Shown: piece by piece, positions 1-64,000 of the stretch
How the letters are laid out: each line of letters starts with the position of its first letter
Numbering within the stretch: position 1 is the first letter of the stretch
Source of the DNA: a virus
DNA length: 64,000 nucleotides
Virus record (IMG/VR): IMGVR_UViG_3300035660_000002
Span: 1 to 64,000 of that record
Reading direction: 5' to 3' (one strand)
Position numbers and translations under genes: made by a program
Notes under the pieces: generated by a model
What the model saw: the letters and a program-made list of their open reading frames with translations, nothing else
What the model was told of the DNA's origin: nothing
Databases searched by the model: none

Positions 1-740
1 GGAGGCGTGATGTCTCTGCTATTTGGGAATGCCTTGGCAAATGTTCCTGCGCTTATCGGCTTCTCCTTTATGATCTTGGATAGGCCGTTTGTGATCTCTC
101 TTTTAAGTTGTGGTACTCTCGCGTCCATCTCTTCCTTCAAACCTTCCTGTCGTCTGTTCAGCTTCCTGAGCTGAGTCTTTTCCCGTTCCTTATTGAGCTT
201 GCCGGACTTGTCCTTCAGCAGTTCCTTGTCCTCTTCCGATGGCTCACTGACTCCTCCCTGTGGAGCGAATGCAATATCGGCGCTTGTTGTCATCTCGGAG
301 GTAAACTTCTCTATACCAAATCGCACCCTGATCGATTCCTCGACTGTTTCCAGTATATTTGAAATGTCATTGCCCTTATCATCAATCACATGATTTATCT
401 TTGTGTTAAGCTTGTTTGACACCTTATCAAGAATGTCTACCAACTGGCTTGAGAGCAATGTCTCTGACACAAAGTACACCATTAAGAATTTCTTGTTGTC
501 ATGTTCAAACACTCTGCCACGAATCCATCCGGGCTTGTAAGCTATGTCCTTGAACACATCGTGGCTGTGCTTCTCCTCCGGCTTATCCGATAGCCGAATA
601 TCCCCACTCTCAAGCGAATACCACCATATCCTCTTGACGTTCTCATTCTTGTGCGCTATCGAGAATAGAAACTTCGGGTCGATGTTTGTAACATCCACGG
701 CCGTTTCCTCTTTCAGCTGATCAAGCAGATCCTTACCCAT
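1..740 (-). CDS. Hypothetical protein of the head/structural region, 3' end runs off the window
   Basis: Own translation: frame from ATG at 740 (MGKDLLDQLKEETAVDVTNIDPKF...) with no stop seen toward position 1; start overlaps the stop of the upstream gene; absent from the ORF track because it has no stop in the window. Confidence 0.7.
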   Translation of the reverse strand, partial: MGKDLLDQLKEETAVDVTNIDPKFLFSIAHKNENVKRIWWYSLESGDIRLSDKPEEKHSHDVFKDIAYKPGWIRGRVFEHDNKKFLMVYFVSETLLSSQLVDILDKVSNKLNTKINHVIDDKGNDISNILETVEESIRVRFGIEKFTSEMTTSADIAFAPQGGVSEPSEEDKELLKDKSGKLNKEREKTQLRKLNRRQEGLKEEMDARVPQLKREITNGLSKIIKEKPISAGTFAKAFPNSRDITP

Positions 741-1158
741 TCTTATGCGCCTTTGCTTTTACGATCTCGCGCTTCTCGTCATCTACACTGTAGTAAGTTT
801 TCCCGCCATCGTTAGAGAACAGTGCCGGGTTGCGTCTTGATTGCCACACACTCTTACCGAATCCCATGTTCTCCCCATACTGCTCTACTACGTTCATCCA
901 CTCACTTGGATCGTCTGTTATCTCTGTCAGTGTTCCCCATCGTGCCAGCTTATCAAAGAGTTCAAGCGTCAGATGCGCCGACATGCCGCTGTGTCCCTGG
1001 TCCGCAAAAGACTTCATCAGCTCCAGCACGGCATTTCCCAGCATGCCGTCGTAGTCACTGCCCTTGTCAAATAGTCCGGCCCTGCCCAGTTCGTCCTTGG
1101 CATGATCTACCAATCCTTCTTCGAGGAGCAGTGCTCTCAGCTCAAGCGTGTCTATCAT
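733..1158 (-). CDS. Conserved-looking phage hypothetical protein
   Basis: 141 aa ORF with FADQGHSGMSA and WQSRRNPALFS motifs, recalled from phage hypothetical proteins; coupled to neighbours by short overlaps. Confidence 0.7.
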   Translation of the reverse strand: MIDTLELRALLLEEGLVDHAKDELGRAGLFDKGSDYDGMLGNAVLELMKSFADQGHSGMSAHLTLELFDKLARWGTLTEITDDPSEWMNVVEQYGENMGFGKSVWQSRRNPALFSNDGGKTYYSVDDEKREIVKAKAHKNG

Positions 1159-1394
1159 ACAAAACCTTCTGTGTTCTCTATGTTGTCTGCCAGCTCTCTC
1201 ACAAACTTCGCCACTCTTTTCTTGAACTCAGGATCTTTCTTACATCTATCCATCAATCCAGCCTGCAGACCAAAGTCGAATTCATCACTGGAATACATAC
1301 CGGTATCATCATCTGTTATCAACTCAACAGTGAGTAACTCTTCTGTCTGATGCTCATTTACCTTCTTCAGTTGGTCTACAAGTTTTCTTTCCAT
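1155..1394 (-). CDS. Hypothetical acidic protein
   Basis: 79 aa ORF, ATGA-type overlap with the next gene. Confidence 0.6.
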   Translation of the reverse strand: MERKLVDQLKKVNEHQTEELLTVELITDDDTGMYSSDEFDFGLQAGLMDRCKKDPEFKKRVAKFVRELADNIENTEGFV

Positions 1395-1407
1395 CGATCA
1401 CTCATGT

Positions 1408-1434
1408 GGGGTGGAGGCTTACGGCCTCCACCCC
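1408..1434 (-). terminator. Strong intergenic hairpin (terminator or RNA stability element)
   Basis: GGGGTGGAGGC-CGTAA-GCCTCCACCCC perfect 11-bp stem between genes; no U tract on the coding strand. Confidence 0.4.
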
Positions 1435-1442
1435 TATTTCTC

Positions 1443-1685
1443 CTATTTTGTCATGAAACCTGCTTCAAACAACTGGTTCCGCACGTTCGGATACTTGTAG
1501 AAATCACGCCAAAACTGCCTCTGTTGCTGCCTCGTCATCCCCAGCGACTTCATTGTGAGATCCATCGCTTTAAGGTATTCCCGGGCAAGGTGCGCTTTCC
1601 TTCGCAAACCCCTCACTCGCATGCTTGTAACTATGAACGGCGGAAAGTTCAAAACAGCCTTTATCACTTTTCCGATTCTCTTCAT
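1443..1685 (-). CDS. Hypothetical basic protein
   Basis: 80 aa ORF, good RBS (GGTAGG), fills the gap in the minus-strand gene run. Confidence 0.6.
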   Translation of the reverse strand: MKRIGKVIKAVLNFPPFIVTSMRVRGLRRKAHLAREYLKAMDLTMKSLGMTRQQQRQFWRDFYKYPNVRNQLFEAGFMTK

Positions 1686-1703
1686 ATTCCTACCTTTGAA
1701 AAG

Positions 1704-2471
1704 TTAGAACCTTACGATTCCTGCTACTTCGATCGCTGCCTGATCAATGAGCTTTCCTTTGACAGATATGCCGAAGGTATCATTGAGGTCGTATTGCGCG
1801 CCTACCGTCATACCGATATTGTTCTTGGCTTTCATCCTCAGCTTCTCGCCCTCCGGGTTGCCCGATATTCTCAGATCAGAATAACGCACGCCTAGAATCG
1901 GAGTTACGGTTCCCTGTATCGGTATCTTGTAATCTGCCAGGTTGAGTGCTTTGGATACCTGGATCTCGAATGCGTAGTCTAAGTAATTAAGATCCTTGTC
2001 ACTCTTCAGCTCGTAGTCTCCTACCTTATTCAGATCTGCTGATGTGGTTCTGATCATTCCAAGCACTGCTAGATCCACAGACAACTTTAATGGCAGGTCC
2101 ACTCTTGCTTCAAGTCCGTAGCCGAATGACATATCAGAGTCTATGTCCTGCTCTCCTTGAAACTGCCCGCCCGTACCTACACCAGCAACGAATGGACTCA
2201 GAGTAATGATGTCCAATATTCTGATATCAGCCTTGGCTCCGTACCACTGGCTTGCTAGCTCGGCTGACATGCCATCCTGCGCCACCTTCCTTGACAGCAG
2301 TATCTCTGAGTACGGCTCGATTCCAATCTTCACATTCATGGAGTCTAAGAACGACTTTGCCACATCAATCGGGTTGCTCGACGCGGACTTCGCGGCATCC
2401 TGAGCGTACCCGGTGAACGCCATCATTGCCACCATTACTACGACTGCTAATATCGTAAACAACTTCTTCAT
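1704..2471 (-). CDS. Outer-membrane beta-barrel protein resembling Chlamydia MOMP/PVC porins
   Basis: Signal peptide MKKLFTILAVVVMVAMMAFTGYA, alternating amphipathic beta strands, C-terminal Phe (BAM signal); TPILGVRYS and ISVKGKLIDQAAIEVAGIVRF resemble MOMP TPYIGVKWS and [21 protein letters not shown] as recalled. Confidence 0.78.
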   Translation of the reverse strand: MKKLFTILAVVVMVAMMAFTGYAQDAAKSASSNPIDVAKSFLDSMNVKIGIEPYSEILLSRKVAQDGMSAELASQWYGAKADIRILDIITLSPFVAGVGTGGQFQGEQDIDSDMSFGYGLEARVDLPLKLSVDLAVLGMIRTTSADLNKVGDYELKSDKDLNYLDYAFEIQVSKALNLADYKIPIQGTVTPILGVRYSDLRISGNPEGEKLRMKAKNNIGMTVGAQYDLNDTFGISVKGKLIDQAAIEVAGIVRF

Positions 2472-2548
2472 GACACTATCCTCCTTAGGTTATTATCGAA
2501 CATCGGTACCTTCATCCACGACAGCGATTCTCCTCCTTCCTTTATTCA

Positions 2549-2641
2549 TCATCTTATTCTTTTCCAAACCATTCCCAACACTGCCCATATTAACAGACTT
2601 AATGCATTTGCTATCATTACTGCTAATACCATTTTAATCAT
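2549..2641 (-). CDS. Possible 30-aa membrane peptide
   Basis: Own translation MIKMVLAVMIANALSLLIWAVLGMVWKRIR; single hydrophobic helix with basic tail; fills an intergenic gap. Confidence 0.3.
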   Translation of the reverse strand: MIKMVLAVMIANALSLLIWAVLGMVWKRIR

Positions 2642-2642
2642 A

Positions 2643-3404
2643 TTAGTTATCCTTCATCCGGTCTATGCCGGAGATTATATTTACATCCTCCGGCGGCACT
2701 TCCAATGTCTTTCCGTTGCTGTCGAACTTGACCTCGAGTTCGCCGCCGTCATGATCTGTCACTACACCTTTCGATCCTTGTGGCATAGTAAATGACACAT
2801 ACTTAACGTCACGCTTCAAAGAGACGCGCTTGTCAACAAACTTGGAGATGTCGCCGCGCTTTTCGGCTACCTCCGAGGCAAAGATTTTATTCCATTCAGC
2901 GATTGCCCTGCGGTATGACCCATCGCCCTTTTTCATCAAAGGAGATGGCTTTCCTGTAAAGATGTTTGGTAATTTTGCGGCAGGACTATTGTTATAAGCG
3001 TCCATTCCGGCATTAGCATAATCTTCCGCCGACTTAAAATTTCCCGGCTCTAATGCTACCTTCCCCTCATCCGCACAGTTGTAGGAAACTTCCCCTGTCG
3101 TTCTGTTCTTTCTGTAGCATTCCGGTCCGCCACAATGAGGGCATACTGATTCATTCGTATCCACTTCAAACACCTTCAGCAACTTATCGATCAGCTGATC
3201 CTGCTCCTCAGAGAAATGCCAGCGCACGTCCTTTTGCTTGTTGTACCATTCCCGGGCCGTGTTGTTCTTGAGCTCCTCACTCATCGCCTGCCAGTCCGCT
3301 ACCATCTCTGCTATGTCGATCGGAGGCATCCGTGTCGCGTCTACCACAAAGTCCGACTCGTCCCGGTCTTTCGGATCTAGTAGTCTAACTTGTGTGTTAC
3401 CCAC
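2643..3404 (-). CDS. C-terminal part of HEG-split polyprotein: end of HD-like (DUF5662-type) domain, Zn finger, SH3/KOW-like domain
   Basis: MPPIDIAEMVADWQAMSEE completes the HD-like domain begun in 4175-6685; own AGGAG RBS and GTG start inside the end of the GIY-YIG ORF; CPHCGGPEC; terminal SH3-like module. Confidence 0.72.
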   Translation of the reverse strand: MGNTQVRLLDPKDRDESDFVVDATRMPPIDIAEMVADWQAMSEELKNNTAREWYNKQKDVRWHFSEEQDQLIDKLLKVFEVDTNESVCPHCGGPECYRKNRTTGEVSYNCADEGKVALEPGNFKSAEDYANAGMDAYNNSPAAKLPNIFTGKPSPLMKKGDGSYRRAIAEWNKIFASEVAEKRGDISKFVDKRVSLKRDVKYVSFTMPQGSKGVVTDHDGGELEVKFDSNGKTLEVPPEDVNIISGIDRMKDN

Positions 3405-4173
3405 AATGCAAAGCTCCTGTTTTTATTCCTTTGTTCCAAGGTATTTTTCCTATATGTGCATCTCTGTTTTTATCATTAGATTCTTTTGTATGGTGCTTCC
3501 CAAAGAATGGATGCTTTTCTCCAACTCGTCCAATCATCCCATTCTTCTTTCTGAGTTCCCAATCAGTATTTCCTTGCTTAAAACCACCATATCGGCACTT
3601 GCGACCCAGTACCCACCCGTCCACTTTATATTTATCTACATCTTCCTGCTTGACGAATGCCGCCATGCCCAAAACCAGATTGTGCATATGCTTACTACCA
3701 GCTGGGCCTTTATTTATTTTCCGCACACACCGAAGCCGTTCTGCCTGAGCTATTTTTACTTTCTCTGATCTGTTCTTTGCAGCAACGCTCTGCTTTCTCC
3801 GTGTTTCTTCAGACATCTTTTTACCAAACGATGGACTACCTACTCCCCGTCTACCGTACATAGGGTTAGCGCTGCCTTTTCTGCACACTCCAGTGTCCCC
3901 GCCATCCCCACCCACAGCTATATTGTAACACTGGTCTTTACCAAAAATCTTTTTATACTCTGCAATATATATCTTTTCTAGTTCGTTCAACTTTACTATA
4001 TCTTCTGCTCTGGCTATCACTTCTACTCTAAACACAGTTGCGCCGTACTTTCGTAAAGCTCTAATCAAACGTAAGCCAGATCCGTAGTAGTGCTGCACAA
4101 AGTTACCTTTCTTTTTCCCAATATACACAGATCCATTAACTGTATTTATCGTTTTGTAAATATATCCAAACAT
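3397..4173 (-). CDS. GIY-YIG homing endonuclease with NUMOD3 repeats
   Basis: GYIYKTINTVNGSVYIG, HYYGSG, LNELEKIYI and YNIAVGG motifs, then NUMOD3-like segments (MSEETRRKQS, KHHTKES); AT-rich; probable start ATG 4173. Confidence 0.92.
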   Translation of the reverse strand: MFGYIYKTINTVNGSVYIGKKKGNFVQHYYGSGLRLIRALRKYGATVFRVEVIARAEDIVKLNELEKIYIAEYKKIFGKDQCYNIAVGGDGGDTGVCRKGSANPMYGRRGVGSPSFGKKMSEETRRKQSVAAKNRSEKVKIAQAERLRCVRKINKGPAGSKHMHNLVLGMAAFVKQEDVDKYKVDGWVLGRKCRYGGFKQGNTDWELRKKNGMIGRVGEKHPFFGKHHTKESNDKNRDAHIGKIPWNKGIKTGALHCG

Positions 4174-4174
4174 T

Positions 4175-6685
4175 CTATAAATTCCTTCTGTATTCTTCCC
4201 CTTCAACTGACCAATATTCTGGGTGATGTTTATTCGTAAAAATGTGCCTCTCAGTCGCTTTGTTCTCGTCTTCATCCGGCAGCGTGCCCGGAGTCTTGTA
4301 GCTCTTAAAGTTATCCTGCTTGTGCCGCCACGATATCTTTATGTAGGGCGTACGCTCCGGCTCCTCGAGCTTGGATGCATCATGATGCTCCACCTGAGCC
4401 ATCAGGTCGCCACAGTCCGCGCCATTCAGAATATGCGCCTGCTCTAGCCTCTTGGCCGCTGCCTGTACGAGAGCTATATGCTTGGCCGTGCGTTCCTCGA
4501 AGTATTTTTCCTTCTCTTCTTGGCTTGCGTCGGCTTCCTGCAGACGTTCCAAGTCCTCTATGAAATATGTAAAGGTTGCGCCTCTCTTTGTGCGCACCTG
4601 AGCTTTGTCACGAGATACAAGTTCCACTGTTCCTTCAAGTCCCTGGTCGTCGCCGATCTTGACACGGACTTTATCGCCCTCTTTGACAGATTCTTGTGCA
4701 TTGGCTTTATGAATGTTCGGGTTAGGATTGTCCGCGAATTTCTTTGATGCCACACCATCCTTGATCTCTTTCACATAGTCAATGTCACCGCCGTTTATGA
4801 CACTCCAGCTCTTAAAATGCTCATCACAGAACCATGCATGCGCCATGCCCTCTGCCCACTTAACTTCCTTTGTCGGTGGCTTGTCGCACTCCATACACTT
4901 ATCATGACTATGACTTTCATTCACGGATTCCTTCGCTCTCTCTTTGCCTTTTAGGAACTCGGCACCTTTCTTGACCGCTCCGACTGCGCCTCGCGCGCCC
5001 TTCTCCGCTGCCCACACATCCTTCATGAAGAACCTTTTGATGTGCCCGGCCATTGTGCTCTTATAGAATGGTATGACATCAAACATGAGCTGTGAGTGCT
5101 TGCACATAATGCCGTACTGCTTCGGGTTCCTGATCCTTGGAGGCCTATTCTCCGGCTCACCATACTTCGTGCCACGCTGTGTTGTGGTATACGCCGGACC
5201 CCAATATTGGAAGGAAGGACAATTATGGACAAACACGCCTGCAGCAACGAGGAAGTTATGACTATCTTCCACAAATAAATCGTAGACTGGTACTTCTTTA
5301 TCCAAATCTATTATAGTGATCTTTACTACCTTATGATTATGCATCTTCAAGAACTTTCCAGTAATAGGATCCCGTGGCCATGCTTTATTACGCTCTGTCG
5401 TAACTGCACTCGCACGAGCTATTTCTTCTGAGCATGCCCATCTTTTAGCAGACGCCTCTTTCATGCGTTCACGAGTTTCCTCCGATATCTTTCTATTCTG
5501 CCCTGCTTTTATAATACTTTCCCTATTTTTTGGGTTCTTCCACATGTTCTTCATCTGCGCACTAAAAAACTTCCTACCCTCTGCACTCTGGACGAAAGCA
5601 ACGCCCTTCTCATTAAAATGCTTTACGACATCCGGTCTCTTCTCAGCAAATATTCTTCCTGCGTTTGCGTTCCGAATGCTCATCTCTTTTCTAAACTGCG
5701 GATCGTTACGCGCTTTCTCTATGCTTTTGATAACATTCTGCTTACCTAATCTTGCGTGATAATACCAATGCTCAAGACGTCCCATCCATCCCTGATTTTC
5801 TGGTCGATTATCTAATGTATTAAAGTTCTTATGATGAACTGTAAGCCACTTTTCTTTTCCACTTCTCACGAGTTCGTATTTTTTATCATATTGATCTTTC
5901 AGCACAGTCTCAGCAACAATCCTGTGCACCATCTTGAATATTGGCCTGCCCATCCTATCTACTTTTGAATTGTACTTGACCTGCAAGTACTGTTGGGAGA
6001 ACTTCTTGTTTTTACTCAACTTCATATACAATGGCATCAGAGAATCGCCAGTCTTGATCTCCTCTGCTCTCTTATATGTGCCATCTCTCATTCGATACAG
6101 ATGATCTACTGTGCTCTTTATTGTCTTTCCATTATCCAAGGTAACCTCTATCAAATGAGACGTTATCCCTGTAACTCCGAGGCATCTCGCTTTCTTCGGT
6201 GTAAAGTCGCCGTGCTCGTCAGAGGAATATATCCAAAAAGTTTTTGTAGTTCCGTACTCATTCAACATCTCTTCCATGGTAAGCACTCTGCCATCAAGCA
6301 ATGGCACTTTAGTATCGCCAGTCAAACAGCTGCATAGTATCTTAAGGTCGGCCTGATCTACTACGGCCGCGCCGAGTCTCCTCGCGTCAACGCCACTCTT
6401 GTCCTTCTTCCAGTTCCTCATGTCCTGCGCTTCTTTTGCTATTATCTTTCTTATGTCCGCAAATTGCACGGTGACATCATACTTCAGCCCTGCGGTCGTG
6501 GCTGACGTCACCTTGAAGTACCAGACGCCGGCATCTTCTTTTACCAACTTGACGCCGCCTGCGCCTGCCACCTGATCCACACGATCGTAGAACGGTGGAA
6601 AGAGCCGGGTGATAGAGTCCTGCTTCCGCAGTATGCCCCCTATCGGTTCCTCTGACAATTTCCTGGATTCAGCGTATACGTCCAT
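4175..6685 (-). CDS. Intein-containing modular protein: SWIM-type Zn finger domain, Zn ribbon, KOW/SH3 module and N-terminal part of HD-like (DUF5662-type) domain
   Basis: After intein removal reads LCSCPSFQYWG...RNP...MCKH (SWIM-like CxC..CxH); CMECDKP..FCDEH; EGDKVRVKIGDDQGLEGTV; H..HDASKLEEPE..H..NKHHPEYW. Confidence 0.72.
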   Translation of the reverse strand: MDVYAESRKLSEEPIGGILRKQDSITRLFPPFYDRVDQVAGAGGVKLVKEDAGVWYFKVTSATTAGLKYDVTVQFADIRKIIAKEAQDMRNWKKDKSGVDARRLGAAVVDQADLKILCSCLTGDTKVPLLDGRVLTMEEMLNEYGTTKTFWIYSSDEHGDFTPKKARCLGVTGITSHLIEVTLDNGKTIKSTVDHLYRMRDGTYKRAEEIKTGDSLMPLYMKLSKNKKFSQQYLQVKYNSKVDRMGRPIFKMVHRIVAETVLKDQYDKKYELVRSGKEKWLTVHHKNFNTLDNRPENQGWMGRLEHWYYHARLGKQNVIKSIEKARNDPQFRKEMSIRNANAGRIFAEKRPDVVKHFNEKGVAFVQSAEGRKFFSAQMKNMWKNPKNRESIIKAGQNRKISEETRERMKEASAKRWACSEEIARASAVTTERNKAWPRDPITGKFLKMHNHKVVKITIIDLDKEVPVYDLFVEDSHNFLVAAGVFVHNCPSFQYWGPAYTTTQRGTKYGEPENRPPRIRNPKQYGIMCKHSQLMFDVIPFYKSTMAGHIKRFFMKDVWAAEKGARGAVGAVKKGAEFLKGKERAKESVNESHSHDKCMECDKPPTKEVKWAEGMAHAWFCDEHFKSWSVINGGDIDYVKEIKDGVASKKFADNPNPNIHKANAQESVKEGDKVRVKIGDDQGLEGTVELVSRDKAQVRTKRGATFTYFIEDLERLQEADASQEEKEKYFEERTAKHIALVQAAAKRLEQAHILNGADCGDLMAQVEHHDASKLEEPERTPYIKISWRHKQDNFKSYKTPGTLPDEDENKATERHIFTNKHHPEYWSVEGEEYRRNL
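5222..6328 (-). mobile_element. Intein (369 aa) with HNH-type endonuclease
   Basis: Starts CLTGDTK, block B TVDHLY, ends VYDLFVEDSHNFLVAAGVFVHN followed by Cys; internal VHRIVAE..VHHKNFNTLDNRPEN HNH motif. Confidence 0.92.
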
Positions 6686-6687
6686 CT

Positions 6688-6834
6688 CTACATCCCTATA
6701 TGTTCGTGTGGGTCGAAGTCAGGATTGTAATCCTCAATCTTGGGTTCCCTGTCCCACAAGTTCATCCAGGTCACTGCAACGCACCACAAACCCAGCATGA
6801 TCACAATCACTGAGATGCTTAAATTTTTAAACAT
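6688..6834 (-). CDS. Small membrane protein (48 aa)
   Basis: Own translation MFKNLSISVIVIMLGLWCVAVTWMNLWDREPK...; one TM helix; fills the gap between genes. Confidence 0.45.
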   Translation of the reverse strand: MFKNLSISVIVIMLGLWCVAVTWMNLWDREPKIEDYNPDFDPHEHIGM

Positions 6835-6849
6835 ACAGCATCCTCGGGC

Positions 6850-7560
6850 TCAGCGCCGTTGTGCCATCATGATCCAGCGCGATTCTTTCCGCAACGTTTC
6901 AATCAACCTGTCTCTTTCCTTCAGTCCCTCATCCACCATCGTCTGTCCATCTGTCTGCAGACCTATCATCTGGCTCTTCCTTAATATGTTGCCTTCCAGC
7001 ATCATGACCGTTGCCCGCGCATGCTGTCTTATCCATCCGTATATAAATTCATCCAGGATATCCTCATTTGGTAAAATTCTCTTTGTGCCTATGACTGCGA
7101 CAGCTGACGATCCTCTCGGCACCTGCTGCAGGAAAAGCCATCCGCCTTTTGTTGAGTCGTCACTGCGTATCCACTTCCACCTGAAGTCGTTTCCAAGGTA
7201 TATCCTATATCCTTCAAACGTGTGAGACAAAAGCATGAGGTCATTGGTGTATCTGTCCAACGTTATAAATCCTAGTAGCACCCACATCGGGTGATTCGAG
7301 AACAGCTCCTCCTGCATTGTCGATGGGTATGCTCTAACGACTGTCTTTATTTCTGCATTGAGCTGTATGTGTGCCTCTACTGCGCCCCCCGTCACAAGCG
7401 TTCCTGGAACTGGGAACATCCTCACTACCTTATATGCAGAGTGCGTGTTCCAATCAAGTATGCTCTGCTCTACAGCCAGATCTACCGCAGACGGAGTCAG
7501 AGCGAGCGCGAGGGGCTGGAATGATTTCATGATCCAATCTCTGATCTGTTCTGGTTTCAC
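6850..7560 (-). CDS. Probable neck/head-closure protein (T4 gp13-like position)
   Basis: 236 aa directly after the major capsid gene; C-terminal LQTDGQTMVDEGLKERDRL resembles neck-protein tails; assignment mostly by synteny. Confidence 0.5.
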   Translation of the reverse strand: MKPEQIRDWIMKSFQPLALALTPSAVDLAVEQSILDWNTHSAYKVVRMFPVPGTLVTGGAVEAHIQLNAEIKTVVRAYPSTMQEELFSNHPMWVLLGFITLDRYTNDLMLLSHTFEGYRIYLGNDFRWKWIRSDDSTKGGWLFLQQVPRGSSAVAVIGTKRILPNEDILDEFIYGWIRQHARATVMMLEGNILRKSQMIGLQTDGQTMVDEGLKERDRLIETLRKESRWIMMAQRR

Positions 7561-7577
7561 TTGATGTCCTCTTTAGA

Positions 7578-7611
7578 AAACTGGGGCGGGCGTTTTTACC
7601 CGCCCCAGTTT
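7578..7611 (-). terminator. Rho-independent terminator after the major capsid gene
   Basis: AACTGGGGCGGG-loop-CCCGCCCCAGTT stem followed by TTCT on the coding strand. Confidence 0.75.
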
Positions 7612-7642
7612 AATTACTATCTAATTACCAATATCTACTGAA

Positions 7643-9181
7643 TTAGTAATTAGAGATGTCCCCGTAGCAGAACATACCGGGGTTGATAACCTTTATTGCC
7701 GCCTGTGAGAGGAAGCCGCGCTGAGTGGTCAGATCAGCGAGCGTCACAGGATCCGTTGCATACAGCGGAACGTAGGGCGCGAATATGATACCTGCGAACA
7801 GGTAGTTATCGCCCCTGAACAGCTCAACGTACTCATCCGCCAGATAGAACGGATTACAGATGATCAGCCTGTTGCCCAAGGTGCCATGAACGTATGGGCC
7901 TGCTGGAGGCTTGGTTCCAATACCTGCGGCCGGTTTGTACTCCGGTAGCTGCTCGATCAAGCTGCAGACATTGATGCCGCCAACTGCTACGTTCGCGATT
8001 GCACGCAGGGTCTTTGCGAATATGTTCGCCGATCCTTTGCTCATGTACCTCTTTAACTCATGGATCCTCCAGATCCACTCCTGTCCGGCGCCAACCGTAC
8101 AGTTAAAGGTACCAGGGCCTGTAGCACTGCCAGCCCCACGTGATGTCGTCTTGATCTGCGACAGCACCGTCTGGTCGATCGCGAACCTGATCTCCTGCGT
8201 TGCGAACTTCATGCCCTCATCCGCTAACACCATGCCGTGAATCTTCTGCAGGTTGATAGCTGCAAACACGGTATAGTTCAGCTTCAGCGGGAACACCCGG
8301 GCATCGACGTTTTCAGACACGACCTCAAGATCCAGGCCGCCGATCCTGTCTGCGTAACCCGCGCAGCCAGCGTCGCACCTCTCTACATCATACCTGTAAT
8401 TAACCGTTGACGTTGTAGCCGCGTCAATGGTTCCACCGCCGCCAGCATCAAGCACGATGACGCCTGATCCCAGTGTGTAAGTGCCGACAACACCCGACCA
8501 AGCAGTATCAAATGGTGTGGTGACGGTATAATACGCCTGCAGTGTCAGCGAAGTGGTACTGCGGAACTGAACCACTCTTGTGCTGCCGCCTTTGGTGACT
8601 GTGAGACCATTCACCGTGACCGAGAGATCAATCAACGGGAAGAACCTACACGCCGTCAACGTTCTGCCCTGCGCAGGTGAACCCGCAAGGTTTGCTTCGG
8701 CTATCACTTCGTCAGACGCATATGATCTTGCGTCCGCCGATGCCGCATGCCCGACCTTTGCCCCGATCAGCTGATCTGTTACTCCGACCGTACCCTTTGT
8801 GGTCGCGGCCTTTATGTTCATGAAGTATACCTGGGCCTGCGGTCTATCGATAGCCTGAACGATAGACACGTGATCGGCTACCAGGCTGGGCAACAGCGCA
8901 GGAATAGTCGGAAGCATCTGCCTCGCGAACGCGATTGCGTCCGAATAGGTAGCCTCTGACACCATCCCGCCCATCTTGTTCAACACATAGAAGTCGAACA
9001 AGTTATCGCAGCACTGTGCGATATTTGCTTTCTGATACTCCTGCAGATCCCTGCCCTGGCTCTTGAAGAACTTCTCAACGACAGCGATGTACGGCTGCCA
9101 ACGGGCCATCGCTTCCGTCTGCCTCTTCATGAGCTCAGATCTGCGGGCTTCCGCGAGCTTTCTGAAATCAACTTGTGGCAT
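7643..9181 (-). CDS. gp23: Major capsid protein, T4 gp23-like
   Basis: VQAIDRPQAQVYFM and IIFAPYVPLY..TQRGFLS motifs of the gp23 family; propeptide ending VSE|A like the gp23 cleavage site; follows the protease. Confidence 0.92.
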   Translation of the reverse strand: MPQVDFRKLAEARRSELMKRQTEAMARWQPYIAVVEKFFKSQGRDLQEYQKANIAQCCDNLFDFYVLNKMGGMVSEATYSDAIAFARQMLPTIPALLPSLVADHVSIVQAIDRPQAQVYFMNIKAATTKGTVGVTDQLIGAKVGHAASADARSYASDEVIAEANLAGSPAQGRTLTACRFFPLIDLSVTVNGLTVTKGGSTRVVQFRSTTSLTLQAYYTVTTPFDTAWSGVVGTYTLGSGVIVLDAGGGGTIDAATTSTVNYRYDVERCDAGCAGYADRIGGLDLEVVSENVDARVFPLKLNYTVFAAINLQKIHGMVLADEGMKFATQEIRFAIDQTVLSQIKTTSRGAGSATGPGTFNCTVGAGQEWIWRIHELKRYMSKGSANIFAKTLRAIANVAVGGINVCSLIEQLPEYKPAAGIGTKPPAGPYVHGTLGNRLIICNPFYLADEYVELFRGDNYLFAGIIFAPYVPLYATDPVTLADLTTQRGFLSQAAIKVINPGMFCYGDISNY

Positions 9182-9224
9182 ATATTTACCTTTCGTTATG
9201 TCTCTGTTTTCGGTTTAGATTCTT

Positions 9225-9277
9225 TCAGCCAAAGTGTGGCCGCCATTTATATCTTTACTCAGCCGAAGTGCGGCTGA
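9225..9277 (-). promoter_or_regulatory. Two CACTT-loop hairpins flanking a TATAAAT late-promoter-like box in the capsid leader
   Basis: TCAGCCG-CACTT-CGGCTGA (9259-9277), TATAAAT (9245-9251), CGGCCA-CACTT-TGGCTG (9226-9242). Confidence 0.55.
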
Positions 9278-9286
9278 ATAGGATAT

Positions 9287-11890
9287 CTACCTTATTCCCG
9301 CTACCAGCCTTTCTGTCTCTGTTATCATCGGATCCTTATCCCCATCCGGTAGTTCAATATGTATGCTTCCCGGCGCTCCTCCACCCATCATGCCTTCCCT
9401 GAGAGCGAACCTTATCTTGCTGATCATGCTGTCGACCTCCTCCGCCGTCTTGCACTGCCTTAGCATGACCAGAGTGTTTTCAGGGATCTGGAGGCCCGAT
9501 TCACGCACCCTCATCTCCACAACAGTCCTCTGGAACATATCTGCTTCATGCTTGGCCTTTTGCTCAGCTATCATAGTCTCGTAATGCTTCTTGACGCTCT
9601 CGATCTTCTTCTCGTAGATGCCTTTGATCTCCTTAAGCAGATCCTCGCCGAACTTCTTTATCTGCGCCTTGGCCTGCTCAGTTATCTTGGTCATCTTCCC
9701 CTGAGTCTCTGCAGCAATCGACTCCGCTACTTCCATTGCCTTGTCGCGCTCTGCCTTGGAAATTGCTTCGTTCTTGCGCGCCTCTGCCAGGACTTTTATC
9801 ATGCTCTTGTATAGACTCATCGGGGTCTTTGCCTCGGAGAGAACCTTCTTGTCCTTGTCCGGCAGGAACATGTCATCTGACGCCTTCTGCATCTCTTTGT
9901 ATATGGTCTCGAAGTCTATTCCTGTGTTGTCCTCTTTTATAACGCCTTTGCCCATAGCCTTGCCCCCTTTGTCGGTTGATTCTTTTAGTTTATTGATTGC
10001 CTGCGCGAGCGTATCCTCCGCGAGCTTTCTTTCCACTGTATTTAAAGGAGTCTTGCGGTCTGGGGAGAACATCCTGCCGAACCTTACAGGGTTCTTCTCG
10101 GCTATCGCCTTGAACTCTGTCAGCTCCTCCGCACTCCAGGTTTCCCATGTGAACTTCAATCCTTCACGCACTGATTCCTTGGCTTTTTCACCCCTGCATG
10201 CCGGGCATAATGTGTATTCATTGTTGTCGACCGGCTTGCCACAATTACCACATGGCACCGGCTTTGTCCCGGGCTTCATTGCTACCCTGGGCTTGTCCGG
10301 GTTGTGGAACGCAATGGCTTCCTTGACTATCTTCAGATGCTGTATCTCCGCCTCAAAAGGTTCCTTGGCGCCATCCATCAGCACGTCCACGGTATATGTA
10401 TAATTCTCCTTATCGATCATCAGCTTCTTCGGAGACGATTTTACTGTGCCCTTCGCACCCTGCTTTGCGCCCACCTGTTGTGCGGCCAACGGATAGCTTT
10501 CAGCGCTCGCAGTGAACTCCACACGATCCCCTGCACCTATCCCACGCTCCCCTATATCCCCTTTCGCCTTATCCTGCGCTGCTCCTGCCCCTGTGGTGCC
10601 CTGTGGGATGCCGGAGGGCCCGCCGCCTGCGCCTGCTTCCATCTCTTTTATTTTTCTCTTCTTCCCGGCCGCCTTCTGCACCCGGGCCTCATTCACATCT
10701 GTGCCTGTGATCTCTTGCATGAGGGCCTGCTTCTCTGCAGGTGTCATGGTGTATCCGCTGTCCTCAAGCGCCCTCACCACATCGTTGAATATGTCATCTG
10801 AGTCAGCCTGCACATTTGGGAAGTCCTTTTCCCAGCTCTGGTATGCCTGCATGATCTGCTTGGCGTACTTGCCTTGGCCTTCCCCCATGATCCTTGGAGT
10901 ATCCTGCCTGAGCGCCTTCGCCTTGTCACCGCCCGCGCCTGTCCCTGATGGAACGGCAGGTTCCCCTATGTGGGCAGAGTCTCCGACTTCTTTTACCTGC
11001 CCTTCTTTCTTGAAATCATCCAGTGCCTGCCGGAGCGTTGCGTCAGAGAGCGTATGCCATGCTACCTTATTCACCTTTAGCACGTAGTCTTTGAATGCCT
11101 GCCCTGCGGCCGTTACTTCCGCATCAATATCTTCACGCACTTTGTTCTCGTTTGCGTGCGCACATCCCTTCATGCACTTCTTTTCCGACTTTTTGCACTG
11201 GCACGCCTTGTGCCCTTTGTCGTGCTGGATGCTCTCAAGTAAATCCTTCGCCTCTGACACATGCATTGACTCGAGCATAACAGTAGCATACTGCCGGTCG
11301 ATCTTCTCATTGTCAATCCCCGTCTTTATGATTCCCACAACATCCCTTTCTACCGATTCAGGGTATGCACCATATGTCGACGCATCCGCCGTAAAGTCAA
11401 CGGTCTTCAAAGAATATGATTCCGGAACAACATCGTAGAATGTTTCCTCGCCTTCCTGACATTCCTCCAGATCTCCCTCAGCCCTTGTTGACATGCCTAT
11501 GCCACATTCGGCCCTGAGAAGCGTATCCACAATCCTGCCGTATGGAGTATCAAGTATATCGGATCCACACTTCTCAATGTTACCTTCCTTAAATATTTCT
11601 GTCACTACGTGGGATATCTTTTCCGTGTTGGATTGACTGGTGTCTTTCGGATGCTCGGCGTGACCGAACAGGCTGCGGGTCCTGAGCTTCTCCCTTATAT
11701 CCGGATCCTGGTCTACCTTCTCCCACACTTCATTGCGGTACCTGCGCTTGTTCCGGTTCAGTTCTCCTATCTTGCATATGGGATATATAACGTGACAGAG
11801 CACTCCCTCTGCCAGCTTCTTACGATCCGATTCCGTTATCGTCGCTTTTCCTGTCATCCTCTCAATCAGTGTTTGCTTCTTTAATAGCAT
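9287..11890 (-). CDS. gp21: Prohead protease (T4 gp21-like) fused to a long modular/scaffold region
   Basis: NRNKRRY, LFGHAEHP, ILDTPYGRIV, GMSTRAEG and VDFTADAS protease motifs; then about 650 aa of small modules and a coiled-coil C-terminus. Confidence 0.9.
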   Translation of the reverse strand: MLLKKQTLIERMTGKATITESDRKKLAEGVLCHVIYPICKIGELNRNKRRYRNEVWEKVDQDPDIREKLRTRSLFGHAEHPKDTSQSNTEKISHVVTEIFKEGNIEKCGSDILDTPYGRIVDTLLRAECGIGMSTRAEGDLEECQEGEETFYDVVPESYSLKTVDFTADASTYGAYPESVERDVVGIIKTGIDNEKIDRQYATVMLESMHVSEAKDLLESIQHDKGHKACQCKKSEKKCMKGCAHANENKVREDIDAEVTAAGQAFKDYVLKVNKVAWHTLSDATLRQALDDFKKEGQVKEVGDSAHIGEPAVPSGTGAGGDKAKALRQDTPRIMGEGQGKYAKQIMQAYQSWEKDFPNVQADSDDIFNDVVRALEDSGYTMTPAEKQALMQEITGTDVNEARVQKAAGKKRKIKEMEAGAGGGPSGIPQGTTGAGAAQDKAKGDIGERGIGAGDRVEFTASAESYPLAAQQVGAKQGAKGTVKSSPKKLMIDKENYTYTVDVLMDGAKEPFEAEIQHLKIVKEAIAFHNPDKPRVAMKPGTKPVPCGNCGKPVDNNEYTLCPACRGEKAKESVREGLKFTWETWSAEELTEFKAIAEKNPVRFGRMFSPDRKTPLNTVERKLAEDTLAQAINKLKESTDKGGKAMGKGVIKEDNTGIDFETIYKEMQKASDDMFLPDKDKKVLSEAKTPMSLYKSMIKVLAEARKNEAISKAERDKAMEVAESIAAETQGKMTKITEQAKAQIKKFGEDLLKEIKGIYEKKIESVKKHYETMIAEQKAKHEADMFQRTVVEMRVRESGLQIPENTLVMLRQCKTAEEVDSMISKIRFALREGMMGGGAPGSIHIELPDGDKDPMITETERLVAGIR

Positions 11891-11901
11891 ATATATCTCC
11901 T

Positions 11902-12333
11902 CTAAATTAGCATTCTCATCTCTGTCCGGTATTCCTTGATTTTGGCAAGGTTTCCGTACAGCTTATTCCAGTCAGCGTCCTTAAGAATATCCCCTATGTA
12001 TTTACACTGCACTTCTTGGCAGTAGACACTTCGTATTGATCTCGGCAATCTGCATCCTCGCTCTGTGAGAAATCCTGTCGTATCAGACCACCCGTATATA
12101 TTTTTAAGACATGTCAGTTGTAATGCCGCCTCGGGAATCTTTGTTATCCCGTTATGGTCAGACTTCTTCTTCCCCGGAAGCTTTCCGTCAAAGTCGAAGT
12201 GTGCGTTCGATTCAGCGCATCCAGCGCAACAGTTCTCACAAGATCCTTTCTTGCCGCAGCACTGCTCGACCGCTCTTTTAAAGAACGCTTCTATCTCCGC
12301 TATGAGGTCATCTATCGTTTCGTTCTTTTCCAT
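11902..12333 (-). CDS. Cys-rich protein resembling the YkgJ-type Zn/Fe-S chelating family
   Basis: CCGKKGSCENCCAGC and GFLTERGCRLPRSIRSVYCQEVQC; start revised to ATG 12333. Confidence 0.5.
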   Translation of the reverse strand: MEKNETIDDLIAEIEAFFKRAVEQCCGKKGSCENCCAGCAESNAHFDFDGKLPGKKKSDHNGITKIPEAALQLTCLKNIYGWSDTTGFLTERGCRLPRSIRSVYCQEVQCKYIGDILKDADWNKLYGNLAKIKEYRTEMRMLI

Positions 12334-12342
12334 ATTAAATAA

Positions 12343-12434
12343 TGGGCGGCGTAAGCATTTCTGCCTGACGGCTATGTGTTGGTATATGCGCCTAGTGGGC
12401 GTCATAGATACCCTTTTTAGTGCATCGCCGCCCA
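12343..12434 (-). ncRNA. Structured intergenic cis-element (unknown class)
   Basis: 9-bp terminal stem TGGGCGGCG/CGCCGCCCA enclosing a CACTA-loop hairpin; occupies the whole intergenic gap. Confidence 0.45.
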
Positions 12435-12439
12435 ATCCT

Positions 12440-13738
12440 TTATCTAACCTTTCCGATCATTCTCTCGAAGCTGTCGTCAGCTTCTCTCTCAGTCACAGAT
12501 GGCACTCGCTCCTCTACCACACCCTCAGCCTCGGCCCCTTTACGGATAAGTTCCATCGGATCCAGATGTGTCTCTGTGTACACCCTGAGCCGACTGTTGT
12601 CTCCCTTCTCGATGAGAGTCGTAATCATTTTATCATCAACCTCACCTGCAGGATTCTCGGGGACTTTGCCTTCGCCGACCTTGCCTTCCTCATCCACTTG
12701 CTTCTGTGTATCAGGATGTACCATAATTCCAACTAATCCTTTGTCCTCCACGAATTTGAATATAACTGATCCATGAGAGAACTCATCCGTAAGAGCCTGT
12801 ACCTCTTTATGCAAAGCATTTTCAGTATCTACAGGCAAGTTACCGTGTTCGATAGCAACAACCCATCCATCTTTGTTTGCCACACTTACTTTATATTTTG
12901 CCGCTATCTTTGTTGCCGCATCCTGCACGGCCTGTGAGTAGTCCTGCAGTGTGCTCTTGGGTATACGTCCTTCACCAACCTTCTTTTTCCGCTCCTCAAG
13001 ATCTATTTCCATCACATCTATCTTGCTGGCCATAGACCCGAAAAGCCTCTTCACGAGAGCTTCGGCCTGCTTTAACCCCATCGTCGTAGTTTCGTACTCT
13101 ACGGTACCTGCGCCAACTCCCGCTCCCTCAAATCCGTGCTGCTGTAACACATCCATCTCATCGGCCATACCCCTCGGGCCGCTGATCATAATTATCTTGC
13201 CCTCTGTTACCTTGCGCTCACCGACCTTCTTTACATCGTCCTTATTGAGCGCAGGAGCCCCCTCTTTGCCCTTATTCTTGTCCTTATCGAGAGATCCCTC
13301 ACCCTGCTTAACAGGCGCCGTATTCGTGCCTGCGGGCTTGATATCATCCTTTGCCAGGTTCGGGTCACCTGCCTGCTGTCCTTTGGGCGCCGGGGCCGCG
13401 CCTTCCCCTCCTGCCACCTTCTTTGCGCCATCGAGGCTCGGGTCGCCTCCTGCCTTGTTCTTGTCACTGCCGAGTGATCCTGCGCCTTGAGCTACCGGCG
13501 CGGTGTTCGTTCCTGCCTTGGCCATATCCTCTTTGGAGAGGTTAGGGTCGCCTGCCTTGCCTTCGCCATCCTTGACGGCTCCCTTATCCTGATGTACCGG
13601 GGCATCGCCTGCCTTGACCTCGGTCTTCACTGCAGGGTCCTTGCCGGGCTTGCCATCGAGCTTCTCTTTGCCTTCGGCACCGGGCTTCTGATCGGTGGCC
13701 ACGACTTCCTCTTTTACCTTATCTATAGATTTTCCCAT
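12440..13738 (-). CDS. Prohead core/internal head protein with internal tandem repeat
   Basis: K/G/A/D/P-rich N-terminus with two about 60-aa repeats (AGDPNLxKxD..AGTNTAPVxQGxGSLxxDKNK); VxE|G putative protease sites; lies between portal and protease. Confidence 0.65.
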   Translation of the reverse strand: MGKSIDKVKEEVVATDQKPGAEGKEKLDGKPGKDPAVKTEVKAGDAPVHQDKGAVKDGEGKAGDPNLSKEDMAKAGTNTAPVAQGAGSLGSDKNKAGGDPSLDGAKKVAGGEGAAPAPKGQQAGDPNLAKDDIKPAGTNTAPVKQGEGSLDKDKNKGKEGAPALNKDDVKKVGERKVTEGKIIMISGPRGMADEMDVLQQHGFEGAGVGAGTVEYETTTMGLKQAEALVKRLFGSMASKIDVMEIDLEERKKKVGEGRIPKSTLQDYSQAVQDAATKIAAKYKVSVANKDGWVVAIEHGNLPVDTENALHKEVQALTDEFSHGSVIFKFVEDKGLVGIMVHPDTQKQVDEEGKVGEGKVPENPAGEVDDKMITTLIEKGDNSRLRVYTETHLDPMELIRKGAEAEGVVEERVPSVTEREADDSFERMIGKVR

Positions 13739-13752
13739 GACGATTTCTCCTT

Positions 13753-14049
13753 TTATTTTGAGTCCTTGACGGCCTCTATAAGTTTAAGCATCAGCTGTTC
13801 GCGCTCACCTTGCGCCTTCTTGTCCTCAGCCTGAAGCATTACATACTTGTCTATGGTTCCTGCGAGCTTTTCGACATTGCTCTGTGTCACATCTACTTTC
13901 TTGTCAACTGCGGCCACCTTACTCTCTACCGCCTCAACCTTCTTAGGCATACTGGCAAGCCCAATCGCGCCTGCTGATATCGCGGCTACGATTGCCAGCA
14001 GAGCTATCCACGACTTCATCTCAGTCACCAGTTCGCTTATCTTCTTCAT
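13753..14049 (-). CDS. Membrane-anchored coiled-coil protein
   Basis: One TM helix (WIALLAIVAAISAGAIGLAS) then heptad-like region. Confidence 0.6.
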   Translation of the reverse strand: MKKISELVTEMKSWIALLAIVAAISAGAIGLASMPKKVEAVESKVAAVDKKVDVTQSNVEKLAGTIDKYVMLQAEDKKAQGEREQLMLKLIEAVKDSK

Positions 14050-14050
14050 C

Positions 14051-14284
14051 CTATACTCCTATTGACCCTTTTCCCGGCTGCAGGATCCTGCTTTCCTCTT
14101 GCATCGTCAGCGTCTGTATCGCGCCTGCCAGCATCAATATCGCCTGCTTCTTATCGACCGTACATATCACGATAGGGTTCTTGGTGCCCTTCTGAACACC
14201 TATCGTTATGTACGCCGTGATTTCAAGACCGCTGCCATCGCCATTCGCTCCTACTATGCCCTTGTCCTGCCCTTCCGCCCCCAC
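14051..14284 (-). CDS. Hypothetical protein
   Basis: 77 aa ORF with GGAGG RBS. Confidence 0.55.
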   Translation of the reverse strand: MGAEGQDKGIVGANGDGSGLEITAYITIGVQKGTKNPIVICTVDKKQAILMLAGAIQTLTMQEESRILQPGKGSIGV

Positions 14285-14309
14285 GCTACACCTCCCGTTT
14301 ATATTATGT

Positions 14310-14852
14310 TTATGGCGCCCCCACCGATCCTACACCGCCTGCGCCTTCGTTGCCTTGCATCTTGGCAATACGCTGCTTGGCATCCTCTTCGGCTTCTGCT
14401 CGGTTCTCTTCCGGATATATTGCAGGATGTTCTTTCTCCCATCGCTGTATCGCAGCTGACAACGTATTGCCGCCACCTATGATGATCCTGCCTATACTTA
14501 TAGCGTCATGCGATCCGTTGCCAATAACATCCTCTATCGTAGAGTCCTTACTTTGTGGATCAAGCACCAACCAGAACGTACGTTTCGAGTTGAACGCCTC
14601 GCGCATCTTGAGCTTTCGGCTTGCTGTAACACCATCTATTCTATACGCCCATGTACCGTCAGGAAATGTTCTGTCCAAGGCATTCACTGCCTCATTGCCT
14701 CTTTCCTTATACTCCTCTACCGCTTCTTGAGGGATGGACTTCTCATAAAACTCCTGGCCTTCGTTGGTCAGTTCAAAGGATATCTTGCCGGCCTCGTTCA
14801 CACCTTCCCCTGCTGTCACTGCCTTCATCTCTTTATATAGTTTCTCGTCCAT
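14310..14852 (-). CDS. Probable internal head protein
   Basis: 180 aa, VNE|A and MRE|A putative protease sites, coupled to the upstream core protein. Confidence 0.6.
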   Translation of the reverse strand: MDEKLYKEMKAVTAGEGVNEAGKISFELTNEGQEFYEKSIPQEAVEEYKERGNEAVNALDRTFPDGTWAYRIDGVTASRKLKMREAFNSKRTFWLVLDPQSKDSTIEDVIGNGSHDAISIGRIIIGGGNTLSAAIQRWEKEHPAIYPEENRAEAEEDAKQRIAKMQGNEGAGGVGSVGAP

Positions 14853-17800
14853 TATCTCTTCTCCTTTAGCCCATGCTTCTCGAGCAGGTCTTTTATCATG
14901 CCGTCATCAACCTCACCTGCCGGATTGGCCGGCACCTTGCCCTCAGCGGCCGCATCCTTTATCACATAAAGATCATCGAGATTGGTGCCGACATGAATAG
15001 TAGGATTGGCCTCCCATGCCGCTTCGACTGAAGCAAATCCCAGCCTCTTGGCTATGCCGTATGACTCATCGTAATTCTTGAAATCTTCGATGTCATTGTC
15101 GTAGCTGGTCCTCAGCTTGCCCTTCCATTCCTTCAGCACGGCCTCATGCGCCTTCTTCTTTTTCTTCATGGCCTTGCCGATCGCATGCCACTTCTTTTCC
15201 TTTTTCGACATGCCCCCACATCCCTCATCGGCCTCTACGGCTTTCAGCTCCTCGGCTATGTCTGCTTCGGTAACGGTTTCCCGTACGCCCTTGCCGATCA
15301 GAGCATTGATCTGCGCAACCTCTGCCTTATCCAAATCGCGGACATGCTCAGCCTGATCATTGGCCCACCACAGTTCTACATCGGCATCGCCTGCCTTCTT
15401 TCCGGCATCCTCGAGCTTGTCGGCTACATCCTGCATACTTGTCAGGAGATCTGATTCTTTGCCGCCTATCTTCAGCACGAACGCAAAGTCCTCGTCATCA
15501 CCACCTTCGGAGACAGATTCCTTCTTGCCTTTCCGCCTTTCAATCTCGGCCTGCAGCTCCCTGATGAGCTCGTTGTCATGAAGCCCCATTGCTTCCAGCT
15601 CGGTCTGATGCTGAAGAGCCTTTTGTAGTTCTGAATCTTCGATCTGAAGAAGCTTCCACTTGCCCTCGCCTTCATCTATATTCGGTTGTTCCATCCTATG
15701 TTGGTACATTTTAATCTTTTTTGATAAACTATCCATTCTATCTTGAGCATCCTGCTGCATATCTTTATTTGATTCGGTACTTGCTCTTTTGTAATCCTCT
15801 TTAGCTTTTGAAAATTGTGTCTGTAATGATGCTACCGTCCCCCCAATTCTTTTTCGTTCGGATTCGCTCATGACTTCATTTTCGATCTCGCCCTTCTTCT
15901 CACGGCTGTCAACCTCTTTCGGGTTCTTTATCTCCTCTGCGCCTACCTGTTCGGCTTCGTGCTCTTTCTTCAGCTCCTCACACTTCTGGTCGTATTCGAT
16001 CTGATTGATCTTCTCCTCATGGAAGTCTTTCAGGAGCTTGGTGATCTCCCTCTGATACGCGTCCTCTTTCTCCTGACGAGTCTTGGCGATGTCCCCTACC
16101 GGTGTTTCCCTGCCCTTCGCATCTTCCTTGGAGGCGGGAGTTTCCTCTTTGGATTCCCTCATCACATCCAGCCAGAACCTGCCGAACGGAGTGTTGCGCA
16201 CCAAAAATTCATACTCTTTCCCGTCCTCAAGCTCCTTCATCCATGTAGTGACGACCTGCTGCTGATCCTTCATCGCCTTGCCCGTTGCCTTGACTATAGC
16301 AAATCCCTTCTTCTTGTCCTCATCAGAGAGCTCCGCCGCCTCATTGGCCTTGCCACACTTCGGGCAGTTACCCTTCTGACACGGAAAGCATTTACCACCC
16401 TCTTTGGCTTCCGCTGCCGATAGCTTTGCGCCACAACATTTGCACCACAACTTGGCTATCCCGGCCTCATCTACTTTGGATTCATTATACTTCTTCTCAC
16501 ATGCGGCGCACACACCACTCTTGTCCTCGCTGGGCTTACCGCAGTATCTGCACTTCACAATGTCCTTGCCTTCATTCCTGCTGACCAGCGCCAGATCTTT
16601 TATCTTCTCTTGCGTCTTTTCGTTCTGCCCCCAATCAACCTCTACCGTATCGTTGTCAATTATCTTGGTAATGTTGCCGTTGACTTTAGATGTGTCGCGC
16701 CGCTCAACACCATCCCCTACTTTGGGCTGTGGTATAGCTTCCTCTACCTTCGCCTCGCTGGCCTCAACGTCCTTCTCTTCCTCTTTTGTCGGCTCTGTCT
16801 CTGGTGCCTTGGGATCGCTTGCAAGTGCCTCTTTCCTGCGCTTCCATGCGTCCTTGAGCCTGGTCTCTTGCTTGTCGTCTATGTCACCCTTTGTGGCCGC
16901 TTTCTCGAGAGCGTCCATAACGGTCTCAAGGGCACTTGCCTCAGTCGCCTTATGTATCTTGCGGAGGAAGGACATCGCATGCTTGGTACGTTCTGCGGCC
17001 GCGACCTTATCTTTCTTGGTCTCTTTGGCCTCGTTTTTCGCCTTCTGCGCCGGATCGAACCCTATCACGAGACTCGCCTCTGTCGCTTTCTCGGTCATGA
17101 GAAGCTCTATGACCTGATCCAACGTTTCCTGATCGAGGTCGTCGAATGTGATCGTATCCTCTGCGTTATCCACGCTGACCACCTGTTGCTTCTGGTTATC
17201 GACGTAGTATTCTTTATCCGCGATCATGACCTTCGGCATCTCTTTGACCGGTGCGGCCGGCGCGGCTGCTGCTGGATCCTTCTCAAACATCTTCACGTCC
17301 TGCCCTGCTTCCTTTACACTTTCCATTCTCGGCGCCTCTGCCGCACCTGGTTCCCTTGCGGGTTCGCCTACTTCGCCTGTTTCCATCTCATGCTCCGGCG
17401 ATTGCCCTTCAGGCTCACCTGCCAGTTCCGGTGGTATCTCCTTCTTGCCCTCCACCTTGAAGAGACCTAAGTCCTCGAGGAGCTTAAAGCTTATGGAGTC
17501 GATCTGCATGTCCTGCACGATCTGATATATGAAGTCCGCGTCCGGTATGCCCTCGGTGTTCTCTACGTTCTTTACCTCTTCATCGGAGATGCCGTAGAGC
17601 TTTATCGACTTGATGCTTGTCGAAGCGCCTTCTGCCGGGCTTGGCCCTGCCTCTGCGCCTGCGGGGCCTGCCGTGCCTGTCTCGCCCTTGTCGATGATGG
17701 CGTAGTACAGTTCATCGCCTGACGATCCGAAGTATACCTTTCCCTGTATCTCCTTCTCTTCCTCTTTGTCCGAGATCTCATAGAGTTTCTTGATCACGTT

Positions 17801-17980
17801 CTCTATGTTCGGGTCCTCAAGGTTCGGCACCACTCCTTCGGCGACCTTGCGGGCCTCCTCCAGGAGATGCAGTTCGTTTGACTGTTTCACAGCTGGCGGC
17901 CGGTTTGTTGATTCATTCAGAGCTTCGCTCTGCTTTAGTATACCCAGATTCTTTTCAATGTCTCCGAATAGCAATGGCAT
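14852..17980 (-). CDS. Large acidic modular prohead core/cargo polyprotein
   Basis: About 1040 aa (start revised to ATG 17980); E/K-rich; many xxE|A/S/G sites separating SH3-like, Cys-finger and helical modules. Confidence 0.7.
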   Translation of the reverse strand: MPLLFGDIEKNLGILKQSEALNESTNRPPAVKQSNELHLLEEARKVAEGVVPNLEDPNIENVIKKLYEISDKEEEKEIQGKVYFGSSGDELYYAIIDKGETGTAGPAGAEAGPSPAEGASTSIKSIKLYGISDEEVKNVENTEGIPDADFIYQIVQDMQIDSISFKLLEDLGLFKVEGKKEIPPELAGEPEGQSPEHEMETGEVGEPAREPGAAEAPRMESVKEAGQDVKMFEKDPAAAAPAAPVKEMPKVMIADKEYYVDNQKQQVVSVDNAEDTITFDDLDQETLDQVIELLMTEKATEASLVIGFDPAQKAKNEAKETKKDKVAAAERTKHAMSFLRKIHKATEASALETVMDALEKAATKGDIDDKQETRLKDAWKRRKEALASDPKAPETEPTKEEEKDVEASEAKVEEAIPQPKVGDGVERRDTSKVNGNITKIIDNDTVEVDWGQNEKTQEKIKDLALVSRNEGKDIVKCRYCGKPSEDKSGVCAACEKKYNESKVDEAGIAKLWCKCCGAKLSAAEAKEGGKCFPCQKGNCPKCGKANEAAELSDEDKKKGFAIVKATGKAMKDQQQVVTTWMKELEDGKEYEFLVRNTPFGRFWLDVMRESKEETPASKEDAKGRETPVGDIAKTRQEKEDAYQREITKLLKDFHEEKINQIEYDQKCEELKKEHEAEQVGAEEIKNPKEVDSREKKGEIENEVMSESERKRIGGTVASLQTQFSKAKEDYKRASTESNKDMQQDAQDRMDSLSKKIKMYQHRMEQPNIDEGEGKWKLLQIEDSELQKALQHQTELEAMGLHDNELIRELQAEIERRKGKKESVSEGGDDEDFAFVLKIGGKESDLLTSMQDVADKLEDAGKKAGDADVELWWANDQAEHVRDLDKAEVAQINALIGKGVRETVTEADIAEELKAVEADEGCGGMSKKEKKWHAIGKAMKKKKKAHEAVLKEWKGKLRTSYDNDIEDFKNYDESYGIAKRLGFASVEAAWEANPTIHVGTNLDDLYVIKDAAAEGKVPANPAGEVDDGMIKDLLEKHGLKEKR

Positions 17981-17993
17981 AATGTTCCTCCTG

Positions 17994-18347
17994 TTATCGA
18001 ATACCTTGTAATAGTTTCTCGAGAGTCCCTTTCGCCTCGTTTTCCGCATCCTTCTTAAAGTCATCTATTACTTTCGCTGTCTCCTCGCATATGCCTATAG
18101 ATGGCGCCGCAGCGGACTTGGCAAATGCCTCTGTCAGCTCGTCCGCATTCTCCTTTATCTTCTCACTTATGACTTTCCCTGTTTCAACCGGCGGCGCTCC
18201 TTGCAAGTCCTCTACCGCCATGTCCACGAATGTGGCGATGGATGGACTCTCTTCCCGGGCTTTCTCATGCAGTGCCCTCATGTCCGGGGCTTTACTCCCC
18301 AGGAGATCCCCTAGCGCTGCCGCTACGAATTCATTTGTCGCTGGCAT
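17994..18347 (-). CDS. Hypothetical head-region protein
   Basis: Start revised to ATG 18347; acidic helical. Confidence 0.6.
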   Translation of the reverse strand: MPATNEFVAAALGDLLGSKAPDMRALHEKAREESPSIATFVDMAVEDLQGAPPVETGKVISEKIKENADELTEAFAKSAAAPSIGICEETAKVIDDFKKDAENEAKGTLEKLLQGIR

Positions 18348-18348
18348 A

Positions 18349-18765
18349 TTAAAACCCCTTATCTTTCGGTTGCTTCCACCAATCATCACCCTTCGACCAT
18401 GGCCCGTCTCTCTCTATGTCCATGCCCTCATCTATCATGCCATGCTCTCTGGCGTATGCTTCCATCCTCTCTCCGAGCTCTACGAAGTCCTTCGCCTTAA
18501 AGAACCTGAACGCCTTCAGGAACATCCAAAATCCATGTACAGCCCCAAGCTCATATCCCGGGTACATGCTTTCGTTGGTATTCCTGTCTTTCTTAGCCGC
18601 ATCGAGGAACTCATCGATGCCCCAGTTCCTGCGGCTTTCCATCCACTTCGGTAGGTCGTTCACGTCAAAAGTATCTTTGTTAACGTAGAGATATGCCATC
18701 CCACCACCGCACCCTACGCCGGTCGCATACCATCTCGCGCTTATAACAACCATTGGCCCACTCAT
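18349..18765 (-). CDS. Hypothetical protein
   Basis: ATGA overlap with upstream gene at 18762-18765. Confidence 0.55.
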   Translation of the reverse strand: MSGPMVVISARWYATGVGCGGGMAYLYVNKDTFDVNDLPKWMESRRNWGIDEFLDAAKKDRNTNESMYPGYELGAVHGFWMFLKAFRFFKAKDFVELGERMEAYAREHGMIDEGMDIERDGPWSKGDDWWKQPKDKGF

Positions 18766-19157
18766 ATCATTTGCCTGTTTATGCTCGCCAGCACATCCTC
18801 GAGGAGGCACTTGTATTCCTTGTGCCCTTTCTCAAGCTCGATGCATAGATGCGTGCCGAGACTAAACAGTCCCTTCAACCCTTTGTACAAGTTATGGCAC
18901 TTGCCCTCTGTCAGCTTCTTCAGCGTGTCATGCACTGACTTGCCCTTCAGATGCTCGAAGAGTTTATTGAGGAGAGCATCCTTGCCTTCCAATGTTTCCA
19001 GTAGCGTCATCGCCTCGCTATTCTTCTTGTCGAGTATCAGGAACTCTGCCTCCCGGACAATGCCAAACTTATCCGTGTCTTTATACATAGAATACATCTC
19101 ATGGTATTTCTCCATGAGATTATCGCTTGGTATGGTCTTTATCTCACTTGTTTCCAT
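18762..19157 (-). CDS. Hypothetical head-region protein
   Basis: Follows portal; start revised to ATG 19157. Confidence 0.6.
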   Translation of the reverse strand: METSEIKTIPSDNLMEKYHEMYSMYKDTDKFGIVREAEFLILDKKNSEAMTLLETLEGKDALLNKLFEHLKGKSVHDTLKKLTEGKCHNLYKGLKGLFSLGTHLCIELEKGHKEYKCLLEDVLASINRQMI

Positions 19158-21651
19158 TGCCTGTCCCATTCCTCTTTTCACTCTTGCTGAAGTCAAAGTT
19201 TATCTTCCTCGGCTGCCATATCGCAGACTCTTTCTTGAGCGTCATGTCAGCCTCATCGATCCTGAATATCGAGGCTCGCTTCGAGTCTGTGATCCTATGC
19301 TTCAACGATAGCTCCTCAGCAGTTAGCTCGCTATCGTTCTTTGATATGAGTATCTTAAGAGATTCATCCAATTCTTTCCTGATGTTTTCCTCGGCCGTCA
19401 CATCCGGCAGGTATGACATGCAATCAGACGACAGCATAAACTCCCTTATCTTCTGTACGTTCTTTACATCCTTCTTTGCATCGCCTATCGTACCCAGACC
19501 TGCCACGCCTGCGGCCGCGAGCTTTGTCCTGAGTTTCTGGAAGTCGAGGTCGTTCAGCTTGAGGATGCGCCTGTTGCAGTAGTCAAGGAGTTCCATCTTG
19601 TCGATGTCCGGCACTGCCTTCGTGTAGACATCCATCAGTTTCTCCACGACATCCATACCGCTTGATAGTGCATTCTTCAGCTCCTCTTCCTCGGCACTTG
19701 ATATGTCGGCAAAGTTAACCTCAAACCTGGATGGATCCGGGTTCAGCTTCCGATAGGCCAGATGTATCTGACAAAGCCTCTTTATGCCCTGTCTTGTTCC
19801 TGATTGCAGCCTCTCTGCGCTCTTCGCAAAGTTTATGCTTATACGGTTGGCGGCACCTTCCCCAATCGAACCGGGCAGATCGTCAGTTATTCCCAGCATA
19901 CTCTTGCTCGTTCTCAGAGCACCCAATAGCTGATTCGTCAATAGATCTATGTCCACGATCGCCTTTATGTCCGGCTCTCCCCCCATCTTCTCCATCATCA
20001 CGTCCACATCTTCCGACACTGGCACGAATAGATCTTCTGCCTGCGCCAGTATCGGTTGAAACTTGTCCCTCCACTCTTTCTGTGAGTCGCTTGTGTTCAA
20101 TCCTGCGTTCAGATTACGCTTCAGATATTCAGCATATTCCATTACGAGTTCCGCTGCCGATTCCATGTTTCCGCCTGCCACCTTGATCTTAAATAGGTAC
20201 CAGAGCACACCTCTTGTCATACGCGACATCAGGAGGCTATCCTCTGCCAGCTTCAGCCTTTTGTAGACCGGTATGGCCGGCACGAGAAGACTTACCCCGT
20301 ATTTCGTGGTGATCCTAAACTTCCTGTCCCCCATCCTCTCACGTTCCAGGGAGAACATCTTGCCTGGTTCACCGAATATACCCAGCGCCGTGTTCAGCAC
20401 CTTCTTCGTGACTCCGAAGATCCGAAAGTGCACGTACTTCCAGCTCGCTTCGAGGTCTGCTGTGTACTGCGACCTTTCCACGTATAGTCCGGTCCTGACA
20501 AACCCTTCCAACCTGCCGTTTATGTCTATGCGCTCCATGTCAGCCGGATGTATGTTGTCATCTGTGTATGCCACACCTATGCCGTCCCTGCCTATTGCCT
20601 CTATAAAAAAATCGCCGAACATACCTAACTGTCCGGCCCAATCCCTTGCCTTCTCTTCTATCGCTATCTCATCCAGAAACTGATTTAGCGTATTCTCAAG
20701 CTTCTTATCCTCTGATGATACCCATATGCTCCTATTAGTTACATGACTTGTCCCCAGTATCGCGTCTGTATATAGATCCAACGCCCCTGAGACGTATGGA
20801 TGACTTGCGCAGAGTTCGCAATTATGTACAAACACCCCCGCCGATAGTGCAAAGTTATGGAATGGTTCTACCTGAAGATCGTACACATCTTCTACTGCAC
20901 CCGTCATCTCTACTCGCACTACTTTATGATTCTTGTATCCGGCTACGTGCTTCGTGTCGTATATATTCTCTGCTTCTTCCCTGCTTATATTTCTGTGCTT
21001 CATCAAAGTTGTAGTAGCGTACTGTCGAACTACTTCGACAGGCCTTTTTCTGCCTGTCAGTTTTTCACTAGCCGTTTTCAGTCCCGCACTTGCTCCCGCC
21101 TTTTTTCTGTACAGAGGCATGAGGCTGTCCCTCGCCTGTAAATCCTTTGCTGCCTTGTAACTACCATCCCTCATCATAAACGGATGTTCTGGTGTGCATC
21201 TGATTTCCTCTCCATTATCCAACATCACCTTCATAATCTGTCTTTGCTCTGGCTGTTTCCACACCTTCTCTATCTTGCATCTTCGCACCTTCTGCCCGGC
21301 CATGTCTATTGAGTAGACATAATTCACCTTGCCTGCCGCATGCTCTTCCATTAGTGTCTTGAAGTCTACATCTCTGCCATCAAGCAACGCTATCTTAGTA
21401 TCACCTGTGAAGCATTCTCTGTAGAACGTTCTGCGATAATAGCTTGTGGCGAGGGCCTCTTGCAAGAGCTTTGCCAGCCTTGCCTCTGTAAATACTGATC
21501 CTGTCCTTAGGAGTCTCCTGTGATATTCTATCTTCTTTGCGGGATCTGCGAGGTCTTGAGCTGTCTGTGCGGGAATTTCGAGGGGAGTTCTGCCTGTGCG
21601 TCTTTTAAGGTATCTTGATATAAAACCGGGTTGTTTCTGCGGCTCCGCCAT
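19144..21651 (-). CDS. gp20: Portal protein, T4 gp20-like, with mini-intein
   Basis: HPYVSGALDLYTD, YVHFR, YGVSLL, LKLAEDSLLMSRMTR and IVDIDLLTNQL..ALR motifs; lies between terminase and protease. Confidence 0.88.
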   Translation of the reverse strand: MAEPQKQPGFISRYLKRRTGRTPLEIPAQTAQDLADPAKKIEYHRRLLRTGSVFTEARLAKLLQEALATSYYRRTFYRECFTGDTKIALLDGRDVDFKTLMEEHAAGKVNYVYSIDMAGQKVRRCKIEKVWKQPEQRQIMKVMLDNGEEIRCTPEHPFMMRDGSYKAAKDLQARDSLMPLYRKKAGASAGLKTASEKLTGRKRPVEVVRQYATTTLMKHRNISREEAENIYDTKHVAGYKNHKVVRVEMTGAVEDVYDLQVEPFHNFALSAGVFVHNCELCASHPYVSGALDLYTDAILGTSHVTNRSIWVSSEDKKLENTLNQFLDEIAIEEKARDWAGQLGMFGDFFIEAIGRDGIGVAYTDDNIHPADMERIDINGRLEGFVRTGLYVERSQYTADLEASWKYVHFRIFGVTKKVLNTALGIFGEPGKMFSLERERMGDRKFRITTKYGVSLLVPAIPVYKRLKLAEDSLLMSRMTRGVLWYLFKIKVAGGNMESAAELVMEYAEYLKRNLNAGLNTSDSQKEWRDKFQPILAQAEDLFVPVSEDVDVMMEKMGGEPDIKAIVDIDLLTNQLLGALRTSKSMLGITDDLPGSIGEGAANRISINFAKSAERLQSGTRQGIKRLCQIHLAYRKLNPDPSRFEVNFADISSAEEEELKNALSSGMDVVEKLMDVYTKAVPDIDKMELLDYCNRRILKLNDLDFQKLRTKLAAAGVAGLGTIGDAKKDVKNVQKIREFMLSSDCMSYLPDVTAEENIRKELDESLKILISKNDSELTAEELSLKHRITDSKRASIFRIDEADMTLKKESAIWQPRKINFDFSKSEKRNGTGNGNK
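20821..21414 (-). mobile_element. Mini-intein (198 aa) in portal, no endonuclease domain
   Basis: CFTGDTK...CTPEHPF...VYDLQVEPFHNFALSAGVFVHN|C; short basic NUMOD-like linker only. Confidence 0.92.
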
Positions 21652-21658
21652 TCTTTTC

Positions 21659-21677
21659 CTCACAGAAGTGCTGTAAG
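21659..21677 (-). promoter_or_regulatory. CACTT-loop hairpin sequestering the portal Shine-Dalgarno
   Basis: CTTACAG-CACTT-CTGTGAG (7 bp with one G-U); its 3' arm contains GAG of GAGG, 7 nt before ATG 21651. Confidence 0.55.
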
Positions 21678-21815
21678 TTCAAAAATTGGTGCTTTAAATG
21701 CCCTTTTAATTTCCAACCGCTTCGACTTCCCGCACCAACGTCTTAGTTTACTATATAAATATATGTATATCCCTTAAAAGGACATATCTATTTTCACTTT
21801 ATGTATCCGATTCGG

Positions 21816-21839
21816 TTAATTAGCTTCATTGCTAATTAA
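21816..21839. terminator. AT-rich inverted repeat after the sigma factor gene
   Basis: TTAATTAGC-6 nt-GCTAATTAA; no clear U tract. Confidence 0.35.
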
Positions 21840-21854
21840 GCGCTTTGACAGGTC

Positions 21855-22484
21855 TTACTGGCTGGCGAACTTCTTCCGGAGTTGCTTCTCTGTCCTGACT
21901 ACCACATGTATGATCCATGTCTTACTCTTTCTTGCCTTCTCCGCTATCTCTTTGTATGTCATGTCCATCTCATACCTCATCACGAACATGTCCCAGTGCT
22001 CTCTCTTGAGCTTACCCTGCTTTATCATGCCCTCCACCACCTGCGCTACAATGAACCTCTTTATGATCCACTCCTTCTGTACCCGGGCTGTCTCGCAGCT
22101 TTGCTTGTAGTCCTCAAATAGTGCCGCGCTTATTCCACAGGGGACATATCTACGTTGCTCCCTTATCACTACCTTTATTCCATTCCTGATATATCCCTGC
22201 AGGTATCTGGGAAAGTAGTGTAGACTGCCTTTCTTGAAATCAAACTTGAGGAGCGCATCGTACAGCGCTATGACGGCTATCTGGTATAAGTCCTGATTCT
22301 CTACCTCTTCCAGCTCCTTGTATCGCTTCCGCTCCTGCCAGATCATCTTCATCATGAGCTTGTTCACCCTCGCCAGCACCTTGTGCCAGTACCACGGCTC
22401 CCGGGTGCGCTGGAACTCTCTCATGAAGTATTCGAGGTTCTCCGGAAATACTGTCTCCCCCGATGACGGCTTGATCTTTGTCAT
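21855..22484 (-). CDS. Phage sigma-70-family sigma factor
   Basis: Region 2 (DLYQIAVIALYDALLKFD...FPRYLQGYIRN) and region 4 HTH (FVMRYEMDMTYKEIAEKARKS). Confidence 0.85.
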   Translation of the reverse strand: MTKIKPSSGETVFPENLEYFMREFQRTREPWYWHKVLARVNKLMMKMIWQERKRYKELEEVENQDLYQIAVIALYDALLKFDFKKGSLHYFPRYLQGYIRNGIKVVIREQRRYVPCGISAALFEDYKQSCETARVQKEWIIKRFIVAQVVEGMIKQGKLKREHWDMFVMRYEMDMTYKEIAEKARKSKTWIIHVVVRTEKQLRKKFASQ

Positions 22485-25400
22485 ATTATTCCTTTACCTC
22501 GCATCCGGCTGCCTCGCAGCTTCCTCAAAGCCTCTGCCATCTTGATGTTGTTATCCTTCGACATGTTCTTGCCTTCCAGCAACACTCCAGCCCCCATTTC
22601 CTTCTTCGACTTGTCCGCTATGAACCAGTCCTCCGGTAGGCCTGCTGGCGCCTTTGATGTGCTTCTAAGCGTCCTTAGAGTATCTATGTGCTTCTGTATA
22701 TCTACCGGTCCTCTCGCGTTTATCATGGCCGAGTATACCGATCCCGCGACCGCATCCGCTACGTCCTTCGATCCCATCACTACCACGTCTCTGTACTCTC
22801 CTCCGGGCAAGCGCTCCATATCCTTTACCTTCTCCGGATGATCCACCTTGTTGCGCTTCTTGTCATATTCCAGGTTCTTGAGCTCGAACATCAGCCACTT
22901 ATGCGGATGACATATCCATCTCTTATCATATAGCAGGTTCCTAAAGTCCAGGTATGGCTTCGGGTCTTTGTCCATCGAGAGCGATCCGGCCGTTATCTTC
23001 GCCTTCTCTAGTATCTGGATCGTCACCTCCGACGCCAGCCTCAAGTCGAATGTCACCACTTGTATATTAAGACCGGCCGCTCTCAAGTCCAGGATAAACT
23101 TGTGGACGGCCGTCATGGGAATCCTGTCGCCTTCCCTCGCCTTCAGTCTCAATATGAAGTCTGTCTCTATGATAGGAAACTTTTGCCTCTTGAATGTGCC
23201 TTCCTCTTCCTCCACATCAAGCTCCACCCAATCCGCCACGCCGCTGCACGCCAGCCCCAACGCGTCCTCCGTGAACGCTATATCCACATGTATCGCTCTC
23301 GGAGTCCGTATGTTGTTCCGTATCTTGGTTATGTCCAAATGATGTATGAGTCTCTCCTCATCTTTAAGGCCGACCTCTATCGTCTCCGCGTCTATAGGAT
23401 CCTCTTTGGTATCATCAAAACAATCCTTTATAAACCTCTCTGTCGGTATAAGCTTTCCGGCCCGTAGCCCCTTTACGGAGATGCCGCCTATATCTCGCAA
23501 TGCTCCCGCCGCGTCCTGCTCAAACTCGAAACGATGCTCTATCGGCACCTCAACCATCCTGAACCCTTCTTTGAGATGCCTGTCGTATTCTTCCTTATCT
23601 ACTATCTTTGGAGGATTGTATTGATCGCCAACCGATACAAAGAACTTCTCCCCCGAATAGTTGCTCTTCGGAAATATTTCCCATTGCGATTTTTCAAATA
23701 CCACCACCTTCTTCGAGTGCTTCATCTCCTCCACAAATATCTCGAGGAACGACAGCTCGTCCTGTTTCGATGCCACAAGAAAAAGCCGGCCCAAGCTCTC
23801 GCTGTTTACCACGAACCTGGATTCAAACCTTCGCACAGTGGCCTCATATGCCTGCAAAACTCTCTTGCGTTGCCCTTCAGATTCGTTAGGAGAGTCTACC
23901 TCATCCATTACCCCGGCCACTATGTTGCCTCCAATTGTCCCGAACCCACGAGCATATGGCGACGCTAGCACCCATGTGTACAAAGGCAGATCCATGATCC
24001 TGTTGTCCTGCCCTCCATGAATATGTCCACGTTCCCGAAACCATGGCGATTTTATCAGCGCATTCTGCATGTAAGAAAATCCTTTTGAAACACTCAAACT
24101 TTTCGTGAGATTAAAAAAGGATACCTCGAGCTTTCCGGTATCCATCTTGCTAAACAACTGCCACGGGTCCGCCAAACATCCTATGTGATACAGAATATAT
24201 GGCATGCACAGTCCGCACACTACCATAGTGTTATGGCAAACCGTAAAATCTTTCATGAGGTACAATTCATCGCCATCTAACATAAATCCGTAATAGTCCT
24301 CCGCCGGAAGTTCTCTCAAAGCAAACCCTGTAACTAAAACATTTTTTTTCTGACGCCGTTTTGAGCATTTCTTTCTATCTAATCTAATCGGTATCTGATC
24401 CAGATCTCCTGATATACTTACACGAAAGCTCTTAAAAAACTTGCCCAGACACTTAGTGGTTCTTTCTTTCATATACGCTGCAAACCCCAGAGACCTGCAT
24501 AAAAAGAGGACATCCTCACATAATTTTTTGTTTTTATTAGAAAACTCCAAGCAATTACTGGCGTATAATCCGTCCGTATCGATGAGCCCTGCAAGAATCT
24601 GAAGGCGTACTTCTCTGGAATTTACTTTATAAATCTCAGGGACATGCTTGTTGTACATAAGGTTAAGCTTTTGAAACTTTTCCAACAAAGCATTTTTAAC
24701 CTTTCTTTTTCCTGTTATGTAATAAGTACTACATTTTTTACTATGCCCTCCGTTCTGCGCGATACGAACAAACAGTCCCGCCTTTTCAGCCTCTTGGTAA
24801 ACAACTTCACGAATTTCATCATCTATTGTTGAAATAGCTACATAGTCATAGCAACCGTCCCCCAGCCATACTCCCAAGAAGTAGGGGTCTATAGGCACTT
24901 TTTTATAAGAAAATTCAACCCCGGTACGCCACAACTTAAAAATTCCCTTGAAACTTTTGGAAAGTTTCAAGTATTCTGCGATAGACATATTTACTATCTG
25001 ACCGTCCTTGCCACAAACCTTTCCACCATCCTTCCGTTTTTTGTGCATGAGGCCACGATTAGTTCTTTTAAGAGACAATATGTGATCCTTATTTACAACA
25101 AAGGGTTCTCCTTTTGTAGGACGCACTTCGTACATTATATCTCGTCCACGTGCAAGACGTCGAATACAACGAGATCTGCTGTCCACACCCATCACTAAAT
25201 CCCCTACACGCAAATCTTCCACACGGCAAAGACTTCCGTCATGCATCAATATTTCAGTACCTTTTCGATGACACTTCCCGATCCCTATGCTGCCTGTAAG
25301 CACCACCAAATATTTTGAATCGTCGCTGAATATGCGTTCAATCGGCTTGTGCCATCCCGGGTATACCGCCGACAAGTTCTTTGTGTATGCCCCAAGATAG

Positions 25401-25534
25401 TAGTCGTCTTTCAGAAACTGCATCACATCCACAGGCTTCTCTCTGTATACAAGACTCTGCAGATGATCATAGTACCCCCGCATGTCTGTTTTCTTTCCTG
25501 TTATCTTCTCTTCCGATTTCTTAGCTTGTCCCAT
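22481..25534 (-). CDS. terL: Terminase large subunit with intein
   Basis: Walker A LTGSIGIGK|T after splicing, Walker B GVMDEVD, nuclease IHVDIA..DALG and KDVADAV. Confidence 0.92.
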   Translation of the reverse strand: MGQAKKSEEKITGKKTDMRGYYDHLQSLVYREKPVDVMQFLKDDYYLGAYTKNLSAVYPGWHKPIERIFSDDSKYLVVLTGSIGIGKCHRKGTEILMHDGSLCRVEDLRVGDLVMGVDSRSRCIRRLARGRDIMYEVRPTKGEPFVVNKDHILSLKRTNRGLMHKKRKDGGKVCGKDGQIVNMSIAEYLKLSKSFKGIFKLWRTGVEFSYKKVPIDPYFLGVWLGDGCYDYVAISTIDDEIREVVYQEAEKAGLFVRIAQNGGHSKKCSTYYITGKRKVKNALLEKFQKLNLMYNKHVPEIYKVNSREVRLQILAGLIDTDGLYASNCLEFSNKNKKLCEDVLFLCRSLGFAAYMKERTTKCLGKFFKSFRVSISGDLDQIPIRLDRKKCSKRRQKKNVLVTGFALRELPAEDYYGFMLDGDELYLMKDFTVCHNTMVVCGLCMPYILYHIGCLADPWQLFSKMDTGKLEVSFFNLTKSLSVSKGFSYMQNALIKSPWFRERGHIHGGQDNRIMDLPLYTWVLASPYARGFGTIGGNIVAGVMDEVDSPNESEGQRKRVLQAYEATVRRFESRFVVNSESLGRLFLVASKQDELSFLEIFVEEMKHSKKVVVFEKSQWEIFPKSNYSGEKFFVSVGDQYNPPKIVDKEEYDRHLKEGFRMVEVPIEHRFEFEQDAAGALRDIGGISVKGLRAGKLIPTERFIKDCFDDTKEDPIDAETIEVGLKDEERLIHHLDITKIRNNIRTPRAIHVDIAFTEDALGLACSGVADWVELDVEEEEGTFKRQKFPIIETDFILRLKAREGDRIPMTAVHKFILDLRAAGLNIQVVTFDLRLASEVTIQILEKAKITAGSLSMDKDPKPYLDFRNLLYDKRWICHPHKWLMFELKNLEYDKKRNKVDHPEKVKDMERLPGGEYRDVVVMGSKDVADAVAGSVYSAMINARGPVDIQKHIDTLRTLRSTSKAPAGLPEDWFIADKSKKEMGAGVLLEGKNMSKDNNIKMAEALRKLRGSRMRGKGII
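24230..25273 (-). mobile_element. Intein (348 aa) with LAGLIDADG endonuclease in the terminase Walker A
   Basis: CHRKGT...VNKDHIL...LGVWLGDG...LAGLIDTDG...YYGFMLDGDELYLMKDFTVCHN|T. Confidence 0.93.
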
Positions 25535-26015
25535 CGAGCAGTCCCCATACGTCCAGCACGCCGCAGAATACTACCATATGATCCTCACCGTCCATTCCCC
25601 GCGCCTTCATACGCCACGGTATGCGTCTATTGTAAAAGACATGGTCGCCTGTCTCAAGCACTCCTTTTGTGCTTATGAATCTCTTCCTGTCCTTATCTAT
25701 CGATCCTTCCCCCACCGATAGCACGATCGCATCCGGCGCTTTGAACTTTTCCTGAGTGCTCCCGCCGACAAACTCTTCCTTTGGAAGGTATATGAGCCCC
25801 ACCTTCTCTGGTAGTGGTCTGGGATATAAAAATACCACATCCCTCACCGCCTGGAACGGAAACCTGATTGCACCACACATATCACAATAAAAGGGCAGCG
25901 GTATCGCTGCCTTGGCCGCTACAAGCTTTTCATTCACCGGCTCGTAGCTGTTTGTCCCTTCTCCACTACTATATACCTTAACCTCTATCCCACATTTAGG
26001 ACACTTCATCGGCAC
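25521..26015 (-). CDS. GroES-like co-chaperonin with N-terminal Zn ribbon
   Basis: CPKC..CDMC, then QAVRDVVFL, KVGLIYLP mobile-loop-like segment, IVLSVGEG, GDHVFY. Confidence 0.7.
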   Translation of the reverse strand: MPMKCPKCGIEVKVYSSGEGTNSYEPVNEKLVAAKAAIPLPFYCDMCGAIRFPFQAVRDVVFLYPRPLPEKVGLIYLPKEEFVGGSTQEKFKAPDAIVLSVGEGSIDKDRKRFISTKGVLETGDHVFYNRRIPWRMKARGMDGEDHMVVFCGVLDVWGLLDGTS

Positions 26016-26718
26016 CGTCCTTCTCTTTCAGCTCTGCGTCCGACACCTTTATGCCTGACACTATCCTCTTCTCAATCGCTTTCAAAAGCTTGAACTTGTC
26101 GTGCATACTAAGATCGTCGATGCGCTTCACGACCTCTTTATTTTCTTCGGTGACCTCCAGTCCCTGCACTTTCCTGGCTTCAAACGTAATATTCTTGCCT
26201 ATCCCCATTTTGACTATCAGCCTCTGTATATCCTCCTCTGATCCTATCCTTCGCATACCGAGTACATAGTCGTTCAGCAGTTTGTACTCCTCTCGAATAT
26301 CACTTAGTATCTTCCGTTTCGACTCTACTACTTTATCCTCAGTAATCACTATAGTGTCCGTAGATTTTTTACACTTTGTACAGTAATACTTACTCTTTCC
26401 GTCCACTATGTCAGAGCTCACAGGCCTTTCGCAACATGTGGATACTAGAACTTGCTCCTTGTTGTCAAAACCTCGTAATGCCGCCATGTGATGTACCATC
26501 CGAGATCTGATCCCTTGCGTATTAAACTCGGCTATCTTTTCTGCCACGAGGATGCTTACTTCATACGACTCAGATTTTTCTAGTTTACGGACAACCTTCT
26601 GAAGGTATTTCAAATCGTTGATGCCCAGTTCCTTTTGCATCTCTAAAATATTTCCAAGATGCTTGTAGTAAGCTATCCGTATTTGCTCTGTGATCTTTAT
26701 ATGCGGTCCTGTACTCAT
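25996..26718 (-). CDS. Hypothetical protein, candidate terminase small subunit
   Basis: N-terminal HTH-like segment, CC..YYCTKC, helical C-terminus; position upstream of terL (inference). Confidence 0.45.
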   Translation of the reverse strand: MSTGPHIKITEQIRIAYYKHLGNILEMQKELGINDLKYLQKVVRKLEKSESYEVSILVAEKIAEFNTQGIRSRMVHHMAALRGFDNKEQVLVSTCCERPVSSDIVDGKSKYYCTKCKKSTDTIVITEDKVVESKRKILSDIREEYKLLNDYVLGMRRIGSEEDIQRLIVKMGIGKNITFEARKVQGLEVTEENKEVVKRIDDLSMHDKFKLLKAIEKRIVSGIKVSDAELKEKDGADEVS

Positions 26719-26729
26719 AAGCTTTCAGT

Positions 26730-26772
26730 AAGAAACATGCGGCCTATCATCCTTTCGGACTAAGGCCGCATG
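26730..26772 (-). terminator. Probable rho-independent terminator
   Basis: CATGCGGCCT/AGGCCGCATG stem with inner TCC-GAAA-GGA hairpin, followed by TTTCTT. Confidence 0.6.
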
Positions 26773-26794
26773 TACCTTTCTTTTCAAATATTAA

Positions 26795-27040
26795 CTATTT
26801 GCTTTTTTGCGGCGGTTCCGGTACCGCTGCCGGTACTGCGGATCCTGCCATGGCCTGTTGCGGCGCTCTCGGAGCCGGCTGCGACACTGGGCCGGTTAGG
26901 GCGCGCACCAAAGCATCATGTGCATTTGCCACTTTAGTGATCCGATCGTTCATCCCACCTATGTACAGTACCCCCACAAGGAGCACTGCGGCTATCAGCA
27001 TCCCTATAATTATATAAGCGAGCTTCTCTAACAACTTCAT
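26795..27040 (-). CDS. Small membrane protein with Pro/Ala-rich tail
   Basis: TM helix LAYIIIGMLIAAVLLVGVLYIGG. Confidence 0.6.
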   Translation of the reverse strand: MKLLEKLAYIIIGMLIAAVLLVGVLYIGGMNDRITKVANAHDALVRALTGPVSQPAPRAPQQAMAGSAVPAAVPEPPQKSK

Positions 27041-27057
27041 GTTGTCTCACCCCCTTT

Positions 27058-27294
27058 TCATTTACTATGTCCTTCGATAAAATTGTATACGTCCTCGACA
27101 GTTTTCATCTTGTCGGCATCCTCGTCTGGTATCTCAATGCCGAACTCCTCCTCCAACGCCATAATCATCTCTACCAGATCAAGCTCGTCTGCATGAAGAT
27201 CCTCAACGAGCTTGGCGCTGTCTGTAACTGTATCCTCCTTCGCACTGAGCTGATATGCGATGATCTTCCTGATCCTGTCTCGAGATATCCCCAT
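27058..27294 (-). CDS. acpP: Acyl carrier protein homologue lacking the phosphopantetheine Ser (DSL to DEL)
   Basis: LVEDLHADELDLVEMIMALEEEFGIEIPDEDADK aligns to AcpP [34 protein letters not shown]; the Ser position is a GAG codon at 27184-27186. Confidence 0.88.
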   Translation of the reverse strand: MGISRDRIRKIIAYQLSAKEDTVTDSAKLVEDLHADELDLVEMIMALEEEFGIEIPDEDADKMKTVEDVYNFIEGHSK

Positions 27295-27332
27295 TTATCC
27301 TCTCTTTCTTGATCTCAATATTACCATGATCT

Positions 27333-27656
27333 TTATAGCTCTTCGTCTCCTTCGACACTCTTGGTACCTTCGGAGCCTGCAGCATCTGTGCTCTCAGCGT
27401 CCTTCGCTGACGGTATTCCGCTCCTGTCACGCTTCTTTGCGTCCGATGCGGGCTCTTTCATCACGACTGTCACTTCAGTCGCCTGAGGGCCTCTCTCACC
27501 CTGGGCAGGAGTGAACTCCACCCGTTGCTCGTCTCTCAGCTTTTTATAACCTTCGGCCTTGATGGCAGAGAAATGCACGAAGTAATCTTTGCCGTCCTCC
27601 CCGGTTATAAAACCATACCCCTTCTTCTCATTAAACCACTTTACTTTTCCTTTCAC
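27333..27656 (-). CDS. cspA: Cold-shock protein with C-terminal extension
   Basis: [29 protein letters not shown]1/RNP2 motifs. Confidence 0.93.
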
Positions 27657-27658
27657 TG

Positions 27659-27868
27659 CTACCCCTCCTTGTTTATGTTCTCTGGAATTTTTATCTTCTC
27701 CTCCACGAGTTCCAGATCATCTCTGTGGAAGACGACTGTCTGCGCAAAGAACTTATCCCGCAGACTCTTACATGTTATGAAAGCTCCGCATGATCTTAAT
27801 GCTGCCATTGTGTATATAACCCCCGTCCTCTTGTGCCGGACTTTGCACCCATACTCAAAGTTTATCAT
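27659..27868 (-). CDS. Hypothetical protein (SH3/KOW-like)
   Basis: 69 aa ORF in the gene run. Confidence 0.5.
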
Positions 27869-28316
27869 TGGTGTACACTCGTCTGCAATATTCAGCTAAC
27901 AATATGCTGTCACAGTATTGATGCTCTTTCTTCCACTGCGGATTCCACTGCGGGAACATCCTCCGCGCCGCGTGGAATGATCGGCTCTTGTCCTTGCCCG
28001 GGGATCCCCCGAGTATTACCCTTGTCCACACTCGCGGATGGACTATCTGGTAGGGTATTCCCGAAGCGGCGAGGGCCATTTGCCACAACCCGTATCCTCT
28101 GCCGAACTCGAACATGCTTACCACGCCTTGGCCCGGCATGGCTTGCCCCCTTTCGAGGACGGCAAATGCTCCCCTGTTCTTGCCAACCAGTATGCCGTAC
28201 ATCCCCGCGATATCATATTCCTTTTCGATCACAGGAGTCGGTATGACACACAAATCCTTACCGTCTATTACCGAAACGCTTCCCGTCTTGCCAGGATCAA
28301 TACCTATAAATATCAT
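27855..28316 (-). CDS. ruvC: Holliday junction resolvase, RuvC-like
   Basis: FIGIDPGKTG, AVLE..QAMPGQGVVSMFEFGRGYG, CDSILLAEY; start revised to ATG 28316. Confidence 0.88.
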   Translation of the reverse strand: MIFIGIDPGKTGSVSVIDGKDLCVIPTPVIEKEYDIAGMYGILVGKNRGAFAVLERGQAMPGQGVVSMFEFGRGYGLWQMALAASGIPYQIVHPRVWTRVILGGSPGKDKSRSFHAARRMFPQWNPQWKKEHQYCDSILLAEYCRRVYTNDKL

Positions 28317-28579
28317 TATACACCTTTTGGGACTGGATCGCCGCAATGTCCACAGTACCCATCGCTTCGCCATACCTCTCTATGACACTTCGTGCATCTT
28401 AAAAATATTCTCTTGGCACGAACCATCTTAGATCCGTCACGATGGCAGTATTTACTGAAAGCCGATTGGAACCCGCACTTCGGGCATCGCCTGTTCTTTG
28501 GATAAAGAACCCAACACATCCCCACAACAAAAATTATCCACCCAACCAGCAGATGTATGCCAAAATTTATGCTAGCCAT
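28316..28579 (-). CDS. Membrane-anchored double zinc-ribbon protein
   Basis: TM helix then CPKC..YCHRDG..CTKC..YCGHCG. Confidence 0.65.
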   Translation of the reverse strand: MASINFGIHLLVGWIIFVVGMCWVLYPKNRRCPKCGFQSAFSKYCHRDGSKMVRAKRIFLRCTKCHREVWRSDGYCGHCGDPVPKGV

Positions 28580-28605
28580 CCTTGGCCTCCTTTCTTACTA
28601 CCAAA

Positions 28606-28770
28606 TTAAAACTCTCTTCGGTATCGTATCCCACAATCAACACAAACCTTTTCCACAACAACGGCACGATTAAACCATCCTCGTTTTTCTTCCCGGGCCG
28701 GCAGAACAATACTATGTCTGTGAAGACATTTTATTTCTTTGACAAAGGCAAACTCTGCCTGGTTACACAT
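28606..28770 (-). CDS. Small hypothetical protein (54 aa)
   Basis: Own translation MCNQAEFAFVKEIKCLHRH...VCVDCGIRYRREF; GAGG RBS. Confidence 0.5.
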   Translation of the reverse strand: MCNQAEFAFVKEIKCLHRHSIVLPAREEKRGWFNRAVVVEKVCVDCGIRYRREF

Positions 28771-29191
28771 CCTTGGCCTCTTTCAGAGGAGTATCAGCTA
28801 TGTCGATGATCTGCTGCTTCTGCTCCTCTGTCATACTCTTAAAATGCTTTCCCTTCAACGCTTTCATCGCCAACGCCTGGTTCTCAGTAAGCCGCCCTTC
28901 CTTCATCCGACGCTTCACGATACCGTAGGCACGCATTAGTTCCTTCTTGCTTATCTTCGGCTCTTTTTCGTCATCGCCCTCTGGCGCGTCCTTTAACGGC
29001 CCTGTCACTGTTCTGGCCATCGGATTGCATCGTCTCTTCTTACGATGTGCAGTCTTCCCCTCAGCCGGTCCGAACGATCCGTTGTCATAAAACTTGCATA
29101 TCGCCGCGCTGCTGCATCTTTCTTCTTCGCCCTCTCCCTTATGCCTGCAGACCACTTCGTGAATGCACTCTTCCATCCCTAATCCCTCCAC
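28763..29191 (-). CDS. Hypothetical protein
   Basis: 142 aa ORF, Cys cluster at the N-terminus. Confidence 0.55.
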   Translation of the reverse strand: MEGLGMEECIHEVVCRHKGEGEEERCSSAAICKFYDNGSFGPAEGKTAHRKKRRCNPMARTVTGPLKDAPEGDDEKEPKISKKELMRAYGIVKRRMKEGRLTENQALAMKALKGKHFKSMTEEQKQQIIDIADTPLKEAKDV

Positions 29192-29194
29192 TTA

Positions 29195-29911
29195 TTATTG
29201 ACTCTGTTTTGAGTAAAACCTATCTATAAAGTCAGCCACCACACGAAGTTCTTTAGCTGTCGAATTCTGTTTAACTTTGTTACACCGCCAACAAATTATA
29301 GCAACATTTCCTTTTATATACCCTTTCGCTGAATCTACCCTATCCATCGAAGCAGAGTTATCGTTAAACTTTTTATCTTTCTTAAAACTCAAGTCTAAGG
29401 ACTTCCCACAACATTCACAGTTCGGGTTTTTGGATAATCTATCCATCAAGTGCTTAACTGTAAAAAAGTCATTATCAAATTCCAAAGGTCTGTTTCTTCG
29501 ATAACTATGAGATCTGAGTATCATCCCTCCCCGCAACATTTGGCATCGTACTCGAAGAGGATAAAGCTTCCTCCGTTCTTCCATTCGTTGCACAATTCGT
29601 TCGCGGGAAGCCCAACCAATATTTTTTTCATACAATTCCCTACGACGTGCGGAGATCCTATCCTTATGCTTACATTTCCACTCTTTCCCGTAGATATTAG
29701 AACACTTCCTGCAAGTATCAGCACGACCGTCTTTGCATACACTATTTTTCACAAAGCTATCAAGAGGATTCCAATTGCCACATTTCTTACAGGGTTTTCC
29801 ACGCACACCCCGTATTGTCATATATATTTTTTCCTTCCTACTACCTTTCCTAAACTCAGTAGAAGGATGACTTCCTTGAATAAACTTTCCATTCATATCT
29901 CTTTTAATCAT
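29195..29911 (-). CDS. HNH homing endonuclease (second family)
   Basis: CKKC..CRKC finger; CECCG..ASMDRVDSAKGYIKGNVAIICWRCNKVK; AT-rich. Confidence 0.88.
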   Translation of the reverse strand: MIKRDMNGKFIQGSHPSTEFRKGSRKEKIYMTIRGVRGKPCKKCGNWNPLDSFVKNSVCKDGRADTCRKCSNIYGKEWKCKHKDRISARRRELYEKNIGWASRERIVQRMEERRKLYPLRVRCQMLRGGMILRSHSYRRNRPLEFDNDFFTVKHLMDRLSKNPNCECCGKSLDLSFKKDKKFNDNSASMDRVDSAKGYIKGNVAIICWRCNKVKQNSTAKELRVVADFIDRFYSKQSQ

Positions 29912-30486
29912 AATCTACGCCATTTTGACAACGGAGTATACAAAAAGCTTTTTTTCTTGAAAGTATCCAGGATATCTTCCCCATTTAGGGCATCTCCGCA
30001 ACTCCACCACCCTGGTCTGAGGCATCTTGCAAAAAGCTCAACACGAGGCTCGGGCGAATTACGCTCTATGATAGTATACACTATGTCCGGCTTTTGTGAG
30101 TGCTTTTGTACGGGTTCTCTGAACAGCGTGTGGATGAACGCGCCTCGCTGATTCACCGTGATCTTGCCCCTGTATGCATATATCAAAAACTCAGTATCAC
30201 GCTTGAACCCACAGCACGGCCTGCCCTGCCCTGCTTTGTCCCACGTCATCAGAGCGTGATATTTGAATCCCCATGCCTCCGCCACCTTCAACGCATCCGG
30301 TAGGTATGTATGAGTCGTCCATAGAAACAAGTTACAGTCTTTATCAGCAATGCTGCTTACCGGTATGGCCATGATCTCTTTCGTCATCATGGTCGGGTAG
30401 GGCATCTTTATCTGGTTCGGCCGCATCTTCAACTGGATGAAGTCTACATGCCATGGCGGATCGCAAAGCACCGTTCTGAATTTCAT
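29908..30486 (-). CDS. MT-A70 family adenine methyltransferase
   Basis: VLCDPPW, YPTM, LFLWTT, WGFKY, HSQKPD, RVELFAR. Confidence 0.92.
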   Translation of the reverse strand: MKFRTVLCDPPWHVDFIQLKMRPNQIKMPYPTMMTKEIMAIPVSSIADKDCNLFLWTTHTYLPDALKVAEAWGFKYHALMTWDKAGQGRPCCGFKRDTEFLIYAYRGKITVNQRGAFIHTLFREPVQKHSQKPDIVYTIIERNSPEPRVELFARCLRPGWWSCGDALNGEDILDTFKKKSFLYTPLSKWRRL

Positions 30487-30487
30487 A

Positions 30488-30760
30488 TCACGCCTGCCCC
30501 GTATCCAGAATCTTTCTTTTCAATGCTTCCGGCACCGTTACTGCTACCACATTCACCGATCTAAGCAGGTACAAAGGATTCCCATCGCCGTCATATTCCC
30601 CCGGCACCTTGAACACCTTAGTCCCCACGATCTTGGCCTTGACCACCGCTCCGTCCTCAAGCATAAACTCTGACCAGTGCTCGCTCGTAGAGTTTATGAA
30701 CACCTCCTGCGCTTTTATTATTGATCCATCCTGTTTCCTGAAAGACATTGTATCAGGCAT
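30488..30760 (-). CDS. Conserved-looking hypothetical protein
   Basis: 90 aa ORF (EHWSEFMLEDG..YDGDGNPLY) with RBS. Confidence 0.65.
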   Translation of the reverse strand: MPDTMSFRKQDGSIIKAQEVFINSTSEHWSEFMLEDGAVVKAKIVGTKVFKVPGEYDGDGNPLYLLRSVNVVAVTVPEALKRKILDTGQA

Positions 30761-30923
30761 AATTACTCCTACTCCTTCCCCACCACTCCTAAATCCTTCT
30801 TAACCTCTTCCCACAACCCCCTGCCCTTAAGCCACGCTATCAGCTCTGCCAAGAACTCTTCCTTTTTCAACATCAGGATTATATTGTCCATCTTATTTTT
30901 CTCATAGTCTTTTTACTGGCACA

Positions 30924-33900
30924 TCACGCAATCTCCAAACGGCTTATATCGTTCTCCATCACGATAGTCCACACACGGTCACAGTAGCTTTTGAGTTCCG
31001 GCGTGTGGCTGATCTCTATGATCGCCTTGTCTCGCGCCTCATTGTATATCAGGTTCGCTATCGACTCCTCCCCAACCTTATCTATGAAGCTAAACAGCTC
31101 GTCCAGTATAATCAGTCCGAGTATTCCTTTCGGCACACCATACTTGTCGCTCACCCATTTATTCAGAGCAAAGCACAAACTGACATCAACCCTCTTCTTC
31201 TGCCCGCCGGACAAGCTCTTGTATGTTCTCTCTCTGGCGCCCTTCTTTATGACCATGCCTATCTTATTGCGCTCCTCACCTTTCTTCGTGCTGGTCGTAG
31301 GGCTAATAATTACGCTCATAAGACCATTGGTCACGGTGGCTAAGTATGTGTTGACGATACCATTCATTTCATTCGCAAACTTATCAAGTAGTACCGATCT
31401 GATTCCTTTGGCCGAGAAAGCTACCTTCCAAAATTCCAGCACGGCTATGCCTTTATCTATCACATCTATCCCCCCGTCAGCCTCTTTCATCTGTGTCGCG
31501 CTGACGTCCTTCTGCCCTTTGATCTTCGCCACATCCTGCTTCAGCCCCTGTATCTTCACATCCAGCTCGTTGATCTGCCGGTTGTCGATCTTGATCATAT
31601 TTTGGCAGTTCTCTATGGCATTCTCTACACTAAGTTTCTCCTGCATCTGCTCTGTAACGCGATTCGCGCACGCGTCTCTGCTTCTCCGTGCCTCTTGAAT
31701 CTCCTGCTCTACCTTCTGCAGCTTCTTCTCGAAGAGTCTTTTCTCCTCGGCGGCCTCGTCTCTTTTTTTTGTGTTCTCAATGATGGCCGCATTCAACCCG
31801 TCAAGCTCCTTCATGAGCTCTTCGCTTCTCTCCCGCAGATCCCCCAGCTTATACTTCCTTTCGGCGATGTATCGCTGCTTGCCTGCCGATATCTCTTTTG
31901 CCTGTTCGACCACCACCGCATCTACCTTGTCGGCCACTTCCTTAGATTTCACCAGCAGATCATTCATAATCGCGCTGGCCATATCAATCTCGGTTTTCCT
32001 CTCGTCTATAAACTTCTGCACGTTCTCTTTCGTAACTAACGAACCACATTTCTTACATCGGACGTTTACCTCTACCCCATTAAGATTGTCGATCTCCTGT
32101 TGCAGTTTCTTTACCAGATCCTCCTTACCGTATCGCACGCCACTCAACTCCCCTGCCTGACTTTTCAGTTCACTGATCATGTCCGCATACTTCGGGTCCG
32201 GCGCCACGACAGGAGATGCTATCTCTTTTTCCAGCCGGCTCTCGTTCTTTATGATCTCTTTCAATTCCGTATTTATCGCCGACGCTTTGCTCGTTAGATC
32301 GGTCAGGGCCTTGTTGTGCCCGGCAACCTCCGTACTCTTTGTCATATCCTCTATCGATTCCCGGACAGTATCACGCAGCGATTCTTTATCCTTTATGATG
32401 CCATCATACTTTGCCATCTCTTCCTCGGCTGATCCCTGCTTCACTATGGCCGAAAGCCTAGGAGTCAACTCCGATAATCTGTCATGGTAGTTTCTTATGT
32501 CCAAGTTCCAATCACTAATCTCTTTCGCAAACGATTCTATGGTGCTGTCCAATCCCTGTATCTTTGAATCCAACACACGAATGTCAGACTCGATAGTTAC
32601 CTTCTTGGCTACAATGTCCTCACGTTCTTTCTCAAAAGACTTCTGCTTCTTGTGCGTCTCCTCGTAGAGGTCATCATACGTTTCAAATCCCAAGAGATCT
32701 GTTATCATGTTCGTCCTGCTGTCGTCCGTCAGCCCGGTCAACGTCATCAGGTTCTCCTGGCTGAAGTAGCACGCTGCCTTGAACACGGCCTCATTGAACC
32801 CGAGGATCCTTTCTAACAGTGCCTGCTTGTCATCCTCTCGCAAGCCCTCTGCCAGATCCTCTTTGGTCTTTGTATCTATGATCTCAAGACCCTTCTTGCG
32901 CGATCGTATGATCTCATAACTTTTGTCGCCCTTGAGCCGCGTTGTTACGGAGCAGTCCTTACAGTCATCCCGGACCACATCGTTTCCAGTGAGCTCCTTG
33001 GTTGTCTTTCCAAAGAGACACCAGTACACAGCCTCCCCTGTCGCTGTCGACTTGCCCACCCCATTCAGCCCTGCTATGAATGTGACACCATCCTCCAACT
33101 TATACTCCACATGCTCTATGGACAGGAAGTCATCTATCTCTACACTATCGATCCTTCCTGTAAAGAATTCCTTGGCTGCCTGCACCTTGTCCTTGATGAT
33201 GTTCTCTATCGCAAGGAGGTATGTCTCGTCCTTGCCGTTGATCTTGCACCACTCTACAAGTATGTCCTTGAATTGATCGGACTTGATCCTCTGCTCGAAC
33301 ACCGGCGGCTTGTGCACCGCAACCACGTTATCCTCCCGGTAGTTCTCTGACGCGTTGAGCACCCTGTAGTAGTTTCCATCCTGCTTGACCTGATCCTCTG
33401 TCTCTACCGTTAGGAACTCCGGGTACTGCAGCTTGATGAATTCTACCTTCGGTTCCATCTGTGCATCGTACTCTACGATGAACAGTCCTCTGTCGCCCAC
33501 GTCTCCGAACGTATGATGCATCGGAGCACCCAAAACCCAACTGTTGTTTGCCAGCTTCTTCTGTGTGTGATCGTGCCCGAAGAAAACGAGGCCATTGTTC
33601 TTGGCCAGCTTCTTCCAATCCACACCTTTCATCTTATGACCGAAATCAGTGGTGAGTTCTGGCTGCTTGTGCAGAACCACTATATCAAATCCCTTCAGCT
33701 CTTCGTAGTCGACCTTGTCCTGAAACCCTACTATTTTTATCGATGGTGCTTTAATCGCTTCCGGTGGCTTTTCTGCCAACGCACGCAGCATGTTCGCCAC
33801 GTTCTGGTACCATGTAGGAGTTACTGTGTCCTCTAGGTCGTGGTTGCCGTCCGCGAACATGTACGGAGTCCTGTCCTTCTTGAAGTACTCTATCGTCATC

Positions 33901-34112
33901 ATCACAACTTCTGTGGGGTGGTCGCCCACAATTTGAACCCAGTCGCCCGCAAATATGGCGAGGTCAATCTTACGCTCTTTGTTGATCGTAGTTATCTGCT
34001 CAAGGATGCTTTTCTGCTCAAGCATCCTGCGCGACATGTTATCCTTGCTGATTCCGAACTGCTCCCAAGTGTGGAGTTGAAGGTCGGCCCATATCAATAC
34101 TCTTTTGATCAT
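30924..34112 (-). CDS. Single-ORF Mre11/SbcD-Rad50/SbcC (T4 gp47-gp46) fusion
   Basis: Metallophosphoesterase motifs (ADLQLH, AGDW, GNHD, FGHDH), then Walker A GLNGVGKS, coiled coils with CKKC zinc hook, LSGGQ signature, IILDE Walker B; no stop between halves. Confidence 0.9.
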   Translation of the reverse strand: MIKRVLIWADLQLHTWEQFGISKDNMSRRMLEQKSILEQITTINKERKIDLAIFAGDWVQIVGDHPTEVVMMTIEYFKKDRTPYMFADGNHDLEDTVTPTWYQNVANMLRALAEKPPEAIKAPSIKIVGFQDKVDYEELKGFDIVVLHKQPELTTDFGHKMKGVDWKKLAKNNGLVFFGHDHTQKKLANNSWVLGAPMHHTFGDVGDRGLFIVEYDAQMEPKVEFIKLQYPEFLTVETEDQVKQDGNYYRVLNASENYREDNVVAVHKPPVFEQRIKSDQFKDILVEWCKINGKDETYLLAIENIIKDKVQAAKEFFTGRIDSVEIDDFLSIEHVEYKLEDGVTFIAGLNGVGKSTATGEAVYWCLFGKTTKELTGNDVVRDDCKDCSVTTRLKGDKSYEIIRSRKKGLEIIDTKTKEDLAEGLREDDKQALLERILGFNEAVFKAACYFSQENLMTLTGLTDDSRTNMITDLLGFETYDDLYEETHKKQKSFEKEREDIVAKKVTIESDIRVLDSKIQGLDSTIESFAKEISDWNLDIRNYHDRLSELTPRLSAIVKQGSAEEEMAKYDGIIKDKESLRDTVRESIEDMTKSTEVAGHNKALTDLTSKASAINTELKEIIKNESRLEKEIASPVVAPDPKYADMISELKSQAGELSGVRYGKEDLVKKLQQEIDNLNGVEVNVRCKKCGSLVTKENVQKFIDERKTEIDMASAIMNDLLVKSKEVADKVDAVVVEQAKEISAGKQRYIAERKYKLGDLRERSEELMKELDGLNAAIIENTKKRDEAAEEKRLFEKKLQKVEQEIQEARRSRDACANRVTEQMQEKLSVENAIENCQNMIKIDNRQINELDVKIQGLKQDVAKIKGQKDVSATQMKEADGGIDVIDKGIAVLEFWKVAFSAKGIRSVLLDKFANEMNGIVNTYLATVTNGLMSVIISPTTSTKKGEERNKIGMVIKKGARERTYKSLSGGQKKRVDVSLCFALNKWVSDKYGVPKGILGLIILDELFSFIDKVGEESIANLIYNEARDKAIIEISHTPELKSYCDRVWTIVMENDISRLEIA

Positions 34113-34441
34113 CTGAAATTTCCCTCCACTACGTATATAATCTCTATGCCCCGTTCCTTTGCCCGCGCTATCTCTTTCTTTGTGCCCTTACTCTTTTCCC
34201 ATCCCGGCAGCACTACCATGAGATCAGATACTTCAAGCCATGCCATGCTGTTATTCTGATACTGCTCTACAGTTATTCCCGGCTCAAAGAAGTGGTACTG
34301 GTAATCCAACCATGGACAATATACGGCGTACCTGCCCTTCTTTAGTATCATGGCGCACTGCTTGATGCCGCGCTGTATGTTGTTCAGCACGTCTATTATG
34401 TTTCCTGCACTGTAGGGGCCTGCGACATATATGCGATCCAT
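34109..34441 (-). CDS. DUF4406/nucleoside deoxyribosyltransferase-like protein
   Basis: IYVAGPY, YCPW, WLEVSDLMVVLPGWEKSKGTKKE. Confidence 0.8.
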   Translation of the reverse strand: MDRIYVAGPYSAGNIIDVLNNIQRGIKQCAMILKKGRYAVYCPWLDYQYHFFEPGITVEQYQNNSMAWLEVSDLMVVLPGWEKSKGTKKEIARAKERGIEIIYVVEGNFR

Positions 34442-34445
34442 TGCG

Positions 34446-34760
34446 CTATTTCCCTTCAGGGTGTACCTTAACTATATCCATCGTCACTGTCATCTGCCCT
34501 AACTTTTTATCTTCCCTAGACATCGACGAAGATATTTTTATCAGTTTGTACTGCGGTATCTTCAAAAGGTACTCCCGTATCACACCTTCTACCGTCTTTC
34601 GCATCGCCTTCGTACTGCGCTTGTTAATATTCTCATATAAAAAATAACTACTCGCCTTCGATACAAGTTTTTCAAGCTTCCGAAGTTGCTTATCTACCAT
34701 AGTCTTTTTATTTGTACGGATCATAGTACCCCCTCCGGTACAAATGTGAACTGCCCCCAC
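34446..34760 (-). CDS. Hypothetical protein
   Basis: ORF in the gene run; true start probably the later MIRTNK. Confidence 0.5.
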   Translation of the reverse strand: MGAVHICTGGGTMIRTNKKTMVDKQLRKLEKLVSKASSYFLYENINKRSTKAMRKTVEGVIREYLLKIPQYKLIKISSSMSREDKKLGQMTVTMDIVKVHPEGK

Positions 34761-34915
34761 TCAAATTGCCCTTGAAAAAATAGCTTCTGCCCTTCAACTA
34801 TAACCTCAATTCCGTGCACGTAGATGTCATCCTTATCATAATGATAACGGAAGTCCTCAGGGCCTACCGCACTTATGTCTATGATCGTACCTACAAACTT
34901 ATGCTTTTTTTCCAT
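34721..34915 (-). CDS. Hypothetical protein
   Basis: 64 aa ORF overlapping the recA stop. Confidence 0.5.
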   Translation of the reverse strand: MEKKHKFVGTIIDISAVGPEDFRYHYDKDDIYVHGIEVIVEGQKLFFQGQFEWGQFTFVPEGVL

Positions 34916-35999
34916 CTTTAGCTGCTTTCGCTTCCTGCACTTCCCGTTCTGCCTTCGTGTCAGCCAACAGTTGCAGGAACACTTCCTCTGTCAGCTCGCT
35001 CTCTTTGATCTTCCTCTTGTCGTCTATGTACAGGAACCCCTGAGACTTCATCTTGAGGATGCCATCCTGTATCAGGAGGTCGGCCACGCCACTCATCTTG
35101 TCAACACCCTTGCCCTCGAAGTCGATCCTGATCCGTGCCTTCTTGAACGGCGGCGCTATCCTGTTCTTCTTGGTGAACGCCTGCGTGACGACTCCTGCTA
35201 TGTCATCATCCTTCTCGGCCTTCGTACCGTTCTTGTTGAACTTCTCTTTGACTGCCAGCTCGAGACGCACAGTGGCCATGAACGGCACTGCCTTACCCCC
35301 TGGTGTCGTCTTGGCCTGGTAGTATGCCGTGCTGTGCGCTATGTCCGCTATCTCATGGTTTGTGATCAGGTACAAGATCTCATTCTTCGACACGTAGGGG
35401 AAGTTCATCCGTATCCCTGCCCGGATCTTCTTGGGCTTGGACATGTCCTCCTTATCGAACCCGGCAGCCTTTTCGTGATCGGTCGACAGCATCGCTATGC
35501 TATCTAGCGCCAGCAGTACCTTAACCTCGGGGTCTTTACCGAGTATAAAAGGTATGAGAGGCGTGTACTTCTTCTCATCCACGGGCTTCTTCTTTCTGGT
35601 GTCAGGAAACATGCTTCTGAAGTGCTGCTCAACCGTTTCAGAGTACCTGCGTATGATCCTTGGTATGTCAACACCGATGCTCGCCGCAAACGCCTCCATG
35701 AAGGCATTCTCTGTGTCGTCCAGTATGATTGCTGCCTTGTTGCCGTACTTCTTCTGGAAGTTGGCTATCGCCAAGCTGACGAGGTAGCTTTTCCCGGCCG
35801 AGGTGTCACCGAAAATCTCTACGATCTTTCCTCGCGGGTATCCTTTAAGGTAGTCCCCGGATATGATCTTGTTGAGCGCATAGCTTCCCGTGTCGATCCA
35901 TTCCTGCGGTGTCTGCTCCTTACCCACTATCATGTCCTCGTCATTCGAGAACTCGGCCACCACTGCGCTCAAGAAATCAACCTCTTTGGCTTTACCCAT
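34899..35999 (-). CDS. recA: RecA/UvsX recombinase
   Basis: IDTGSYALN, GKIVEIFGDTSAGKS, LDSIAML, TPGGKAVPFMATVRL, KNRIAPPFK. Confidence 0.93.
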   Translation of the reverse strand: MGKAKEVDFLSAVVAEFSNDEDMIVGKEQTPQEWIDTGSYALNKIISGDYLKGYPRGKIVEIFGDTSAGKSYLVSLAIANFQKKYGNKAAIILDDTENAFMEAFAASIGVDIPRIIRRYSETVEQHFRSMFPDTRKKKPVDEKKYTPLIPFILGKDPEVKVLLALDSIAMLSTDHEKAAGFDKEDMSKPKKIRAGIRMNFPYVSKNEILYLITNHEIADIAHSTAYYQAKTTPGGKAVPFMATVRLELAVKEKFNKNGTKAEKDDDIAGVVTQAFTKKNRIAPPFKKARIRIDFEGKGVDKMSGVADLLIQDGILKMKSQGFLYIDDKRKIKESELTEEVFLQLLADTKAEREVQEAKAAKDGKKA

Positions 36000-36019
36000 G
36001 TCGTACCTCCTTATTCAAT

Positions 36020-36067
36020 AAAAACCTACTACGGGGGTGGATGTCTTTCACATCCGCCCCTGTAGTA
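36020..36067 (-). terminator. Rho-independent terminator after the SSB gene
   Basis: TACTACAGGGGCGGATGT-GAAAG-ACATCCACCCCCGTAGTA-GGTTTTT. Confidence 0.75.
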
Positions 36068-36076
36068 AGTTAAGCC

Positions 36077-37024
36077 CTACTGCGAGAGAAACGCCTTCTT
36101 GCACGAATCCCCAGCATTGGCCGGACATGATTTACACCTGTCCGCTTTCATCGAGTATCTCATCCCGAAACATTCCGGTTTCATTCCGTCCTGTGCGGGT
36201 GGCGGCGGTGCTCCCGGTCCCTTGTCAGGTGATGGCTTCTCTGCCTCTTTCGCGGCCAGTGCGGGCGCCTGTACGGGTGCCGGTGCTGCCGGTGCGGCTG
36301 CAACCTTGCCGCCAGTTCCCTGCTCGCCGTACTCGACGTCGCCTTCGAGTATCCTCTTGATCTCGTCGTACGTCTTGACCGCCGGGATCATCGTCTCGAG
36401 TTTCCTTATCTGGTCCTTCCAGTTCGCCGGGAGCTTGCCCTCTATGGACGTCTTGTCCGGGTCCGGCTCCACCGAATAACTGGTCCTCTTAACGTCCCCA
36501 CTGGCCGGAAGCGTTTTTGTGATCGTCATGTTCCTGCCGTCCTCGAGCGCGATAGGATCGCCCCACTTCTCGTTGCACCACTTGAATATCTCGTCGTGGA
36601 TGGTAGGGCCGCATTCCAGCACCTGTATCCCCTTGGCTATCGTCTCGGGGCTTTTGAGGTCGATGATGTTCATAAGGTACCTGCGCCTCATGCCCATGTC
36701 ATTGGCCAGTGCCTGATCCGTAGGATCCCCTGTCTTCCCCAGCGTTGCGACGGCCTCGCATACAGGGCACCTGTTCTTGTGCTCTTTCGTGTTCAGCGTC
36801 CTGGGACATACGATCATGTCTTTCGCGCCTTCCGGGCCTACCCCGAAATGTGAGAAGTACGTGAACGCTATCGTCACGACATCCTCATCCGTGAAGTACT
36901 TCAAGGTGTGCGGCAGCACCCTTACCGTGTTATCCCCTTTTTCGGGCTTCCACCGGTCGATCCCTCCCTTATTCTCCGCCTTCCTTTCATACGCCTCTCT
37001 CATCTTCTTCAGATTGAGACCCAT
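36077..37024 (-). CDS. gp32: Single-stranded DNA-binding protein, T4 gp32-like
   Basis: WKPEKG.NTVRVLP, HF..C..CPVC Zn site, RRRYLMNI; Pro/Ala linker and C-terminal Cys motif. Confidence 0.85.
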   Translation of the reverse strand: MGLNLKKMREAYERKAENKGGIDRWKPEKGDNTVRVLPHTLKYFTDEDVVTIAFTYFSHFGVGPEGAKDMIVCPRTLNTKEHKNRCPVCEAVATLGKTGDPTDQALANDMGMRRRYLMNIIDLKSPETIAKGIQVLECGPTIHDEIFKWCNEKWGDPIALEDGRNMTITKTLPASGDVKRTSYSVEPDPDKTSIEGKLPANWKDQIRKLETMIPAVKTYDEIKRILEGDVEYGEQGTGGKVAAAPAAPAPVQAPALAAKEAEKPSPDKGPGAPPPPAQDGMKPECFGMRYSMKADRCKSCPANAGDSCKKAFLSQ

Positions 37025-37057
37025 CTTACACCTCCCGTTTTTGGTTACTTCTTTCCC

Positions 37058-37582
37058 CTATTCCATCGGACCTTCACGATTGTAATCCCCCGCCCGGCCC
37101 TCTCTGCGGTTTGTAGCACTTATCTGAATGATCATATCTTTCTTGTGCTCGAGCCCTATCAGTATCTTTATCAGCGTGCTCTCTATTTTCAGAGCTTCCC
37201 TAAGCTCCTCCCTCTTTGTGGACATATCCTTAAGGAACGTCTTGTACTTCTCATGTGTCAGCACCATCGCCTTAACAGCTGGTTCAGTAGGAGGTTTGCT
37301 ATCCCCCTTGTGCTCAGTACGCACAATCATATCCAGCTCAGCATAAATGCTGTCCTGCTCCTCTTTCATGTCAGCTATCTTGTTCTGTATTCCTTTTACA
37401 CGATCGGTCGCCTCTACCGCAACCACACCAAACCACGACACTAGCCCTGGCTGTCTTACCATATCGGCCTGCAAGAGATCAACATTGATCCTGACAACCT
37501 CGCTCAGCTTTCCGGCCCACACATGCTCGTTTACTTTGATGTCTACCGCCGCATCTAGCTCTATCAAATCGCCTTTTGCCAT
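37058..37582 (-). CDS. uvsY: Recombination mediator, UvsY-like
   Basis: Helical; TEPAVKAMV..HEKY and LEHKKDMI pattern; lies next to SSB and RecA. Confidence 0.65.
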   Translation of the reverse strand: MAKGDLIELDAAVDIKVNEHVWAGKLSEVVRINVDLLQADMVRQPGLVSWFGVVAVEATDRVKGIQNKIADMKEEQDSIYAELDMIVRTEHKGDSKPPTEPAVKAMVLTHEKYKTFLKDMSTKREELREALKIESTLIKILIGLEHKKDMIIQISATNRREGRAGDYNREGPME

Positions 37583-37626
37583 TACCTGTCACCTCCCCCT
37601 CTCACTATACTAGGAGACAAAAAAAG

Positions 37627-38076
37627 TCAATTCGTCCAAACTTTCTTTATCCTTTTCCAAAAGGACAAAGGCTTTGCCAACGGCGGTTTCTCCGGCACGA
37701 GTCCTTTCGGTACTGCCATGCTGTCCTGTACGTCCTTCTTTATCTGCTTCTCCTCCTTGACCTCTTCGACATTCAAGGGTTGCCCAGTCGAAGCAGGAGA
37801 TAGCACCTTAGGAGTAAACGGGGCCGCTACGATATCTTTCTTCTTCGTGTCCTCATAGGACGGATCTCCCGGGAACGTACTGACCTCTCTAACTTTCTTT
37901 TTGGGCCTCGTTCCCTTCTCTACAAACCTCTTCTTCTTTACACAGTCCCCTCTATGCTTATGCAGGTTCACATGACAGTTCAGCTCGCCGCACATCTGCA
38001 GCTTGTCGTCATAGTTATCACACATGTCGCAGGTAATCCTGCCCATAGTTTCTTCCGCCATCGATCCGCCCTCCAT
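37627..38076 (-). CDS. Hypothetical protein with N-terminal Cys cluster
   Basis: CDMCDNY..CGELNC..C; Pro/Lys-rich tail. Confidence 0.55.
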   Translation of the reverse strand: MEGGSMAEETMGRITCDMCDNYDDKLQMCGELNCHVNLHKHRGDCVKKKRFVEKGTRPKKKVREVSTFPGDPSYEDTKKKDIVAAPFTPKVLSPASTGQPLNVEEVKEEKQIKKDVQDSMAVPKGLVPEKPPLAKPLSFWKRIKKVWTN

Positions 38077-38772
38077 TTATTTAATCAACCCTTGCATACT
38101 CAACCGAATCCTGTTTGTATAAAATCTTTTCCAGTATTCTCTATTATGATTTGCTCGAGTGTTGCACCAAGTACAAACCGTTGCCAAATTCGTAGGTTTA
38201 TTATTCTTTTTATCATAGTCGCTATGATGAACGTGCAGAACACGACCAATCACTGTAATATGTTCCATCTCTGCCATACCACAACCTAAACATGCGTAGT
38301 TGTCACGTTTCCGTATGCTGTCCTTTATATCACGGAATTCCACCGAGTAGGGTTCAAAGGATGATCCACCTCACCAATTTGGGTGTCTTTCTCCTCTATT
38401 GTATTTACTCTTACAGATCATGCATCTCCGTGCATGCTTATGCTTTGCACCTCCACAATCCGGGCAAATAGTACGCCCCTTCCAATTCCAGTGAGCCTCC
38501 CCGCTCCGTGCACGTTTCTTCGCAATCTCTGGATTGTCGCGTAGTGCTTTTTTTACAGATTTGCTAATCTTCCCCTTGTGGTCATTCGGTAGTATCTTTC
38601 CCTTCAATGCCTTCGAATTAGCTAATCCTATCTTTCTCTTATGCTCTTCTGAGAGAGGTTCCCGTTTTCTCCCAAGGTGCCCTAATCGGCATTTCTCCCG
38701 AAATGCTTTAGACCGTTTCTTCCCTTTCCAATCACTTGGCCCCGAAACAAATCTACCCAGTGCATCTCTCAC
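38077..38772 (-). pseudogene. NUMOD3-HNH homing endonuclease interrupted by an in-frame TGA
   Basis: ORFs 38371-38772 and 38077-38343 are in one frame: HPNW-TGA-GGSSFEPYSVEF..IRKRDNYACLGCG..HVHHSDYDK. Confidence 0.85.
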
Positions 38773-41054
38773 AGATTCTCCATCTCCCCCCAGGATTTAC
38801 CAAATTTAAAAGACACCTCCAGCGGACACTTTAACCACGAGAATAGCTCGTCCTTCGGCAACACATCCTTTATCACCATGTTAGTCAGCTCTATCAAATA
38901 TTCCAAAACCTTCCTGTCGTCATCCTGTTCAAACATCGCCATGTCATGCACGGTCAGTACAAACTTCACCGGCAGCTTCGCCTTCTTGATCAGTGCATGA
39001 AGCTTGCTCATCGTGAAGGAGACGCAGTCGTTGGCGCTGCCTTGATTCGGCGCATTGATCCCTTGCCTCAATATGCTTCCCGGGATCTTATCGTATGCTT
39101 TCGCCTGAGGGAACCGACGCACTCGTCCTGTAGGGTACACCACCTGATGTGTCCTGTATATCTCATCTATAACTCTCTTATGCCACAACAGCAACCCACC
39201 GTAGTTCTCAAAGTATACTTTCCTTATACGCTCTGCCTCTCGCAGTTCAATGTCTATTTCAAACTTGTCAAATAGGTACTGCTTCAGACCTTCCGCCTGC
39301 TGCCCGTAGACTTCTCCAAAGTTAACTCCCTTGGCAAGTTGCCTTTGATCCTCAGTTACTTCTGTTATCGGCGTTCCCGTTACAAGCGATGCTGTCTGCT
39401 TATGCACATCCTCCCCGTTTCTGAAAGCCATTAACATCTTAGCATCCGGTGCCATCGATGCGGCCGTTCTTAACTCGAGCTGGCTGAAGTCGAAGGAAGA
39501 AAGCATCTTCCCCTTGTCCGCTACAAACATCTTATGTATCTCTTTGTTACGAGGTATATTCTGCAGGTTTGGATCACTCGAGGAAAGTCTGCCCGCACGC
39601 GAGTTCGCCGGGTCAAACTGCGTTCTTATTCTGCCATCATAGTTCACCATCTTAGGAATCTTATCTATGTATGTTGACAGCAACTTGTTCTGCTTCCTGT
39701 ACTTAACTATGAGGCGCGCCCACTCCTTGCCCTGGTAAGCGTATGTGTTCAACGTCTCCTCATCTACCGAGTACCCTGTCTTTGTTTCCTTGACCGGCTT
39801 TTCCTTCATCGCTCCGAATAGCACTGCCTGCATCTGATCCGGTGACTCAAGATTTATGCCTCTGAATATCTTATATTTTTTAAGCAGTTCCTGCTGCGCC
39901 TCATCCCTTGCCTGCTCCACTTCTTTCTTTACCTTCTTCGCCTGTGCCTGATCTATCTTTATTCCTGTCAGCATCATCTCATTAAGCACCGGTATGACAG
40001 GCATGACTATTTTATTCAATACTTTCTTGAGTGGCGTGCTCATCTGCCCGTCAAATATCTCGCTCAACTTATAGGTAAAATATGAGTCTTCTCCGTTGTA
40101 ATACCCATTCTTTATAGGATCCTTATCCATCGTGAACTGGTATGGCCCAATGTACTCTGCCGCCAGCTCCTTCAGCCCCAGTTCCATCCTATCCTCATTC
40201 AGCAAGAACGCCTTGACCCTTGTATCCGTAAATTTCGCTACCTCAAATCCTCGCGAGTTCAGAAACTTGACATCGAACCAGCTCCTGTGGAAGATGTGCT
40301 CTATCCTGCTGTCTGCCAACACTTCTTTCACAAACCCCGCTGCCTGCTCTGTAAACACCGGATCGTTTGGCTTATCCAGCCATATCGAGTATGCCTTCTT
40401 TCCGTCACCGAACGCTATGTGGGTGATCCTGCCGTTCTTGTTGAATGGATCCAACGTGTTGTTGGTCTCTATATCTGTCGCCACCTGTGTCTTTCTCTTT
40501 ATCCATTCTCGCAGTTTGGTCAGTCCTTCTGTAGTTGTCACCACTATCAATTCCCGGTCATACTTCACGGGGTACAACGCATTATGAACCTTTCTTATCC
40601 CGGTTCTGAACTTCCCCTCATTGCCTGGCTCGTACAACAGTGCTGCCGGATGCAACACATGTGCCACGGGAATCTTCTGCCACATGTCCTCCTCTATGGC
40701 CGATCGCGCCACCGCCCCTGCGCACATGATCATCTTCGGCTGCAACTCCTGTATCAGCTGGAACAGAAATTGTCTTGAGCACGTCTCTATGTCTTTCTTC
40801 TTAGGAGTCTCATTCTTAGGAGGATGGCACAGGCACGTGTTCGTGATAGCCACCTTTGCCATGTCGAATCCTATGTCGCGCATTGTGTTACGTAGCACCT
40901 GCCCGGACTGGCCACAGAAAGGTATGCCTGCGCGCTCCTCCTCATCGCCGGGAGCTTCCCCTATAACAAGAAGGTCTGCGTTCTTGACCTTGATCGGCGG
41001 GACAAGAACGCAGTTGATATATCGACATGTGCTACACAGATGAGTCTTTTCCAT
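38769..41054 (-). CDS. polA: Family A DNA polymerase with N-terminal family-4 uracil-DNA glycosylase domain
   Basis: GEAPG, CLCHPP..C, HPAAL (UDG4); TDIET exonuclease; SSDPNLQNIP, DFSQLELR, AKGVNFG, VHD polymerase motifs. Confidence 0.94.
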   Translation of the reverse strand: MEKTHLCSTCRYINCVLVPPIKVKNADLLVIGEAPGDEEERAGIPFCGQSGQVLRNTMRDIGFDMAKVAITNTCLCHPPKNETPKKKDIETCSRQFLFQLIQELQPKMIMCAGAVARSAIEEDMWQKIPVAHVLHPAALLYEPGNEGKFRTGIRKVHNALYPVKYDRELIVVTTTEGLTKLREWIKRKTQVATDIETNNTLDPFNKNGRITHIAFGDGKKAYSIWLDKPNDPVFTEQAAGFVKEVLADSRIEHIFHRSWFDVKFLNSRGFEVAKFTDTRVKAFLLNEDRMELGLKELAAEYIGPYQFTMDKDPIKNGYYNGEDSYFTYKLSEIFDGQMSTPLKKVLNKIVMPVIPVLNEMMLTGIKIDQAQAKKVKKEVEQARDEAQQELLKKYKIFRGINLESPDQMQAVLFGAMKEKPVKETKTGYSVDEETLNTYAYQGKEWARLIVKYRKQNKLLSTYIDKIPKMVNYDGRIRTQFDPANSRAGRLSSSDPNLQNIPRNKEIHKMFVADKGKMLSSFDFSQLELRTAASMAPDAKMLMAFRNGEDVHKQTASLVTGTPITEVTEDQRQLAKGVNFGEVYGQQAEGLKQYLFDKFEIDIELREAERIRKVYFENYGGLLLWHKRVIDEIYRTHQVVYPTGRVRRFPQAKAYDKIPGSILRQGINAPNQGSANDCVSFTMSKLHALIKKAKLPVKFVLTVHDMAMFEQDDDRKVLEYLIELTNMVIKDVLPKDELFSWLKCPLEVSFKFGKSWGEMENL

Positions 41055-41058
41055 TATC

Positions 41059-41409
41059 TTATTTCTTCTCCTTCAGCTCCACTACAACTTTGCCGTCTTT
41101 AACGTAGACATTATCCAAGTAATGTACATCGATCTCGACTCTCTTAGGCGGTCGATATTCATTATTTTTATATTCCCTATTCACTATAGTAATTATAGGA
41201 TCTCCGCCCTCTGCCTCCCACACGTAGTCATAATCCACAGACGGAACTACGAGACTGCTGCTTGTCGTGTTGTCTGTAACCCAACTTGATGCCTCGCTCG
41301 CCTCTTTGCCAAAGTGCGGCGTCTTGTCCTGCTGTGTAACCTCCGCATATGCGAATGCCATCGCACAGCAAAGCACTGCCACAACTATAAAACCTACAAT
41401 GCCTTTCAT
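41059..41409 (-). CDS. Exported protein with signal peptide
   Basis: MKGIVGFIVVAVLCCAMAFAYA|E; start revised to ATG 41409. Confidence 0.6.
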   Translation of the reverse strand: MKGIVGFIVVAVLCCAMAFAYAEVTQQDKTPHFGKEASEASSWVTDNTTSSSLVVPSVDYDYVWEAEGGDPIITIVNREYKNNEYRPPKRVEIDVHYLDNVYVKDGKVVVELKEKK

Positions 41410-41440
41410 ACGCACCTCCCGTTGGTTTCCTTTTTCCTGT

Positions 41441-41827
41441 TCATCGCCATTCCCGGTCACGACCCAATATATGTGCAATTTCCGCTTGCACCTTCATGAT
41501 GTTCTTATCCACTTCCATGATCTCAGCTTTCTTTCCCCGGCACGCGTCAAACATGGTTTTCTTGGTGGATCCCTTCATCCTGATCTCGGCACACTTGTCC
41601 TTTATGGCCTTGGACATACCCCGTCTTTTGGCCAACAACTTCTCTATATCTTCCGTGATCTTCGATCGTTCTGCCCGCATGCCTTCAAGTTCTTTACGTA
41701 CGTCGTCTATCTGTGGGTTGCTGGCCAAAGCCCTATTCCACATGTCTGCTTTCTCAGACTTTAGCAGGTCGCGCTGCTTACGCAGAGCCTTCAACATATC
41801 TCGTTTCTCCCGAAGCGTTTTATACAT
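41441..41827 (-). CDS. Coiled-coil hypothetical protein
   Basis: K/E-rich helical ORF, start revised to ATG 41827. Confidence 0.55.
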   Translation of the reverse strand: MYKTLREKRDMLKALRKQRDLLKSEKADMWNRALASNPQIDDVRKELEGMRAERSKITEDIEKLLAKRRGMSKAIKDKCAEIRMKGSTKKTMFDACRGKKAEIMEVDKNIMKVQAEIAHILGRDREWR

Positions 41828-42186
41828 TACTTCACCACCTCTATCTTGTCGTACCAAAGATGCAACGGAAATGCAAAACCTTCCGTGTTCCCTATGACAT
41901 CATTACCTTTGATCCAAAACGCGCCATTCTCGAACACGATCTTGGCCTCACGTTCCTCATCGTAGAAATTTCCTTTAATCCTATCCCCCTCAAACACCTT
42001 CTGCCCTGCTATGTCCCTGTACCCACTGTACATCAGGAGGTCACACTCTTCCGGCCACTCGAACCTCTGGCATCCATCCTCTAAGACTGTAACTACGACC
42101 GCATGAGCATTAGACACAAAGCTCAAGGTGCCTACCTCATGTATCTTGCCCTCTTTATCTTTGACCCGAAATGCTAGCTCCTTCAT
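41827..42186 (-). CDS. YopX family protein
   Basis: LAFRVKD, LLMYSGYRDIAGQKVFEGDRI, IVFENGAF. Confidence 0.85.
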   Translation of the reverse strand: MKELAFRVKDKEGKIHEVGTLSFVSNAHAVVVTVLEDGCQRFEWPEECDLLMYSGYRDIAGQKVFEGDRIKGNFYDEEREAKIVFENGAFWIKGNDVIGNTEGFAFPLHLWYDKIEVVK

Positions 42187-42577
42187 CGGTTTTGTCCTCC
42201 TTAAAGCCAAACAACCTATCAACATCGATGCCTTCATGCCGAAGAATCTCCATTGCCACATACGCTTGTGCCCCCGAGTAATTTGTAACTTGCTGCACTG
42301 CATTGATCCGCTGCCTGTCTATATTCTCAAGCTTTCCGCGCCGGACATTTTTTATGAATAATCTTTTATTTGTCTGTGGTATAAACCCATCAAGCAGAAG
42401 ATAATATCTTCCACGTAACGTCCAAAGATATTTTGAGAACTCGGCCATGATCGGAAGCAGACTATCCTCCATCGCAAGGCACCTGTTGATCTGGTACACA
42501 TCCCTGTCGTAGCTTTCCGGGTCCCGGACGGGCGCCTTCTTGCTGGATAGGTTCGCTATGTCATCAAACATGCTCAT
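42155..42577 (-). CDS. gp62: Clamp loader small subunit, T4 gp62-like
   Basis: MFDDIANLS..YQINRCLAM pattern; lies just downstream of the gp44 homologue. Confidence 0.65.
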   Translation of the reverse strand: MSMFDDIANLSSKKAPVRDPESYDRDVYQINRCLAMEDSLLPIMAEFSKYLWTLRGRYYLLLDGFIPQTNKRLFIKNVRRGKLENIDRQRINAVQQVTNYSGAQAYVAMEILRHEGIDVDRLFGFKEDKTDEGASISGQR

Positions 42578-42755
42578 GATTGTTCTTCTCCCGGCGTCTT
42601 ATGCACTCCATGTGAAGACACGAATACACCTGCTTCTTCTCTACAAAGCAGTACACTTTTCCACCCTGCTCTTTGTCCGCAATTCGATATGAACAATGTT
42701 TTTTACAACCATCGCATGTTTCCATCATTTTCATCTGACGTTGACACCACATCAT
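42564..42755 (-). CDS. Small Cys-rich hypothetical protein
   Basis: CDGCKKHC..YC..C..C. Confidence 0.45.
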   Translation of the reverse strand: MMWCQRQMKMMETCDGCKKHCSYRIADKEQGGKVYCFVEKKQVYSCLHMECIRRREKNNHEHV

Positions 42756-42805
42756 TATTTCTTACTCCGTATTCTGACGAGCATAAAAAGTATTTCTTGC
42801 AACAG

Positions 42806-43714
42806 TTACATATTTTCTTTGGCACTTTGCATCATCTCCAAACAGCACGCCATGAAATTTATCTCATGGTCTGCCACATAAGAATCCCGCGCCATGTATT
42901 CAGCAATTCGTAATCGCTTCTCTGTCTGCTTTATATTGTCTTGCTCTATCTCGCCAATGTTATCAAAGAGATATCGAAAAACCTGAATGTGGTCCAACCT
43001 GTATGCTATCTCGCGCAACCCGTTCATGTTCTTTTCCTTGATGAGCTTCATTACCAGAATGTTCTCGTTCAGGTCCTCACGGATCTCTTTCAGCACCTTC
43101 CCTGTGGTCGAGAGTTGCATGGCATTGATCATGGCGCGCATATCTGGATAATAGGCGTCTACAAGCCCTAGGACGGTGTCTGTGTCGTGTTTCACCTTCT
43201 CCTGCCCAAGGATGCCCTGCAGCTGCTTAAAACATGCCTTTCTGGGCACCTCCTTGAACTCTATGAACTGGCACCGGCTGCGGATCGGTTCGATAATTTT
43301 GTTCAGATAGTTACATGTAAGAATGCAACGACCTCGACCTGCACATTCTTCCATCACATTTCGCATTGCCTGTTGAGCTTCCGGAGTGAGTCCATCCGCC
43401 TCCTCACACAGTATAATACGCCACTTGTGTGATCCACGTATAGCCATAAAATTAGTAAACTTGTTACGCACAACATCGATGCCCCGATCACTACTTGAAT
43501 TCATAATCATCGTATCAGCATTCAGCGTATGCAACAGTATTTTTGCAATCGTAGTTTTACCTGTGCCGGGCTTTCCGCTAAACAAAAGATTAGGAATATC
43601 CCCATTCCTAATGTACTCTTCAAACGTATTACGTATTCCCGGATCAAGCACTACGTCCTCTAACTTCTTAGGTCTATATTTTTCTACCCATAAACTGTCG
43701 AACACGTTTGCCAT
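42806..43714 (-). CDS. gp44: Clamp loader ATPase (RFC/T4 gp44-like)
   Basis: LWVEKYRP, GKPGTGKTT, NSSSDRGID, EEADGL..AQQAMR, IRSRC; start revised to ATG 43714 with GGAGG RBS. Confidence 0.93.
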   Translation of the reverse strand: MANVFDSLWVEKYRPKKLEDVVLDPGIRNTFEEYIRNGDIPNLLFSGKPGTGKTTIAKILLHTLNADTMIMNSSSDRGIDVVRNKFTNFMAIRGSHKWRIILCEEADGLTPEAQQAMRNVMEECAGRGRCILTCNYLNKIIEPIRSRCQFIEFKEVPRKACFKQLQGILGQEKVKHDTDTVLGLVDAYYPDMRAMINAMQLSTTGKVLKEIREDLNENILVMKLIKEKNMNGLREIAYRLDHIQVFRYLFDNIGEIEQDNIKQTEKRLRIAEYMARDSYVADHEINFMACCLEMMQSAKENM

Positions 43715-44618
43715 TAGTATCCTCCTCCACACGTTCTTGCCAAAACTTTTTCCAAAATTTTCTGTTATGCGCCATCTTGCCATGACATACTCTGCACAAA
43801 GATACTAAATTCTTCTCATCTATATGTTTTTTAATGTAATCCACATGATGCACTGATAGTTTTTCCCCAGCTTCTACCTCGGGCACGCCACACAATCTAC
43901 ACTTATATCCGTCCCTGTATCTTATCTGCTCTTTATGTGTCTTCGTCCATCCTAACGGATATGGCACAAATGATATACCGCCGTGCCAATTTCCATTCCT
44001 ATCTCCTCTTATATTTCTGCCAAGGTATTTGTGCAAAGGACAAAACTTATACCTATAGTCCTTAAGGGTTATTCCACAAAACAAACATTTACTGCCTTTT
44101 GCAACCCTACCATCAATGTAACTTCCACAATCCTTCCCATGTGAAATATGCTTCCTACGATCTATGCCCTTTGTTTCATCACTATATTTTTGTCTTAATG
44201 TTATTCCCTCAATACTGCTCCAAAATATAGTTGCTGATTCCTTTTTAGACCTTATCAAAATTTTGTATCTTAAGAGAGCCCGATAAATACTTGCTTCTGC
44301 CCTTCCAAACTCTTTTCCTATGCTATGTATGCTTCTACCTTTGCGCACATACTCTTGCATCAGCATTTCTTTATTCAGCACCTTGGCATATTTGCCTTTT
44401 ACAAAGGCCCACTCTCCGTTACAAGTCTCACATCTTGTAGCATGCCATTGTATTCGCTTACCACAATCAACACAACGATTGATCTTAAGCGTTCTTCCAT
44501 CAATGTATCGTGAGTTGTTCTTACCCTTCTGGGCACAAGATTTACATCGGACAGCCCCGGTTGCCTTAGAGTTCTTTCCCAGAGGCTTCCCGCAATCTTT
44601 ACATTTACCTCTGCCCAT
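43674..44618 (-). CDS. HNH homing endonuclease (Zn-finger repeats)
   Basis: CxxC repeats; IRYRDGYKCRLCG..LSVHHVDY..NLVSLCRVCH..NRKFW. Confidence 0.88.
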   Translation of the reverse strand: MGRGKCKDCGKPLGKNSKATGAVRCKSCAQKGKNNSRYIDGRTLKINRCVDCGKRIQWHATRCETCNGEWAFVKGKYAKVLNKEMLMQEYVRKGRSIHSIGKEFGRAEASIYRALLRYKILIRSKKESATIFWSSIEGITLRQKYSDETKGIDRRKHISHGKDCGSYIDGRVAKGSKCLFCGITLKDYRYKFCPLHKYLGRNIRGDRNGNWHGGISFVPYPLGWTKTHKEQIRYRDGYKCRLCGVPEVEAGEKLSVHHVDYIKKHIDEKNLVSLCRVCHGKMAHNRKFWKKFWQERVEEDTNGKRVRQFMGRKI

Positions 44619-44655
44619 AGATTTCCTCCATTACTGCTATCTGTGCCCAACCTCT

Positions 44656-44931
44656 TTAACGAATAGTCGGCCTCGTAGGCGCCGCCATGTTCTTAGGAGC
44701 AGTCCTTGCCCCGCCTGGGCCGCTTGTCTTCTTTTTCTTCGCAGGTTCGAGAGACACGAGTTGCTGCTCATCGATAGTGTCCTCTACCGTTTTGCCCTCA
44801 GATGTTCTTTTCCGTGACTGAACGACGTACCGAATACATCCATTGAGCCACTTTGTCTTCGCAACAATAACACCTTGAAACCCAGTTATTGTGTCCTTAA
44901 CCTTCTCTCCGACTTCAAACTTAAACTCCAT
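44656..44931 (-). CDS. Conserved phage hypothetical protein (SH3-like)
   Basis: FEVGEKVKDTITGFQGVIV..WLNGCIRY. Confidence 0.7.
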   Translation of the reverse strand: MEFKFEVGEKVKDTITGFQGVIVAKTKWLNGCIRYVVQSRKRTSEGKTVEDTIDEQQLVSLEPAKKKKTSGPGGARTAPKNMAAPTRPTIR

Positions 44932-44932
44932 A

Positions 44933-45103
44933 TCACCCTCCTCTTTGTTTACGACGCCTAATCACAATTTTCTTTATGATATGTTCCCCACTGTTCGCAT
45001 AACGGTATTCAATCTCACGTAGTGCTCCCACAAGAGTATCCCATTGTATCCAATCACCCTTCATTCCATTCATGTATGTAATCCGGTATTCAAACTTATT
45101 CAT
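44933..45103 (-). CDS. Small hypothetical protein (56 aa)
   Basis: Own translation MNKFEYRITYMNG...; AAGG RBS. Confidence 0.45.
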   Translation of the reverse strand: MNKFEYRITYMNGMKGDWIQWDTLVGALREIEYRYANSGEHIIKKIVIRRRKQRGG

Positions 45104-45120
45104 TGTTCCTTTTCGGCCGC

Positions 45121-45197
45121 CGGGGTTGCAGGGATTCGAACCCTAACTCTTGCCTGCCTAGGTACAAGCATCGTGCTACCAACTACACCACAACCCC
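45121..45197 (-). ncRNA. tRNA-like element B with non-canonical anticodon arm
   Basis: Acceptor GGGGTTG/CAACCCC, D arm GTGT-AGTTGGTA-GCAC, T arm TAGGG-TTCGAAT-CCCTG; anticodon arm TGCTTG-TACCTAGG-CAGGCA; no CCA. Confidence 0.75.
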
Positions 45198-45209
45198 CGG
45201 TCGTTCTGA

Positions 45210-45295
45210 CAGGGTGGGCAGGATTTGAACCTGCATTCTGTGGTTTCTGTTTTTCTGTGCACAGCCGCAGCGTCAACCATTTGCGCCACCACCCT
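45210..45295 (-). ncRNA. tRNA-like element A with expanded anticodon loop
   Basis: Acceptor AGGGTGG/CCACCCT, D loop AAATGGTTG, T arm GCAGG-TTCAAAT-CCTGC; about 21-nt loop CTGTGCACAGAAAAACAGAAA between GCGG and CCAC. Confidence 0.72.
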
Positions 45296-45302
45296 AAAGT
45301 AT

Positions 45303-46007
45303 TTATTCCTGTCTCCACAATACGAATGTCAGATCCTTTTCCCTAATTACTACCGGCGCCCCGTCCCCCCGCAGCTCGATAGTAACCACATCGACTGCTT
45401 CCTTGCCTTTACCCTCACGCACTCCCTCGCATGCGGTGAATATCGCCTGCAACTCTTTCTTAGGCAACTTTATCTTTTCCGGCGCCTGTGCTGTCTTATC
45501 AATGAGCTTGGCGCGGTACTTATTCTCGTTCTCCCCGCCTACTCCGAAAGTGTTGCCCTCGAAGAATGCCACGGTCGCGTCCTTAAGCACCGACATGCCC
45601 TTCAGTATCTCTTTGACGACTTCGGCCGACATCTGGATCACGACCGGCTTCCCTGCCTTCTTCATCTTGTCCAGGATGTGCTCACCCTTTTCCGGCCTGT
45701 ATGCCGTGAATATCACGCTCGGATCCGCTGCCATGTATTCAAAGGACTGGTTGCCTGCCTTGACCGTCAGCACACCATCCTTTGCGTAAGATATCTTCGG
45801 CTCGTCCGCAAACCCAAGTATATCAAGAAGCATGCCCAGATTGAATATGCCTATCTCCTCTTTGAACACTTCGTCCTTCTCGCCGTCATACGACACAAGC
45901 AGCGTTTTGTTCGCGTCCTGCACTTCAAACTCGCCTTTCTTCCCCAGCTTGATCATCATGACCAAGCCGCCAAGGTTCGCCTTGCTAAGAACGTTTTTTA
46001 ACATCAC
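45303..46007 (-). CDS. gp45: Sliding clamp, T4 gp45-like
   Basis: IGIFNLGMLLDIL..ISYAKDG..AADPSVI matches gp45 VAIYDLNGFLGIL..AADPSTV as recalled. Confidence 0.85.
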   Translation of the reverse strand: MMLKNVLSKANLGGLVMMIKLGKKGEFEVQDANKTLLVSYDGEKDEVFKEEIGIFNLGMLLDILGFADEPKISYAKDGVLTVKAGNQSFEYMAADPSVIFTAYRPEKGEHILDKMKKAGKPVVIQMSAEVVKEILKGMSVLKDATVAFFEGNTFGVGGENENKYRAKLIDKTAQAPEKIKLPKKELQAIFTACEGVREGKGKEAVDVVTIELRGDGAPVVIREKDLTFVLWRQE

Positions 46008-46257
46008 TACCCTCCTTTGGTTTTTCCTCTGTCCTGTAGCTCTTGTTATCTAAAGACATCCGCGATCCGCCGTCCGTGAACATAGCATATCCCGCAGGGC
46101 TCTTTGCCACCACAGCACGATACTCTTCTTTGTACTTTATAAAAGTCTCCTCTGCAAATTCCAGGTCCTCTCTTGTCGGCACCCAATCCGTCAGTTGGTA
46201 AGGAAACCCTTTGATCTTCGAGTCCTCTCTCGGAATTCCAATCTCTTTTATCATCAT
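45985..46257 (-). CDS. Hypothetical protein
   Basis: Start revised to ATG 46257, overlapping the groES stop. Confidence 0.5.
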   Translation of the reverse strand: MMIKEIGIPREDSKIKGFPYQLTDWVPTREDLEFAEETFIKYKEEYRAVVAKSPAGYAMFTDGGSRMSLDNKSYRTEEKPKEGSDVKKRS

Positions 46258-46553
46258 CTTGCCCCTTCCTTTAATATAGCCACTACATGATTGTTCTCTA
46301 TTATTAAGTAGTTCTCGCCGTCTACCTCGACCGGCACGCCTGCTCTTTTTCCGTATAACACACACTCTCCTACCTTCGCACAGACTGCGTGCCTCTTACC
46401 GTTCTTCATCAAGCATCCTGCGCCTGTTTGCATCACCCGACCCTTGTTGGTCTTTTCCTGGAACATGTCCGGTATTATAATACCGCCCTCGGTCTTATCT
46501 ACCATCGCCTCTTCCTTAATCAACAGGCGCGGTCCTAACAGCTTTAGTGGCAT
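46254..46553 (-). CDS. groES: Co-chaperonin GroES
   Basis: LGPRLLIK..KTEGGIIIPD..G.V..TGAG..VGECVLYGK..GENYLII. Confidence 0.92.
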   Translation of the reverse strand: MPLKLLGPRLLIKEEAMVDKTEGGIIIPDMFQEKTNKGRVMQTGAGCLMKNGKRHAVCAKVGECVLYGKRAGVPVEVDGENYLIIENNHVVAILKEGAR

Positions 46554-46968
46554 TTCTTTTCCCTTTCGGAGTGACTTTAGATTCACATGGTTCACACAAT
46601 CCCGGCCCGTACTTCTTCCCGTTCGCTACCCATTTAGGACAATCCTCGAGAAAGCACGGCACGATCCTGTTCCCGTATGTGATATGGTTATTTGACATGA
46701 TTGCGTCGACTATAAATCCTTTACCAATCACGCCTCGTTCTTTCAGCTTCGCTACACAAAATCCGGCATGACCGTCATTATTTCCGCTGATCTCCTCCTG
46801 CGCCACCCAGTCCTCGACCTCTTTACGATCGTGATTCTTACGCCACGTTCTCATATCCCATAGATCGAGAGATGTCCTAAGGTAGTTCAGGCAGTATTCA
46901 TTCGTATACTTCTCTTCTTCAAGTTGCTTCGTTGACTTCTTGAATAAATCCTGTTGCTCTGCTACCAC
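46516..46968 (-). CDS. Hypothetical protein
   Basis: 150 aa ORF in the gene run. Confidence 0.5.
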   Translation of the reverse strand: MVAEQQDLFKKSTKQLEEEKYTNEYCLNYLRTSLDLWDMRTWRKNHDRKEVEDWVAQEEISGNNDGHAGFCVAKLKERGVIGKGFIVDAIMSNNHITYGNRIVPCFLEDCPKWVANGKKYGPGLCEPCESKVTPKGKRNATKAVRTAPVD

Positions 46969-47999
46969 GCCTGACTCCTTGTGGTGAAGTACCCACGCTC
47001 TGTAGTTGCATCCCTGTACAAAAACATAACCACATTATTTCCAAATAACTTGGCCACGTCCGATAAGTAATCTATATGGTACTGTGCTATGTACTCTTTG
47101 CCCTCATCCCGGTTCATGCACATCGTGATCAAGCACGGGTGAAGGATTGTTCCCTTAAACTGTATGTCCTCCTTAAAAGTCTTTTTGACAGAGACGGAAC
47201 TATAAACACCTTTCCCAAGCACCATCTTGTCGGGATATATTTCAACGGCCACTGTTTCCGGCTCGTACTTGCTTTTGTTCTCAAACTGTTTCAGGTACTT
47301 AACCGCATCCGTCAGACCGAAAATTTCATACTTGGCGCCGGTCTGCTGCTCCACAAGAAACTTATCCGTGTTCGGATACAGGCTCGCTTCCTCACATTTC
47401 ACCGAAAGCTCAAAGTTCCCCACACGGATGAACGCCGTGGTCTTATATACCGATATCTGTGCCATCATTGCGTTTTCCTCGGCGCGCATCATGCTGTCTA
47501 TAACGGCCACGCTGGCAGGTGTTACCACAACGATCGCCTTGCCCGTCTTTTCAACTTCTGCGATCAGCTCTATTGACTCTCTGTACAGCCTCTTCCCGTC
47601 TGTTGATATGACAACAATCCCGTTCTTATTCCATGACCACAGCATCCCTCGCAGAGTATACCTATCTGTTCCCCGAAATGTGAACATGACGGCACGATGC
47701 AACATGTCGCTCAGCACCTTCTTGTGCATCACCTTCGACATCAGTAGCTCTTTCCCGGGGCGTACTGCGCTCGGGAATTCCTCCGGCTTGAAAGTCGTAT
47801 CTACCAGTACCGTCTTCTTCGCCTCGAGGACGCCTTCAGAACTTTCAGGAAACGGTTTTCCGTAATACACAAGTTGCCTGTCCAAGTCGGTCTTCCTGGC
47901 GCACTTGTCGTCTACATAGATGTTTTTCAGTATCGGAAGCGCTTTGCTTTCTACTTTGAAACTATTGAATACGTCCAGCACCTTCTGGTTCATACACAC
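46962..47999 (-). CDS. DNA polymerase III beta-clamp-like protein (divergent)
   Basis: ALPILKNI, EEFP, DRYTLRGM..VISTDGKRL and YPN signatures of the DnaN domains. Confidence 0.7.
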   Translation of the reverse strand: MCMNQKVLDVFNSFKVESKALPILKNIYVDDKCARKTDLDRQLVYYGKPFPESSEGVLEAKKTVLVDTTFKPEEFPSAVRPGKELLMSKVMHKKVLSDMLHRAVMFTFRGTDRYTLRGMLWSWNKNGIVVISTDGKRLYRESIELIAEVEKTGKAIVVVTPASVAVIDSMMRAEENAMMAQISVYKTTAFIRVGNFELSVKCEEASLYPNTDKFLVEQQTGAKYEIFGLTDAVKYLKQFENKSKYEPETVAVEIYPDKMVLGKGVYSSVSVKKTFKEDIQFKGTILHPCLITMCMNRDEGKEYIAQYHIDYLSDVAKLFGNNVVMFLYRDATTERGYFTTRSQAW

Positions 48000-48013
48000 T
48001 CCTTTCCCCTCAC

Positions 48014-48825
48014 CTATACAGATACATTTTTCTTTGTTTTGTCCACAAGTTTACTTATAAAGTGCTCTTTCCAATGCTCTCTGTTGAAGTTAACCCGGGA
48101 GTTACACGCTTTGCATAAAGAATTCAAGTTATTCTTATCACAATTTTTCTTATCATAGTCTATGTGATGCACGTGCAAAGGTATGCCATACACTATCAAA
48201 TGCTCTTCTTCAGTCATACCACAACATTGACAAGTATGTTCATCACGTTTCCGTATCTCCCCCTTCAGCACATCATTAAATTCAAAAGGATAGGGCTCAT
48301 TAGAAACACCACCACGCCACCGATGACTCTTCGGTCCCTTCTGAGCTTCGCTCATCTTTTTAATAGATTCAGTCGAAAACTTTCTTCCTTTAAGTGCTTT
48401 ACTTATTAACTGCCTACTTTCCTCTGTATGATGTTTTCCAAGAAAGTTTGTATTTCCTATAACTCCTGCCCTGATCTTATCCTTCTCCTCCTCGGTACGG
48501 TGCCTTCCTAAAACATATTTTTGTTTAGACATGCGATTCCGAAGTTCTATGAGGCACCCCGCAGAGAGCTTATGTTTTGTTCCCAAACCAACGCCTGGTC
48601 TTTTTCTTCCCCTCAACTTAACTTATCGCCTATCTTTCTTTTATGTTCCTCAGACATCTTCTTTCCTGTCATTCGAGGAGAGTAGTAATCAAGCTTTCTA
48701 CCCTTGTTCCAAGGAACTTGCCCCTTCTTAAATTCCCCTTCTACGCATCTACGAACACCTTTTTGAAATTTTCCTTTGATCCTGCTCTTATGCCAGGCAG
48801 TCCTGACATATACACCTCTAGGCAT
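48014..48825 (-). pseudogene. NUMOD3-HNH homing endonuclease frameshifted by a 5-bp duplication
   Basis: GAT AAGTT AAGTT GAGG at 48615-48624; removing one copy joins ORF 48613-48825 to 48014-48616 (IGDKLRGRKR); IRKRDEHTCQCCG..LHVHHIDYDK. Confidence 0.82.
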
Positions 48826-50383
48826 GATCTTCCCCTATCTTGTGATCCACTATCTCCACATCAAAACCTTCACTTGTGTAAATACGATACCGCTCCTTCG
48901 AGTGCTTTTCGAGGTATTTATTATCCAAATCGTAAAAATCCAGTACCTCAACCCTATTCACACCTTTTTTTCTACGAAGGCCCCTACCTATTCTCTGTAG
49001 TATCTGCCTTTTGGACTTCCTGCCCCCGGCAAGAACTAAAACCTCTATGGCCTGTATATCAATTCCTTCATCTACAATTGATGTAGACACCAATATACGC
49101 AACTCGCCTTCCTTAAAAGCCAACAGACTTCCTCTACGAGTCACGCTTTGCCCATGGATAAAGTCCATCTTGTTTTTCTCGCGCTCCCACATGAGATCCA
49201 TAATCATCCTGCCATGAGCGAGGTAGTCCACCACGATCAGTGTCTGCTTGTTCCTGTACTTTCCGCAAACTATATTCACTATGGCGCTGTTACGATCCAC
49301 GTTGTTAACTATATGTTTTTTCATCACAACGATGAACACTCTCTTGTACACCTCTTCCCTTTCCTGTCGGATAGAGTGGTACTTGATCCCTTGCAGCGCA
49401 TCCTCCTCACGTATTCCCTGAACAATGGCAGGGTAGTCAATCTCATGTGGAAATTTCACCATCTTGATTTTTGGCTCTGCGGATACACCCATATCGATCA
49501 ATTCCTTGTTACTTATTTCAAACTTAACATCTCCAATGTACTGTCTGGCCAACCATCCCTCATAAGTATCTTCATCATAAATAGTCCCACTAAATCCAAA
49601 CCTGTACACCGCCTTCGATCTACAGAACGCTGCTTGGTGCGTATTTGCCACGAGATGATGACACTCGTCGACCATCAACACCTTGCTTCTGTTAAACATT
49701 TCCTTCACTACCGGATTAGTATCTATCCGAGTCATCAACGTCATCACCATGACTATGTTCACATAGGGGTCTATATTTACCTCCTCCGCTGTTACATATC
49801 CAACGGAGATTCCTGTCATGCCCACAATCATCATCTTAAGTTGCTGGAGCAGTTCTACCCTGTGCACTATGATGACAACCTTCTCCTGCCTCAAAAGCTT
49901 CGCTAATGCCGCAATTACTACAGACTTCCCGGCATTCGTGGCCGCCTGTATCAAGCAGTTCTTGTATTCAAATGCGACCAGCAATGCCTCCTTCTGGTAC
50001 ATCCTCTGTTCCAGTACCTTTCCTGTGGGCTTGTATTCCGAATCTATCGCGTATAATTCCGGAACACGGAATTGTATCGGCGCGTATGTTCTTTCATCTA
50101 TCAGCTTAGTACCCGGCCACTGCGTCATTACCCTGTTCAAAAATCCTATCGGGAACGAATCTGTCATCCTGTTATAAAAGCACTTCTTGCCGTCCCACAT
50201 GTGTGATCGGTACTTGTTGGTGTACTGCGCCCCCGGGACTTTTATGGTGAGAAACTTCCTGAGTTCCTGCATCTCGAACATAGTATCGAACTGGCAGAAT
50301 ATTAAGGATGGGTTATCATTAGTGATGTGCAGTCTGATCATTTGTACGCCACCGCAAACTTCTTCATTCAAAAAATCTCCCAA
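48818..50383 (-). CDS. uvsW: Superfamily 2 DNA helicase, UvsW-like
   Basis: QAATNAGKS, VDECHH, GFSGT, STSIVDEGIDI, QRIGRGLR; true start may be ATG 50341. Confidence 0.92.
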   Translation of the reverse strand: MGDFLNEEVCGGVQMIRLHITNDNPSLIFCQFDTMFEMQELRKFLTIKVPGAQYTNKYRSHMWDGKKCFYNRMTDSFPIGFLNRVMTQWPGTKLIDERTYAPIQFRVPELYAIDSEYKPTGKVLEQRMYQKEALLVAFEYKNCLIQAATNAGKSVVIAALAKLLRQEKVVIIVHRVELLQQLKMMIVGMTGISVGYVTAEEVNIDPYVNIVMVMTLMTRIDTNPVVKEMFNRSKVLMVDECHHLVANTHQAAFCRSKAVYRFGFSGTIYDEDTYEGWLARQYIGDVKFEISNKELIDMGVSAEPKIKMVKFPHEIDYPAIVQGIREEDALQGIKYHSIRQEREEVYKRVFIVVMKKHIVNNVDRNSAIVNIVCGKYRNKQTLIVVDYLAHGRMIMDLMWEREKNKMDFIHGQSVTRRGSLLAFKEGELRILVSTSIVDEGIDIQAIEVLVLAGGRKSKRQILQRIGRGLRRKKGVNRVEVLDFYDLDNKYLEKHSKERYRIYTSEGFDVEIVDHKIGEDHA

Positions 50384-50678
50384 ACTCCACCGTTCCTCTT
50401 ATTATATAAAACACTTCGCCTTGCAGGTCATCCTTGATGCCTATCCATCCTTTTTCAGTATATATGTGAATCGCATTATAAGTTATCGCGTCCTCTTTTG
50501 AATTTCCAATACCATAATCTCCTACTATAGGATCCCTGTCCAACAGCTGCCATATATGGCAACCGTTCCTGTACCATCCCTGCACCGGCCTTATCATGAC
50601 ATCCTGCTCCTTACATCTTGTACACATTACTAATAAGAAAACCAGAACCAATACGTCTTTGAGCCGTCTTTTCCTCAA
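50364..50678 (-). CDS. Hypothetical protein
   Basis: ORF fills the gap; start uncertain, overlaps the HNH end. Confidence 0.4.
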   Translation of the reverse strand: MRKRRLKDVLVLVFLLVMCTRCKEQDVMIRPVQGWYRNGCHIWQLLDRDPIVGDYGIGNSKEDAITYNAIHIYTEKGWIGIKDDLQGEVFYIIRGTVEFGRFFE

Positions 50679-51330
50679 AGTGCTTTTTCCAAAAATCTCT
50701 GTCGAAGTTTGTTCTCCGATGACAGTGCCCGCACAAGCTTACCAAGTTATTTATATGCACATTTCTTTTATTATAGTCTATATGATGAATATCCAACTTT
50801 CTAAGGCACTCTGATTCCGGAGTTCCGCACTCCACGCACTGAAATCCATCTCGCCATCGCACTTCACGCTTAAGCGCTCGGGTCCATTTTTCAGAGTATT
50901 TCTCAAAAGATTTACCATTTTGCCAGTTCGAGCTCTTGGCGCCCACCTGTCCAAAGGAAGTTAATCCACTTCTTACCCTAAATTTAGAATTACAAGATAA
51001 GCATCTCTTTGAGAATCTATGCCGAAGTTGCTTGCCACAGTCCATGCAATGCGCAACCTCCCCCTTCCAGTTCCTATTTTTACATCCAGTCTCCTTCTTC
51101 AGCATAGTACTTATTATTTTCCTGTGTTTCCATGACAATTTTTTTCCTCTCTCTGTGATACCGTAGCACTTTCGGCATCTTTTTATATGTGTATGCCTAC
51201 CAATCTCTACACCACAATCAATACATAATTTAATCTTCCTGTGCGCCTTTCTATAAAGCGTATAACATTTCCAACATCTTTTTGCGTTCCTATTCGCAGT
51301 TCCTTTCCCACAATCAACACAGCTATGCAT
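50611..51330 (-). CDS. HNH homing endonuclease (Zn-finger repeats)
   Basis: CVDCG repeats; VRWRDGFQCVECG..LDIHHIDYNK..NLVSLCGHCH..DRDFW. Confidence 0.88.
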   Translation of the reverse strand: MHSCVDCGKGTANRNAKRCWKCYTLYRKAHRKIKLCIDCGVEIGRHTHIKRCRKCYGITERGKKLSWKHRKIISTMLKKETGCKNRNWKGEVAHCMDCGKQLRHRFSKRCLSCNSKFRVRSGLTSFGQVGAKSSNWQNGKSFEKYSEKWTRALKREVRWRDGFQCVECGTPESECLRKLDIHHIDYNKRNVHINNLVSLCGHCHRRTNFDRDFWKKHFEEKTAQRRIGSGFLISNVYKM

Positions 51331-51332
51331 AA

Positions 51333-52235
51333 TTACGCCTTCATAAGTTTTGCTTTGATATACCCAGAAAATCCATGGTACCCTGACGCCATTCCCTTTT
51401 CTGCCACGTCTTTTTCAGGCAAGTATACCGCATCGACCATGCCATAACCTAACTCTTTTTCAAGAAAGTCCGCATACTTTTGCTGCTTGCTAATCATGTC
51501 ACTATCCAGTACAAGACATACCTTTCTTTTCATAAATCTAAGATACGATACCACATTCTCGTACAATCCGCTGCCCAATAAAATAACTACACTATACCCA
51601 TCCTTGTTCACACGAATTGCGTCAAAAACACCTTCAACAACCATTACAGGCTCGGACCGAATACCTTTGTACATTATTATTCTATCAGATTTAACAGAAG
51701 AGCAACCCAGGTACTTCGGCTTTACGCCCTTGTAGATAGTCCGCGCTGTCCAGAATATAAGGTTGCCCACCGAATTCCTGAAAGGAAACAATACGCGCTG
51801 CATCTCGATCCTTTTCCCTTCAGGTGACATCTGGTACTCGCACCACATGATCTCATATATCTTTATATCTTCCTCTGTGATCCCCCGGCTGCTCAAGTAT
51901 CCAATCACCTTATCTTTAATCTTGCACTGCTCGATCGGTATCGTTCCTGCCGGAAGACGCAGCTCCCCTACAAGTTCCTCCCGGCTGTGGATATTCTTTC
52001 GCGTTGTCTTTGGTAGTTCGCCTATAAATTGAATATCCAAAATCCATAGCAGATACTGCAGAGAAACGCCTTTTCCGCAAACCCAACAATGTCCGAGAAT
52101 CTTTGATGTGTTAAATTCAAAATTCCATTTTGCGTTACCACAAAAAGGACAGTCCTTAAATACCAGTTCTGCCCCCCGGGTCCTGTACGCCCCCAGCTTG
52201 CCCTTAACCTGATCAATCAATGCTTCGAGTTGCAT
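51333..52235 (-). CDS. dnaG: DNA primase (Zn finger plus TOPRIM)
   Basis: CPFCG..HCWVCG; VLFPFRN..FWTART; VVEGVFDAI; LVLDSD. Confidence 0.88.
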   Translation of the reverse strand: MQLEALIDQVKGKLGAYRTRGAELVFKDCPFCGNAKWNFEFNTSKILGHCWVCGKGVSLQYLLWILDIQFIGELPKTTRKNIHSREELVGELRLPAGTIPIEQCKIKDKVIGYLSSRGITEEDIKIYEIMWCEYQMSPEGKRIEMQRVLFPFRNSVGNLIFWTARTIYKGVKPKYLGCSSVKSDRIIMYKGIRSEPVMVVEGVFDAIRVNKDGYSVVILLGSGLYENVVSYLRFMKRKVCLVLDSDMISKQQKYADFLEKELGYGMVDAVYLPEKDVAEKGMASGYHGFSGYIKAKLMKA

Positions 52236-52238
52236 GAC

Positions 52239-52481
52239 TCACTCCAATCCAAGGTGCTTGTCACAAACCCATCCTTCGTCGCGTACATGCATCATATGCT
52301 TGTGCTGCCGAACCTTAGAACATCGAGCACACCTGCTATATTCGTCCGGATGCAGGGGCATTTGCCCTTCACATCCCCAATCATAGATATGCTCAAAGTT
52401 CGTCAACACAGCATACCCGACAGCAAATAGCAGTATAACGATAATTCCGGCACTCATGATCTCTAGACTTATTGCTCTCAC
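52239..52481 (-). CDS. Membrane-anchored Zn-finger protein
   Basis: TM helix, CARC..VCDKH. Confidence 0.55.
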   Translation of the reverse strand: MRAISLEIMSAGIIVILLFAVGYAVLTNFEHIYDWGCEGQMPLHPDEYSRCARCSKVRQHKHMMHVRDEGWVCDKHLGLE

Positions 52482-52484
52482 AAG

Positions 52485-52763
52485 TTACCCCTGCGGTGGC
52501 GCCTCCACCTTCTGAAGAGAAGACACTCTCGGCCAGTACAGCTTCTTTCCGCCCTTTACTCCCGTGACTAACACGAGATAGCTTTCATGGTTACGAGCCA
52601 TTCCGTCAAACTGGCAACTCACATGCGAAACCTCCGTATCACGAATTACATTACACGGATTTAAGCTTGGAGGAACTACCAATGCAACAACCCCTTCCTT
52701 CGCTTTCGTGTATCCTGCGGCCTGACTTGCCCACTGCACTTTATCCCCGACTTTTAATTCCAT
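52485..52763 (-). CDS. SH3-like hypothetical protein
   Basis: LKVGDKVQWASQAAG..RNHESYLV..LYWPRVS. Confidence 0.65.
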   Translation of the reverse strand: MELKVGDKVQWASQAAGYTKAKEGVVALVVPPSLNPCNVIRDTEVSHVSCQFDGMARNHESYLVLVTGVKGGKKLYWPRVSSLQKVEAPPQG

Positions 52764-52764
52764 G

Positions 52765-54093
52765 CTATCCTCCTTTGATCTCTTTCCATGTTTTGTTATC
52801 GCCTGCCCGGACAGGATCCTTGCCCGTGAACTCCTGCCACCGATCCAATATTATTCCGCAATATACAGGAGCTATCTCCATCATATAGCACTTCCGAAGC
52901 ATTATCTCGGCCGCCACCATAGAAGAGCCGCTTCCGCCGAATATGTCCACGATTATTTCATCGCGCCGGGTGTACAGCAGAAGATGCCTTGTGACCAGTT
53001 CTATCGGGAATGCCGCCACATGCCCTGTCTGCGTCGCATTGCCCCGGATATCGTTCCAAAACCCCTTTAGGGCCCACTTCTGCCCTGTCCTGAACGATCC
53101 CCTGCTTATGCCATCCCTGTTGTAGAACGTCTCAAGGATGTTGATATCATCCTCTGCCAGCTTGTCCTCGAACTTCATATCCACACCTTCGTCGTTCTCA
53201 AAGGTACCTATAAATTCGCTGTGCTGATCTATCAAGTCCGACCGCAGGTCGACCGACCGCAGCTGCCCTCCCTTTATCCAATGCCGGATGTGCCGCAGGT
53301 TCCATCCAAGAGCAAACAGATTGTTCGTCCACTTGTCAATCAGGAGCATCACCTGCCTCTTATGCTTCTTGTCAAATGCTGTCGTGAACCCGGTGCCTGT
53401 ATTGATCACGATCCTGGAATCGTCCTTCTTTACGATAGTCACCATGGCCACACAGATGTCATGAATGAACTTATCTATCTCAGGGACGGATTTTTGAGTT
53501 TCGTATGCCTTCCCAACCCAATATGGTGGGCTCGAAAACAGCAAGCTCGCCTGCTTGCCGTCCATAAGCTTTTCGAGATCCGTGATACTTGTTGAATCCC
53601 CGCATAGAAGCCTATGCTCTCCAAGCACAAACAGATCGCCGCGCACCACATATTCCTTTGGCAGCGGTTCTGGTATCTTGTCCGGATCCTTCTCCTCGCC
53701 GGAGTTCTCAAGTATCCTATCCAGCTCCTCTTTGCTGAATCCAACATCCTTCAGCATCGCTTCCGTATATTCATTCAGCTTGGCCCAATCCCATTCCGCG
53801 AATTCCTGAGCCTTATTATCCGCAAGTATGAACCTGGTCCTCTGGTCGGGCGTCATTCCCGATATCTTTATAACAATGGGTATGACTACTCTTCCAACCT
53901 TCACCATCGCCTTGTATCTTGTGTTTCCCGCGAGTATCGTATCCGTCTCATCCACTATGATCGGACTAATGTAATCCGAAGATTGTATACTTTTTATAAC
54001 TTCCTGCACCGCTTTTTCGTTTTGCCTGGGGTTATCAATATTCAATTTAATTTTTTCTATAGGCACATCTGTAAGTACTTCTCTTGCTATCAT
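52765..54093 (-). CDS. ParB-N domain DNA methyltransferase (N4/N6, beta class)
   Basis: IIVDE..ILAGNTRYKA ParB-like domain; FSSPPYW; HVAAFP; VDIFGGSGS. Confidence 0.9.
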   Translation of the reverse strand: MIAREVLTDVPIEKIKLNIDNPRQNEKAVQEVIKSIQSSDYISPIIVDETDTILAGNTRYKAMVKVGRVVIPIVIKISGMTPDQRTRFILADNKAQEFAEWDWAKLNEYTEAMLKDVGFSKEELDRILENSGEEKDPDKIPEPLPKEYVVRGDLFVLGEHRLLCGDSTSITDLEKLMDGKQASLLFSSPPYWVGKAYETQKSVPEIDKFIHDICVAMVTIVKKDDSRIVINTGTGFTTAFDKKHKRQVMLLIDKWTNNLFALGWNLRHIRHWIKGGQLRSVDLRSDLIDQHSEFIGTFENDEGVDMKFEDKLAEDDINILETFYNRDGISRGSFRTGQKWALKGFWNDIRGNATQTGHVAAFPIELVTRHLLLYTRRDEIIVDIFGGSGSSMVAAEIMLRKCYMMEIAPVYCGIILDRWQEFTGKDPVRAGDNKTWKEIKGG

Positions 54094-54694
54094 AAAAACC
54101 CCTCTCTTTCATTTTGTTACTATAAAATTCTTTCCAGTAACCTCGGTTACTATTAGCCCGAATATTGCACCAAAAGCACAAAGTTATCAAATCCTTCTGC
54201 GCAACACTACTCTTATCATAATCTATATGATGTACATTCAGAACTTTACCTAAGACAATCAAGTGTTCTTCTTCCGTCATCCCACAGTTCTGACATGTGT
54301 AGTCATCCCTTTTCCGTATCCCATCCCGAAGTTTTGAATCGAACTCAAAGTGGTAAGGTGCCCTTGATACTCCGCCGTGCCAATTCGGATTATTCTTTCC
54401 TACATGGAATTTTGTGGCACACGGTTTACATCTCGCCACACCGTAATCAGACAGCTTTGCTCCGCAGTCAACACACTTCGGTTTCCCTCCCTTCCACCTA
54501 GGGTGCCTATCCCCAAGCAAAGATTTACTAATCTTGTTTCTTGATTTATTAGAATGATGATGCCCTGCAAAATGACTAGGCTTACCTTTCATAGCTAAAC
54601 TCAGCTTATCCTTATGTGCGGCAGACAACTTCACCCCAATCTTTGATAATCGTATCTTTCTTTTAGTTTCCGCACTGCACTTTCTGCCCCTCAT
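54047..54694 (-). CDS. NUMOD3-HNH homing endonuclease
   Basis: IRKRDDYTCQNCG..LNVHHIDYDK..LITLCFWCN..NRGYW. Confidence 0.9.
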   Translation of the reverse strand: MRGRKCSAETKRKIRLSKIGVKLSAAHKDKLSLAMKGKPSHFAGHHHSNKSRNKISKSLLGDRHPRWKGGKPKCVDCGAKLSDYGVARCKPCATKFHVGKNNPNWHGGVSRAPYHFEFDSKLRDGIRKRDDYTCQNCGMTEEEHLIVLGKVLNVHHIDYDKSSVAQKDLITLCFWCNIRANSNRGYWKEFYSNKMKERGFYDSKRSTYRCAYRKN

Positions 54695-54801
54695 ATGCTT
54701 TTCACTACTTGGTCGATCGCCTCATCATTGACCCTCGGATTGTTAGGGTTGAGCTTTATGGATCCTATCGGTACGTCTTTCAACACGTCTCTTGTTATCA
54801 T
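54691..54801 (-). pseudogene. Orphaned original N-terminus (36 aa) of the ParB-methylase, cut off by the HNH insertion
   Basis: Own translation MITRDVLKDVPIGSIKLNPNNPRVNDEAIDQVVKSI*, 22/36 identical to the first 36 aa of 52765-54093; own AAGGAG RBS; TGA overlaps the HNH ATG. Confidence 0.85.
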
Positions 54802-55099
54802 GCCCTCTCCTTTGTGCTCTTAGTTTTATCAAATCCTTTCTAAGAGATTCATTTACCTGTTTAATTATAGAGACCACATTCCTAGCGTTATTCCATCTGG
54901 TTGATTGCATACCAATAAATATTCCTTGAATCCTATGCATACCATCTTCAAGTTCATATACTCCAAACTGGTCACGCTTCTTAAGGTACTTAACCATCTT
55001 GTTATACACTACAACAAGCTCGTACATGAGTTGATCTTCTTCTGCGGTCCTATACATCGGTGTCAGCTGTGGGAACCTCCGCCAGTACACTTTTTTCAT
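54743..55099 (-). CDS. Hypothetical protein
   Basis: 118 aa ORF. Confidence 0.55.
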   Translation of the reverse strand: MKKVYWRRFPQLTPMYRTAEEDQLMYELVVVYNKMVKYLKKRDQFGVYELEDGMHRIQGIFIGMQSTRWNNARNVVSIIKQVNESLRKDLIKLRAQRRGHDNKRRVERRTDRIHKAQP

Positions 55100-55101
55100 C
55101 T

Positions 55102-55371
55102 TTATGAACTCCTCGGACTTTTCTGCGCTGTATAAATGACCCGGGCTATTGCACTTTTTACAGTTTCACTGCCCCCCATGTAATCCAGATATATAACCTT
55201 TACAATTTCTTTTTCGCTCAGTCCCACTCCATGTTCTGTGACAGATTGAAGCACAGAACGAGCATCGGTCAATGCCTGCCTGTAATCAAGCTTGCTTCCT
55301 AAACGGAAACCGCCCTTGTCTATCAAGTCGGTCAATGCTTCGATGCTGTTTTTCAATCTTTGAGAATTCAT
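55102..55371 (-). CDS. Hypothetical protein
   Basis: 89 aa ORF with AAGGAG RBS. Confidence 0.55.
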   Translation of the reverse strand: MNSQRLKNSIEALTDLIDKGGFRLGSKLDYRQALTDARSVLQSVTEHGVGLSEKEIVKVIYLDYMGGSETVKSAIARVIYTAQKSPRSS

Positions 55372-55473
55372 CTTCGTGCTCCTTTCAAATTAGAGATTCA
55401 TCCTCTGCCAAAATAGTGATAACTGTCACTGATTCTCCGAAGTGCAACATCGCACTCGACTGCACAATACTCA

Positions 55474-55668
55474 CTACTTTCTTATCCTTAATCCATTGCC
55501 CTTCTCTATCGCTTCCGTGACACAATGAATGCACACACAGTTCTTATCCAAGTTGTGCAGTGATACCCATACCTCCCGACCGCACTTGCAGCACGGCACC
55601 AGCACATAATTAAATATGTGCTCATCCTCTTTACTTACACAAAGCACATAAATTTTAGGCTTACTCAA
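55474..55668 (-). CDS. Small Zn-finger protein
   Basis: CCKCGREVW..CVCIHC; TTG start overlaps the HNH stop. Confidence 0.5.
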   Translation of the reverse strand: MSKPKIYVLCVSKEDEHIFNYVLVPCCKCGREVWVSLHNLDKNCVCIHCVTEAIEKGNGLRIRK

Positions 55669-56353
55669 CTTTTAGTTTCTCCATCCAAATATCACGATTG
55701 TGGTTCGTCGTCACGTGGCATGTATGACACAAAGAAATCAAATTATTAGATCTTAAATTCTTCTTATCGTAGTCAATATGATGAACATCCAGTTTCCTAA
55801 AGCAGTCCTCTTCGTGCTTACCACACACCTGGCACTTTCTCCCGTCTCGATCCCGGATCTTTTCTTTGAATGCCTTTGTCCATCCAACGGCGTAAGGCTT
55901 GCTTGATATACCACCCCGCCAAAGAGGACTCTTATTCCCAACAAATCTTTTGCTCATATCTAATGAGTAACATTTTTTGTTGCAGTATCGCTGATCTCTA
56001 CAATACGTCTTAAAAGTCTTACCACATCCCGCACAAGAAATAACAGCAGGAGGATTCATCTTAGCTCGACATTTCCATCCACAGTATTTAACTATCCTAA
56101 GTCTTCCTCCAAATTTACCATTTTGCTCTTTTACCGACCTAAACTTTTTTCCGCATACCAAGCATTTTTTTATTGGGGCTCTCCTCGTATGTGGATAGTG
56201 CTTTCCTTTCTTCGTAGACCCGGCAGCACTAATATATTTGTACCGACACGCCTTACTGCATGTTTTCTGTGTAATTGCTCTGCATGCCGCCTGTGCATAA
56301 AACTCTTTGCCGCAAACTCTGCATACCAAACGAGGCCTAACGATCTTTCTCAT
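55661..56353 (-). CDS. HNH homing endonuclease (CxxC repeats)
   Basis: IRDRDGRKCQVCG..LDVHHIDYDKKN..NLISLCHTCH..NRDIW. Confidence 0.9.
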   Translation of the reverse strand: MRKIVRPRLVCRVCGKEFYAQAACRAITQKTCSKACRYKYISAAGSTKKGKHYPHTRRAPIKKCLVCGKKFRSVKEQNGKFGGRLRIVKYCGWKCRAKMNPPAVISCAGCGKTFKTYCRDQRYCNKKCYSLDMSKRFVGNKSPLWRGGISSKPYAVGWTKAFKEKIRDRDGRKCQVCGKHEEDCFRKLDVHHIDYDKKNLRSNNLISLCHTCHVTTNHNRDIWMEKLKVE

Positions 56354-56358
56354 TTTAT

Positions 56359-57711
56359 TTATTCCACTTTCAGTTTGTTTGTATCGTAAGACTGCCCATT
56401 ACATATTATTGACAACATCGGATACATAGTATACATTCTTCTTAGAACAACGTCCACATATTTCTTTTCACAATCCATTGCGTAGCATACCCTACTATTT
56501 TCCTGCGCGGCAATCATAGTGCTGCCTCCACCACAGAAAGGATCCAACACTATCGATCCTCTATGCGAACTCGCCATAATTGCCTTCGCGCATAAATTTA
56601 TGGGCTTCTGATTCGGATGCCACGGTGTCTTGCTTGGTTTCTTCTCCCTCCACACATCTGTCTCGCCGCGCTTGCTCACAATCTTTCCGGTGACCATGCC
56701 ATCCAGCTCGATGTGGTAGTCCCCCACCCGTATTATAGTTTTCTTGCCGTCAAAGACCGGGTGTATCGCCTCGATCCCTTCCCATACGTTCCCCTCATCG
56801 CGCCATCCTGAGAAGTAGTGGCTCTTATTCTTGCCGTTCCATCCATACATGATGGGCTCGTACTGGTTCTGCCAGTCACACCTTGAGAGAGTGAATGTGT
56901 TCTTTACCCATATGATATTCGCCTGCCAGTGCCCGCCACACTCCACAAATGCCTTCTTGAGCTGCCCTATTTCCTTCGAGCTCATGCATATGTAGAAGCA
57001 CCCCTCACAGACCTCCATCATCGGCGCGATCACGCCCTTCAAGAATGCGAAGAACTGTTCCTCTGTCATGTCGTCGTTCACGATCTTATCCCTAAGATGT
57101 TTACCCCCCTCACTCGACATCCCACCCTCATAATTTATGTTATAAGGCGGATCCATAAATATCATGTCGATCTTCTTTCCGTCAATGAGCTTTGCGTAGT
57201 CCTCCCTCTTAGATGCATCCCCGCATAGTATCCTATGCTCGCCTATCTGAAATAGATCCCCCATCTTAATATCCACGTTCTCGCGGACATCGACCGGCAC
57301 TCTATACTCGTCCTTGTCGCCCGGGTTCATGATCTTGTCCAGCTCTGCGTCTGTAAATCCCACATCCGCAAGCAACTCCTCCGTAAATATCGCCATCTTT
57401 TCCCAGTCCCATTCCGCAAACTCCTGCGTCTTGTTGTCAGCCAGGATGAAACGCATCTTCTGCTTATCCGACATTCCTTTCATCCGGATAACCGTCGGTA
57501 TCGTTGTCCTTCCGAGAGATATCATCGCCTTGTATCGAGTGTTACCCGCCAGTACCTCATTGTTCTCGTCTACGATGATCGGAGTTATAAATTCAGAATC
57601 CTTAATACTTTTGATGACCTCTACGACCGCCTCTTCGTTCTTCCGAGGATTGTTAGGATTAAGTTTTATGTCCTTGATCGGAATATCCGTAAGCACTTCA
57701 CGCGTTATCAT
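56359..57711 (-). CDS. ParB-N domain DNA methyltransferase (N6, beta class), paralogue of 52765-54093
   Basis: ILAGNTRYKA; IFMDPPYN; HPNQKP; VLDPFCGGGST; start revised to ATG 57711. Confidence 0.92.
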   Translation of the reverse strand: MITREVLTDIPIKDIKLNPNNPRKNEEAVVEVIKSIKDSEFITPIIVDENNEVLAGNTRYKAMISLGRTTIPTVIRMKGMSDKQKMRFILADNKTQEFAEWDWEKMAIFTEELLADVGFTDAELDKIMNPGDKDEYRVPVDVRENVDIKMGDLFQIGEHRILCGDASKREDYAKLIDGKKIDMIFMDPPYNINYEGGMSSEGGKHLRDKIVNDDMTEEQFFAFLKGVIAPMMEVCEGCFYICMSSKEIGQLKKAFVECGGHWQANIIWVKNTFTLSRCDWQNQYEPIMYGWNGKNKSHYFSGWRDEGNVWEGIEAIHPVFDGKKTIIRVGDYHIELDGMVTGKIVSKRGETDVWREKKPSKTPWHPNQKPINLCAKAIMASSHRGSIVLDPFCGGGSTMIAAQENSRVCYAMDCEKKYVDVVLRRMYTMYPMLSIICNGQSYDTNKLKVE

Positions 57712-57943
57712 ACGTTCCCCCTCTTTCAATAAATTTTATAGTCTCATCCGCGTCAAACCAACTTCCGAGCATTACCCGACCGGATATCCTGATAATCCAC
57801 CTTCTGAAAAATCCCATGCGCTTTCCTATGCTTTGCACGCTGCTTTTTTTATCAGTATTGCTTTTGTGCGTCTGCCATCCATCCAAATATCCAAGCATAT
57901 AAAAAAGAAGCGCAAGGAACCCTAAAAATATCAGTCTACTCAT
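57698..57943 (-). CDS. Small membrane protein
   Basis: N-terminal TM helix. Confidence 0.5.
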   Translation of the reverse strand: MSRLIFLGFLALLFYMLGYLDGWQTHKSNTDKKSSVQSIGKRMGFFRRWIIRISGRVMLGSWFDADETIKFIERGGTYDNA

Positions 57944-58178
57944 CTTTGTGCTTTATCCTGTGATGCCGTCTGCCCACTTCCTTCTCACGGCGGATCACAC
58001 TAATCTTATGCTTTTTGCATTCGACCTCGACTATCGAATACCTATTGTTCGGGTACCTACGCCGAAGATCCCCTAAGATCTTTTGCATCCTTTTGTTCTT
58101 CCTGCGCTTAGTATCCGAAACCTTACTCTCGTTCACTTCTCTCATTACACACTCCTTTTTAAGTTTCCTTGTCCGCAA
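57936..58178 (-). CDS. Basic hypothetical protein
   Basis: 80 aa ORF. Confidence 0.45.
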   Translation of the reverse strand: MRTRKLKKECVMREVNESKVSDTKRRKNKRMQKILGDLRRRYPNNRYSIVEVECKKHKISVIRREKEVGRRHHRIKHKDE

Positions 58179-58575
58179 GATAAGTAAGTTGCCTCGGGAT
58201 CCATGTTATATGAACTATGCTGTAATCATTTAATTTAAGCGCCCGGCATATCGCAGTATACTCCATGTAATATTTAAGCATGCGGCTATCCTTTATCCTC
58301 CACCTACCGGACGCCTGCTCTACTACAAGCATACTGTCCGTATAAACATAAATAGACCCTTTGTATCCTATGCTCTTGGCGTATCGCAACCCCTCGATGA
58401 CTGCAGTCCACTCCGCTTCGTTATTCGTGCCATGCCCTATATCCTTACTAATCTTATGTGTCGGCCTAAAACGCCGGACTGCTGCCGTGCCCGGCTCGCG
58501 CTGCCACACTACCACACCTATGGACGCCTTGCCTGGATTGCCCAAGCTCGATCCGTCGCACATAAGTATAAGCAT
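58159..58575 (-). CDS. rnhA: Ribonuclease HI
   Basis: CDGSSLGNPG, TNNEAEW.AV..GL, YTDSMLVVEQ, WIPRQL..ADK. Confidence 0.92.
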   Translation of the reverse strand: MLILMCDGSSLGNPGKASIGVVVWQREPGTAAVRRFRPTHKISKDIGHGTNNEAEWTAVIEGLRYAKSIGYKGSIYVYTDSMLVVEQASGRWRIKDSRMLKYYMEYTAICRALKLNDYSIVHITWIPRQLTYLADKET

Positions 58576-58579
58576 ACGT

Positions 58580-58843
58580 TCAGAATCCCCTGTCCATTAT
58601 GTCTTCCGCTTCCTTAACAATCAGCACTTCATTGACAGCTTTGTCCATCGCACGCTTAATGTATGCACTGTTGTGAACCCTTTCACACAAGTATGACGAC
58701 ATACCCATACCTAAGAACCATCCCGCTGTCACTGCAATCCATATCTCATCTTTGGCTATGGTAAGAGCAAACAGCACATGCATTGCCGAATATAGTATCG
58801 ATGCTGAGCAGTGCATCCTTGTTAACTTAAATTCTTTTGTCAT
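58580..58843 (-). CDS. Small two-helix membrane protein
   Basis: Two hydrophobic segments. Confidence 0.55.
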   Translation of the reverse strand: MTKEFKLTRMHCSASILYSAMHVLFALTIAKDEIWIAVTAGWFLGMGMSSYLCERVHNSAYIKRAMDKAVNEVLIVKEAEDIMDRGF

Positions 58844-59136
58844 GTGCCCTTCATCTTCTTCATCTCGCTCGCGATCACCGTCTCCATGTACTTCTGCACT
58901 TCGGTATCGAGCTTCTTGTCGCCGAGCAATATTCCTATCTTTTTAAGACGAGCAACTTGTTCCTCCACATGATCACTTCGTAGCCCCGTTATGTAGGCTA
59001 TCTCTGCAACATCGCTCGTATGCAGCCACGTGGCGCATATTCGTAAGACGTCTTCGTTATCTTTTACGAAGTATATATTAGTCAGCATACGTCTACACCC
59101 GAGGTTTTTGAATCTGAATCCGTTCTTTGGCCTCAA
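58840..59136 (-). CDS. Probable HTH DNA-binding protein
   Basis: VAEIAYITGLRSDHVEEQVARLKKIGIL winged-HTH-like; true start probably MLTNIY. Confidence 0.55.
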   Translation of the reverse strand: MRPKNGFRFKNLGCRRMLTNIYFVKDNEDVLRICATWLHTSDVAEIAYITGLRSDHVEEQVARLKKIGILLGDKKLDTEVQKYMETVIASEMKKMKGT

Positions 59137-59365
59137 CGAGCTTGACCGTTAAGGTAAATCCATCCACAAAGATCCTTGAACGGTTCTCTTTCTTCATGGC
59201 CTGGATGAGCTCTCTGCCGATCTCCTCCATCTTTTCCTTTGCCTCTTCGATGCCGTTCTTCTGCGTGATCAGCTTCCGAGCTGCCTTCATGGAGTTGGTC
59301 TCCTGCTCCTTTACCATGTCACCGCTTACCTTTTCTGCTTTCTTACGCGCTATCACCTTTGCCAT
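59093..59365 (-). CDS. Hypothetical protein
   Basis: 90 aa ORF with AAGGAGG RBS. Confidence 0.6.
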   Translation of the reverse strand: MAKVIARKKAEKVSGDMVKEQETNSMKAARKLITQKNGIEEAKEKMEEIGRELIQAMKKENRSRIFVDGFTLTVKLVEAKERIQIQKPRV

Positions 59366-59369
59366 TGCG

Positions 59370-59726
59370 TTACCCTCCTTTTTTTGTTTTACAGTTACAA
59401 TACCCTTCTGGCGGTTCTTCCATCATCTTTGATTTTCCAAAATACTTATATGGTTTTTTGCATTGTGGGCAGTGCATAGATTCCTTAGAAAAGCATTCCA
59501 CATCCGCACTCGTCAAACGAGCAACAGCTCCTTGTTCATGCTCTCCTCGTTTCTGCTCGTATACGAAACTCTGCAGATATCTGCACCCTCTCCGAATACA
59601 CTCTTGTGCCTTACTGTCCGATACTATCCTGTTCTTGAAGTCCTCGCTGTACCTACATTGGTACTTCAAACACCTATACCTTAGCATGTCACAGCCACCC
59701 ATTCGTCTGCGCAAATTGAAGATCAC
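59370..59726 (-). CDS. Cys-rich hypothetical protein
   Basis: Several CxxxC and CxxC motifs. Confidence 0.5.
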   Translation of the reverse strand: MIFNLRRRMGGCDMLRYRCLKYQCRYSEDFKNRIVSDSKAQECIRRGCRYLQSFVYEQKRGEHEQGAVARLTSADVECFSKESMHCPQCKKPYKYFGKSKMMEEPPEGYCNCKTKKGG

Positions 59727-60984
59727 ACATTGTCATGAGGTTCAGATCACAGAAAATCTCCGCCTCCATGCCTGCGTAGTAGTCCCTGTTCTTCAGTACC
59801 GCCACGCGCATCCTCTTCAATAATACCTCGTCCGGCGTCTGGTTCAAGCTCAATACCACATCCGAGCTCTGCACCTTGCCGTAGCTTTCGCCCACATCCA
59901 TCACTCCTACCAGCACTTTCTTGCTTGAGTCTCGATTTGACTGCGTGGCTGTGATTATGGGCACACCTCGCGTCAAAGGTATCTCACGCAAATCGTCCAC
60001 AATCAGACGCCAGTATGAAAAACCCTCCTTCTGCCTAATGCTCTTGGTCCTACTAGTCATAAGATCCAAATGATCTATCAGTATCACCTGCGGGATGAAT
60101 CCCCCTCGCATCTCCAGCTTCATCAGCTCCATCTTCAGATCTTCTGCACTGAAGCTGTTCGCCGGGAAGTACACGATCTTGCCACTGGCCCCTGGTATCC
60201 CGAAGAACCTATTGAGCCATGTCATCATCGTATCTTCGTTGCCATCTCTCAGAAAATCTTTGTCCTTGTACAGCACTCTCCTGTACAGACGCCTGAGGAT
60301 GTCCACCACTCCCATTTCAAGAGTCACATACAGCACGCTGATCCCCTGCACCATGAACCCATGCATTAGATTGACAAAGAATGCGCTCTTGCCACGCCCG
60401 CTTGGCGCTATGATGCACCACAGCTCTCTCATGCCAGGGCCGCCGTATGTCATCCGGTCCAGCCCCTTTATCATCGTGGGAATACGCTCTGTATCCCTGT
60501 ATTTGATGAGAGGAATGTTCTTCTGGACGTTCCCTGTGTCTACCTCGATCCTGCGCTCTCTGTTGCCCTCTTGGTTGCTGAATAGCAGCTTTTGCAGAGA
60601 CTCTGTTATCTCCTTAGACGACCTCGCATCGAATGTATCCGCTATGCGCACGATCTCATGCTTGATCCTCTGCTTGTTCGCTTGTTCTCGCAACTCTGTC
60701 AACAGCACCTTGTCGTCTATGTTCAATGCGCTATCTACTTTGTACGCCTCGTTTATGTAGCTCTTGTAGTCTGCTATGAACTTCTGCTCGCTATCCGGCA
60801 ACTCCCCGAGGAAAAGCAGCATCTCCTCCCGAGTCGGCATCCTCTCATACTTCTTGAAAAATTCATCCAAGAGCCCCAGCATATTACTTTCTATATTACT
60901 GAGGTCTACCTCTCGAAGCAAATCTCTTGAGTCTATGTAAAATCCCTTAGACCCAACGATTTTTGAAAATACTTTTGCTATCAT
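59689..60984 (-). CDS. dnaB: Replicative helicase, DnaB/T4 gp41-like
   Basis: IAPSGRGKS, YVTLEM, ILIDHLDLM, TATQSNR, ESYGKVQSSD, LKNRD. Confidence 0.9.
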   Translation of the reverse strand: MIAKVFSKIVGSKGFYIDSRDLLREVDLSNIESNMLGLLDEFFKKYERMPTREEMLLFLGELPDSEQKFIADYKSYINEAYKVDSALNIDDKVLLTELREQANKQRIKHEIVRIADTFDARSSKEITESLQKLLFSNQEGNRERRIEVDTGNVQKNIPLIKYRDTERIPTMIKGLDRMTYGGPGMRELWCIIAPSGRGKSAFFVNLMHGFMVQGISVLYVTLEMGVVDILRRLYRRVLYKDKDFLRDGNEDTMMTWLNRFFGIPGASGKIVYFPANSFSAEDLKMELMKLEMRGGFIPQVILIDHLDLMTSRTKSIRQKEGFSYWRLIVDDLREIPLTRGVPIITATQSNRDSSKKVLVGVMDVGESYGKVQSSDVVLSLNQTPDEVLLKRMRVAVLKNRDYYAGMEAEIFCDLNLMTMCDLQFAQTNGWL

Positions 60985-61625
60985 TTTTTCCTGAAATCTT
61001 TTTCGGGGAACTGAATAAACATACTCGATCCCTCGACCCTGGACAAAACGTATTCTCCGAACACCGTCTTTATCATTCTCCGAAGTGTGGCCTTATCATA
61101 GTTCGACGTGCATATCAAATGCTTGCAGTTCTCCCAGCGGTCCAATAGGACATCCCTAAATATTTGCCCTTCCATTTTCTCCGGGTTAATGACGCGCTCC
61201 CCACGTGATATGTCATCCAAAAATAAGTACTTCACGGGCAGGTACTGCGCCAGCCCCATCCGAGTTGAATGCGTCTCTGAGAATCCTGCTATGATCTCTG
61301 ACACCATCAAACTGAACGGCATGTACAACGAGTGCTGCGCCCCGATCACACCTCCGTCCGCAAGCACCTTTGATCGGAAGCATCCTACCATGTAGTGAGT
61401 CTTACCAGATCCCGGTGTGCCCAACAGAAACACAAACCTCTTTTCCAGCTTGTCCCCTATTATCTGATCGGCTATCTCGGTGAGCTGCTTATATAGTTCC
61501 GGCGTGTATCGGTTCTCGAACGTAGATAACAGACTTTGGTGGTGGTCGGGCTGGATGCCCACGATGAGTTTCAAGCCCTCTCTGTCCATTATATCCCTAT
61601 CACATTCTTCAGCAGCTTTACCCAA
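60981..61625 (-). CDS. DnaC/IstB-like AAA+ helicase loader
   Basis: LGTPGSGKTH, LFLDDI, RWENCKHLICTSN, VLSRV. Confidence 0.82.
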   Translation of the reverse strand: MGKAAEECDRDIMDREGLKLIVGIQPDHHQSLLSTFENRYTPELYKQLTEIADQIIGDKLEKRFVFLLGTPGSGKTHYMVGCFRSKVLADGGVIGAQHSLYMPFSLMVSEIIAGFSETHSTRMGLAQYLPVKYLFLDDISRGERVINPEKMEGQIFRDVLLDRWENCKHLICTSNYDKATLRRMIKTVFGEYVLSRVEGSSMFIQFPEKDFRKK

Positions 61626-61900
61626 GTCGTCCTATTGCCACACCTGTCAGGATGACCATGTATTGCCAAGAACTTATCCCGGAACGGATGCCGCCTTCCA
61701 TCCTTCGGAGGAAACCATATATCCCATACAGGTATGCGCACCGCCTCCGTGCCGCCACATATGCAACATTCACAGACCACCTTCCCTCCCATGAACATCG
61801 CTATCCAATCAGGCCGGGGGTACCAGTACACGATCCATGGGTACCCTGTCTCATACATCTCAAGCATTTGATGACACCTTAGGCACCTTTCTCCGTTCAA
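61589..61900 (-). CDS. Hypothetical protein
   Basis: 103 aa ORF with Cys motifs. Confidence 0.45.
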   Translation of the reverse strand: MNGERCLRCHQMLEMYETGYPWIVYWYPRPDWIAMFMGGKVVCECCICGGTEAVRIPVWDIWFPPKDGRRHPFRDKFLAIHGHPDRCGNRTTWVKLLKNVIGI

Positions 61901-62612
61901 TCTCTTCTCTCACAAACCTATGCCCCCAATTCCCCTTCAGGGACTCTGCCTGCAATTCCGTGTCACTCAGTGATGCCATCTCACCTATGTACAGCTCCCT
62001 GAAAGAGCTCTTATCGGAGAAAGCGCCTCCATGCCCATAAAAGTATGTATCCGCGTACCACTTGTTGATTTCGCCTCGCTGCGCAGCCCGGACATAATCC
62101 GACATCTTCATTCGGACCTGGCCCTGCTGCTCGTCCCCACGTGAATCCGATATCTGAAGAGGCAGGAACATAAAGAACTCCTGCCAGTCCTTGACCAATG
62201 GGTAGTCCTCTTTGTTCAGAACTTTCAAAAGCCTCACTGCGTCAAAATACCACGGGCATGGGTCAAAGGTAATGTAGGGCAGACTGACCTCTGGGTTCTC
62301 CCTCTTGTACCTCATGATGCCCCGATTCATGTTGTTATACGCGTCTATGGCGAACATGGCCTCGACCATCTGCTTGCCGTCCATGTCGTTAAAGCGCCCC
62401 ATCTGAATCTCTATGTACCCAAGCACTTCGCCCATGTCGCAACTAAGCTTTTTAGCCTTCTCCGCGTACACCCCGTACACGAGCACGGCCGCGCACGACA
62501 AAAAGTCATTCATCTCATCGTATGTGGCTCTCAGCCTTTCCTGCGCTGCCGGGGTCATCCTCTCGATACGGCTGTCGTACCTATGGTACAAGCACCCTTT
62601 AAGATTCAGCAT
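61860..62612 (-). CDS. Hypothetical protein
   Basis: 250 aa ORF upstream of loader and helicase. Confidence 0.65.
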   Translation of the reverse strand: MLNLKGCLYHRYDSRIERMTPAAQERLRATYDEMNDFLSCAAVLVYGVYAEKAKKLSCDMGEVLGYIEIQMGRFNDMDGKQMVEAMFAIDAYNNMNRGIMRYKRENPEVSLPYITFDPCPWYFDAVRLLKVLNKEDYPLVKDWQEFFMFLPLQISDSRGDEQQGQVRMKMSDYVRAAQRGEINKWYADTYFYGHGGAFSDKSSFRELYIGEMASLSDTELQAESLKGNWGHRFVREEIERRKVPKVSSNA

Positions 62613-62865
62613 CGACCTTTACCGTCTTTTCCCTTTTAGCTCTCCCCAGCAGCACCGCCTCCCCGAAGCACCCTATCAAAGACTCTATCATCTCCGGACT
62701 GCTCTTTATAAACTTGAACTCTTCGTCTTGATGAAGAGTCTTTAACGTAATACTACCGTTACTGCCTATACTGCAAAGTACTTTCACCAGTTTATGATTC
62801 ACACCCTTGGTATCCGCGATGATTTCATATGTCTGTGTGTCCTCTACCATTTTAGCTATCGCCAT
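62599..62865 (-). CDS. Hypothetical protein
   Basis: 88 aa ORF with GGAG RBS. Confidence 0.55.
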   Translation of the reverse strand: MAIAKMVEDTQTYEIIADTKGVNHKLVKVLCSIGSNGSITLKTLHQDEEFKFIKSSPEMIESLIGCFGEAVLLGRAKREKTVKVDAES

Positions 62866-62866
62866 A

Positions 62867-63283
62867 TCACTCCTCCATGCTCATGACTTTGAGCTTTATG
62901 CCGTTCTGTGCGATCTTTGTCCAGAACTCGTCCAGGGTCATGCCCGCAAGCTCGTTCCAGCTAAACTCTTTCCCGCCCTTGACCAGTATGTGCGCCTGCA
63001 GAGACTTGTAGAATATGTTCGCCTCTGCCATCGCCGTCACCACGTTGGCCGGGGCCTGAGACTCCTCCCCAGGTATCCTTTCTACAAGCTGCGCCGGGAA
63101 CTTGCCCTTGATCCTTTCATTGAAAAACGAACCGGCCGACTCCGCTTTGAGCAGTTCTTCGTAGATGCTTCTGGGCACTTCGAGGTATCTGTATACTTTG
63201 TCTGATACAAACTTGATAAACATCTCCTGCTTCTCTTCCTGATGTACCGCCTCTTTGATCACACTTGATACGATATGAGCCAT
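62867..63283 (-). CDS. KTSC-domain protein
   Basis: VSSVIK..MFIKFVSDKVYRYLEVPRSIYEELLKAESAGSFFNERIKG. Confidence 0.85.
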   Translation of the reverse strand: MAHIVSSVIKEAVHQEEKQEMFIKFVSDKVYRYLEVPRSIYEELLKAESAGSFFNERIKGKFPAQLVERIPGEESQAPANVVTAMAEANIFYKSLQAHILVKGGKEFSWNELAGMTLDEFWTKIAQNGIKLKVMSMEE

Positions 63284-63561
63284 GTGTGTTTATCCCTTCT
63301 ATCAATACAGATAACGATTCGGTCTATTCGTCCACTTTTTTCCAAGGCTTGATCCACAATATCATCAGTGCTGTTGCTATGATCAGCATGATTGTCTTGT
63401 GGATGTCTTTTATCTTCTGTACTATCCTCACAGGTATTTCCCTCCGTAAAAACTACCGAGACACTCATCCCCAGCCGAAGCACTATCTCTGTGAACTACT
63501 CCCTCTCTTTGTCTCTCTTCAGAGAGAGAAGTATCAGATACATTTACAGAGACTATGATAT

Positions 63562-63614
63562 TTACATTATCAATGTAAGTATTCATTATAAAGTATACAT
63601 GTTGCTATGCAACA
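63562..63614 (-). promoter_or_regulatory. Sigma70-like promoter with two palindromic operator-like sites
   Basis: TTGCAT (63612-63607)-N16-TATAAT (63590-63585); TGTTGC-3-GCAACA over the -35 box; TTACATT-3-AATGTAA downstream of +1. Confidence 0.55.
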
Positions 63615-63674
63615 GCGACACCGACTTCTTCATAGGTATTGACTTCCAATTGGAGTTGGTTATCTCATTAAACT

Positions 63675-64000
63675 TCATCGAACTTTCGAGGTATTAAAGT
63701 CTATCTGGACTCGCATATCCCCCAAGTTGTTGGGTTGATTGCCTGTAGCTTTCATTATAGTTTGAAAGTACATCGTCCAGTATCCTCTGTTGTAATTAAC
63801 CGATGTATTGCATCCCGAACATAGTGTTATGAGGTTACGCTCTCGGTCATTTCTCTTGTCATAGTCGATGTGATGCACCGTTGTACTTCTCAACGCTCCA
63901 CACCTTTGGCAGCGATAACCGTCTCTATTTCTGATCTTATCTCGTATGTTGCCTGGCTGCGTGCTCTTGAAATATCCTGTATGGTAGTATGGAGTCGGCA
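63675..64000 (-). CDS. HNH homing endonuclease, 5' end outside the window
   Basis: Frame open to the window edge: IRNRDGYRCQRCG..VHHIDYDKRN..NLITLCSGCN..NRGYW. Confidence 0.85.
   Translation of the reverse strand, partial: PTPYYHTGYFKSTQPGNIRDKIRNRDGYRCQRCGALRSTTVHHIDYDKRNDRERNLITLCSGCNTSVNYNRGYWTMYFQTIMKATGNQPNNLGDMRVQIDFNTSKVR

Follow-up and report, generated by a model that had tools for sequence, protein, structure and literature searches.

Analysis of the window, a 64,000-nucleotide stretch from an uncultured phage of about 133 kb with a T4-type head, revealed a head region in which every gene is carried on the minus strand (all features below lie on this strand). The portal protein (19144..21663), which matches the portal genes of relatives and contains an intein, delimits the head module upstream, and the gene for a giant mosaic protein and its neighbouring chain genes are positioned between the portal and capsid genes. 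The major capsid protein (7643..9181) was assigned to the gp23-like family by its match to Pfam PF07068 (89.5 bits; cut-off, 24.4; E 3.8e-25). A propeptide cut was predicted after VSE76 (8954-8962), where Glu76 is invariant in 30 relatives, P3 is hydrophobic and P1' is A or T, followed by T. This conservation agrees with the earlier note on this DNA, according to which the propeptide ends in MVSE/A (a slash marks a putative cut), and the propeptide would accordingly be predicted to be removed at Glu76.

The gene at 9287..11890 encodes a protease-scaffold polyprotein of 867 aa. Its residues 44-153 matched Pfam PF03420 (32.6 bits; cut-off, 27; E 7e-8), and the protein matched PHROG 207, "head maturation protease" (1.1e-23). 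The protease domain (residues ~13-230; 11201..11854) was modelled with AF2 from a 62-sequence alignment, with a pLDDT of mostly 80-97 over residues 13-230. Foldseek comparison of this model returned chains of T4 gp21 (5JBL) as the top three matches (best E 4.8e-8; TM by target, 0.70-0.72), and a search of PDB sequences with the protease-family profile gave a single match, spurious and due to polyQ. Both the Pfam match and the fold identify a T4 gp21-like protease of family S77, which together with the gp23-like capsid protein supports a T4-type head module. Among candidate catalytic residues, S134, D165 and S171 are invariant and H80 is nearly so across the 62 protease sequences. Sites of the form hydrophobic-x-Glu (hxE) flank the domain, LIE10/ and ITE20/ before it and MLE207/ at its end, and these columns hold hxE in 100% (E10), 90% (E20) and 92% (E207) of the sequences.

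The 62 homologues of the polyprotein range from 501 to 1445 aa, and only their ends are common to all. The variable middle (residues 231-689; 9824..11200) gave no alignment among relatives. It contains a Cys cluster, a helical bundle (340-410), a stretch that AF2 left unmodelled (411-513), a Zn ribbon (541-560) and a helical unit (587-645), together with an ESVRE/ joint at residues 572-576 (10163-10177). Residues ~665-866 are the sole C-terminal part that could be aligned with relatives. The conserved, scaffold-like tail (residues 690-867; 9290..9823) consists of a helix of ~110 residues that is rich in hxE sites (690-798; pLDDT 74-93), followed by ALRE832/G, in which E832 is invariant in 18 of the 18 closest relatives. 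The expectation that sites lie outside folded domains held only in part. Several module borders in the region fall on x-x-E, whereas the sites of the protease-scaffold protein showed no preference for the edges of structural elements in the model (7 of 11, against a background of 65%) and several lie within the long helix. Site position relative to secondary structure is uninformative in this protein because edges and coils make up 65-78% of the extension in any case.

The giant mosaic protein (14852..17980; 1042 aa from Met29 of a 1070-aa ORF) is a chain of autonomous modules. An exhaustive search with it gave 209 matches, each covering one module only (residues 31-250, 340-445, 443-497, 498-534, 575-715, 861-929 and 980-1040), and its units exist elsewhere as stand-alone proteins of 56-170 aa. 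Two ESVxE joints are present (17309-17323 and 15506-15520). That hxE sites delimit its modules was not supported as stated: 5 of 11 homology borders lie near hxE against 2.2 expected, a marginal excess (p=0.048), some borders are non-canonical (RNE/G, AAE/G), and histograms of hxE around BLAST HSP ends rose only diffusely, by 1.1-2x. The histogram of natural termini is not independent because one module family dominates it.

One unit, module F, is a widespread domain of ~60 aa at residues 980-1040 of the giant ORF (14945..15127). More than 100 homologues were found, many of them stand-alone (57-170 aa), and Met1 of 13 stand-alone homologues maps onto E979 of LKE/W. AF2 folded module F confidently for residues 980-1037 only, between LKE979/ and AAE1040/; a MAFFT alignment of the whole giant protein misplaced module F and was discarded. 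Module F gave no Pfam match, no PDB sequence match and no usable Atlas match, Foldseek found nothing significant in the PDB or among viral models (best E 4.3 and 0.45), and a VIA-wide structure comparison gave a non-significant Z of 2.4 to Cro. An SH3-like module (residues 443-497; 16574..16738) is bounded by VEE442/A and RNE497/G. Its stand-alone homologues measure 56-71 aa, their natural C-termini map to 496-498, and a match with 70% identity lies at residues 1694-1756 of a 2266-aa protein in a related phage (L002). Among the SH3/KOW-like units no mutual similarity was detectable, and Pfam SH3/KOW matches stayed below threshold. A reading of the modules as basic, histone-like DNA binders was ruled out, since most segments are acidic or neutral.

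The 432-aa protein (12440..13738) has a low-complexity, repeated N-terminal half followed by three units of ~75-100 aa, which start after VTE179/G, VGE256/G and VGE356/G. Its residues 356-378 (12605-12673) share a peptide with the C terminus of the giant protein, EGKVPxNPAGEVDDxMIxxLxEK (14876..14944), at 78% identity over 23 aa (E 1.7e-6). The pattern E[GA][KRV][VI]P occurs four times in the six-frame translation of the window, always in these two proteins; elsewhere, the peptide was found in P0077 and at the C terminus of a 224-aa protein of L015. It is a candidate targeting or binding tag. The 180-aa protein (14310..14852) carries VNE20/A and MRE85/A and matched no Pfam or PHROG family. By Pfam at E<=0.01, the giant, 432-aa and 180-aa proteins contain no enzyme or peptidase domain. 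A short N-terminal tag of about 10 residues closing with h-x-E, as in the T4-type internal proteins, was sought as an hxE whose Glu lies at residues 8-12: it is present in 5 of 15 head-region ORFs (those of the protease-scaffold, capsid, SWIM, 432-aa and 98-aa proteins) and in 9 of 67 ORFs elsewhere in the window, a difference that is not significant (Fisher p=0.076).

The putative SWIM-type head-module protein (4175..6685) is interrupted by an intein at residues 120-488 (5222-6328; Pfam Intein_splicing, 2.4e-17), and the SWIM signature CxCxnCxH reads across its junction. Intein-free relatives scored 14-19 bits against PF04434 (cut-off, 19.6). The SWIM core is related to hypothetical viral proteins only, with a weak match to a PHROG labelled "tail protein", and the protein may never be inside the prohead. 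Modules have been added at its C terminus: a Zn unit (591-669), a KOW-like unit (670-717) and the first half of DUF5662 (718-836; Pfam 2.6e-15), with the joints ESVNE/ (4916-4930) and ESVKE/ (4679-4693). In most relatives the SWIM protein has 200-310 aa and lacks these modules and joints. DUF5662 is interrupted by a gene for a GIY-YIG homing endonuclease (3397..4173; PHROG 314, 6e-36; NUMOD3); a search of 2400-4600 for a group I intron around this gene was negative. The second half of DUF5662 (Pfam profile positions 96-155) opens the 253-aa protein (2643..3404), ends at VFE80/V and is followed by a Cys4 unit and an SH3-like unit. In three relatives (L006, L012 and L015) DUF5662 is one intact gene of 191-221 aa; in L006 and L015 this stand-alone protein has VFE as its very last residues, and in L012 it runs on for three more. 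The "HD-like" enzyme that had been suggested here found no support in Pfam and PDB sequence searches. The description of these proteins as strings of modules stood: the long head-region proteins are supported as chains of autonomous modules, several with borders on x-x-E sites, as units have stand-alone homologues and one folds confidently between two sites.

Every tripeptide listed in the earlier note as a putative site is present in the translation of its gene. Enrichment was tested against per-protein, composition-preserving shuffles, and it divided the proteins that had been grouped together. In the protease-scaffold protein, [VILM]xE[ASG] occurs 16 times against 3.8 expected (0 of 500 shuffles reached 16; z=6) and plain hxE 39 times against 17.9. 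In the giant protein (14852-18064) enrichment of [VILM]xE[ASG] was weak (11 against 5.7; p=0.03) and plain hxE was not enriched (26 against 27.3). The other four proteins were not enriched for [VILM]xE[ASG] (432-aa, 3 against 2.2; 180-aa, 2 against 1.1; SWIM, 4 against 2.7; 253-aa, 0 against 0.8). Relatives were collected by an alignment-based scan of viral contigs, which gave 32 loci; a single-protein scan gave none. Across these loci, the loose motif is enriched 2.6x in the protease-scaffold gene (z=24), against 1.28x in the variable genes upstream of it and 1.32x in genes that lack annotation and lie beyond those recognised as head genes. The extensions of the 62 family members are enriched 1.5x for hxE and 2.35x for hxE[ASG] (z about 20). 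Control patterns in the same 62 proteins gave 0.84x for hxxE, 0.85x for hxxxE, 0.94x for hE, 1.15x for hxD and 0.99x for hxK. These results indicate that the enrichment is specific to h-x-E.

A longer form of the site, ES[VIL]xE, was far more sharply distributed. The six-frame translation of the window contains 5 copies against 0.27 expected, a number reached in 0 of 5000 shuffles, and all five lie in three head proteins (two in SWIM, one in protease-scaffold and two in the giant protein). Among the SWIM proteins of relatives, the motif is absent from the short ones and present in 1-4 copies in each C-terminally extended one. It is ~3x over expectation (8 against 2.7) in relatives' genes beyond the recognised head genes and is therefore not strictly confined to the latter. 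In L031 the Zn module has ESIxE on either side. In L002, VVE/A directly follows the WGR domain and ESVAE/ follows the SH3-like unit. In the closest homologue (P0064), an extra module is inserted at the ESVKE/A joint with one site on each side. Modules are exchanged between related phages at the joints, which supports the module shuffling that had been suggested. The joint peptide between modules matches the cutting rule predicted for the gp21-like protease from the capsid and protease sites.

On balance, although with modest confidence, the region is read as a T4-type prohead core in which the protease is fused to a scaffold and swappable modules, and in which polyvalent-like head proteins are cut at the joints. 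In one gene a gp21-like (MEROPS S77) maturation protease is fused to a variable series of small modules and to a helical scaffold that is conserved, and neighbouring head-module genes, those of the giant mosaic protein, of the 432-aa protein and of the SWIM protein, in which DUF5662 is split, carry further strings of autonomous mini-domains. Putative cleavage joints of the type h-x-E, most sharply E-S-[V/I/L]-x-E, connect the modules. The chains would co-assemble into the prohead; by analogy with T4 gp21, the protease would then activate itself by cutting at LIE10/, ITE20/ and MLE207/, trim the capsid protein after the conserved VSE76 and cut the chains at their joints. The helical scaffold would be reduced to small peptides and folded modules of 5-12 kDa would be freed, so that the modules on the protease-scaffold and neighbouring head genes are probably cut apart within the capsid. 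Retention of the freed modules alongside the DNA and their entry into the host are more tentative still.

A rather unlikely alternative is that the polyprotein and its helical or low-complexity neighbours are self-destructing scaffolds and nothing more, cut up like T4 gp22, gp67 and gp68 and expelled before DNA packaging, with no cargo retained or passed to the host. The small modules would then serve assembly, in size determination or in contacts with the portal or shell. The strong loose-motif enrichment is confined to the protease-scaffold gene, here and in the 32 relatives, and many of its sites lie inside the ~110-residue helix conserved across the family; degradation of the scaffold as in T4 gp22 accounts for this enrichment equally well. 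In T4, gp21 breaks gp22, gp67 and gp68 down into small peptides, which then exit the prohead (PMC9958956), and the tail of the protease-scaffold protein weakly resembles a 131-aa protein at 17994-18389 (E 5e-4). However, phages swap the middle modules, which show no conservation, and this would not be expected if their role in assembly were fixed. Module F and the SH3-like unit are free-standing small genes elsewhere, and chains of relatives hold enzyme domains (His_Phos_1 and WGR in L002) as well as DUF5662. Folded domains of 6-12 kDa would also be less likely than short peptides to escape.

It is improbable that the chains are uncut multidomain "polyvalent" proteins in which ES[VIL]xE and hxE/S are flexible linkers or seams rather than protease sites, retained through descent or promoted by recombination. 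Phages commonly encode polyvalent proteins of 2-15 domains, and some of these, the N4 virion RNA polymerase for example, are packaged without cleavage (PMC5512222); ~80% of SPN3US head proteins are uncleaved (PMC10052503). The excess of ES[VIL]xE in relatives' unannotated genes that lie beyond the recognised head genes fits such seams, and domain borders match stand-alone termini in any multidomain protein. Against this, the joint ends in the same h-x-E as the invariant capsid maturation site and the protease's own termini, and h-x-E is enriched when hxD, hxK, hxxE and hE are not. Unrelated modules are connected by the same joint in one phage after another, and common descent of the flanks is therefore not the explanation. 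An artefact, in which Glu-rich amphipathic helices give hxE by chance and sites are picked by eye, is very improbable: the proteins are Glu-rich (up to 13%), four of the six are unenriched once composition is controlled and a background of ~1.3x occurs in all gene classes of relatives, yet the excess in the protease-scaffold gene and of ES[VIL]xE withstood the shuffles and coiled-coil spacings are depleted (hE being flat), so that this reading is largely refuted for both and stands for the 432-aa, 180-aa and 253-aa proteins when these are taken by themselves.

The favoured reading, a prohead core with modules cut at joints, was compared with known systems. The T4 prohead core contains the gp21 protease, the gp22/gp67/gp68 scaffold, and IPI-III and Alt with a capsid-targeting sequence (PMC9958956, PMC9026906), and gp21 removes its own nine N-terminal residues and the 65-residue gp23 propeptide (PMC9958956). 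The present region shares with it a gp21-type protease (by sequence and fold) whose N terminus has a conserved short peptide, here ending in LIE, a gp23-type capsid protein whose predicted N-terminal propeptide ends in h-x-E, an h-x-E-rich scaffold, and extra, non-essential proteins encoded beside the core genes. Unlike in T4, a single polypeptide of 867 aa contains both protease and scaffold, separated by swappable modules, the joints have the extended E-S-h-x-E form, and the candidate cargo is chained (up to ~1040 aa), whereas that of T4 consists of single proteins with a 10-residue N-terminal tag. The T4 internal proteins are basic; the modules here are acidic.

In giant phages, SPN3US gp245 and phiKZ gp175 act in head maturation with A-X-E cleavage, multiple cuts are made in long propeptides, and a large mass of ejection proteins leaves with the DNA (PMC10052503, PMC5694885). 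An S77-family protease and x-x-Glu sites are common to both; there, many head proteins are processed and the C-terminal part of the protease is removed. P3 is Ala, Ser or Gly in giant phages but hydrophobic here, as in T4. Propeptide loss there leaves one mature fragment, whereas here many mini-domains would leave one chain, and no homologues of inner-body or ejection proteins were seen in this region. Fusion of a protease to a scaffold is also known from herpesvirus UL26, in which a protease of the assemblin fold lies upstream of the scaffold and frees itself by cutting defined sites. Fusions of this type, however, are not known to hold variable, cargo-like modules between the protease and the scaffold, and they follow other site rules.

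Polyvalent proteins are shuffled assemblies of unrelated domains encoded by late genes, for which travel in the capsid and proteolytic release have been proposed (Iyer et al. 2017, PMC5512222). The giant protein resembles them in its at least seven separate module families, its late-gene context and its exchange among relatives, as does the L002 chain with its His_Phos_1 and WGR domains. Unlike the chains found here, polyvalent proteins carry embedded peptidases (zincin-like and others) and mostly recognisable enzymes, typically ART, MPTase, methylase-helicase and others; of recognised domains DUF5662 alone occurs here, most of the present modules measure 50-100 aa and belong to no known family, and some chains are appended to core head genes (protease-scaffold and SWIM). 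Release here would occur in trans, by the prohead protease at a shared joint peptide. Among the papers searched, none connected the joints of a prohead protease with polyvalent chains.

Should the joints be cut, any small protein could enter the capsid by being spliced onto a head gene with a five-residue joint, a natural design for capsid cargo loading. Cutting would also give many orphan 50-100-aa phage domains a first functional context and explain why the protease-scaffold and SWIM genes range from 200 to about 1500 aa among relatives. If the joints are uncut or the pieces expelled, the system would be an ordinary scaffold, although an unusually modular one. It is doubtful, and is suggested only tentatively, that a clade of phages with T4-type heads loads its capsids with polyprotein arrays of mini-proteins that the prohead protease cuts free at E-S-h-x-E and that are injected, together with the DNA, as rapidly re-assortable effectors. 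The arrays would be either hung on core head genes (protease-scaffold, SWIM) or built as giant chains.

Recurrence of module types between different genes, which the earlier note had also reported, was weak within the window. It consisted of the shared 23-aa peptide, a similarity between Zn ribbons (E=1.5e-4) and the two inteins, those of the portal and SWIM proteins, whose blocks are 34-55% identical.

Analysis of the head region revealed that all of its genes lie on the minus strand. In transcription order, they encode a portal protein with an intein (19144-21663), small proteins (18762-19196, 18349-18810, and 17994-18389), a giant mosaic protein (ORF 14852-18064; the likely start, Met29 at 17980, gives 1042 aa), a 180-aa protein (14310-14852), a 98-aa membrane-anchored protein (13753-14049), a 432-aa protein (12440-13738), a Cys-rich 177-aa protein (11902-12435), the 867-aa protease-scaffold (9287-11890), the major capsid protein (7643-9181), a conserved 236-aa protein (6850-7560), a SWIM-type protein with an intein and extra C-terminal modules (4175-6685), a GIY-YIG homing endonuclease (3397-4173), and finally a 253-aa protein (2643-3404). 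Three head-region families were recognized by Pfam and PHROGs: the gp23-like capsid protein (PF07068, 89.5 bits), the gp21-like prohead protease at the N-terminus (~240 residues) of the 867-aa protein (PF03420, 32.6 bits with a cut-off of 27 bits; PHROG 207, 1e-23), and DUF5662, whose two halves belong to the SWIM and 253-aa genes. The closest cultured phages share merely 23-30% identity. Synteny in 32 related IMG/VR loci comprises portal, 144-aa homologue, variable genes, protease-scaffold, capsid, 236-aa homologue, and SWIM. We somewhat favor a T4-type prohead core in which protease and scaffold form one polypeptide, with swappable modules between the two; further head-module proteins would be polyvalent-like chains, and the prohead protease would cut all of these at hydrophobic-x-Glu (hxE) joints.

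The predicted cutting rule, INDEPENDENTLY, is independently anchored by capsid, protease-family, and T4 evidence. The capsid alignment revealed an invariant Glu at the propeptide/mature boundary (E76 here), with a hydrophobic P3 residue and a following A/T-T in 30/30 relatives. The protease family keeps hxE columns just before the protease fold (E10, 100%; E20, 90%) and just after it (E207, 92%), and ALRE832 is invariant in the 18 closest protease-scaffold relatives. T4 gp21 strips nine N-terminal residues from itself and 65 residues from gp23, degrades gp22, gp67, and gp68, and trims the internal proteins and Alt (PMC9958956). The best match of the AF2 protease-domain model was T4 gp21 (5JBL; E 4.8e-8, TM by target 0.71). 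Directly after the protease domain, a His/Cys cluster (H..C.C......C...C; residues ~220-245, window 11201-11290) is conserved family-wide, and the adjoining 177-aa protein carries the pattern CC..C..CC..C; both could be metal sites.

Every putative cut site listed in an earlier note on this DNA was found in the translations. The enrichment of [VILM]xE[ASG], for which it had proposed a test, judged against composition-preserving shuffles, was strong in the protease-scaffold (16 seen versus 3.8 expected; plain hxE, 39 versus 17.9) and weak in the giant protein (11 versus 5.7, p=0.03; plain hxE not enriched); the 432-aa, 180-aa, SWIM, and 253-aa proteins revealed none. The signal of the protease-scaffold is a property of its whole family. 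In the extensions of 62 database homologues (501-1445 aa), hxE was enriched 1.5-fold and hxE[ASG] 2.35-fold (z about 20). An amphipathic-helix artefact is unlikely because controls with other spacing or another P1 residue were flat or depleted (hxxE, 0.84-fold; hE, 0.94-fold; hxD, 1.15-fold; hxK, 0.99-fold). Across the 32 related loci, the motif was enriched 2.6-fold in the protease-scaffold (z=24). In the variable genes upstream, it reached 1.28-fold, versus 1.32-fold in unannotated genes past the recognized head genes, which is background level; therefore, this loose motif marks the protease-scaffold and not the whole protein set. Strong enrichment in the protease-scaffold only fits the main alternative, in which all of these proteins would serve as scaffold and be expelled after degradation, a reading that we regard as possible but unlikely.

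Several of the listed sites share a longer form, E-S-V-x-E. Translated in six frames, the 64-kb window contains five copies of the joint ES[VIL]xE (two in the SWIM protein, two in the giant protein, and one in the protease-scaffold) versus 0.27 expected, a count reached by 0/5000 shuffles. Relatives' SWIM proteins of 200-310 aa have zero copies, and most of the extended ones (413-1087 aa) hold one to four, each opening an added segment. Some protease-scaffold homologues have six or seven copies. The joint is not exclusive to recognized head genes, since it is about three times over expectation in relatives' unannotated genes farther out. Another signature, E-[GA]-x-[VI]-P, is confined to the giant and 432-aa proteins, which hold all four of its copies in the window.

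An exhaustive homology search using the giant protein as query yielded 209 matches, nearly all to one module each (residues 31-250, 340-445, 443-497, 498-534, 575-715, 861-929, and 980-1040), and many of them are stand-alone proteins of 56-170 aa. For the module at residues 980-1040, Met1 of 13 stand-alone homologues maps to E979 of LKE↓W (arrow, predicted cut after Glu), and an AF2 model of residues 960-1070 was confident (pLDDT 82-96) only across 980-1037, with low values on both flanks. Homologous proteins have their natural C-terminal ends at 496-498 (RNE497↓G), 635 (MRE637↓S), and 1036-1038 (AAE1040↓G), and relatives' stand-alone DUF5662 proteins end exactly at ..VFE in loci L006 and L015 (three residues later in L012), corresponding to site VFE80↓V in the 253-aa protein. 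Related locus L031 has the Zn module found in the SWIM extension, with ESIxE on either side. The SH3-like unit reappears, followed by ESVAE↓, in a 2266-aa protein of locus L002, where VVE↓A immediately follows a WGR domain. In the giant protein's closest homologue, ESVKE↓A persists as ESIQE↓A, with an extra module inserted there and then TQE↓AG. Formal tests gave a weaker picture. Of the homology-defined borders of the giant protein, 5/11 had an hxE bond no more than four residues away versus 2.2 expected (p=0.048); histograms of hxE around HSP ends were diffuse, and comparison of sites with secondary structure in the protease-scaffold model was uninformative. A second alternative, in which the chains function uncut and the joint is only a linker, appears improbable. 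A pure composition artefact was largely ruled out for the protease-scaffold and ES[VIL]xE by composition-preserving shuffles. The 2266-aa protein (L002, 2053-8853), encoded upstream of the protease-scaffold, combines a PF00300 histidine phosphatase (3.8e-37), WGR, and the SH3-like module and contains three ESVxE joints.

The Pfam search returned zero families for the giant, 432-aa, and 180-aa proteins, and no sequence or structural relative with known function was found for giant-protein residues 980-1040. Concerning the module types named in the earlier note, the SH3/KOW assignments depend on sub-threshold matches, and the HD-like enzyme was not borne out; Pfam and PDB sequence searches could not link DUF5662 to HD domains. 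Recurrence of modules between genes of the window narrowed to a 23-aa peptide, a weak Zn-ribbon likeness, and two related inteins, with nothing further. The peptide (EGKVPxNPAGEVDDxMIxxLxEK, 78% identical) lies near the C-termini of the 432-aa (12605-12673) and giant (14876-14944) proteins, immediately following a VGE↓ or AAE↓ site, and is found in two relatives, database homologue P0077 and the C-terminus of a 224-aa protein in locus L015. A role as a tag for targeting or binding is possible. In the 432-aa protein, the N-terminal half (residues ~60-165) is a low-complexity stretch rich in Lys/Gly/Ala/Asp that contains two ~60-aa repeats (AGDPNLxKxD...GTNTAPV...).

Cleavage after x-x-Glu, the packaging of additional proteins, and the families of the protease and the capsid protein all have precedents, e.g., in T4 (PMC9958956) and in SPN3US/phiKZ, with cutting at A-X-E (PMC10052503). 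Polyvalent proteins are shuffled-domain chains proposed to travel in capsids; they have their own embedded peptidases (PMC5512222), whereas here a shared joint fits the prohead protease. What sets this region apart is the combination of mini-domain chains without known family, attached to core head genes, with a shared five-residue joint fitting that protease; a literature search found no published description of prohead-protease joints together with polyvalent chains. Beyond the favored cutting of these chains, retention of the freed modules in the head and their delivery to the host, which the earlier note had proposed, are doubtful. Most module segments are acidic or neutral, in contrast to the basic internal proteins of T4.

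The splicing blocks of the portal and SWIM inteins are mutually 34% (159 aa) and 55% (40 aa) identical, and the inteins are therefore related copies in two head-module genes. The GIY-YIG endonuclease gene cuts the DUF5662 domain into two ORFs (window 2643-4275), an arrangement that looks like genes in pieces; Rfam revealed no group I intron around it. Relatives have an intact single DUF5662 gene of 191-221 aa (L006, 18077-18712; L012, 2317-2982; L015, 16475-17050). Several relatives (L003, 11908-14476; L006, 12788-16144; L007, 3785-6188; L008, 11618-14216; L011, 3844-5660) have a major capsid gene split over two or three ORFs, some with a ~315-aa ORF between the pieces, a pattern suggestive of mobile elements (introns, inteins, or endonuclease genes) inserted in this gene. 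Just outside the region, a 255-aa protein (1704-2471) opens with a hydrophobic stretch resembling a signal peptide, MKKLFTILAVVVMVAMMAFTGYAQ, and has an aromatic final residue; it may be secreted or of outer-membrane type, which would make it an unusual neighbor for head genes.

What the first reader, a model, noticed from the sequence alone, without database searches (positions are those of the whole stretch)
9225..21677. A family of CAC(T)(T/A)-pentaloop hairpins restricted to head-gene leaders
Seen on the coding strand: CTTACAG-CACTT-CTGTGAG (21677-21659, burying the portal SD); TATG-A-CGCC-CACTA-GGCG-CATA (12406-12385); TCAGCCG-CACTT-CGGCTGA (9277-9259); and CGGCCA-CACTT-TGGCTG (9242-9226). 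The last two bracket TATAAAT upstream of the capsid gene. Stems differ in sequence but keep pairing (G-C to A-T swap between the two capsid copies) while the loop is conserved, which is the signature of a protein-recognised hairpin. By-eye checks of other CACTT/CACTA occurrences inside genes found no comparable stems. Known analogies: coat/RegA-type translational operators, and N4 virion-RNAP promoters, which are template-strand hairpins (the template loop here reads AAGTG/TAGTG). Inference: an undescribed late regulon tuning portal:capsid stoichiometry; candidate readers include the phage cold-shock protein or sigma factor.
Basis: partly seen in the sequence, partly recalled or inferred. Interest (0 to 1): 0.8.

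Follow-up and report, generated by a model that had tools for sequence, protein, structure and literature searches.

The report
Conserved CACUU hairpins marking head genes
Small RNA hairpins with a fixed five-base loop (CACUU) sit just before the major capsid gene of this uncultivated 133-kb phage and of about 40 relatives, where they are usually written inside the end of the scaffold gene, so they are very likely an undescribed control signal for making phage heads, whose reader is still unknown.

Summary
All four hairpins are at the stated coordinates on the coding (-) strand. Three are strong: two before the capsid gene and one over the portal ribosome-binding site. The fourth (12385-12406) is weak.

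The decisive evidence comes from relatives. In 39 phages aligned by protein alone, 32 carry a hairpin of at least 5 bp with a CACTT-type loop at one exact column. 28 carry a second hairpin about 80 nt further on. Both lie inside the 3' end of the protease-scaffold gene, 120-250 nt before the capsid gene. Stems covary, synonymous sites are frozen, and G·U pairs outnumber A·C by 32 to 3, which indicates sense-strand RNA.

This phage and L001 are the only two that lack the in-gene hairpins. They are also the only two with a long spacer that carries the same hairpins.

Extra copies cover the ribosome-binding site of the portal gene (here and in a 40%-identical relative) or of the gene after the capsid gene in three relatives.

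No Rfam family matches. The N4-promoter analogy and the cold-shock and sigma readers are not supported.

My best reading is a protein-read RNA operator that sets head-protein synthesis. This scan has noted similar fixed-pentaloop hairpins, with other loop sequences, in other phages.

The parts
9256..9280 (-). Capsid-side hairpin A. It has a 10-bp stem (core 9259-9277) with one U·G pair and the loop CACUU. It starts 7 nt after the stop codon of the protease-scaffold gene.
   Evidence: Sequence. Present in the MFE and centroid folds. R1 22.4 bits. R2, built from relatives only, 15.1 bits, E 0.07, second-best hit in the window.
9226..9242 (-). Capsid-side hairpin B. It has a 6-bp stem with one G·U pair and the loop CACUU. 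It lies 34 nt after hairpin A and 44 nt before the capsid ATG.
   Evidence: R1 19.1 bits. R2 gives only 10.8 bits, E 1.9. Membership rests on the identical loop and on its position next to hairpin A.
21659..21677 (-). Portal-leader hairpin. It has a 7-bp stem with one U·G pair and the loop CACUU. The 3' arm overlaps the GAGGA ribosome-binding site of the portal gene.
   Evidence: R2 20.6 bits, E 0.001, the best hit in the window. Relative G007 has an analogous hairpin directly before its portal ATG.
12385..12406 (-). Doubtful member. The stem is 4 bp, a bulged A, then 4 bp, with the loop CACUA. The lower stem pairs an in-frame ATG (12405-12403) that has an AAGGG 5 nt upstream. The hairpin sits inside an ~85-nt structure closed by GGGCGGCG/CGCCGCCC.
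   Evidence: Sequence. Fold z-score -3.76. Found by neither R1 nor R2. No relatives were available for this leader.
9182..9286 (-). The 105-nt spacer between the protease-scaffold gene and the capsid gene. It holds hairpins A and B and an A+U-rich linker containing TATAAAT.
   Evidence: Relatives with in-gene hairpins have spacers of about 0-80 nt, mostly under 40.
9287..11890 (-). Prohead protease-scaffold fusion gene (867 aa). Its C-terminal domain is the one that carries the two hairpins in relatives.
   Evidence: PHROG head maturation protease. C-terminal homology to the upstream genes of relatives.
9373..9485 (-). The positions inside the scaffold gene that are homologous to hairpins hp1 and hp2 of relatives. 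This phage has no hairpin here.
   Evidence: Codon alignments.
7643..9181 (-). Major capsid protein gene (gp23-like, PF07068).
7578..7611 (-). Intrinsic terminator directly after the capsid gene, with a 14-bp G+C-rich stem and a T run. It would set the 3' end of the capsid message.
19144..21651 (-). Portal protein gene.
   Evidence: PHROG portal.

Best explanation
The CACUU-loop hairpins are cis-acting elements of the sense-strand late mRNA. One trans-acting factor, most likely a protein and plausibly a dimer or a head-assembly protein, recognises them by their loop.

The core element is a pair of hairpins between the body of the protease-scaffold gene and the capsid gene. In most members of the clade it is superimposed on the last ~80 codons of the scaffold gene. 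In this phage it has moved into a 105-nt spacer. Additional single copies bury the ribosome-binding site or start codon of low-copy head genes: portal here and in G007, and the gene after the capsid gene in L045, L028 and L010.

Proposed action: binding stabilises the hairpins. At the single copies this shuts translation initiation. At the scaffold/capsid junction it controls how many ribosomes or transcripts pass from scaffold into capsid. Together these would set the ratios of head proteins after transcription.

What is shown: the hairpins exist, they are conserved, the stems covary, selection acts on the nucleic acid, the strand is the sense strand, and the positions are as described. What is inferred: that a protein reads them, which protein it is, and the direction of the effect.
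For: (1) An independent search supports the location. Model R1, run over 36 loci not used to build it (307,885 bp, both strands), gave 40 hits at E<=10. About 35 of them lie on the coding strand 100-300 nt before the capsid start, which is under 2% of the search space.

(2) In a protein-anchored codon alignment of 39 scaffold C-termini, a hairpin of at least 5 bp with a 5-nt loop starts at nucleotide column 133 in 32 of 39 sequences (27 CACTT, 3 CACTA). One starts at column 211 or 216 in 28 of 39. The mean per column is 0.34 and no other column exceeds 3.

(3) Selection acts on nucleotides, not on the protein. The Ala codon is GCA in 24 of 26 cases (background 27%) and the Leu codon is CTT in 31 of 34 (background 23%). 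The same loop is encoded in different reading registers (xCA CTT for hp1, CAC Txx or xCA CTT for hp2). In hp1 the inner five pairs are paired in all 30 sequences and 6 of 7 pairs show changes on both sides, many through amino-acid replacements.

(4) The pattern is complementary. The window phage and L001 are the only two sequences without in-gene hairpins. They are also the only two whose 105-nt and 83-nt spacers carry the same hairpins.

(5) Strand: in 66 hairpins, G·U pairs number 32 and A·C pairs 3.

(6) Copies over ribosome-binding sites occur at the portal gene here and in G007 (portal proteins 40% identical), and at the post-capsid genes of L045, L028 and L010. Among 43 start-proximal hairpins with a Shine-Dalgarno-like arm in 1.17 Mb, CACTT is the commonest loop.

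(7) The element is specific. In six large relatives only the capsid-side pair stands out on the coding strand, and tail sheath and tail tube genes have none.
Against: - No reader was identified. The roughly 35 proteins shared with distant relatives are structural or replicative and none matched an RNA-binding family.
- Hairpins inside a translated reading frame are melted by ribosomes, which is awkward for a simple repressor.
- The capsid-side hairpins do not touch the capsid ribosome-binding site.
- The portal copy is present in only 2 of 9 portals examined.
- No expression data exist.
- Hairpin B and the 12406 site score poorly with the model built from relatives only.
Confidence: 0.55

Rival explanations
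1. The hairpins are mRNA processing and stability punctuation. They mark where the long late transcript is cut by a phage or host endoribonuclease that reads the loop. Alternatively they cap the new ends: hairpin 1 would protect the 3' end of the scaffold message and hairpin 2 the 5' end of a stable capsid message that runs to the strong terminator. This would give far more capsid than protease-scaffold protein.
For: The pair always lies between the scaffold body and the capsid gene at a variable distance from the capsid start. In the window, hairpin A starts right after the scaffold stop codon, an A+U-rich single-stranded linker follows, and then hairpin B. A strong terminator closes the capsid message. 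This model tolerates hairpins inside a reading frame better than a repressor model does. The portal and post-capsid copies are also intercistronic.
Against: No nuclease candidate was found in the shared gene set. End-protecting hairpins would not need a conserved loop. The copies that bury a ribosome-binding site point to translation. No RNA ends are available.
Confidence: 0.25
2. The hairpins are transcription-elongation control elements of the boxB/N or ANTAR kind. A factor bound to the nascent twin hairpins would modify RNA polymerase or prevent a terminator from forming, letting transcription continue through the head operon.
For: The architecture, two small hairpins with conserved loop residues and free stems, is that of ANTAR targets (PMC3369931). 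The pentaloop-on-short-stem form recalls boxB (own knowledge).
Against: No terminator overlaps or follows the hairpins; the nearest is 1.6 kb downstream, after the capsid gene. The loop is pyrimidine-rich and has 5 nt, so it is neither GNRA-like nor a hexaloop. No ANTAR domain was found, although the control for that search was silent. The copies on ribosome-binding sites are not explained.
Confidence: 0.07
3. The element acts at the DNA level. Possibilities are a hairpin promoter of the N4 type, a single-strand initiation or primase site on the lagging-strand template, or a cruciform bound by a DNA protein.
For: All genes run one way, so the sense strand would be the lagging-strand template and transiently single-stranded (inference).
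Against: G·U against A·C asymmetry (32:3) excludes the template strand and a symmetrical cruciform. About 10% wobble pairs is typical of RNA helices. The loop has 5 nt, not the 3 nt of N4 promoters. No single-subunit RNA polymerase was found, although the control was silent. Placement on ribosome-binding sites has no DNA-level rationale.
Confidence: 0.05
4. There is no function. The hairpins would be chance palindromes or a by-product of the conserved peptide motifs (A-L-L-E and A-L-H-S) of the scaffold C-terminal domain.
For: The protein motifs are conserved. Within this one genome the count is small, 3 of 133 pentaloop hairpins.
Against: Synonymous positions are frozen. Amino-acid changes are compensatory only at the nucleotide level. 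The loop appears in different reading registers. The hairpins are also present in non-coding spacers and leaders in exactly those phages that lack them in the gene.
Confidence: 0.02

Closest known systems
Coat-protein translational operators of RNA phages (MS2/R17, PP7, Qbeta) (own knowledge)
   Same: A small hairpin is recognised through fixed loop bases on a stem of free sequence. It covers the ribosome-binding site or start of the controlled gene, as the portal and post-capsid copies do here. It is read by a capsid protein dimer so that virion-protein ratios are set after transcription.
boxB hairpins of lambda/P22 nut sites read by N protein (own knowledge)
   Same: A short stem with a pentaloop of fixed sequence, a stem sequence free to vary, a few copies per genome, and a small phage protein as reader.
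   Different: The boxB loop is purine-rich and GNRA-like. It follows boxA behind early promoters and acts on transcription elongation. Here the loop is CACUU, the sites are in late head genes, and no terminator relation is seen.
ANTAR-target dual-hairpin RNAs (Ramesh et al. 2012, PMC3369931)
   Same: [quoted passage not shown]
   Different: Here there are pentaloops 34-83 nt apart, no terminator overlap, and no ANTAR domain was detected.
Post-transcriptional autoregulation of the P22 scaffolding gene (Casjens & Adams 1985; Wyckoff & Casjens 1985; listed as refs 52-53 of PMC5529062)
   Same: Head-assembly-coupled, post-transcriptional control of scaffold synthesis by unassembled scaffold protein. 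The element here lies in or just after a scaffold gene.
   Different: To my knowledge the RNA target in P22 was never defined as a hairpin family.
Fixed-pentaloop hairpins in head-gene leaders noted earlier by this scan in other phages (e1-5894391 GNGAY, e1-5325178 GGGAU, e1-5985813 GNAAC and others; AI notes, unchecked by me)
   Same: Usually two hairpins per message with a constant five-base loop and covarying stems, before scaffold, capsid, portal or terminase genes, and absent from Rfam.
   Different: Those have other loop sequences and other phage lineages, and all are in untranslated leaders. Here the pair is embedded in coding sequence and has moved to a spacer in two lineages.

Membership tests
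Any Rfam family | A match to a curated covariance model | tested here: not met
   At gathering threshold only two tRNAs were found in the window. No match at E<=5 in 9000-22000.
N4-type virion-RNAP hairpin promoters | The hairpin forms in the template strand | tested here: not met
   Wobble pairs are on the sense strand: G·U 32 against A·C 3 in 66 hairpins.
N4-type virion-RNAP hairpin promoters | A 5-7 bp stem with a 3-nt loop (own knowledge of the family) | tested here: not met
   The loop has 5 nt, CACTT/C/A, in all members.
N4-type virion-RNAP hairpin promoters | The phage encodes a single-subunit RNA polymerase | tested here: inconclusive
   PF00940 gave no hit in the complete genome, but the control genomes were silent too.
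ANTAR-target dual hairpin | Two hairpins with hexaloops carrying conserved residues (PMC3369931) | tested here: not met
   There are two hairpins, but with pentaloops of sequence CACUU.
ANTAR-target dual hairpin | The second hairpin is mutually exclusive with an intrinsic terminator | tested here: not met
   No terminator-like hairpin with a T run at or after hairpin B or hp2. The nearest is after the capsid gene at 7578-7611.
ANTAR-target dual hairpin | An ANTAR-domain protein is present | tested here: inconclusive
   PF03861 gave no hit in the genome, but the control was silent. A host protein cannot be examined.
boxB/N antitermination site | A GNRA-like purine-rich pentaloop (GAAAA/GACAA) | tested here: not met
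   The loop is CACUU, CACUC or CACUA, with rare CAAUC and CAAUU.
boxB/N antitermination site | An N-like arginine-rich protein and an adjacent boxA | not tested
   No search was made. The sites are in late genes, not behind early promoters.
Intrinsic (Rho-independent) terminator | A G+C-rich stem followed directly by a U run | tested here: not met
   A, B and the portal hairpin are followed by GTAAAGA, AAAGAAT and GAAAAGA. True terminators in this genome look different.
Coat-protein-type translational operator | The hairpin includes the ribosome-binding site or start codon of the regulated gene | tested here: inconclusive
   Met for the portal gene (window and G007), for L045, L028 and L010, and possibly for 12405. 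Not met for the capsid-side pair.
Coat-protein-type translational operator | Specific binding by a virion protein | not testable with these tools
   This needs EMSA or reporter assays.
T4-type late promoter (TATAAATA) | The motif recurs upstream of late genes | tested here: not met
   TATAAAT occurs 8 times on the coding strand and 7 of these are inside genes.

The most novel reading that the evidence does not exclude
The hairpins are the RNA arm of an assembly-coupled feedback loop. An unassembled head protein, most attractively the scaffold's own C-terminal capsid-binding domain or free capsid protein, would bind the CACUU loops. In that case the very RNA that encodes the capsid-binding domain would double as its operator. 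Together with the other fixed-pentaloop hairpins this scan has noted in unrelated phages, this would define a general, undescribed class of lineage-specific 'head-gene tags' that set virion stoichiometry in tailed phages.
Probability: 0.2. Interest if true: 0.85.

Novelty: new variant of a known kind. Interest (0 to 1): 0.66.

Why it matters
How large tailed phages obtain the correct ratios of capsid, scaffold, protease and portal proteins from co-transcribed late genes is largely unknown outside a few model phages.

This work identifies a sharply defined RNA signal conserved across a clade whose capsid proteins have diverged to about 35% identity. The signal is strong enough to freeze synonymous codons and to force compensatory amino-acid changes in a structural protein. 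There is also a natural relocation experiment: the signal moved from inside the gene to a spacer in two phages.

The signal is a ready target for binding and reporter assays. It shows that regulatory RNA can be hidden inside phage structural genes, where leader-only searches miss it. It also adds an independent case to the fixed-pentaloop hairpins that this scan keeps finding at head genes in unrelated phages.

Tried and rejected
The closest relatives known only from protein clusters (P0002-P0007) could therefore not be fetched.
- **RNA data.** No RNA holder is listed for the stretch.
- **Read laying**. Contigs from runs of three other sediment-metagenome studies include pieces identical to the window, one of them across capsid hairpins A and B, and no listed difference fell on a hairpin. 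There is no microdiversity to exploit.
- **Rfam.** Nothing found.
- **Promoter motifs.** TATAAAT as a late promoter was rejected. A shared TTTAT..TAGTAAA-like motif seen by eye in some portal leaders does not recur in this genome.
- **Motif avoidance.** CACTT is not avoided on the coding strand. It is at Markov expectation in 7 genomes, and the strand asymmetry is compositional.
- **Reader by phylogenetic profile.** The cold-shock protein (27333-27656) and the sigma-like protein (21855-22484) are not detectably conserved in six large relatives. Three small proteins (25521-26015, and genome 127188-128189 and 132512-132940) are present in the five hairpin-bearing genomes and absent from hairpin-less G013. 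However, G013 is only 73% complete and these proteins have no annotation.
- **Scaffold C-terminal domain.** The predicted structure is three helices with mean pLDDT 68 and has no significant PDB fold match.
- **Cultured relatives.** No match to the hairpin-bearing scaffold domain in the phage collection. Maribacter phage Colly, the closest cultured capsid relative examined, lacks both the domain and the hairpins.
- **The genome search RNA search over 34 records**. Its first-look filter missed many sites that cmsearch finds, so I did not use it as evidence of absence.
- **PF03861 and PF00940 searches.** No hits, but the controls were silent.
- **Literature searches.** They returned nothing on such an element.
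Full report
**What is in the window.**
The window is the first 64 kb of a complete 133,462-bp phage genome with direct terminal repeats. GC content is 47% and nearly all genes lie on the - strand. The head module, read on the - strand, is:
- a large terminase-like gene (22481-25534);
- a small sigma-like protein with weak region 2 and region 4 matches (21855-22484);
- the portal gene (19144-21651);
- several unknown genes;
- a prohead protease-scaffold fusion (9287-11890);
- a gp23-like major capsid protein (7643-9181, PF07068);
- a strong intrinsic terminator (7578-7611).

**Within-genome test.**
- Plain scans and a covariance model of the hairpin (R1) find only three strong stem-CACTT-stem sites on either strand of the whole genome: 9258-9278, 9224-9244 and 21658-21678. 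The next hit is 6 bits weaker.
- All three lie in the ~8% of the genome that is non-coding.
- Among all hairpins of at least 6 bp with a pentaloop on the coding strand, CACTT is the commonest loop, but with only 3 of 133. This genome alone would therefore not carry the case.
- The fourth site (12385-12406, loop CACTA, 4 bp + bulge + 4 bp) is found by neither model.
- That fourth site does lie in a markedly stable ~85-nt leader structure (z -3.76). Its lower stem pairs an in-frame ATG (12405-12403) that has a better Shine-Dalgarno sequence than the ATG at 12336 (sequence). I treat it as a possible, unconfirmed member.

**Relatives.**
The capsid protein has 44 relatives in metagenomes at 25-79% identity. 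I fetched DNA for 15 metagenome loci and 41 IMG/VR loci.

Upstream of the capsid gene, almost all of them carry one or two hairpins with the loop CACTT, CACTC or CACTA (rarely CAATC or CAATT). The stems have entirely different sequences.

As an independent test I ran R1 over 36 loci that were not used to build it (307,885 bp, both strands). It gave 40 hits at E<=10. About 35 of these lie on the coding strand 100-300 nt before the capsid start, which is under 2% of the space searched. Conversely, a model built only from relatives (R2) ranks the window's portal hairpin first (E 0.001) and capsid hairpin A second (E 0.07) in the 64-kb window.

**The hairpins are inside a gene in relatives.**
In the relatives the hairpins lie within the last ~80 codons of the protease-scaffold gene. 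This is a conserved C-terminal domain with the pattern ...SGLxL....ALLExCxSxEEVD......R..LRE..LHS....

I aligned 39 such C-termini by protein only and back-translated the alignment:
- A hairpin of at least 5 bp with a 5-nt loop starts at nucleotide column 133 (hp1) in 32 of 39 sequences.
- One starts at column 211 or 216 (hp2, two registers 5 nt apart) in 28 of 39.
- The mean over all 393 columns is 0.34, and no other column exceeds 3.

**Selection is on the nucleic acid.**
- The Ala codon in the hp1 loop is GCA in 24 of 26 cases (background 27%). The following Leu codon is CTT in 31 of 34 (background 23%).
- The loop is encoded as xCA CTT in hp1. In hp2 it is encoded either as CAC Txx or again as xCA CTT, so one nucleotide motif is kept in different reading registers.
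- On a gap-free 136-column alignment of 30 sequences, the five inner pairs of hp1 are paired in every sequence. Six of its seven pairs show changes on both sides (hp2).
- Many of these changes replace amino acids. For example, V...R, L...K and Q...E combinations make sense only as base pairs.

**A natural relocation experiment.**
The window phage and L001 are the only two of the 39 with no hairpin at either in-gene position, although they keep the protein domain. They are also the only two whose spacer before the capsid gene carries hairpins of the same kind: 105 nt with two hairpins here, and 83 nt with one in L001.

L009, whose capsid protein is closer to the window's (79% over the matched part) than L001's (68%), has the in-gene arrangement. 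The two relocations are therefore probably independent, although this is an inference from identities only. The element is kept whether or not it is translated.

**Strand and molecule.**
In 66 hairpins, the first five pairs comprise 290 Watson-Crick pairs, 32 G·U pairs and 3 A·C pairs. The structure therefore forms in the sense strand. About 10% wobble is typical of RNA helices. This argues against template-strand (N4-like) hairpins and against symmetrical cruciforms.

**Other copies.**
- Whole-record scans of six large relatives show that, on the coding strand, essentially only the capsid-side pair stands out.
- G007 also has GAGCTA-CACTT-TAGCTT directly abutting the ATG of its portal gene (40% identical to the window's portal), with GGAG in the 5' arm. 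This mirrors the window's portal hairpin, whose 3' arm runs into GAGGA.
- Seven other portals have no such hairpin.
- In L045, L028 and L010, a CACTT or CACTA hairpin whose 3' arm contains the Shine-Dalgarno sequence precedes the gene that follows the capsid gene and its terminator. In L045 that gene is the homologue of window 6850-7560.
- In 1.17 Mb of pooled sequence, CACTT is the commonest of all pentaloops (57 of 9,658). It is also the commonest among the 43 start-proximal hairpins with a Shine-Dalgarno-like arm.
- Tail sheath, tail tube and baseplate genes carry none. The family is specific to head genes.

**What it is not.**
- It matches no Rfam family.
- It is not a terminator: no U run follows, and the genome's real terminators look different.
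- TATAAAT between hairpins A and B is not a recurrent promoter.
- CACTT is not an avoided word.
- It is not an ANTAR or boxB site by loop length or sequence, or by terminator context.
- It is not an N4-type promoter.
- The cold-shock protein (27333-27656, PF00313) and the sigma-like protein are not detectably conserved in six relatives, five of which keep the hairpins. They are poor candidates for a universal reader.

**Mechanism.**
A constant loop on free stems, often in pairs, is the hallmark of a structure-specific reader. Known examples are coat-protein operators, boxB/N and ANTAR targets (PMC3369931).

I commit to a protein-read RNA operator that sets head-protein synthesis after transcription (confidence 0.55):
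- At the single copies, the hairpin, and more so a bound protein, hides the ribosome-binding site of low-copy head genes.
- At the scaffold/capsid junction, the pair gates the passage from scaffold to capsid.

The main rival (0.25) is processing and stability punctuation that yields a stable capsid message bounded by hairpin 2 and the terminator. It copes better with hairpins inside a translated frame but does not explain the conserved loop as naturally.

The shared gene set is structural and replicative only. The scaffold C-terminal domain folds as three helices with no informative fold match.

**Context and limits.**
- This scan's earlier notes describe fixed-pentaloop, covarying hairpins, often two per leader, before scaffold, capsid, portal or terminase genes in unrelated phages, with other loop sequences. 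I did not check those notes. They suggest that this is one lineage's version of a wider, unpublished phenomenon.
- No cultured member of this clade was found.
- All functional statements beyond existence, conservation, strand and position are inference.

Noticed in passing
L008/L018 (7126-10696), L009 (604-3481), L010 (414-2912), L013, L037/L038: The capsid genes of several relatives are split into two or three collinear pieces by insertions of roughly 0.3-1.2 kb. These could be introns, inteins or homing-endonuclease cassettes. The window's capsid gene is uninterrupted.
   Followed up: no
window 12350-12432 (-): An ~85-nt leader structure is closed by an 8-9 bp G+C helix (GGGCGGCG/CGCCGCCC). 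Its fold z-score is -3.76. It contains the weak CACUA hairpin and a second, unpaired CACUA. The gene start may be the ATG at 12405 rather than the one at 12336.
   Followed up: partly
window 733-1158 (-): The protein matches Pfam Tad3, the type I Thoeris inhibitor (E 1.3e-33). This is an anti-defence gene next to the head/tail region, and it is also present in four of six relatives.
   Followed up: no
window 27333-27656 (-): A phage-encoded cold-shock-domain protein (PF00313, 90 bits). It is not conserved in the six large relatives examined.
   Followed up: partly
window 38769-41054 (-): A family A DNA polymerase carries an N-terminal uracil-DNA-glycosylase-superfamily domain fused to the exonuclease and polymerase domains.
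   Followed up: no
window 45121-45295 (-): Rfam finds two adjacent tRNA-like genes. ARAGORN reports only one and cannot name its anticodon.
   Followed up: no
L016 11497-11525 (+): The terminator-like 12-bp hairpin right after the capsid gene of this relative has the loop CAATC. This is the same variant loop seen in some in-gene hairpins.
   Followed up: no
G007 and G029 (whole records): CACTG is strongly under-represented on the coding strand: 7 observed against 32 expected, and 4 against 16. This may be avoidance of a restriction site.
   Followed up: no
window 9000-21900: Contigs from runs of three other sediment-metagenome studies include pieces identical or nearly identical to this stretch, so the phage or a near-identical strain recurs in such samples.
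   Followed up: partly
G007 1839-1859 (+): An 8-bp CACTT hairpin lies in the spacer after the UvsX-like gene and before a homologue of genome 64183-64857. It is not a head gene. It could be chance or a further copy.
   Followed up: partly

Follow-up and report, generated by a model that had tools for sequence, protein, structure and literature searches.

Does a phage gene that resembles an acyl carrier protein (ACP) gene throughout still encode a carrier when glutamate has replaced the serine that receives 4'-phosphopantetheine, and if it does not, what might its product do in the infected cell? This question is raised by a locus in the first 64,000 nucleotides (the window) of IMG/VR record IMGVR_UViG_3300035660_000002. 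The source record is the complete genome of a sediment phage, 133,462 bp in length and bounded by direct terminal repeats.

An AcpP homologue without the cofactor serine

The coding sequence occupies positions 27058 to 27294 on the minus strand and specifies 78 amino acids from an ATG start to a TGA stop (stop included). Direct reading of the sequence revealed a Shine-Dalgarno-like GAGAGG (27299-27304, minus strand) 4 nt 5' of the ATG. The close similarity to AcpP noted in the initial annotation was borne out by family profiles as well as by the predicted fold. The protein matched PF00550 (E 1.2e-9, 38.7 bits, cut-off 20.8), PHROG 5934 'acyl carrier protein' (E 4e-20) and the AcpP equivalog TIGR00517 (92.7 bits, cut-off 70.45), and routine annotation would therefore name the gene acyl carrier protein. 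An AlphaFold2 model built on a 39-row alignment reached a pLDDT of 90.7 and contained four helices (residues 5-15, 37-51, 57-62 and 66-76). Its top PDB match in Foldseek was E. coli butyryl-ACP (1L0I; TM 0.92, rmsd 0.7 Å, 54% identity). The phage protein shares with the AcpP of type II fatty acid synthesis (E. coli, 1L0I/1L0H) the four-helix fold and, with altered hydrophobic residues in helix II, the acidic face of helices II and III, and its pI is 4.3 compared to 4.1 for AcpP.

The protein thus passes the AcpP cut-offs and has the four-helix bundle of the ACP fold, but the serine of the D-S-L motif that receives 4'-phosphopantetheine is replaced by Glu37. Though homologous to AcpP, it cannot function as a carrier, and it should not be filed as one because this defining residue is missing. 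The earlier suggestion that a serine-less protein would escape phosphopantetheinylation is supported at the level of sequence.

Authenticity of the replacement

The initial annotation had described a change from DLGADSLD to DLHADELD, and this is the motif present in the 78-aa protein. The plus-strand bases 27184-27186 are CTC, which gives GAG (Glu37) on the coding strand. This codon fills the slot of the phosphopantetheine serine (E. coli Ser36) and encodes the first residue of helix II (residues 37-51; 27142-27186, minus strand), as delimited by DSSP and per-column comparison. All 118 nearest homologues have serine in this column, and 117 of the 118 have DLGADSL. It had been argued that GAG lies at least two substitutions from any serine codon and that an error is hence unlikely. 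The argument holds, and GAG is three substitutions away from the TCC of co-occurring cellular acpP contigs. Moreover, the gene is identical in the 133-kb contig of the source sample (depth 17.6) and in a 585-base contig of a different sample and study that spans 27011-27595. This identity in two samples makes a sequencing or assembly error very unlikely. Cellular acpP contigs of the same samples cross-map to 27107-27162 with 80-90% nucleotide identity. Only the rarity of the gene would suggest a normal acpP that was misread or misassembled, and the chance of this is negligible given a change of at least two bases, the identical sequence in the 133-kb contig and in the contig of the independent sample, and the additional changes at several adjacent conserved residues. 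The serine-less feature is real.

Origin and divergence of the gene

The best matches among 5.8 billion proteins were canonical AcpPs with 60-68% identity, and all source-named ones belonged to Omnitrophota; identity to the E. coli protein is 54% in the structure alignment. An orthologue of the serine-less gene was found neither among these 5.8 billion proteins nor by a direct search of IMG/VR. In a tree of 136 rows, the 78-aa protein was nested among 26 cellular Omnitrophota-type AcpPs in one clade (SH-aLRT 97) with P0003 and P0031 as sisters (SH-aLRT 84), and the clade contained no second serine-less protein. This nesting inside a cellular clade indicates the capture of a host-type acpP. Within the clade, the phage protein had a root-to-tip distance of 0.45, against a median of 0.135 for the other members, none of which exceeded 0.19; compared with its cellular clade-mates, its branch is elongated about 3.4-fold. 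The GC content of the gene (46.8%) equals that of the genome (47.4%). Tree position, root-to-tip distance and GC content together point to a captured host-type acpP whose capture is no longer recent and which evolved fast afterwards. A host assignment via the adjacent cold-shock gene was uninformative, as its best matches came from Clostridia and Thermotogota and not from Omnitrophota.

Among cellular relatives, 55 columns show a conservation of 90% or more, and 15 of these are altered in the phage protein: G17S, V18A, E21D, E22T and F29L; G34H, S37E, T40L, L43M and V44I around the attachment site; E61D; G67E, A69V and Y72F in helix IV; and K76H. Residues 45-60, which comprise the second half of helix II, the loop and helix III and form the acidic docking face (27115-27162, minus strand; per-column comparison), match the consensus of the nearest cellular AcpPs at every position. 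D36, D39, E42 and E48-50 are unchanged as well. In E. coli these residues are the contacts for AcpS and IscS (bioRxiv 10.1101/2025.01.28.635281; PMC13343975). In contrast to AcpP, the phage protein combines glutamate in place of the cofactor serine with G34H, T40L, L43M and V44I near the attachment site. T40L, L43M and V44I alter the hydrophobic face of helix II, and the central triad changes from LVM to MIM. Since these three changes coincide with a long branch, there is room for a shifted specificity, and the protein could have moved away from the standard clients of ACP, possibly towards a phage partner.

Recurrence and selection of acidic replacements

A DNA template that fixes helix II only (D-x-L-x-x-[V/I/M]-E-x-x-h-A-L-E-E-E, codon at x varied) was used to count the residues at the serine position. 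Among IMG/VR contigs it retrieved 78 with serine and seven with aspartate or glutamate, eight including the genome of the window; there were no contigs with any of 13 other residues (Ala, Gly, Val, Thr, Asn, Lys, Arg, Pro, His, Gln, Tyr, Cys and Trp). The eight acidic cases represent about six lineages; aspartate occupies the position in the first IMG/VR match (L001) and glutamate in L003. The same template applied to 120 sampled Pseudomonadota genomes yielded serine in 111, Asp/Glu in none and other residues in none, and the ratio of acidic residues to serine was higher in IMG/VR than in these genomes (Fisher p = 0.001). In 185,579 species genomes, 19 ACP-like genes with Asp/Glu were detected. 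Metagenome contigs contributed 70 acidic ACP-like genes, which fall into 35 or more clusters at 60% identity. The acidic-replacement rule is strong but not absolute, because less template-like viral ACPs with alanine (L015) and glycine (L029) exist.

The initial annotation had proposed a search of phage ACPs for recurrent changes of serine to Glu/Asp under purifying selection. Such changes were found: pairwise dN/dS was 0.06-0.3 within nine serine-less clusters, with dS often >1. The acidic residue is hence no accident, as Asp/Glu recur in many phage look-alikes under purifying selection. One phage family of 13 proteins had aspartate in ten, glutamate in three and serine in none. On the tree, the state switched between serine and acidic at least 14 times, a rough count on a short and poorly resolved tree. 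The per-column residue profiles of serine-less and serine-bearing viral ACPs were the same apart from position 36, which indicates that the serine-less class is still constrained like a docking-competent ACP. A class-wide remodelling of the acyl pocket was not seen in the same comparison, position 36 being the only one to differ. Judged from their sequences, the serine-less proteins constitute a class of selected, non-acylatable ACP look-alikes which would have to act via binding.

Similar serine-less look-alikes occur in IMG/VR records 3300028298_000007, 3300020576_005257 and 3300023115_000059. The protein of the window is 39-57% identical to the other phage look-alikes over the aligned stretch. 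It branches with the cellular Omnitrophota-type AcpPs and not with these proteins, which argues for an independent origin.

Acidic copies were also observed outside of phages. Two of five acidic-copy genomes probed with the template also hold a template-matching serine copy. These are G011, a 4.1-Mb Gammaproteobacteria MAG with a serine AcpP plus a Ser-to-Asp/Glu paralogue (C1:1114231-1114275 and 1710042-1710086), and G013, a cyanobacterium with both a canonical serine AcpP and such a paralogue. Because the two forms occur together in these genomes, the soil family 'cluster 0' (14 metagenome contigs, always Asp) seems to be chromosomal and not phage-borne. A contig of a Nostoc sp. MAG (L228:6058-6294, plus strand) encodes a 78-aa ACP with glutamate at Ser36, which by eye we take to be nearly identical to enterobacterial AcpP. 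The gene adjoins a broken DDE transposase and a GH116 glucosidase, and it could be a second captured host acpP with a Ser-to-Glu change or a contamination. A 525-bp ENA contig (P0002) encodes a 126-aa protein of one and a half canonical ACPs fused in frame, which could stem from a tandem duplication or from chimeric assembly.

Genomic context and search for partners

The serine-less gene is part of a tight minus-strand run of genes for a RuvC-like resolvase, a 69-aa ORF, a cold-shock-domain protein, the ACP look-alike and an 81-aa ORF, followed by a 240-aa ORF, a 164-aa ORF and the large terminase. Between the gene and its flanking minus-strand genes, neither a promoter nor a terminator consensus was present. 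The complete phage genome contains no other PP-binding gene, and searches for a PPTase (PF01648), an AMP-ligase (PF00501), a ketosynthase (PF00109) and a PlsC-type acyltransferase (PF01553) found none in it. Unlike AcpP, the protein is phage-encoded, lacks a fab or PPTase context and has the elongated branch described above. Five other phage records with a serine-less gene each had one confident PP-binding gene above the family cut-off, and a PPTase was not found in these five.

Several features of the neighbouring genes were recorded. The cold-shock-domain protein directly upstream (27333-27656, minus strand) has a C-terminal extension of about 40 aa that is charged and of low complexity, and its best matches are 65-aa Csp proteins without such a tail. 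The 81-aa ORF (26795-27040, minus strand) begins 17 nt past the ACP gene; it has no family match and, by eye, one N-terminal hydrophobic stretch and a Pro/Ala-rich tail. The large-terminase ORF (22481-25534, minus strand; 1017 aa) contains an apparent LAGLIDADG-type intein that begins with Cys, includes an LAGLIDTDG motif and ends in His-Asn.

An all-against-all comparison of the genes within 6 kb of about 70 serine-less loci revealed no shared conserved neighbour. Only the RuvC-like resolvase recurred, at two loci in addition to the window. When 74 neighbours were tallied by Pfam and PHROG, they formed a heterogeneous mixture of phage and cellular functions. Domains fused to serine-less ACPs elsewhere (Rosetta-stone test) had no homologue in the phage genome of the window, and no ACP-dependent defence system was identified. 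In a 235-kb phage record (L045:3949-4811, plus strand; IMG/VR 3300020576_005257), the end of an HD_4-like gene and a Ser-to-Glu ACP gene overlap by ATGA. The match of the HD_4-like gene to this RelA/SpoT-type hydrolase fold (E 7e-5) is below the cut-off, and the overlap may hint at a link between ACP and alarmones in that phage. A DUF5662 gene adjoins the ACP gene in L108, and DUF5662 is also encoded by the phage of the window. The lead towards HD-phosphohydrolases was dropped, since DUF5662 occurred in none of the five other serine-less phage records versus one of five serine-bearing ones. In IMG/VR 3300037424_001312 (L001:5914-6642, plus strand), a Ser-to-Asp ACP is fused to a C-terminal domain of about 150 aa that matches no Pfam family; in its neighbourhood are genes for a dATP/dGTP diphosphohydrolase-like protein, a T4-type RNA ligase and an NADAR protein.

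A putative competitor of host ACP

The 78-aa protein is very probably functional as a non-carrier look-alike of ACP. The reading we favour, with a confidence that falls somewhat short of even, is a converted host-type AcpP that mimics host ACP and competes with it in a dominant-negative manner. The initial annotation had envisaged an unmodifiable decoy that titrates ACP partners. An unmodifiable AcpP homologue and a selected acidic swap were indeed found, whereas the titration, the partners and the physiological effect are what we infer from them. The phage would have turned its copy of a host-type AcpP into an obligately cofactor-free form. Glu37 is predicted to lie in the opening turn of helix II, the site at which holo-ACP bears the phosphodiester of 4'-phosphopantetheine, and it would refuse the cofactor while keeping or adding negative charge there. 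The retained fold and the acidic face of helix II, loop and helix III could occupy ACP-binding sites on host proteins, and it is this retention without the cofactor that suggests competition at the docking sites. The mimic would engage sites that accept cofactor-free ACP, with the acidic side chain replacing the charge of the phosphodiester, and once docked it would neither deliver nor accept an acyl group. The most plausible outcome would be that ACP-dependent envelope-lipid metabolism is modulated or shut down during infection, similar to the poisoning of glycerol-3-phosphate acylation by apo-ACP in E. coli.

The preference for Asp/Glu has several possible reasons, among them phosphate mimicry, repulsion of the AcpS-CoA complex or stabilization of the helix N-terminus. 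Cells contain ACP in very large amounts, and to compete with it by plain displacement the mimic would have to be strongly expressed or bind more tightly. Small acidic decoy proteins of phages exist, such as DNA mimics. Like these, the protein of the window is small, very acidic and probably acts by occupying a binding site; unlike the DNA mimics, it is a true homologue of the mimicked protein, and mimicry of DNA is not indicated.

Among candidate targets, PlsB, MukB and AcpS, which accept apo-ACP or are inhibited by it, appear to fit better than SpoT. According to PMC4736557, which cites Keating et al. 1995, apo-ACP and the obligate apo mutant S39A suppress growth of E. coli, and apo-ACP inhibits the glycerol-3-phosphate acyltransferase. 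The ATPase of MukB is stimulated equally by apo- and holo-AcpP (PMC8602292). ACP(S36T), which served as the non-modifiable control in a study of SpoT (PMC3340395), showed no binding to IscS in direct assays (PMC13343975). The block of the stringent response suggested in the initial annotation is disfavoured by our comparison. The E. coli ACP exchanges L42M, V43E and M44I break the two-hybrid contact with SpoT, FabZ, FabA and PlsX (PMC3340395), and L43M of the phage protein corresponds to L42M. The S36T variant also loses binding to SpoT, and ACP-binding SpoT is limited to beta- and gamma-proteobacteria (PMC3340395, PMC13343975).

A wider form of the competitive-mimic reading seems possible to us, if on the unlikely side. 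Phages from many lineages would have repeatedly captured the acpP of their hosts and, through a single Ser-to-Glu/Asp change that mimics the phosphodiester charge, turned it into a 'locked' ACP that jams a low-abundance ACP-sensing host protein, a convergent and so far undescribed means of host takeover or counter-defence of which the window would hold an independent, Omnitrophota-derived instance. Candidate targets would be a gatekeeper of lipid synthesis, an SMC/MukB-like complex or a defence component.

Competition need not be involved if the phage has recruited the ACP fold for an adaptor or structural role, with the protein serving as a small acidic partner of a phage protein or of a specific host protein. 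We consider this unlikely, though it is the alternative with the most in its favour. Ser-to-Asp/Glu ACP domains are fused into larger proteins in the phage or metagenome contigs L001 (242 aa), L067 and L092 (>470 aa) and L099 (349 aa), and a jumbo-phage fusion with glycine (L029, 438 aa) has a sister with serine (L025). The changes T40L, L43M, V44I, G67E, A69V and Y72F and the long branch would also suit a new partner. A precedent is the mitochondrial ACP of Plasmodium falciparum, in which phenylalanine replaces the serine and which binds Isd11-Nfs1 without the cofactor (PMC8547962). This natural ACP, which lost the attachment serine and acts by protein binding, is the nearest functional precedent for the phage protein; it differs in its hydrophobic replacement, where the phage protein is acidic, in its eukaryotic organellar setting and in its partner Isd11-Nfs1. 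The adaptor explanation is weakened by the lack of a neighbour conserved across the serine-less loci, by fusion-partner domains without a homologue in the phage genome of the window, and by the surface profile of ordinary ACPs that the serine-less class shares.

The protein might instead trap AcpS, the host PPTase, by docking via D36, E42 and E48-49 without being modifiable, and thereby block the maturation of new host carriers. AcpS is scarce in cells, and little inhibitor would be required. AcpS recognizes D35, E41 and E47/E48 of E. coli ACP, and all of these residues are kept (bioRxiv 10.1101/2025.01.28.635281). The effect within one infection may be small, as the existing pool of holo-ACP is large and stable, and a carboxylate near the CoA pyrophosphate might repel; a trap of this kind is improbable in our view.

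There is likewise little probability that the captured acpP, having lost its serine, is a neutral relic on its way to loss. A singleton without orthologue among 5.8 billion proteins, with a long branch and 15 altered conserved columns, might well look like one. Its frame is intact, however, and is preceded by a Shine-Dalgarno site in a densely packed series of genes; the fold model is confident, and a stretch of 16 residues is fully conserved. A relic is also at odds with a GC content equal to that of the genome, with an identical sequence in two samples and with a replacement by the residue class selected in at least 35 other lineages.

Relation to described phage ACPs

Full-text literature searches found no description of phage ACPs with a Ser-to-Asp/Glu change. 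A paper on Vi01-like phages only lists a 'putative acyl carrier protein', and in a paper of 2026 a phage ACP was predicted to dock on host FabZ, with no discussion of the serine (PMC13291599). The window adds an independent origin inside a cellular AcpP clade, a like-for-like census of residues at the serine position, in which acidic residues alone replace serine, and a contrast between cells and viruses. Annotation pipelines count such genes as auxiliary lipid-metabolism genes though nothing can be carried by their products. If the proteins are mimics of host ACP, as we tentatively prefer, they would represent a widespread and convergent interference of phages with a central hub of bacterial metabolism and could serve as natural probes for ACP partners that do not depend on the cofactor for binding. 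Since some of the carrier phages are culturable, this can be tested directly. In the Ackermannviridae, MAM_092 of Serratia phage phiMAM1, annotated as 'acyl carrier protein', reads D-E-L-D and is likewise acidic at the serine position; five other ACPs of cultured phages keep the serine.

Follow-up and report, generated by a model that had tools for sequence, protein, structure and literature searches.

Phage genome and gene order around the locus

The window, that is, the whole stretch of DNA that was analysed, covers positions 1 to 64,000 of a complete IMG/VR phage record from sediment (IMGVR_UViG_3300035660_000002; 133,462 bp with direct terminal repeats). All genes of the phage lie on the minus strand, the gene calls span 94% of the genome, and standard-code ORFs of at least 100 codons on the coding strand fill 82–100% of every 10-kb block, so that there is no sign of stop-codon reassignment. 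The PolA protein is at most 31% identical to any cultured-phage protein and blastn of the phage returned no match; judged by these comparisons, cultured phages are all far from this genome, and a DnaN-like clamp suggests that the host is bacterial. Four 6-bp palindromes (CGCGCG, CCGCGG, TTCGAA and GCCGGC) are 3–8 fold rarer across the whole genome than expected under a Markov model and there are only 78 CTAG sites in the 133 kb, suggesting either restriction avoidance or a host-like bias.

The minus-strand gene order at the locus is helicase, HNH endonuclease, DnaN-like clamp, small ORFs (one GroES-like), gp45-like clamp, a tRNA look-alike (A), a 12-nt spacer, a second tRNA look-alike (B), a 56-aa ORF, a 91-aa ORF, HNH endonuclease, clamp loader and PolA. 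The features considered below are:

45303..46007, minus strand: gp45-like sliding-clamp gene (phrog_223)
45210..45295, minus strand: tRNA look-alike A, 86 nt (Rfam tRNA 36.3 bits; no ARAGORN call)
45198..45209, minus strand: A–B spacer, 12 nt, UCAGAACGACCG (sequence reading)
45121..45197, minus strand: tRNA look-alike B, whole gene, 77 nt (ARAGORN, Rfam, fold)
45173..45188, minus strand: D arm of B, GUGU-AGUUGGUA-GCAC with G18 G19 (Rfam alignment)
45150..45171, minus strand: remodelled anticodon arm of B, index 27–48 (sequence reading, pair probabilities)
45157–45164, minus strand: anticodon loop of B, UACCUAGG (sequence reading)
45129..45145, minus strand: T arm of B, UAGGG-UUCGAAU-CCCUG (Rfam alignment)
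44933..45103, minus strand: 56-aa ORF directly 3' of B (local rate control)
43674–44618, minus strand: HNH endonuclease gene between the 91-aa ORF and the clamp loader

A begins 7 nt past the clamp stop codon and B ends 17 nt before the start of the next ORF, and neither promoter-like nor terminator-like sites were found beside the two RNAs. Given this operon position and the absence of a promoter of their own, A and B would be made within the operon transcript and then excised.

The 56-aa ORF belongs to a small family (P0014, P0016, P0017) with invariant F4, Y6, Y10, N12, G13, K15 and W18, and its AF2 model (pLDDT 84) has a beta-beta-beta-alpha-beta order; a search of this protein against the PDB gave no match reaching E = 0.001. 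The protein was considered as an RNA-binding partner and set aside, there being no family match, no significant fold match and no RNA-binding signature. About 110 nt of the HNH gene are shared with the predicted clamp-loader ORF, and the gene is missing from two distant relatives (L003, L005).

Clamps 80% identical to the gp45-like clamp were found on two Logan contigs of 75 kb and 24 kb (P0002 and P0003). In the distant relatives L003–L010, with clamps 42–48% identical, the clamp gene is followed by a 95-aa ORF and the clamp loader, or by the clamp loader directly, and the locus holds neither a tRNA-type match nor an HNH gene. The absence of A and B from these relatives indicates that the pair is a lineage-specific acquisition and that the RNAs are dispensable for the phage lineage as a whole.

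Two tRNA look-alikes that depart from tRNA in the anticodon arm

RF00005, the Rfam tRNA family, has only two matches in the complete genome, A and B, and the anomalies of both are limited to the anticodon arm. B is aligned to the family end to end with 46.3 bits, above the gathering score of 29 (E-value 4e-8 in a 2.5-kb scan and 5e-10 in the whole genome), and so passes a general test of tRNA shape; its minimum-energy fold is the cloverleaf, at -30.2 kcal/mol (z = -2.1). It is also the sole ARAGORN gene in the window, called tRNA-??? with no isotype, in agreement with the expectation in an earlier sequence-only reading of this DNA that such programs would return an undetermined or pseudo call. 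B is a real tRNA-derived gene and no chance match.

In the numbering used here index 1 of B is position 45197, and the letters given in the sequence-only reading are those of the minus strand. The acceptor stem (GGGGUUG/CAACCCC) has seven Watson-Crick pairs with discriminator G, followed by U8 and G9. The D stem pairs are G-C, U-A, G-C and U.G, closing the D loop AGUUGGUA, and the whole D arm is identical to that of phage tRNA-Trp, Gln, His and Gly genes. The T stem consists of U.G, A-U and three G-C pairs around the loop UUCGAAU, and the variable region is AGAGU (5 nt). The three arms had been described as perfect; this is true of the acceptor, while the D and T stems contain one G.U pair each. 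With the elbow nucleotides G18 G19 and U54 U55 C56 present, all stems and tertiary-contact bases are intact. As had been noted, no CCA is encoded, the 3' flank being GCGGCC. The identity elements (G73, G1-C72 and U at position 20) are ambiguous.

The anticodon arm is rebuilt. After G26 there is an extra A27, then the stem UGCUUG/CAGGCA (28–33/42–47) around the loop UACCUAGG, and A48. The sequence-only reading had reported a 6-bp stem with an 8-nt loop, an extra nucleotide past the D stem, a CCUAGG palindrome in the loop and the lack of a U33-type turn, and all four stand: the extra nucleotide is A27 and an A occupies the U33-equivalent position. The stem pairs have probabilities of 0.79–0.99. 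In addition, the loop-end bases U34 and G41 pair with a probability of 0.95, so that in the minimum-energy structure the arm consists of 7 bp and a 6-nt loop, ACCUAG. The alternative register chosen by ARAGORN (5 bp and a 6-nt loop) has a probability of 0.004.

In A, 29 nt replace the usual 17-nt anticodon arm and comprise the 10-nt palindrome CUGUGCACAG as well as three copies of ACAGAA; such an arm cannot decode. Short tandem repeats on the 3' side are a feature of both arms, as AGGC-AGGC in B and ACAGAA in A. The acceptor of A, AGGGUGG with G73, resembles that of bacterial tRNA-Trp.

An archaeal-type intron in A or B was considered and judged unlikely from inspection of both by eye for a bulge-helix-bulge motif. 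A search of the phage transcriptome for antisense targets of the A and B arms gave none of at least 11 nt. A restriction-site role for CCTAGG and GTGCAC was rejected, both motifs occurring at the expected genome frequency.

Conservation of the RNA block in a relative

The protein database was queried with a spurious 72-codon frame that runs through A and B, and gave a single match, the 120-aa protein P0013 encoded on a 1080-bp ENA contig; the spurious ORF on the plus strand had no database relative. The first 56 residues of P0013 correspond to translated A nt 20–86, spacer, B and trailer in a gap-free alignment with 49 identities among the 56 positions, and the last ~60 residues are homologous to the 56-aa ORF with 54% amino-acid identity. 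A frame change in the trailer of this relative fuses the frame of the RNA block to the 56-aa ORF homologue, which is why a gene caller recorded the protein. Back-translation of P0013 fixes about 60% of the bases, the remaining ~40% (third codon positions, including A35, U38 and G41 of the B loop) being unseen, and the comparison is thus one with a single relative seen through its protein translation. Differences at fixable bases were distributed as follows:

A nt 20–86: 0 of 40 fixable bases differ
Spacer: 0 of 7 fixable bases differ
B: 4 of 46 fixable bases differ
3' trailer: 4 of 8 fixable bases differ
56-aa coding gene: 32 of 104 fixable bases differ

The RNA block of A, spacer and B (4/93) therefore differs from both the 56-aa gene (32/104; Fisher p = 7e-7) and the 3' trailer (4/8; p = 0.001); the neighbouring gene is about sevenfold more diverged than the block (31% of fixable bases, with 50% for the trailer), and on the 3' side the conserved island reaches no further than the tRNA shape of B. 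Two of the four changes in B preserve or strengthen base pairs: U31 to C turns a U.G pair into C-G, taking the arm from -8.3 to -11.0 kcal/mol, and C66 to U keeps the T-stem pair with G56 as G.U. The other two lie where the arm meets the variable region. Without gaps against P0013, both enlarged arms keep their length base for base, and in the arm of B every fixable base is kept save U31 and A48. The claim that retention of the stems argues against random decay is thus borne out, in that the relative retains the enlarged arm with few changes and no indels, and the one visible relative does not carry the normal 7-nt loop that would have counted against that reading.

From this comparison, which covers one relative and leaves third positions unseen, the odd arms of A and B are very probably real and under selection. 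Recent horizontal transfer of the A–spacer–B block alone would mimic selection. Co-conversion with the HNH gene does not account for the conservation, since the diverged 56-aa gene separates the RNAs from the HNH gene.

No homologue turned up in IMG/VR DNA scanned with exact and degenerate forms of the B arm, the loop joined to the T arm, the D arm, and the 3' half of each look-alike; the matches were unrelated tRNAs. The 3' half of B matched in GTDB only Rickettsiales tRNA-Lys and pieces of DPANN archaeal tRNAs and identified neither a host nor a parent tRNA, and BLAST against phages and E. coli gave generic tRNA similarity to the tRNA-Leu of phage ZC03 or no match.

Interpretation of A and B and competing explanations

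We read A and B as selected, non-decoding tRNA mimics that act in trans, with a probability of roughly 0.55. The intact, conserved body fits RNase P, 3' processing, a CCA-adding enzyme and elbow-binding proteins. A rival reading is that the RNAs are processing signals and nothing else, with A and B serving in cis as RNase P and RNase Z sites at which the transcript of the replication operon is severed behind the clamp gene and ahead of the genes downstream, and the released RNAs having no role. The tight spacing from the clamp stop codon to the next start and the lack of a promoter or terminator of their own agree with such a function. For cleavage by RNase P and maturation of the 3' end an acceptor-T minihelix is sufficient. 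Operon mRNAs and tRNA-like substrates that are not tRNAs are known targets of RNase P (PMC11143913). However, a processing signal leaves the conservation of the odd arms unexplained, including the whole 29-nt arm of A at every fixable base, and relatives do without such an element; we consider this explanation unlikely, and the unexplained conservation of the arms is the reason for favouring trans-acting mimics.

Another possibility is that an acquired tRNA is decaying as a pseudogene, its anticodon loop having been broken by small insertions or duplications. The AGGC-AGGC and ACAGAA repeats are of the kind that such events would leave, tRNA-??? calls by ARAGORN are frequent in phage tRNA clusters, and B is missing from more distant relatives. 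Against this, a block that differs at 4 of 93 bases beside a gene at 31% and a trailer at 50%, with pair-preserving changes and no indels, does not have the pattern of decay; the stems and tertiary-contact bases of B are all intact; and, as worked out from the sequence, no single deletion gives B a canonical loop. Decay is accordingly improbable.

The sequence-only reading had held that B is no ordinary decoder, and its arm geometry, the A and G found in place of U33 and A37, and the lack of an isotype support this. A canonical elongator has a 5-bp anticodon stem, a single base 26 and a 7-nt loop with U33 and a purine at 37. B has the extra A27, a stem of 6–7 bp, a loop of 8 or 6 nt and an A at the 33-equivalent. 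The same reading had left room for a recoding tRNA, in which an open 8-nt loop would present CCUA (positions 3–6) to read UAGG with a +1 shift, or CUA to read UAG, so that particular phage or host proteins would be extended or fused. CCUA is indeed placed exactly as the four-base anticodons in 8-nt-loop suppressors, and a 6-bp stem with NCUA resembles the engineered tRNA-Pyl decoders of UAGN (PMC4764823). The loop, read as U-A-CCUA-G-G, nevertheless differs from those of quadruplet and +1 suppressors in the A at 33 and in the U34.G41 pair, which shuts it to 6 nt, and when positions 32, 33, 37 and 38 were randomised in selections of UAGN-decoding tRNAs, all winners kept U33 and A37 (PMC4764823). 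By tRNA geometry, the extra A27 together with a stem 1–2 bp longer would shift the anticodon relative to the elbow.

The genes of the phage give no more room for recoding than the RNA does. Of the 176 gene calls, 78 stop at TAA, 55 at TGA and 43 at TAG. An amber suppressor would present CUA at positions 34–36 of a 7-nt loop and go with in-frame TAG in genes. The reading frame stays open beyond the stop at 9 of 43 TAG and 12 of 77 TAA codons, so that read-through is not enriched at TAG, and the code is standard throughout. TAGG is not avoided: it makes up 11 of the 43 TAG stops, each followed by a Shine-Dalgarno motif, and the one that has a +1 neighbour is followed by a gene with its own Shine-Dalgarno and ATG. 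Within the +1 overlaps of phage genes a single in-frame AGGU was found, three codons before the stop of a 551-aa gene, and this looks like an ordinary junction, the downstream gene having its own Shine-Dalgarno and ATG; there is no further in-frame UAGG, AGGU or CUAG in these overlaps, and none that lacks a Shine-Dalgarno and start codon of its own downstream. With a standard code, no excess of continuation after TAG, no +1 junction and a partner, A, that is wholly unable to decode, the recoding option did not hold up and appears very doubtful.

A tRNA-Pyl has a 6-bp anticodon stem, a 3-nt variable loop, one base between acceptor and D stem, a small D loop that lacks G18 G19, and the anticodon CUA. 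B shares only the 6-bp stem, having U8 G9, G18 G19, UUCGAAU and a 5-nt variable region. Taken together, B is probably non-decoding.

Finally, a DNA-level element (a tRNA-derived recombination or attachment site, a homing-endonuclease target or a replication-origin feature) is highly improbable, despite the replication module, the HNH genes nearby and the palindromes CCTAGG and CTGTGCACAG, given that CCTAGG and GTGCAC occur at the expected frequency, that conservation ends with the tRNA shape and the changes preserve RNA pairs, and that the genome has direct terminal repeats.

Proposed action of A and B as tRNA mimics

For A and B as trans-acting mimics, RNase P would cut the 5' ends from the operon transcript, and host processing and CCA addition would form the 3' ends, leaving stable RNAs of 77 and 86 nt that act in trans; splitting of the operon mRNA by the excision may be a side effect. 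No genes for a CCA-adding enzyme, Rnl1, Rnl2, RtcB, PTH2 or Pth, which would have linked the phage to conflict over tRNAs, were found among those of the phage. The tRNA-shaped body would provide processing, stability and docking on a tRNA-binding factor of host or phage, and the rebuilt arm would either confer specificity or turn the RNA into a pseudo-substrate that can be neither cleaved nor translated, such as a sponge for a defence enzyme that targets tRNAs. The sponge role in particular is offered tentatively. The sequence-only reading had likewise put B forward as a candidate decoy, for anticodon nucleases or for uncharged-tRNA sensors. On a counter-defence reading, A and B would be processed and CCA-tailed, with their anticodon loops sealed into helices and so barred from translation, and would soak up or jam a host enzyme such as an anticodon nuclease, an acceptor-end modifier or a Schlafen-type nuclease; that they form a new class of phage counter-defence RNA is a speculative proposal. 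The loop of B shows no resemblance to known nuclease targets.

The usual explanation for phage tRNA genes is codon supply or, more recently, the replacement of host tRNAs that defence nucleases have destroyed. A non-decoding tRNA shape that evolves about seven times more slowly than the neighbouring gene points to a third use, as a mimic. We know of no phage RNA for which decoy action has been shown.

Phage decoders that evade anticodon nucleases include the T5 tRNA-Lys acting against PARIS (PMC11464382) and a tRNA-Tyr acting against retron effectors (PMC11555353), and loop variants of phage tRNAs have been described in the context of tRNA-targeting defence (PMC10264068). These and B have altered anticodon stem-loops in phage tRNA genes in common, but the former are functional decoders with 7-nt loops whereas B in all likelihood is not; against nucleases, it could therefore act only as a decoy.

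Comparison with known tRNA-like RNAs

The closest likeness is to T4 species 1 and 2 and the stable RNAs of the T-even phages and T5, which like B are phage-encoded, tRNA-shaped and non-decoding and, as presumed for A and B, would be released from a longer transcript by RNase P. RNAs of the T4 species 1 and 2 type are about 120–140 nt and longer than A and B. To our knowledge, the stable RNAs of this kind in T4 and T5 have gone about fifty years without an assigned role. They also lie in large clusters of ordinary tRNA genes, whereas A and B stand alone in a replication operon and differ from tRNA in the anticodon arm only; a small two-gene case with a clear contrast in rates is a tractable test ground for RNAs of this type. 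The T-even and T5 tRNA-like molecules were catalogued by Moen et al. 1978, to which a passage of PMC11143913 refers.

The suppressors sufD, sufJ and SufB2 and the UAGN-decoding tRNA-Pyl are like B in a possible 8-nt loop with CCUA at positions 3–6 (PMC4238358, PMC4764823), and tRNA-Pyl also in the 6-bp anticodon stem (PMC4764823). B differs from the 8-nt-loop suppressors in A33 and G37, loop ends that can pair, the extra base between 26 and 27 and the lack of a cognate shift site. The tRNA-Other of Bacillus cereus is, like B, tRNA-derived and outside translation, and has a cellular effect; it is chromosomal with a cloverleaf of normal size (PMC3399842), unlike the phage-borne B. In YrlA, a bacterial Y RNA whose tRNA-like module is closed by a Ro-binding stem, and in mascRNA, a tRNA-like body serves processing and protein docking and the anticodon is absent. 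A YrlA scan had been suggested for B; in an Rfam scan of 44000–46500 with E-values up to 10 neither YrlA nor any other family beyond tRNA was matched, and YrlA is circularly permuted relative to tRNA whereas B is unpermuted. The mascRNA model gave 20.6 bits against a threshold of 42.5.

Annotations of phage genes as 'tRNA-???' or 'pseudo' merit a check of relatives before they are dismissed. Several other loci with unusual tRNA features were met in the database scans. Five loci in DPANN archaeal MAGs (L033–L036 and L038) carry the exact 22-nt T-arm and acceptor 3' half of B, and a full tRNA was not detected upstream; these are probably split or intron-bearing archaeal tRNAs whose identity with B is coincidental. 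On two contigs, of 318 kb and 60 kb (L023:1096–1286, minus strand, and L028:5288–5478, minus strand), one and the same 191-nt spacer separates tRNA-Gln from tRNA-Phe; it contains a T-arm-like stretch and UACCUAGG, received no ARAGORN call, and is possibly a further tRNA look-alike. A jumbo-phage tRNA-??? on a 411-kb IMG/VR contig (L053:608–682, plus strand) has an 8-nt loop with the four-base call tcgc and a D arm that is exactly that of B. In the cultured Pseudomonas phage ZC03 (L011:2255–2336, plus strand), a gene annotated as tRNA-Arg is called tRNA-??? by ARAGORN with the two-base anticodon 'at', and is another non-canonical anticodon loop.
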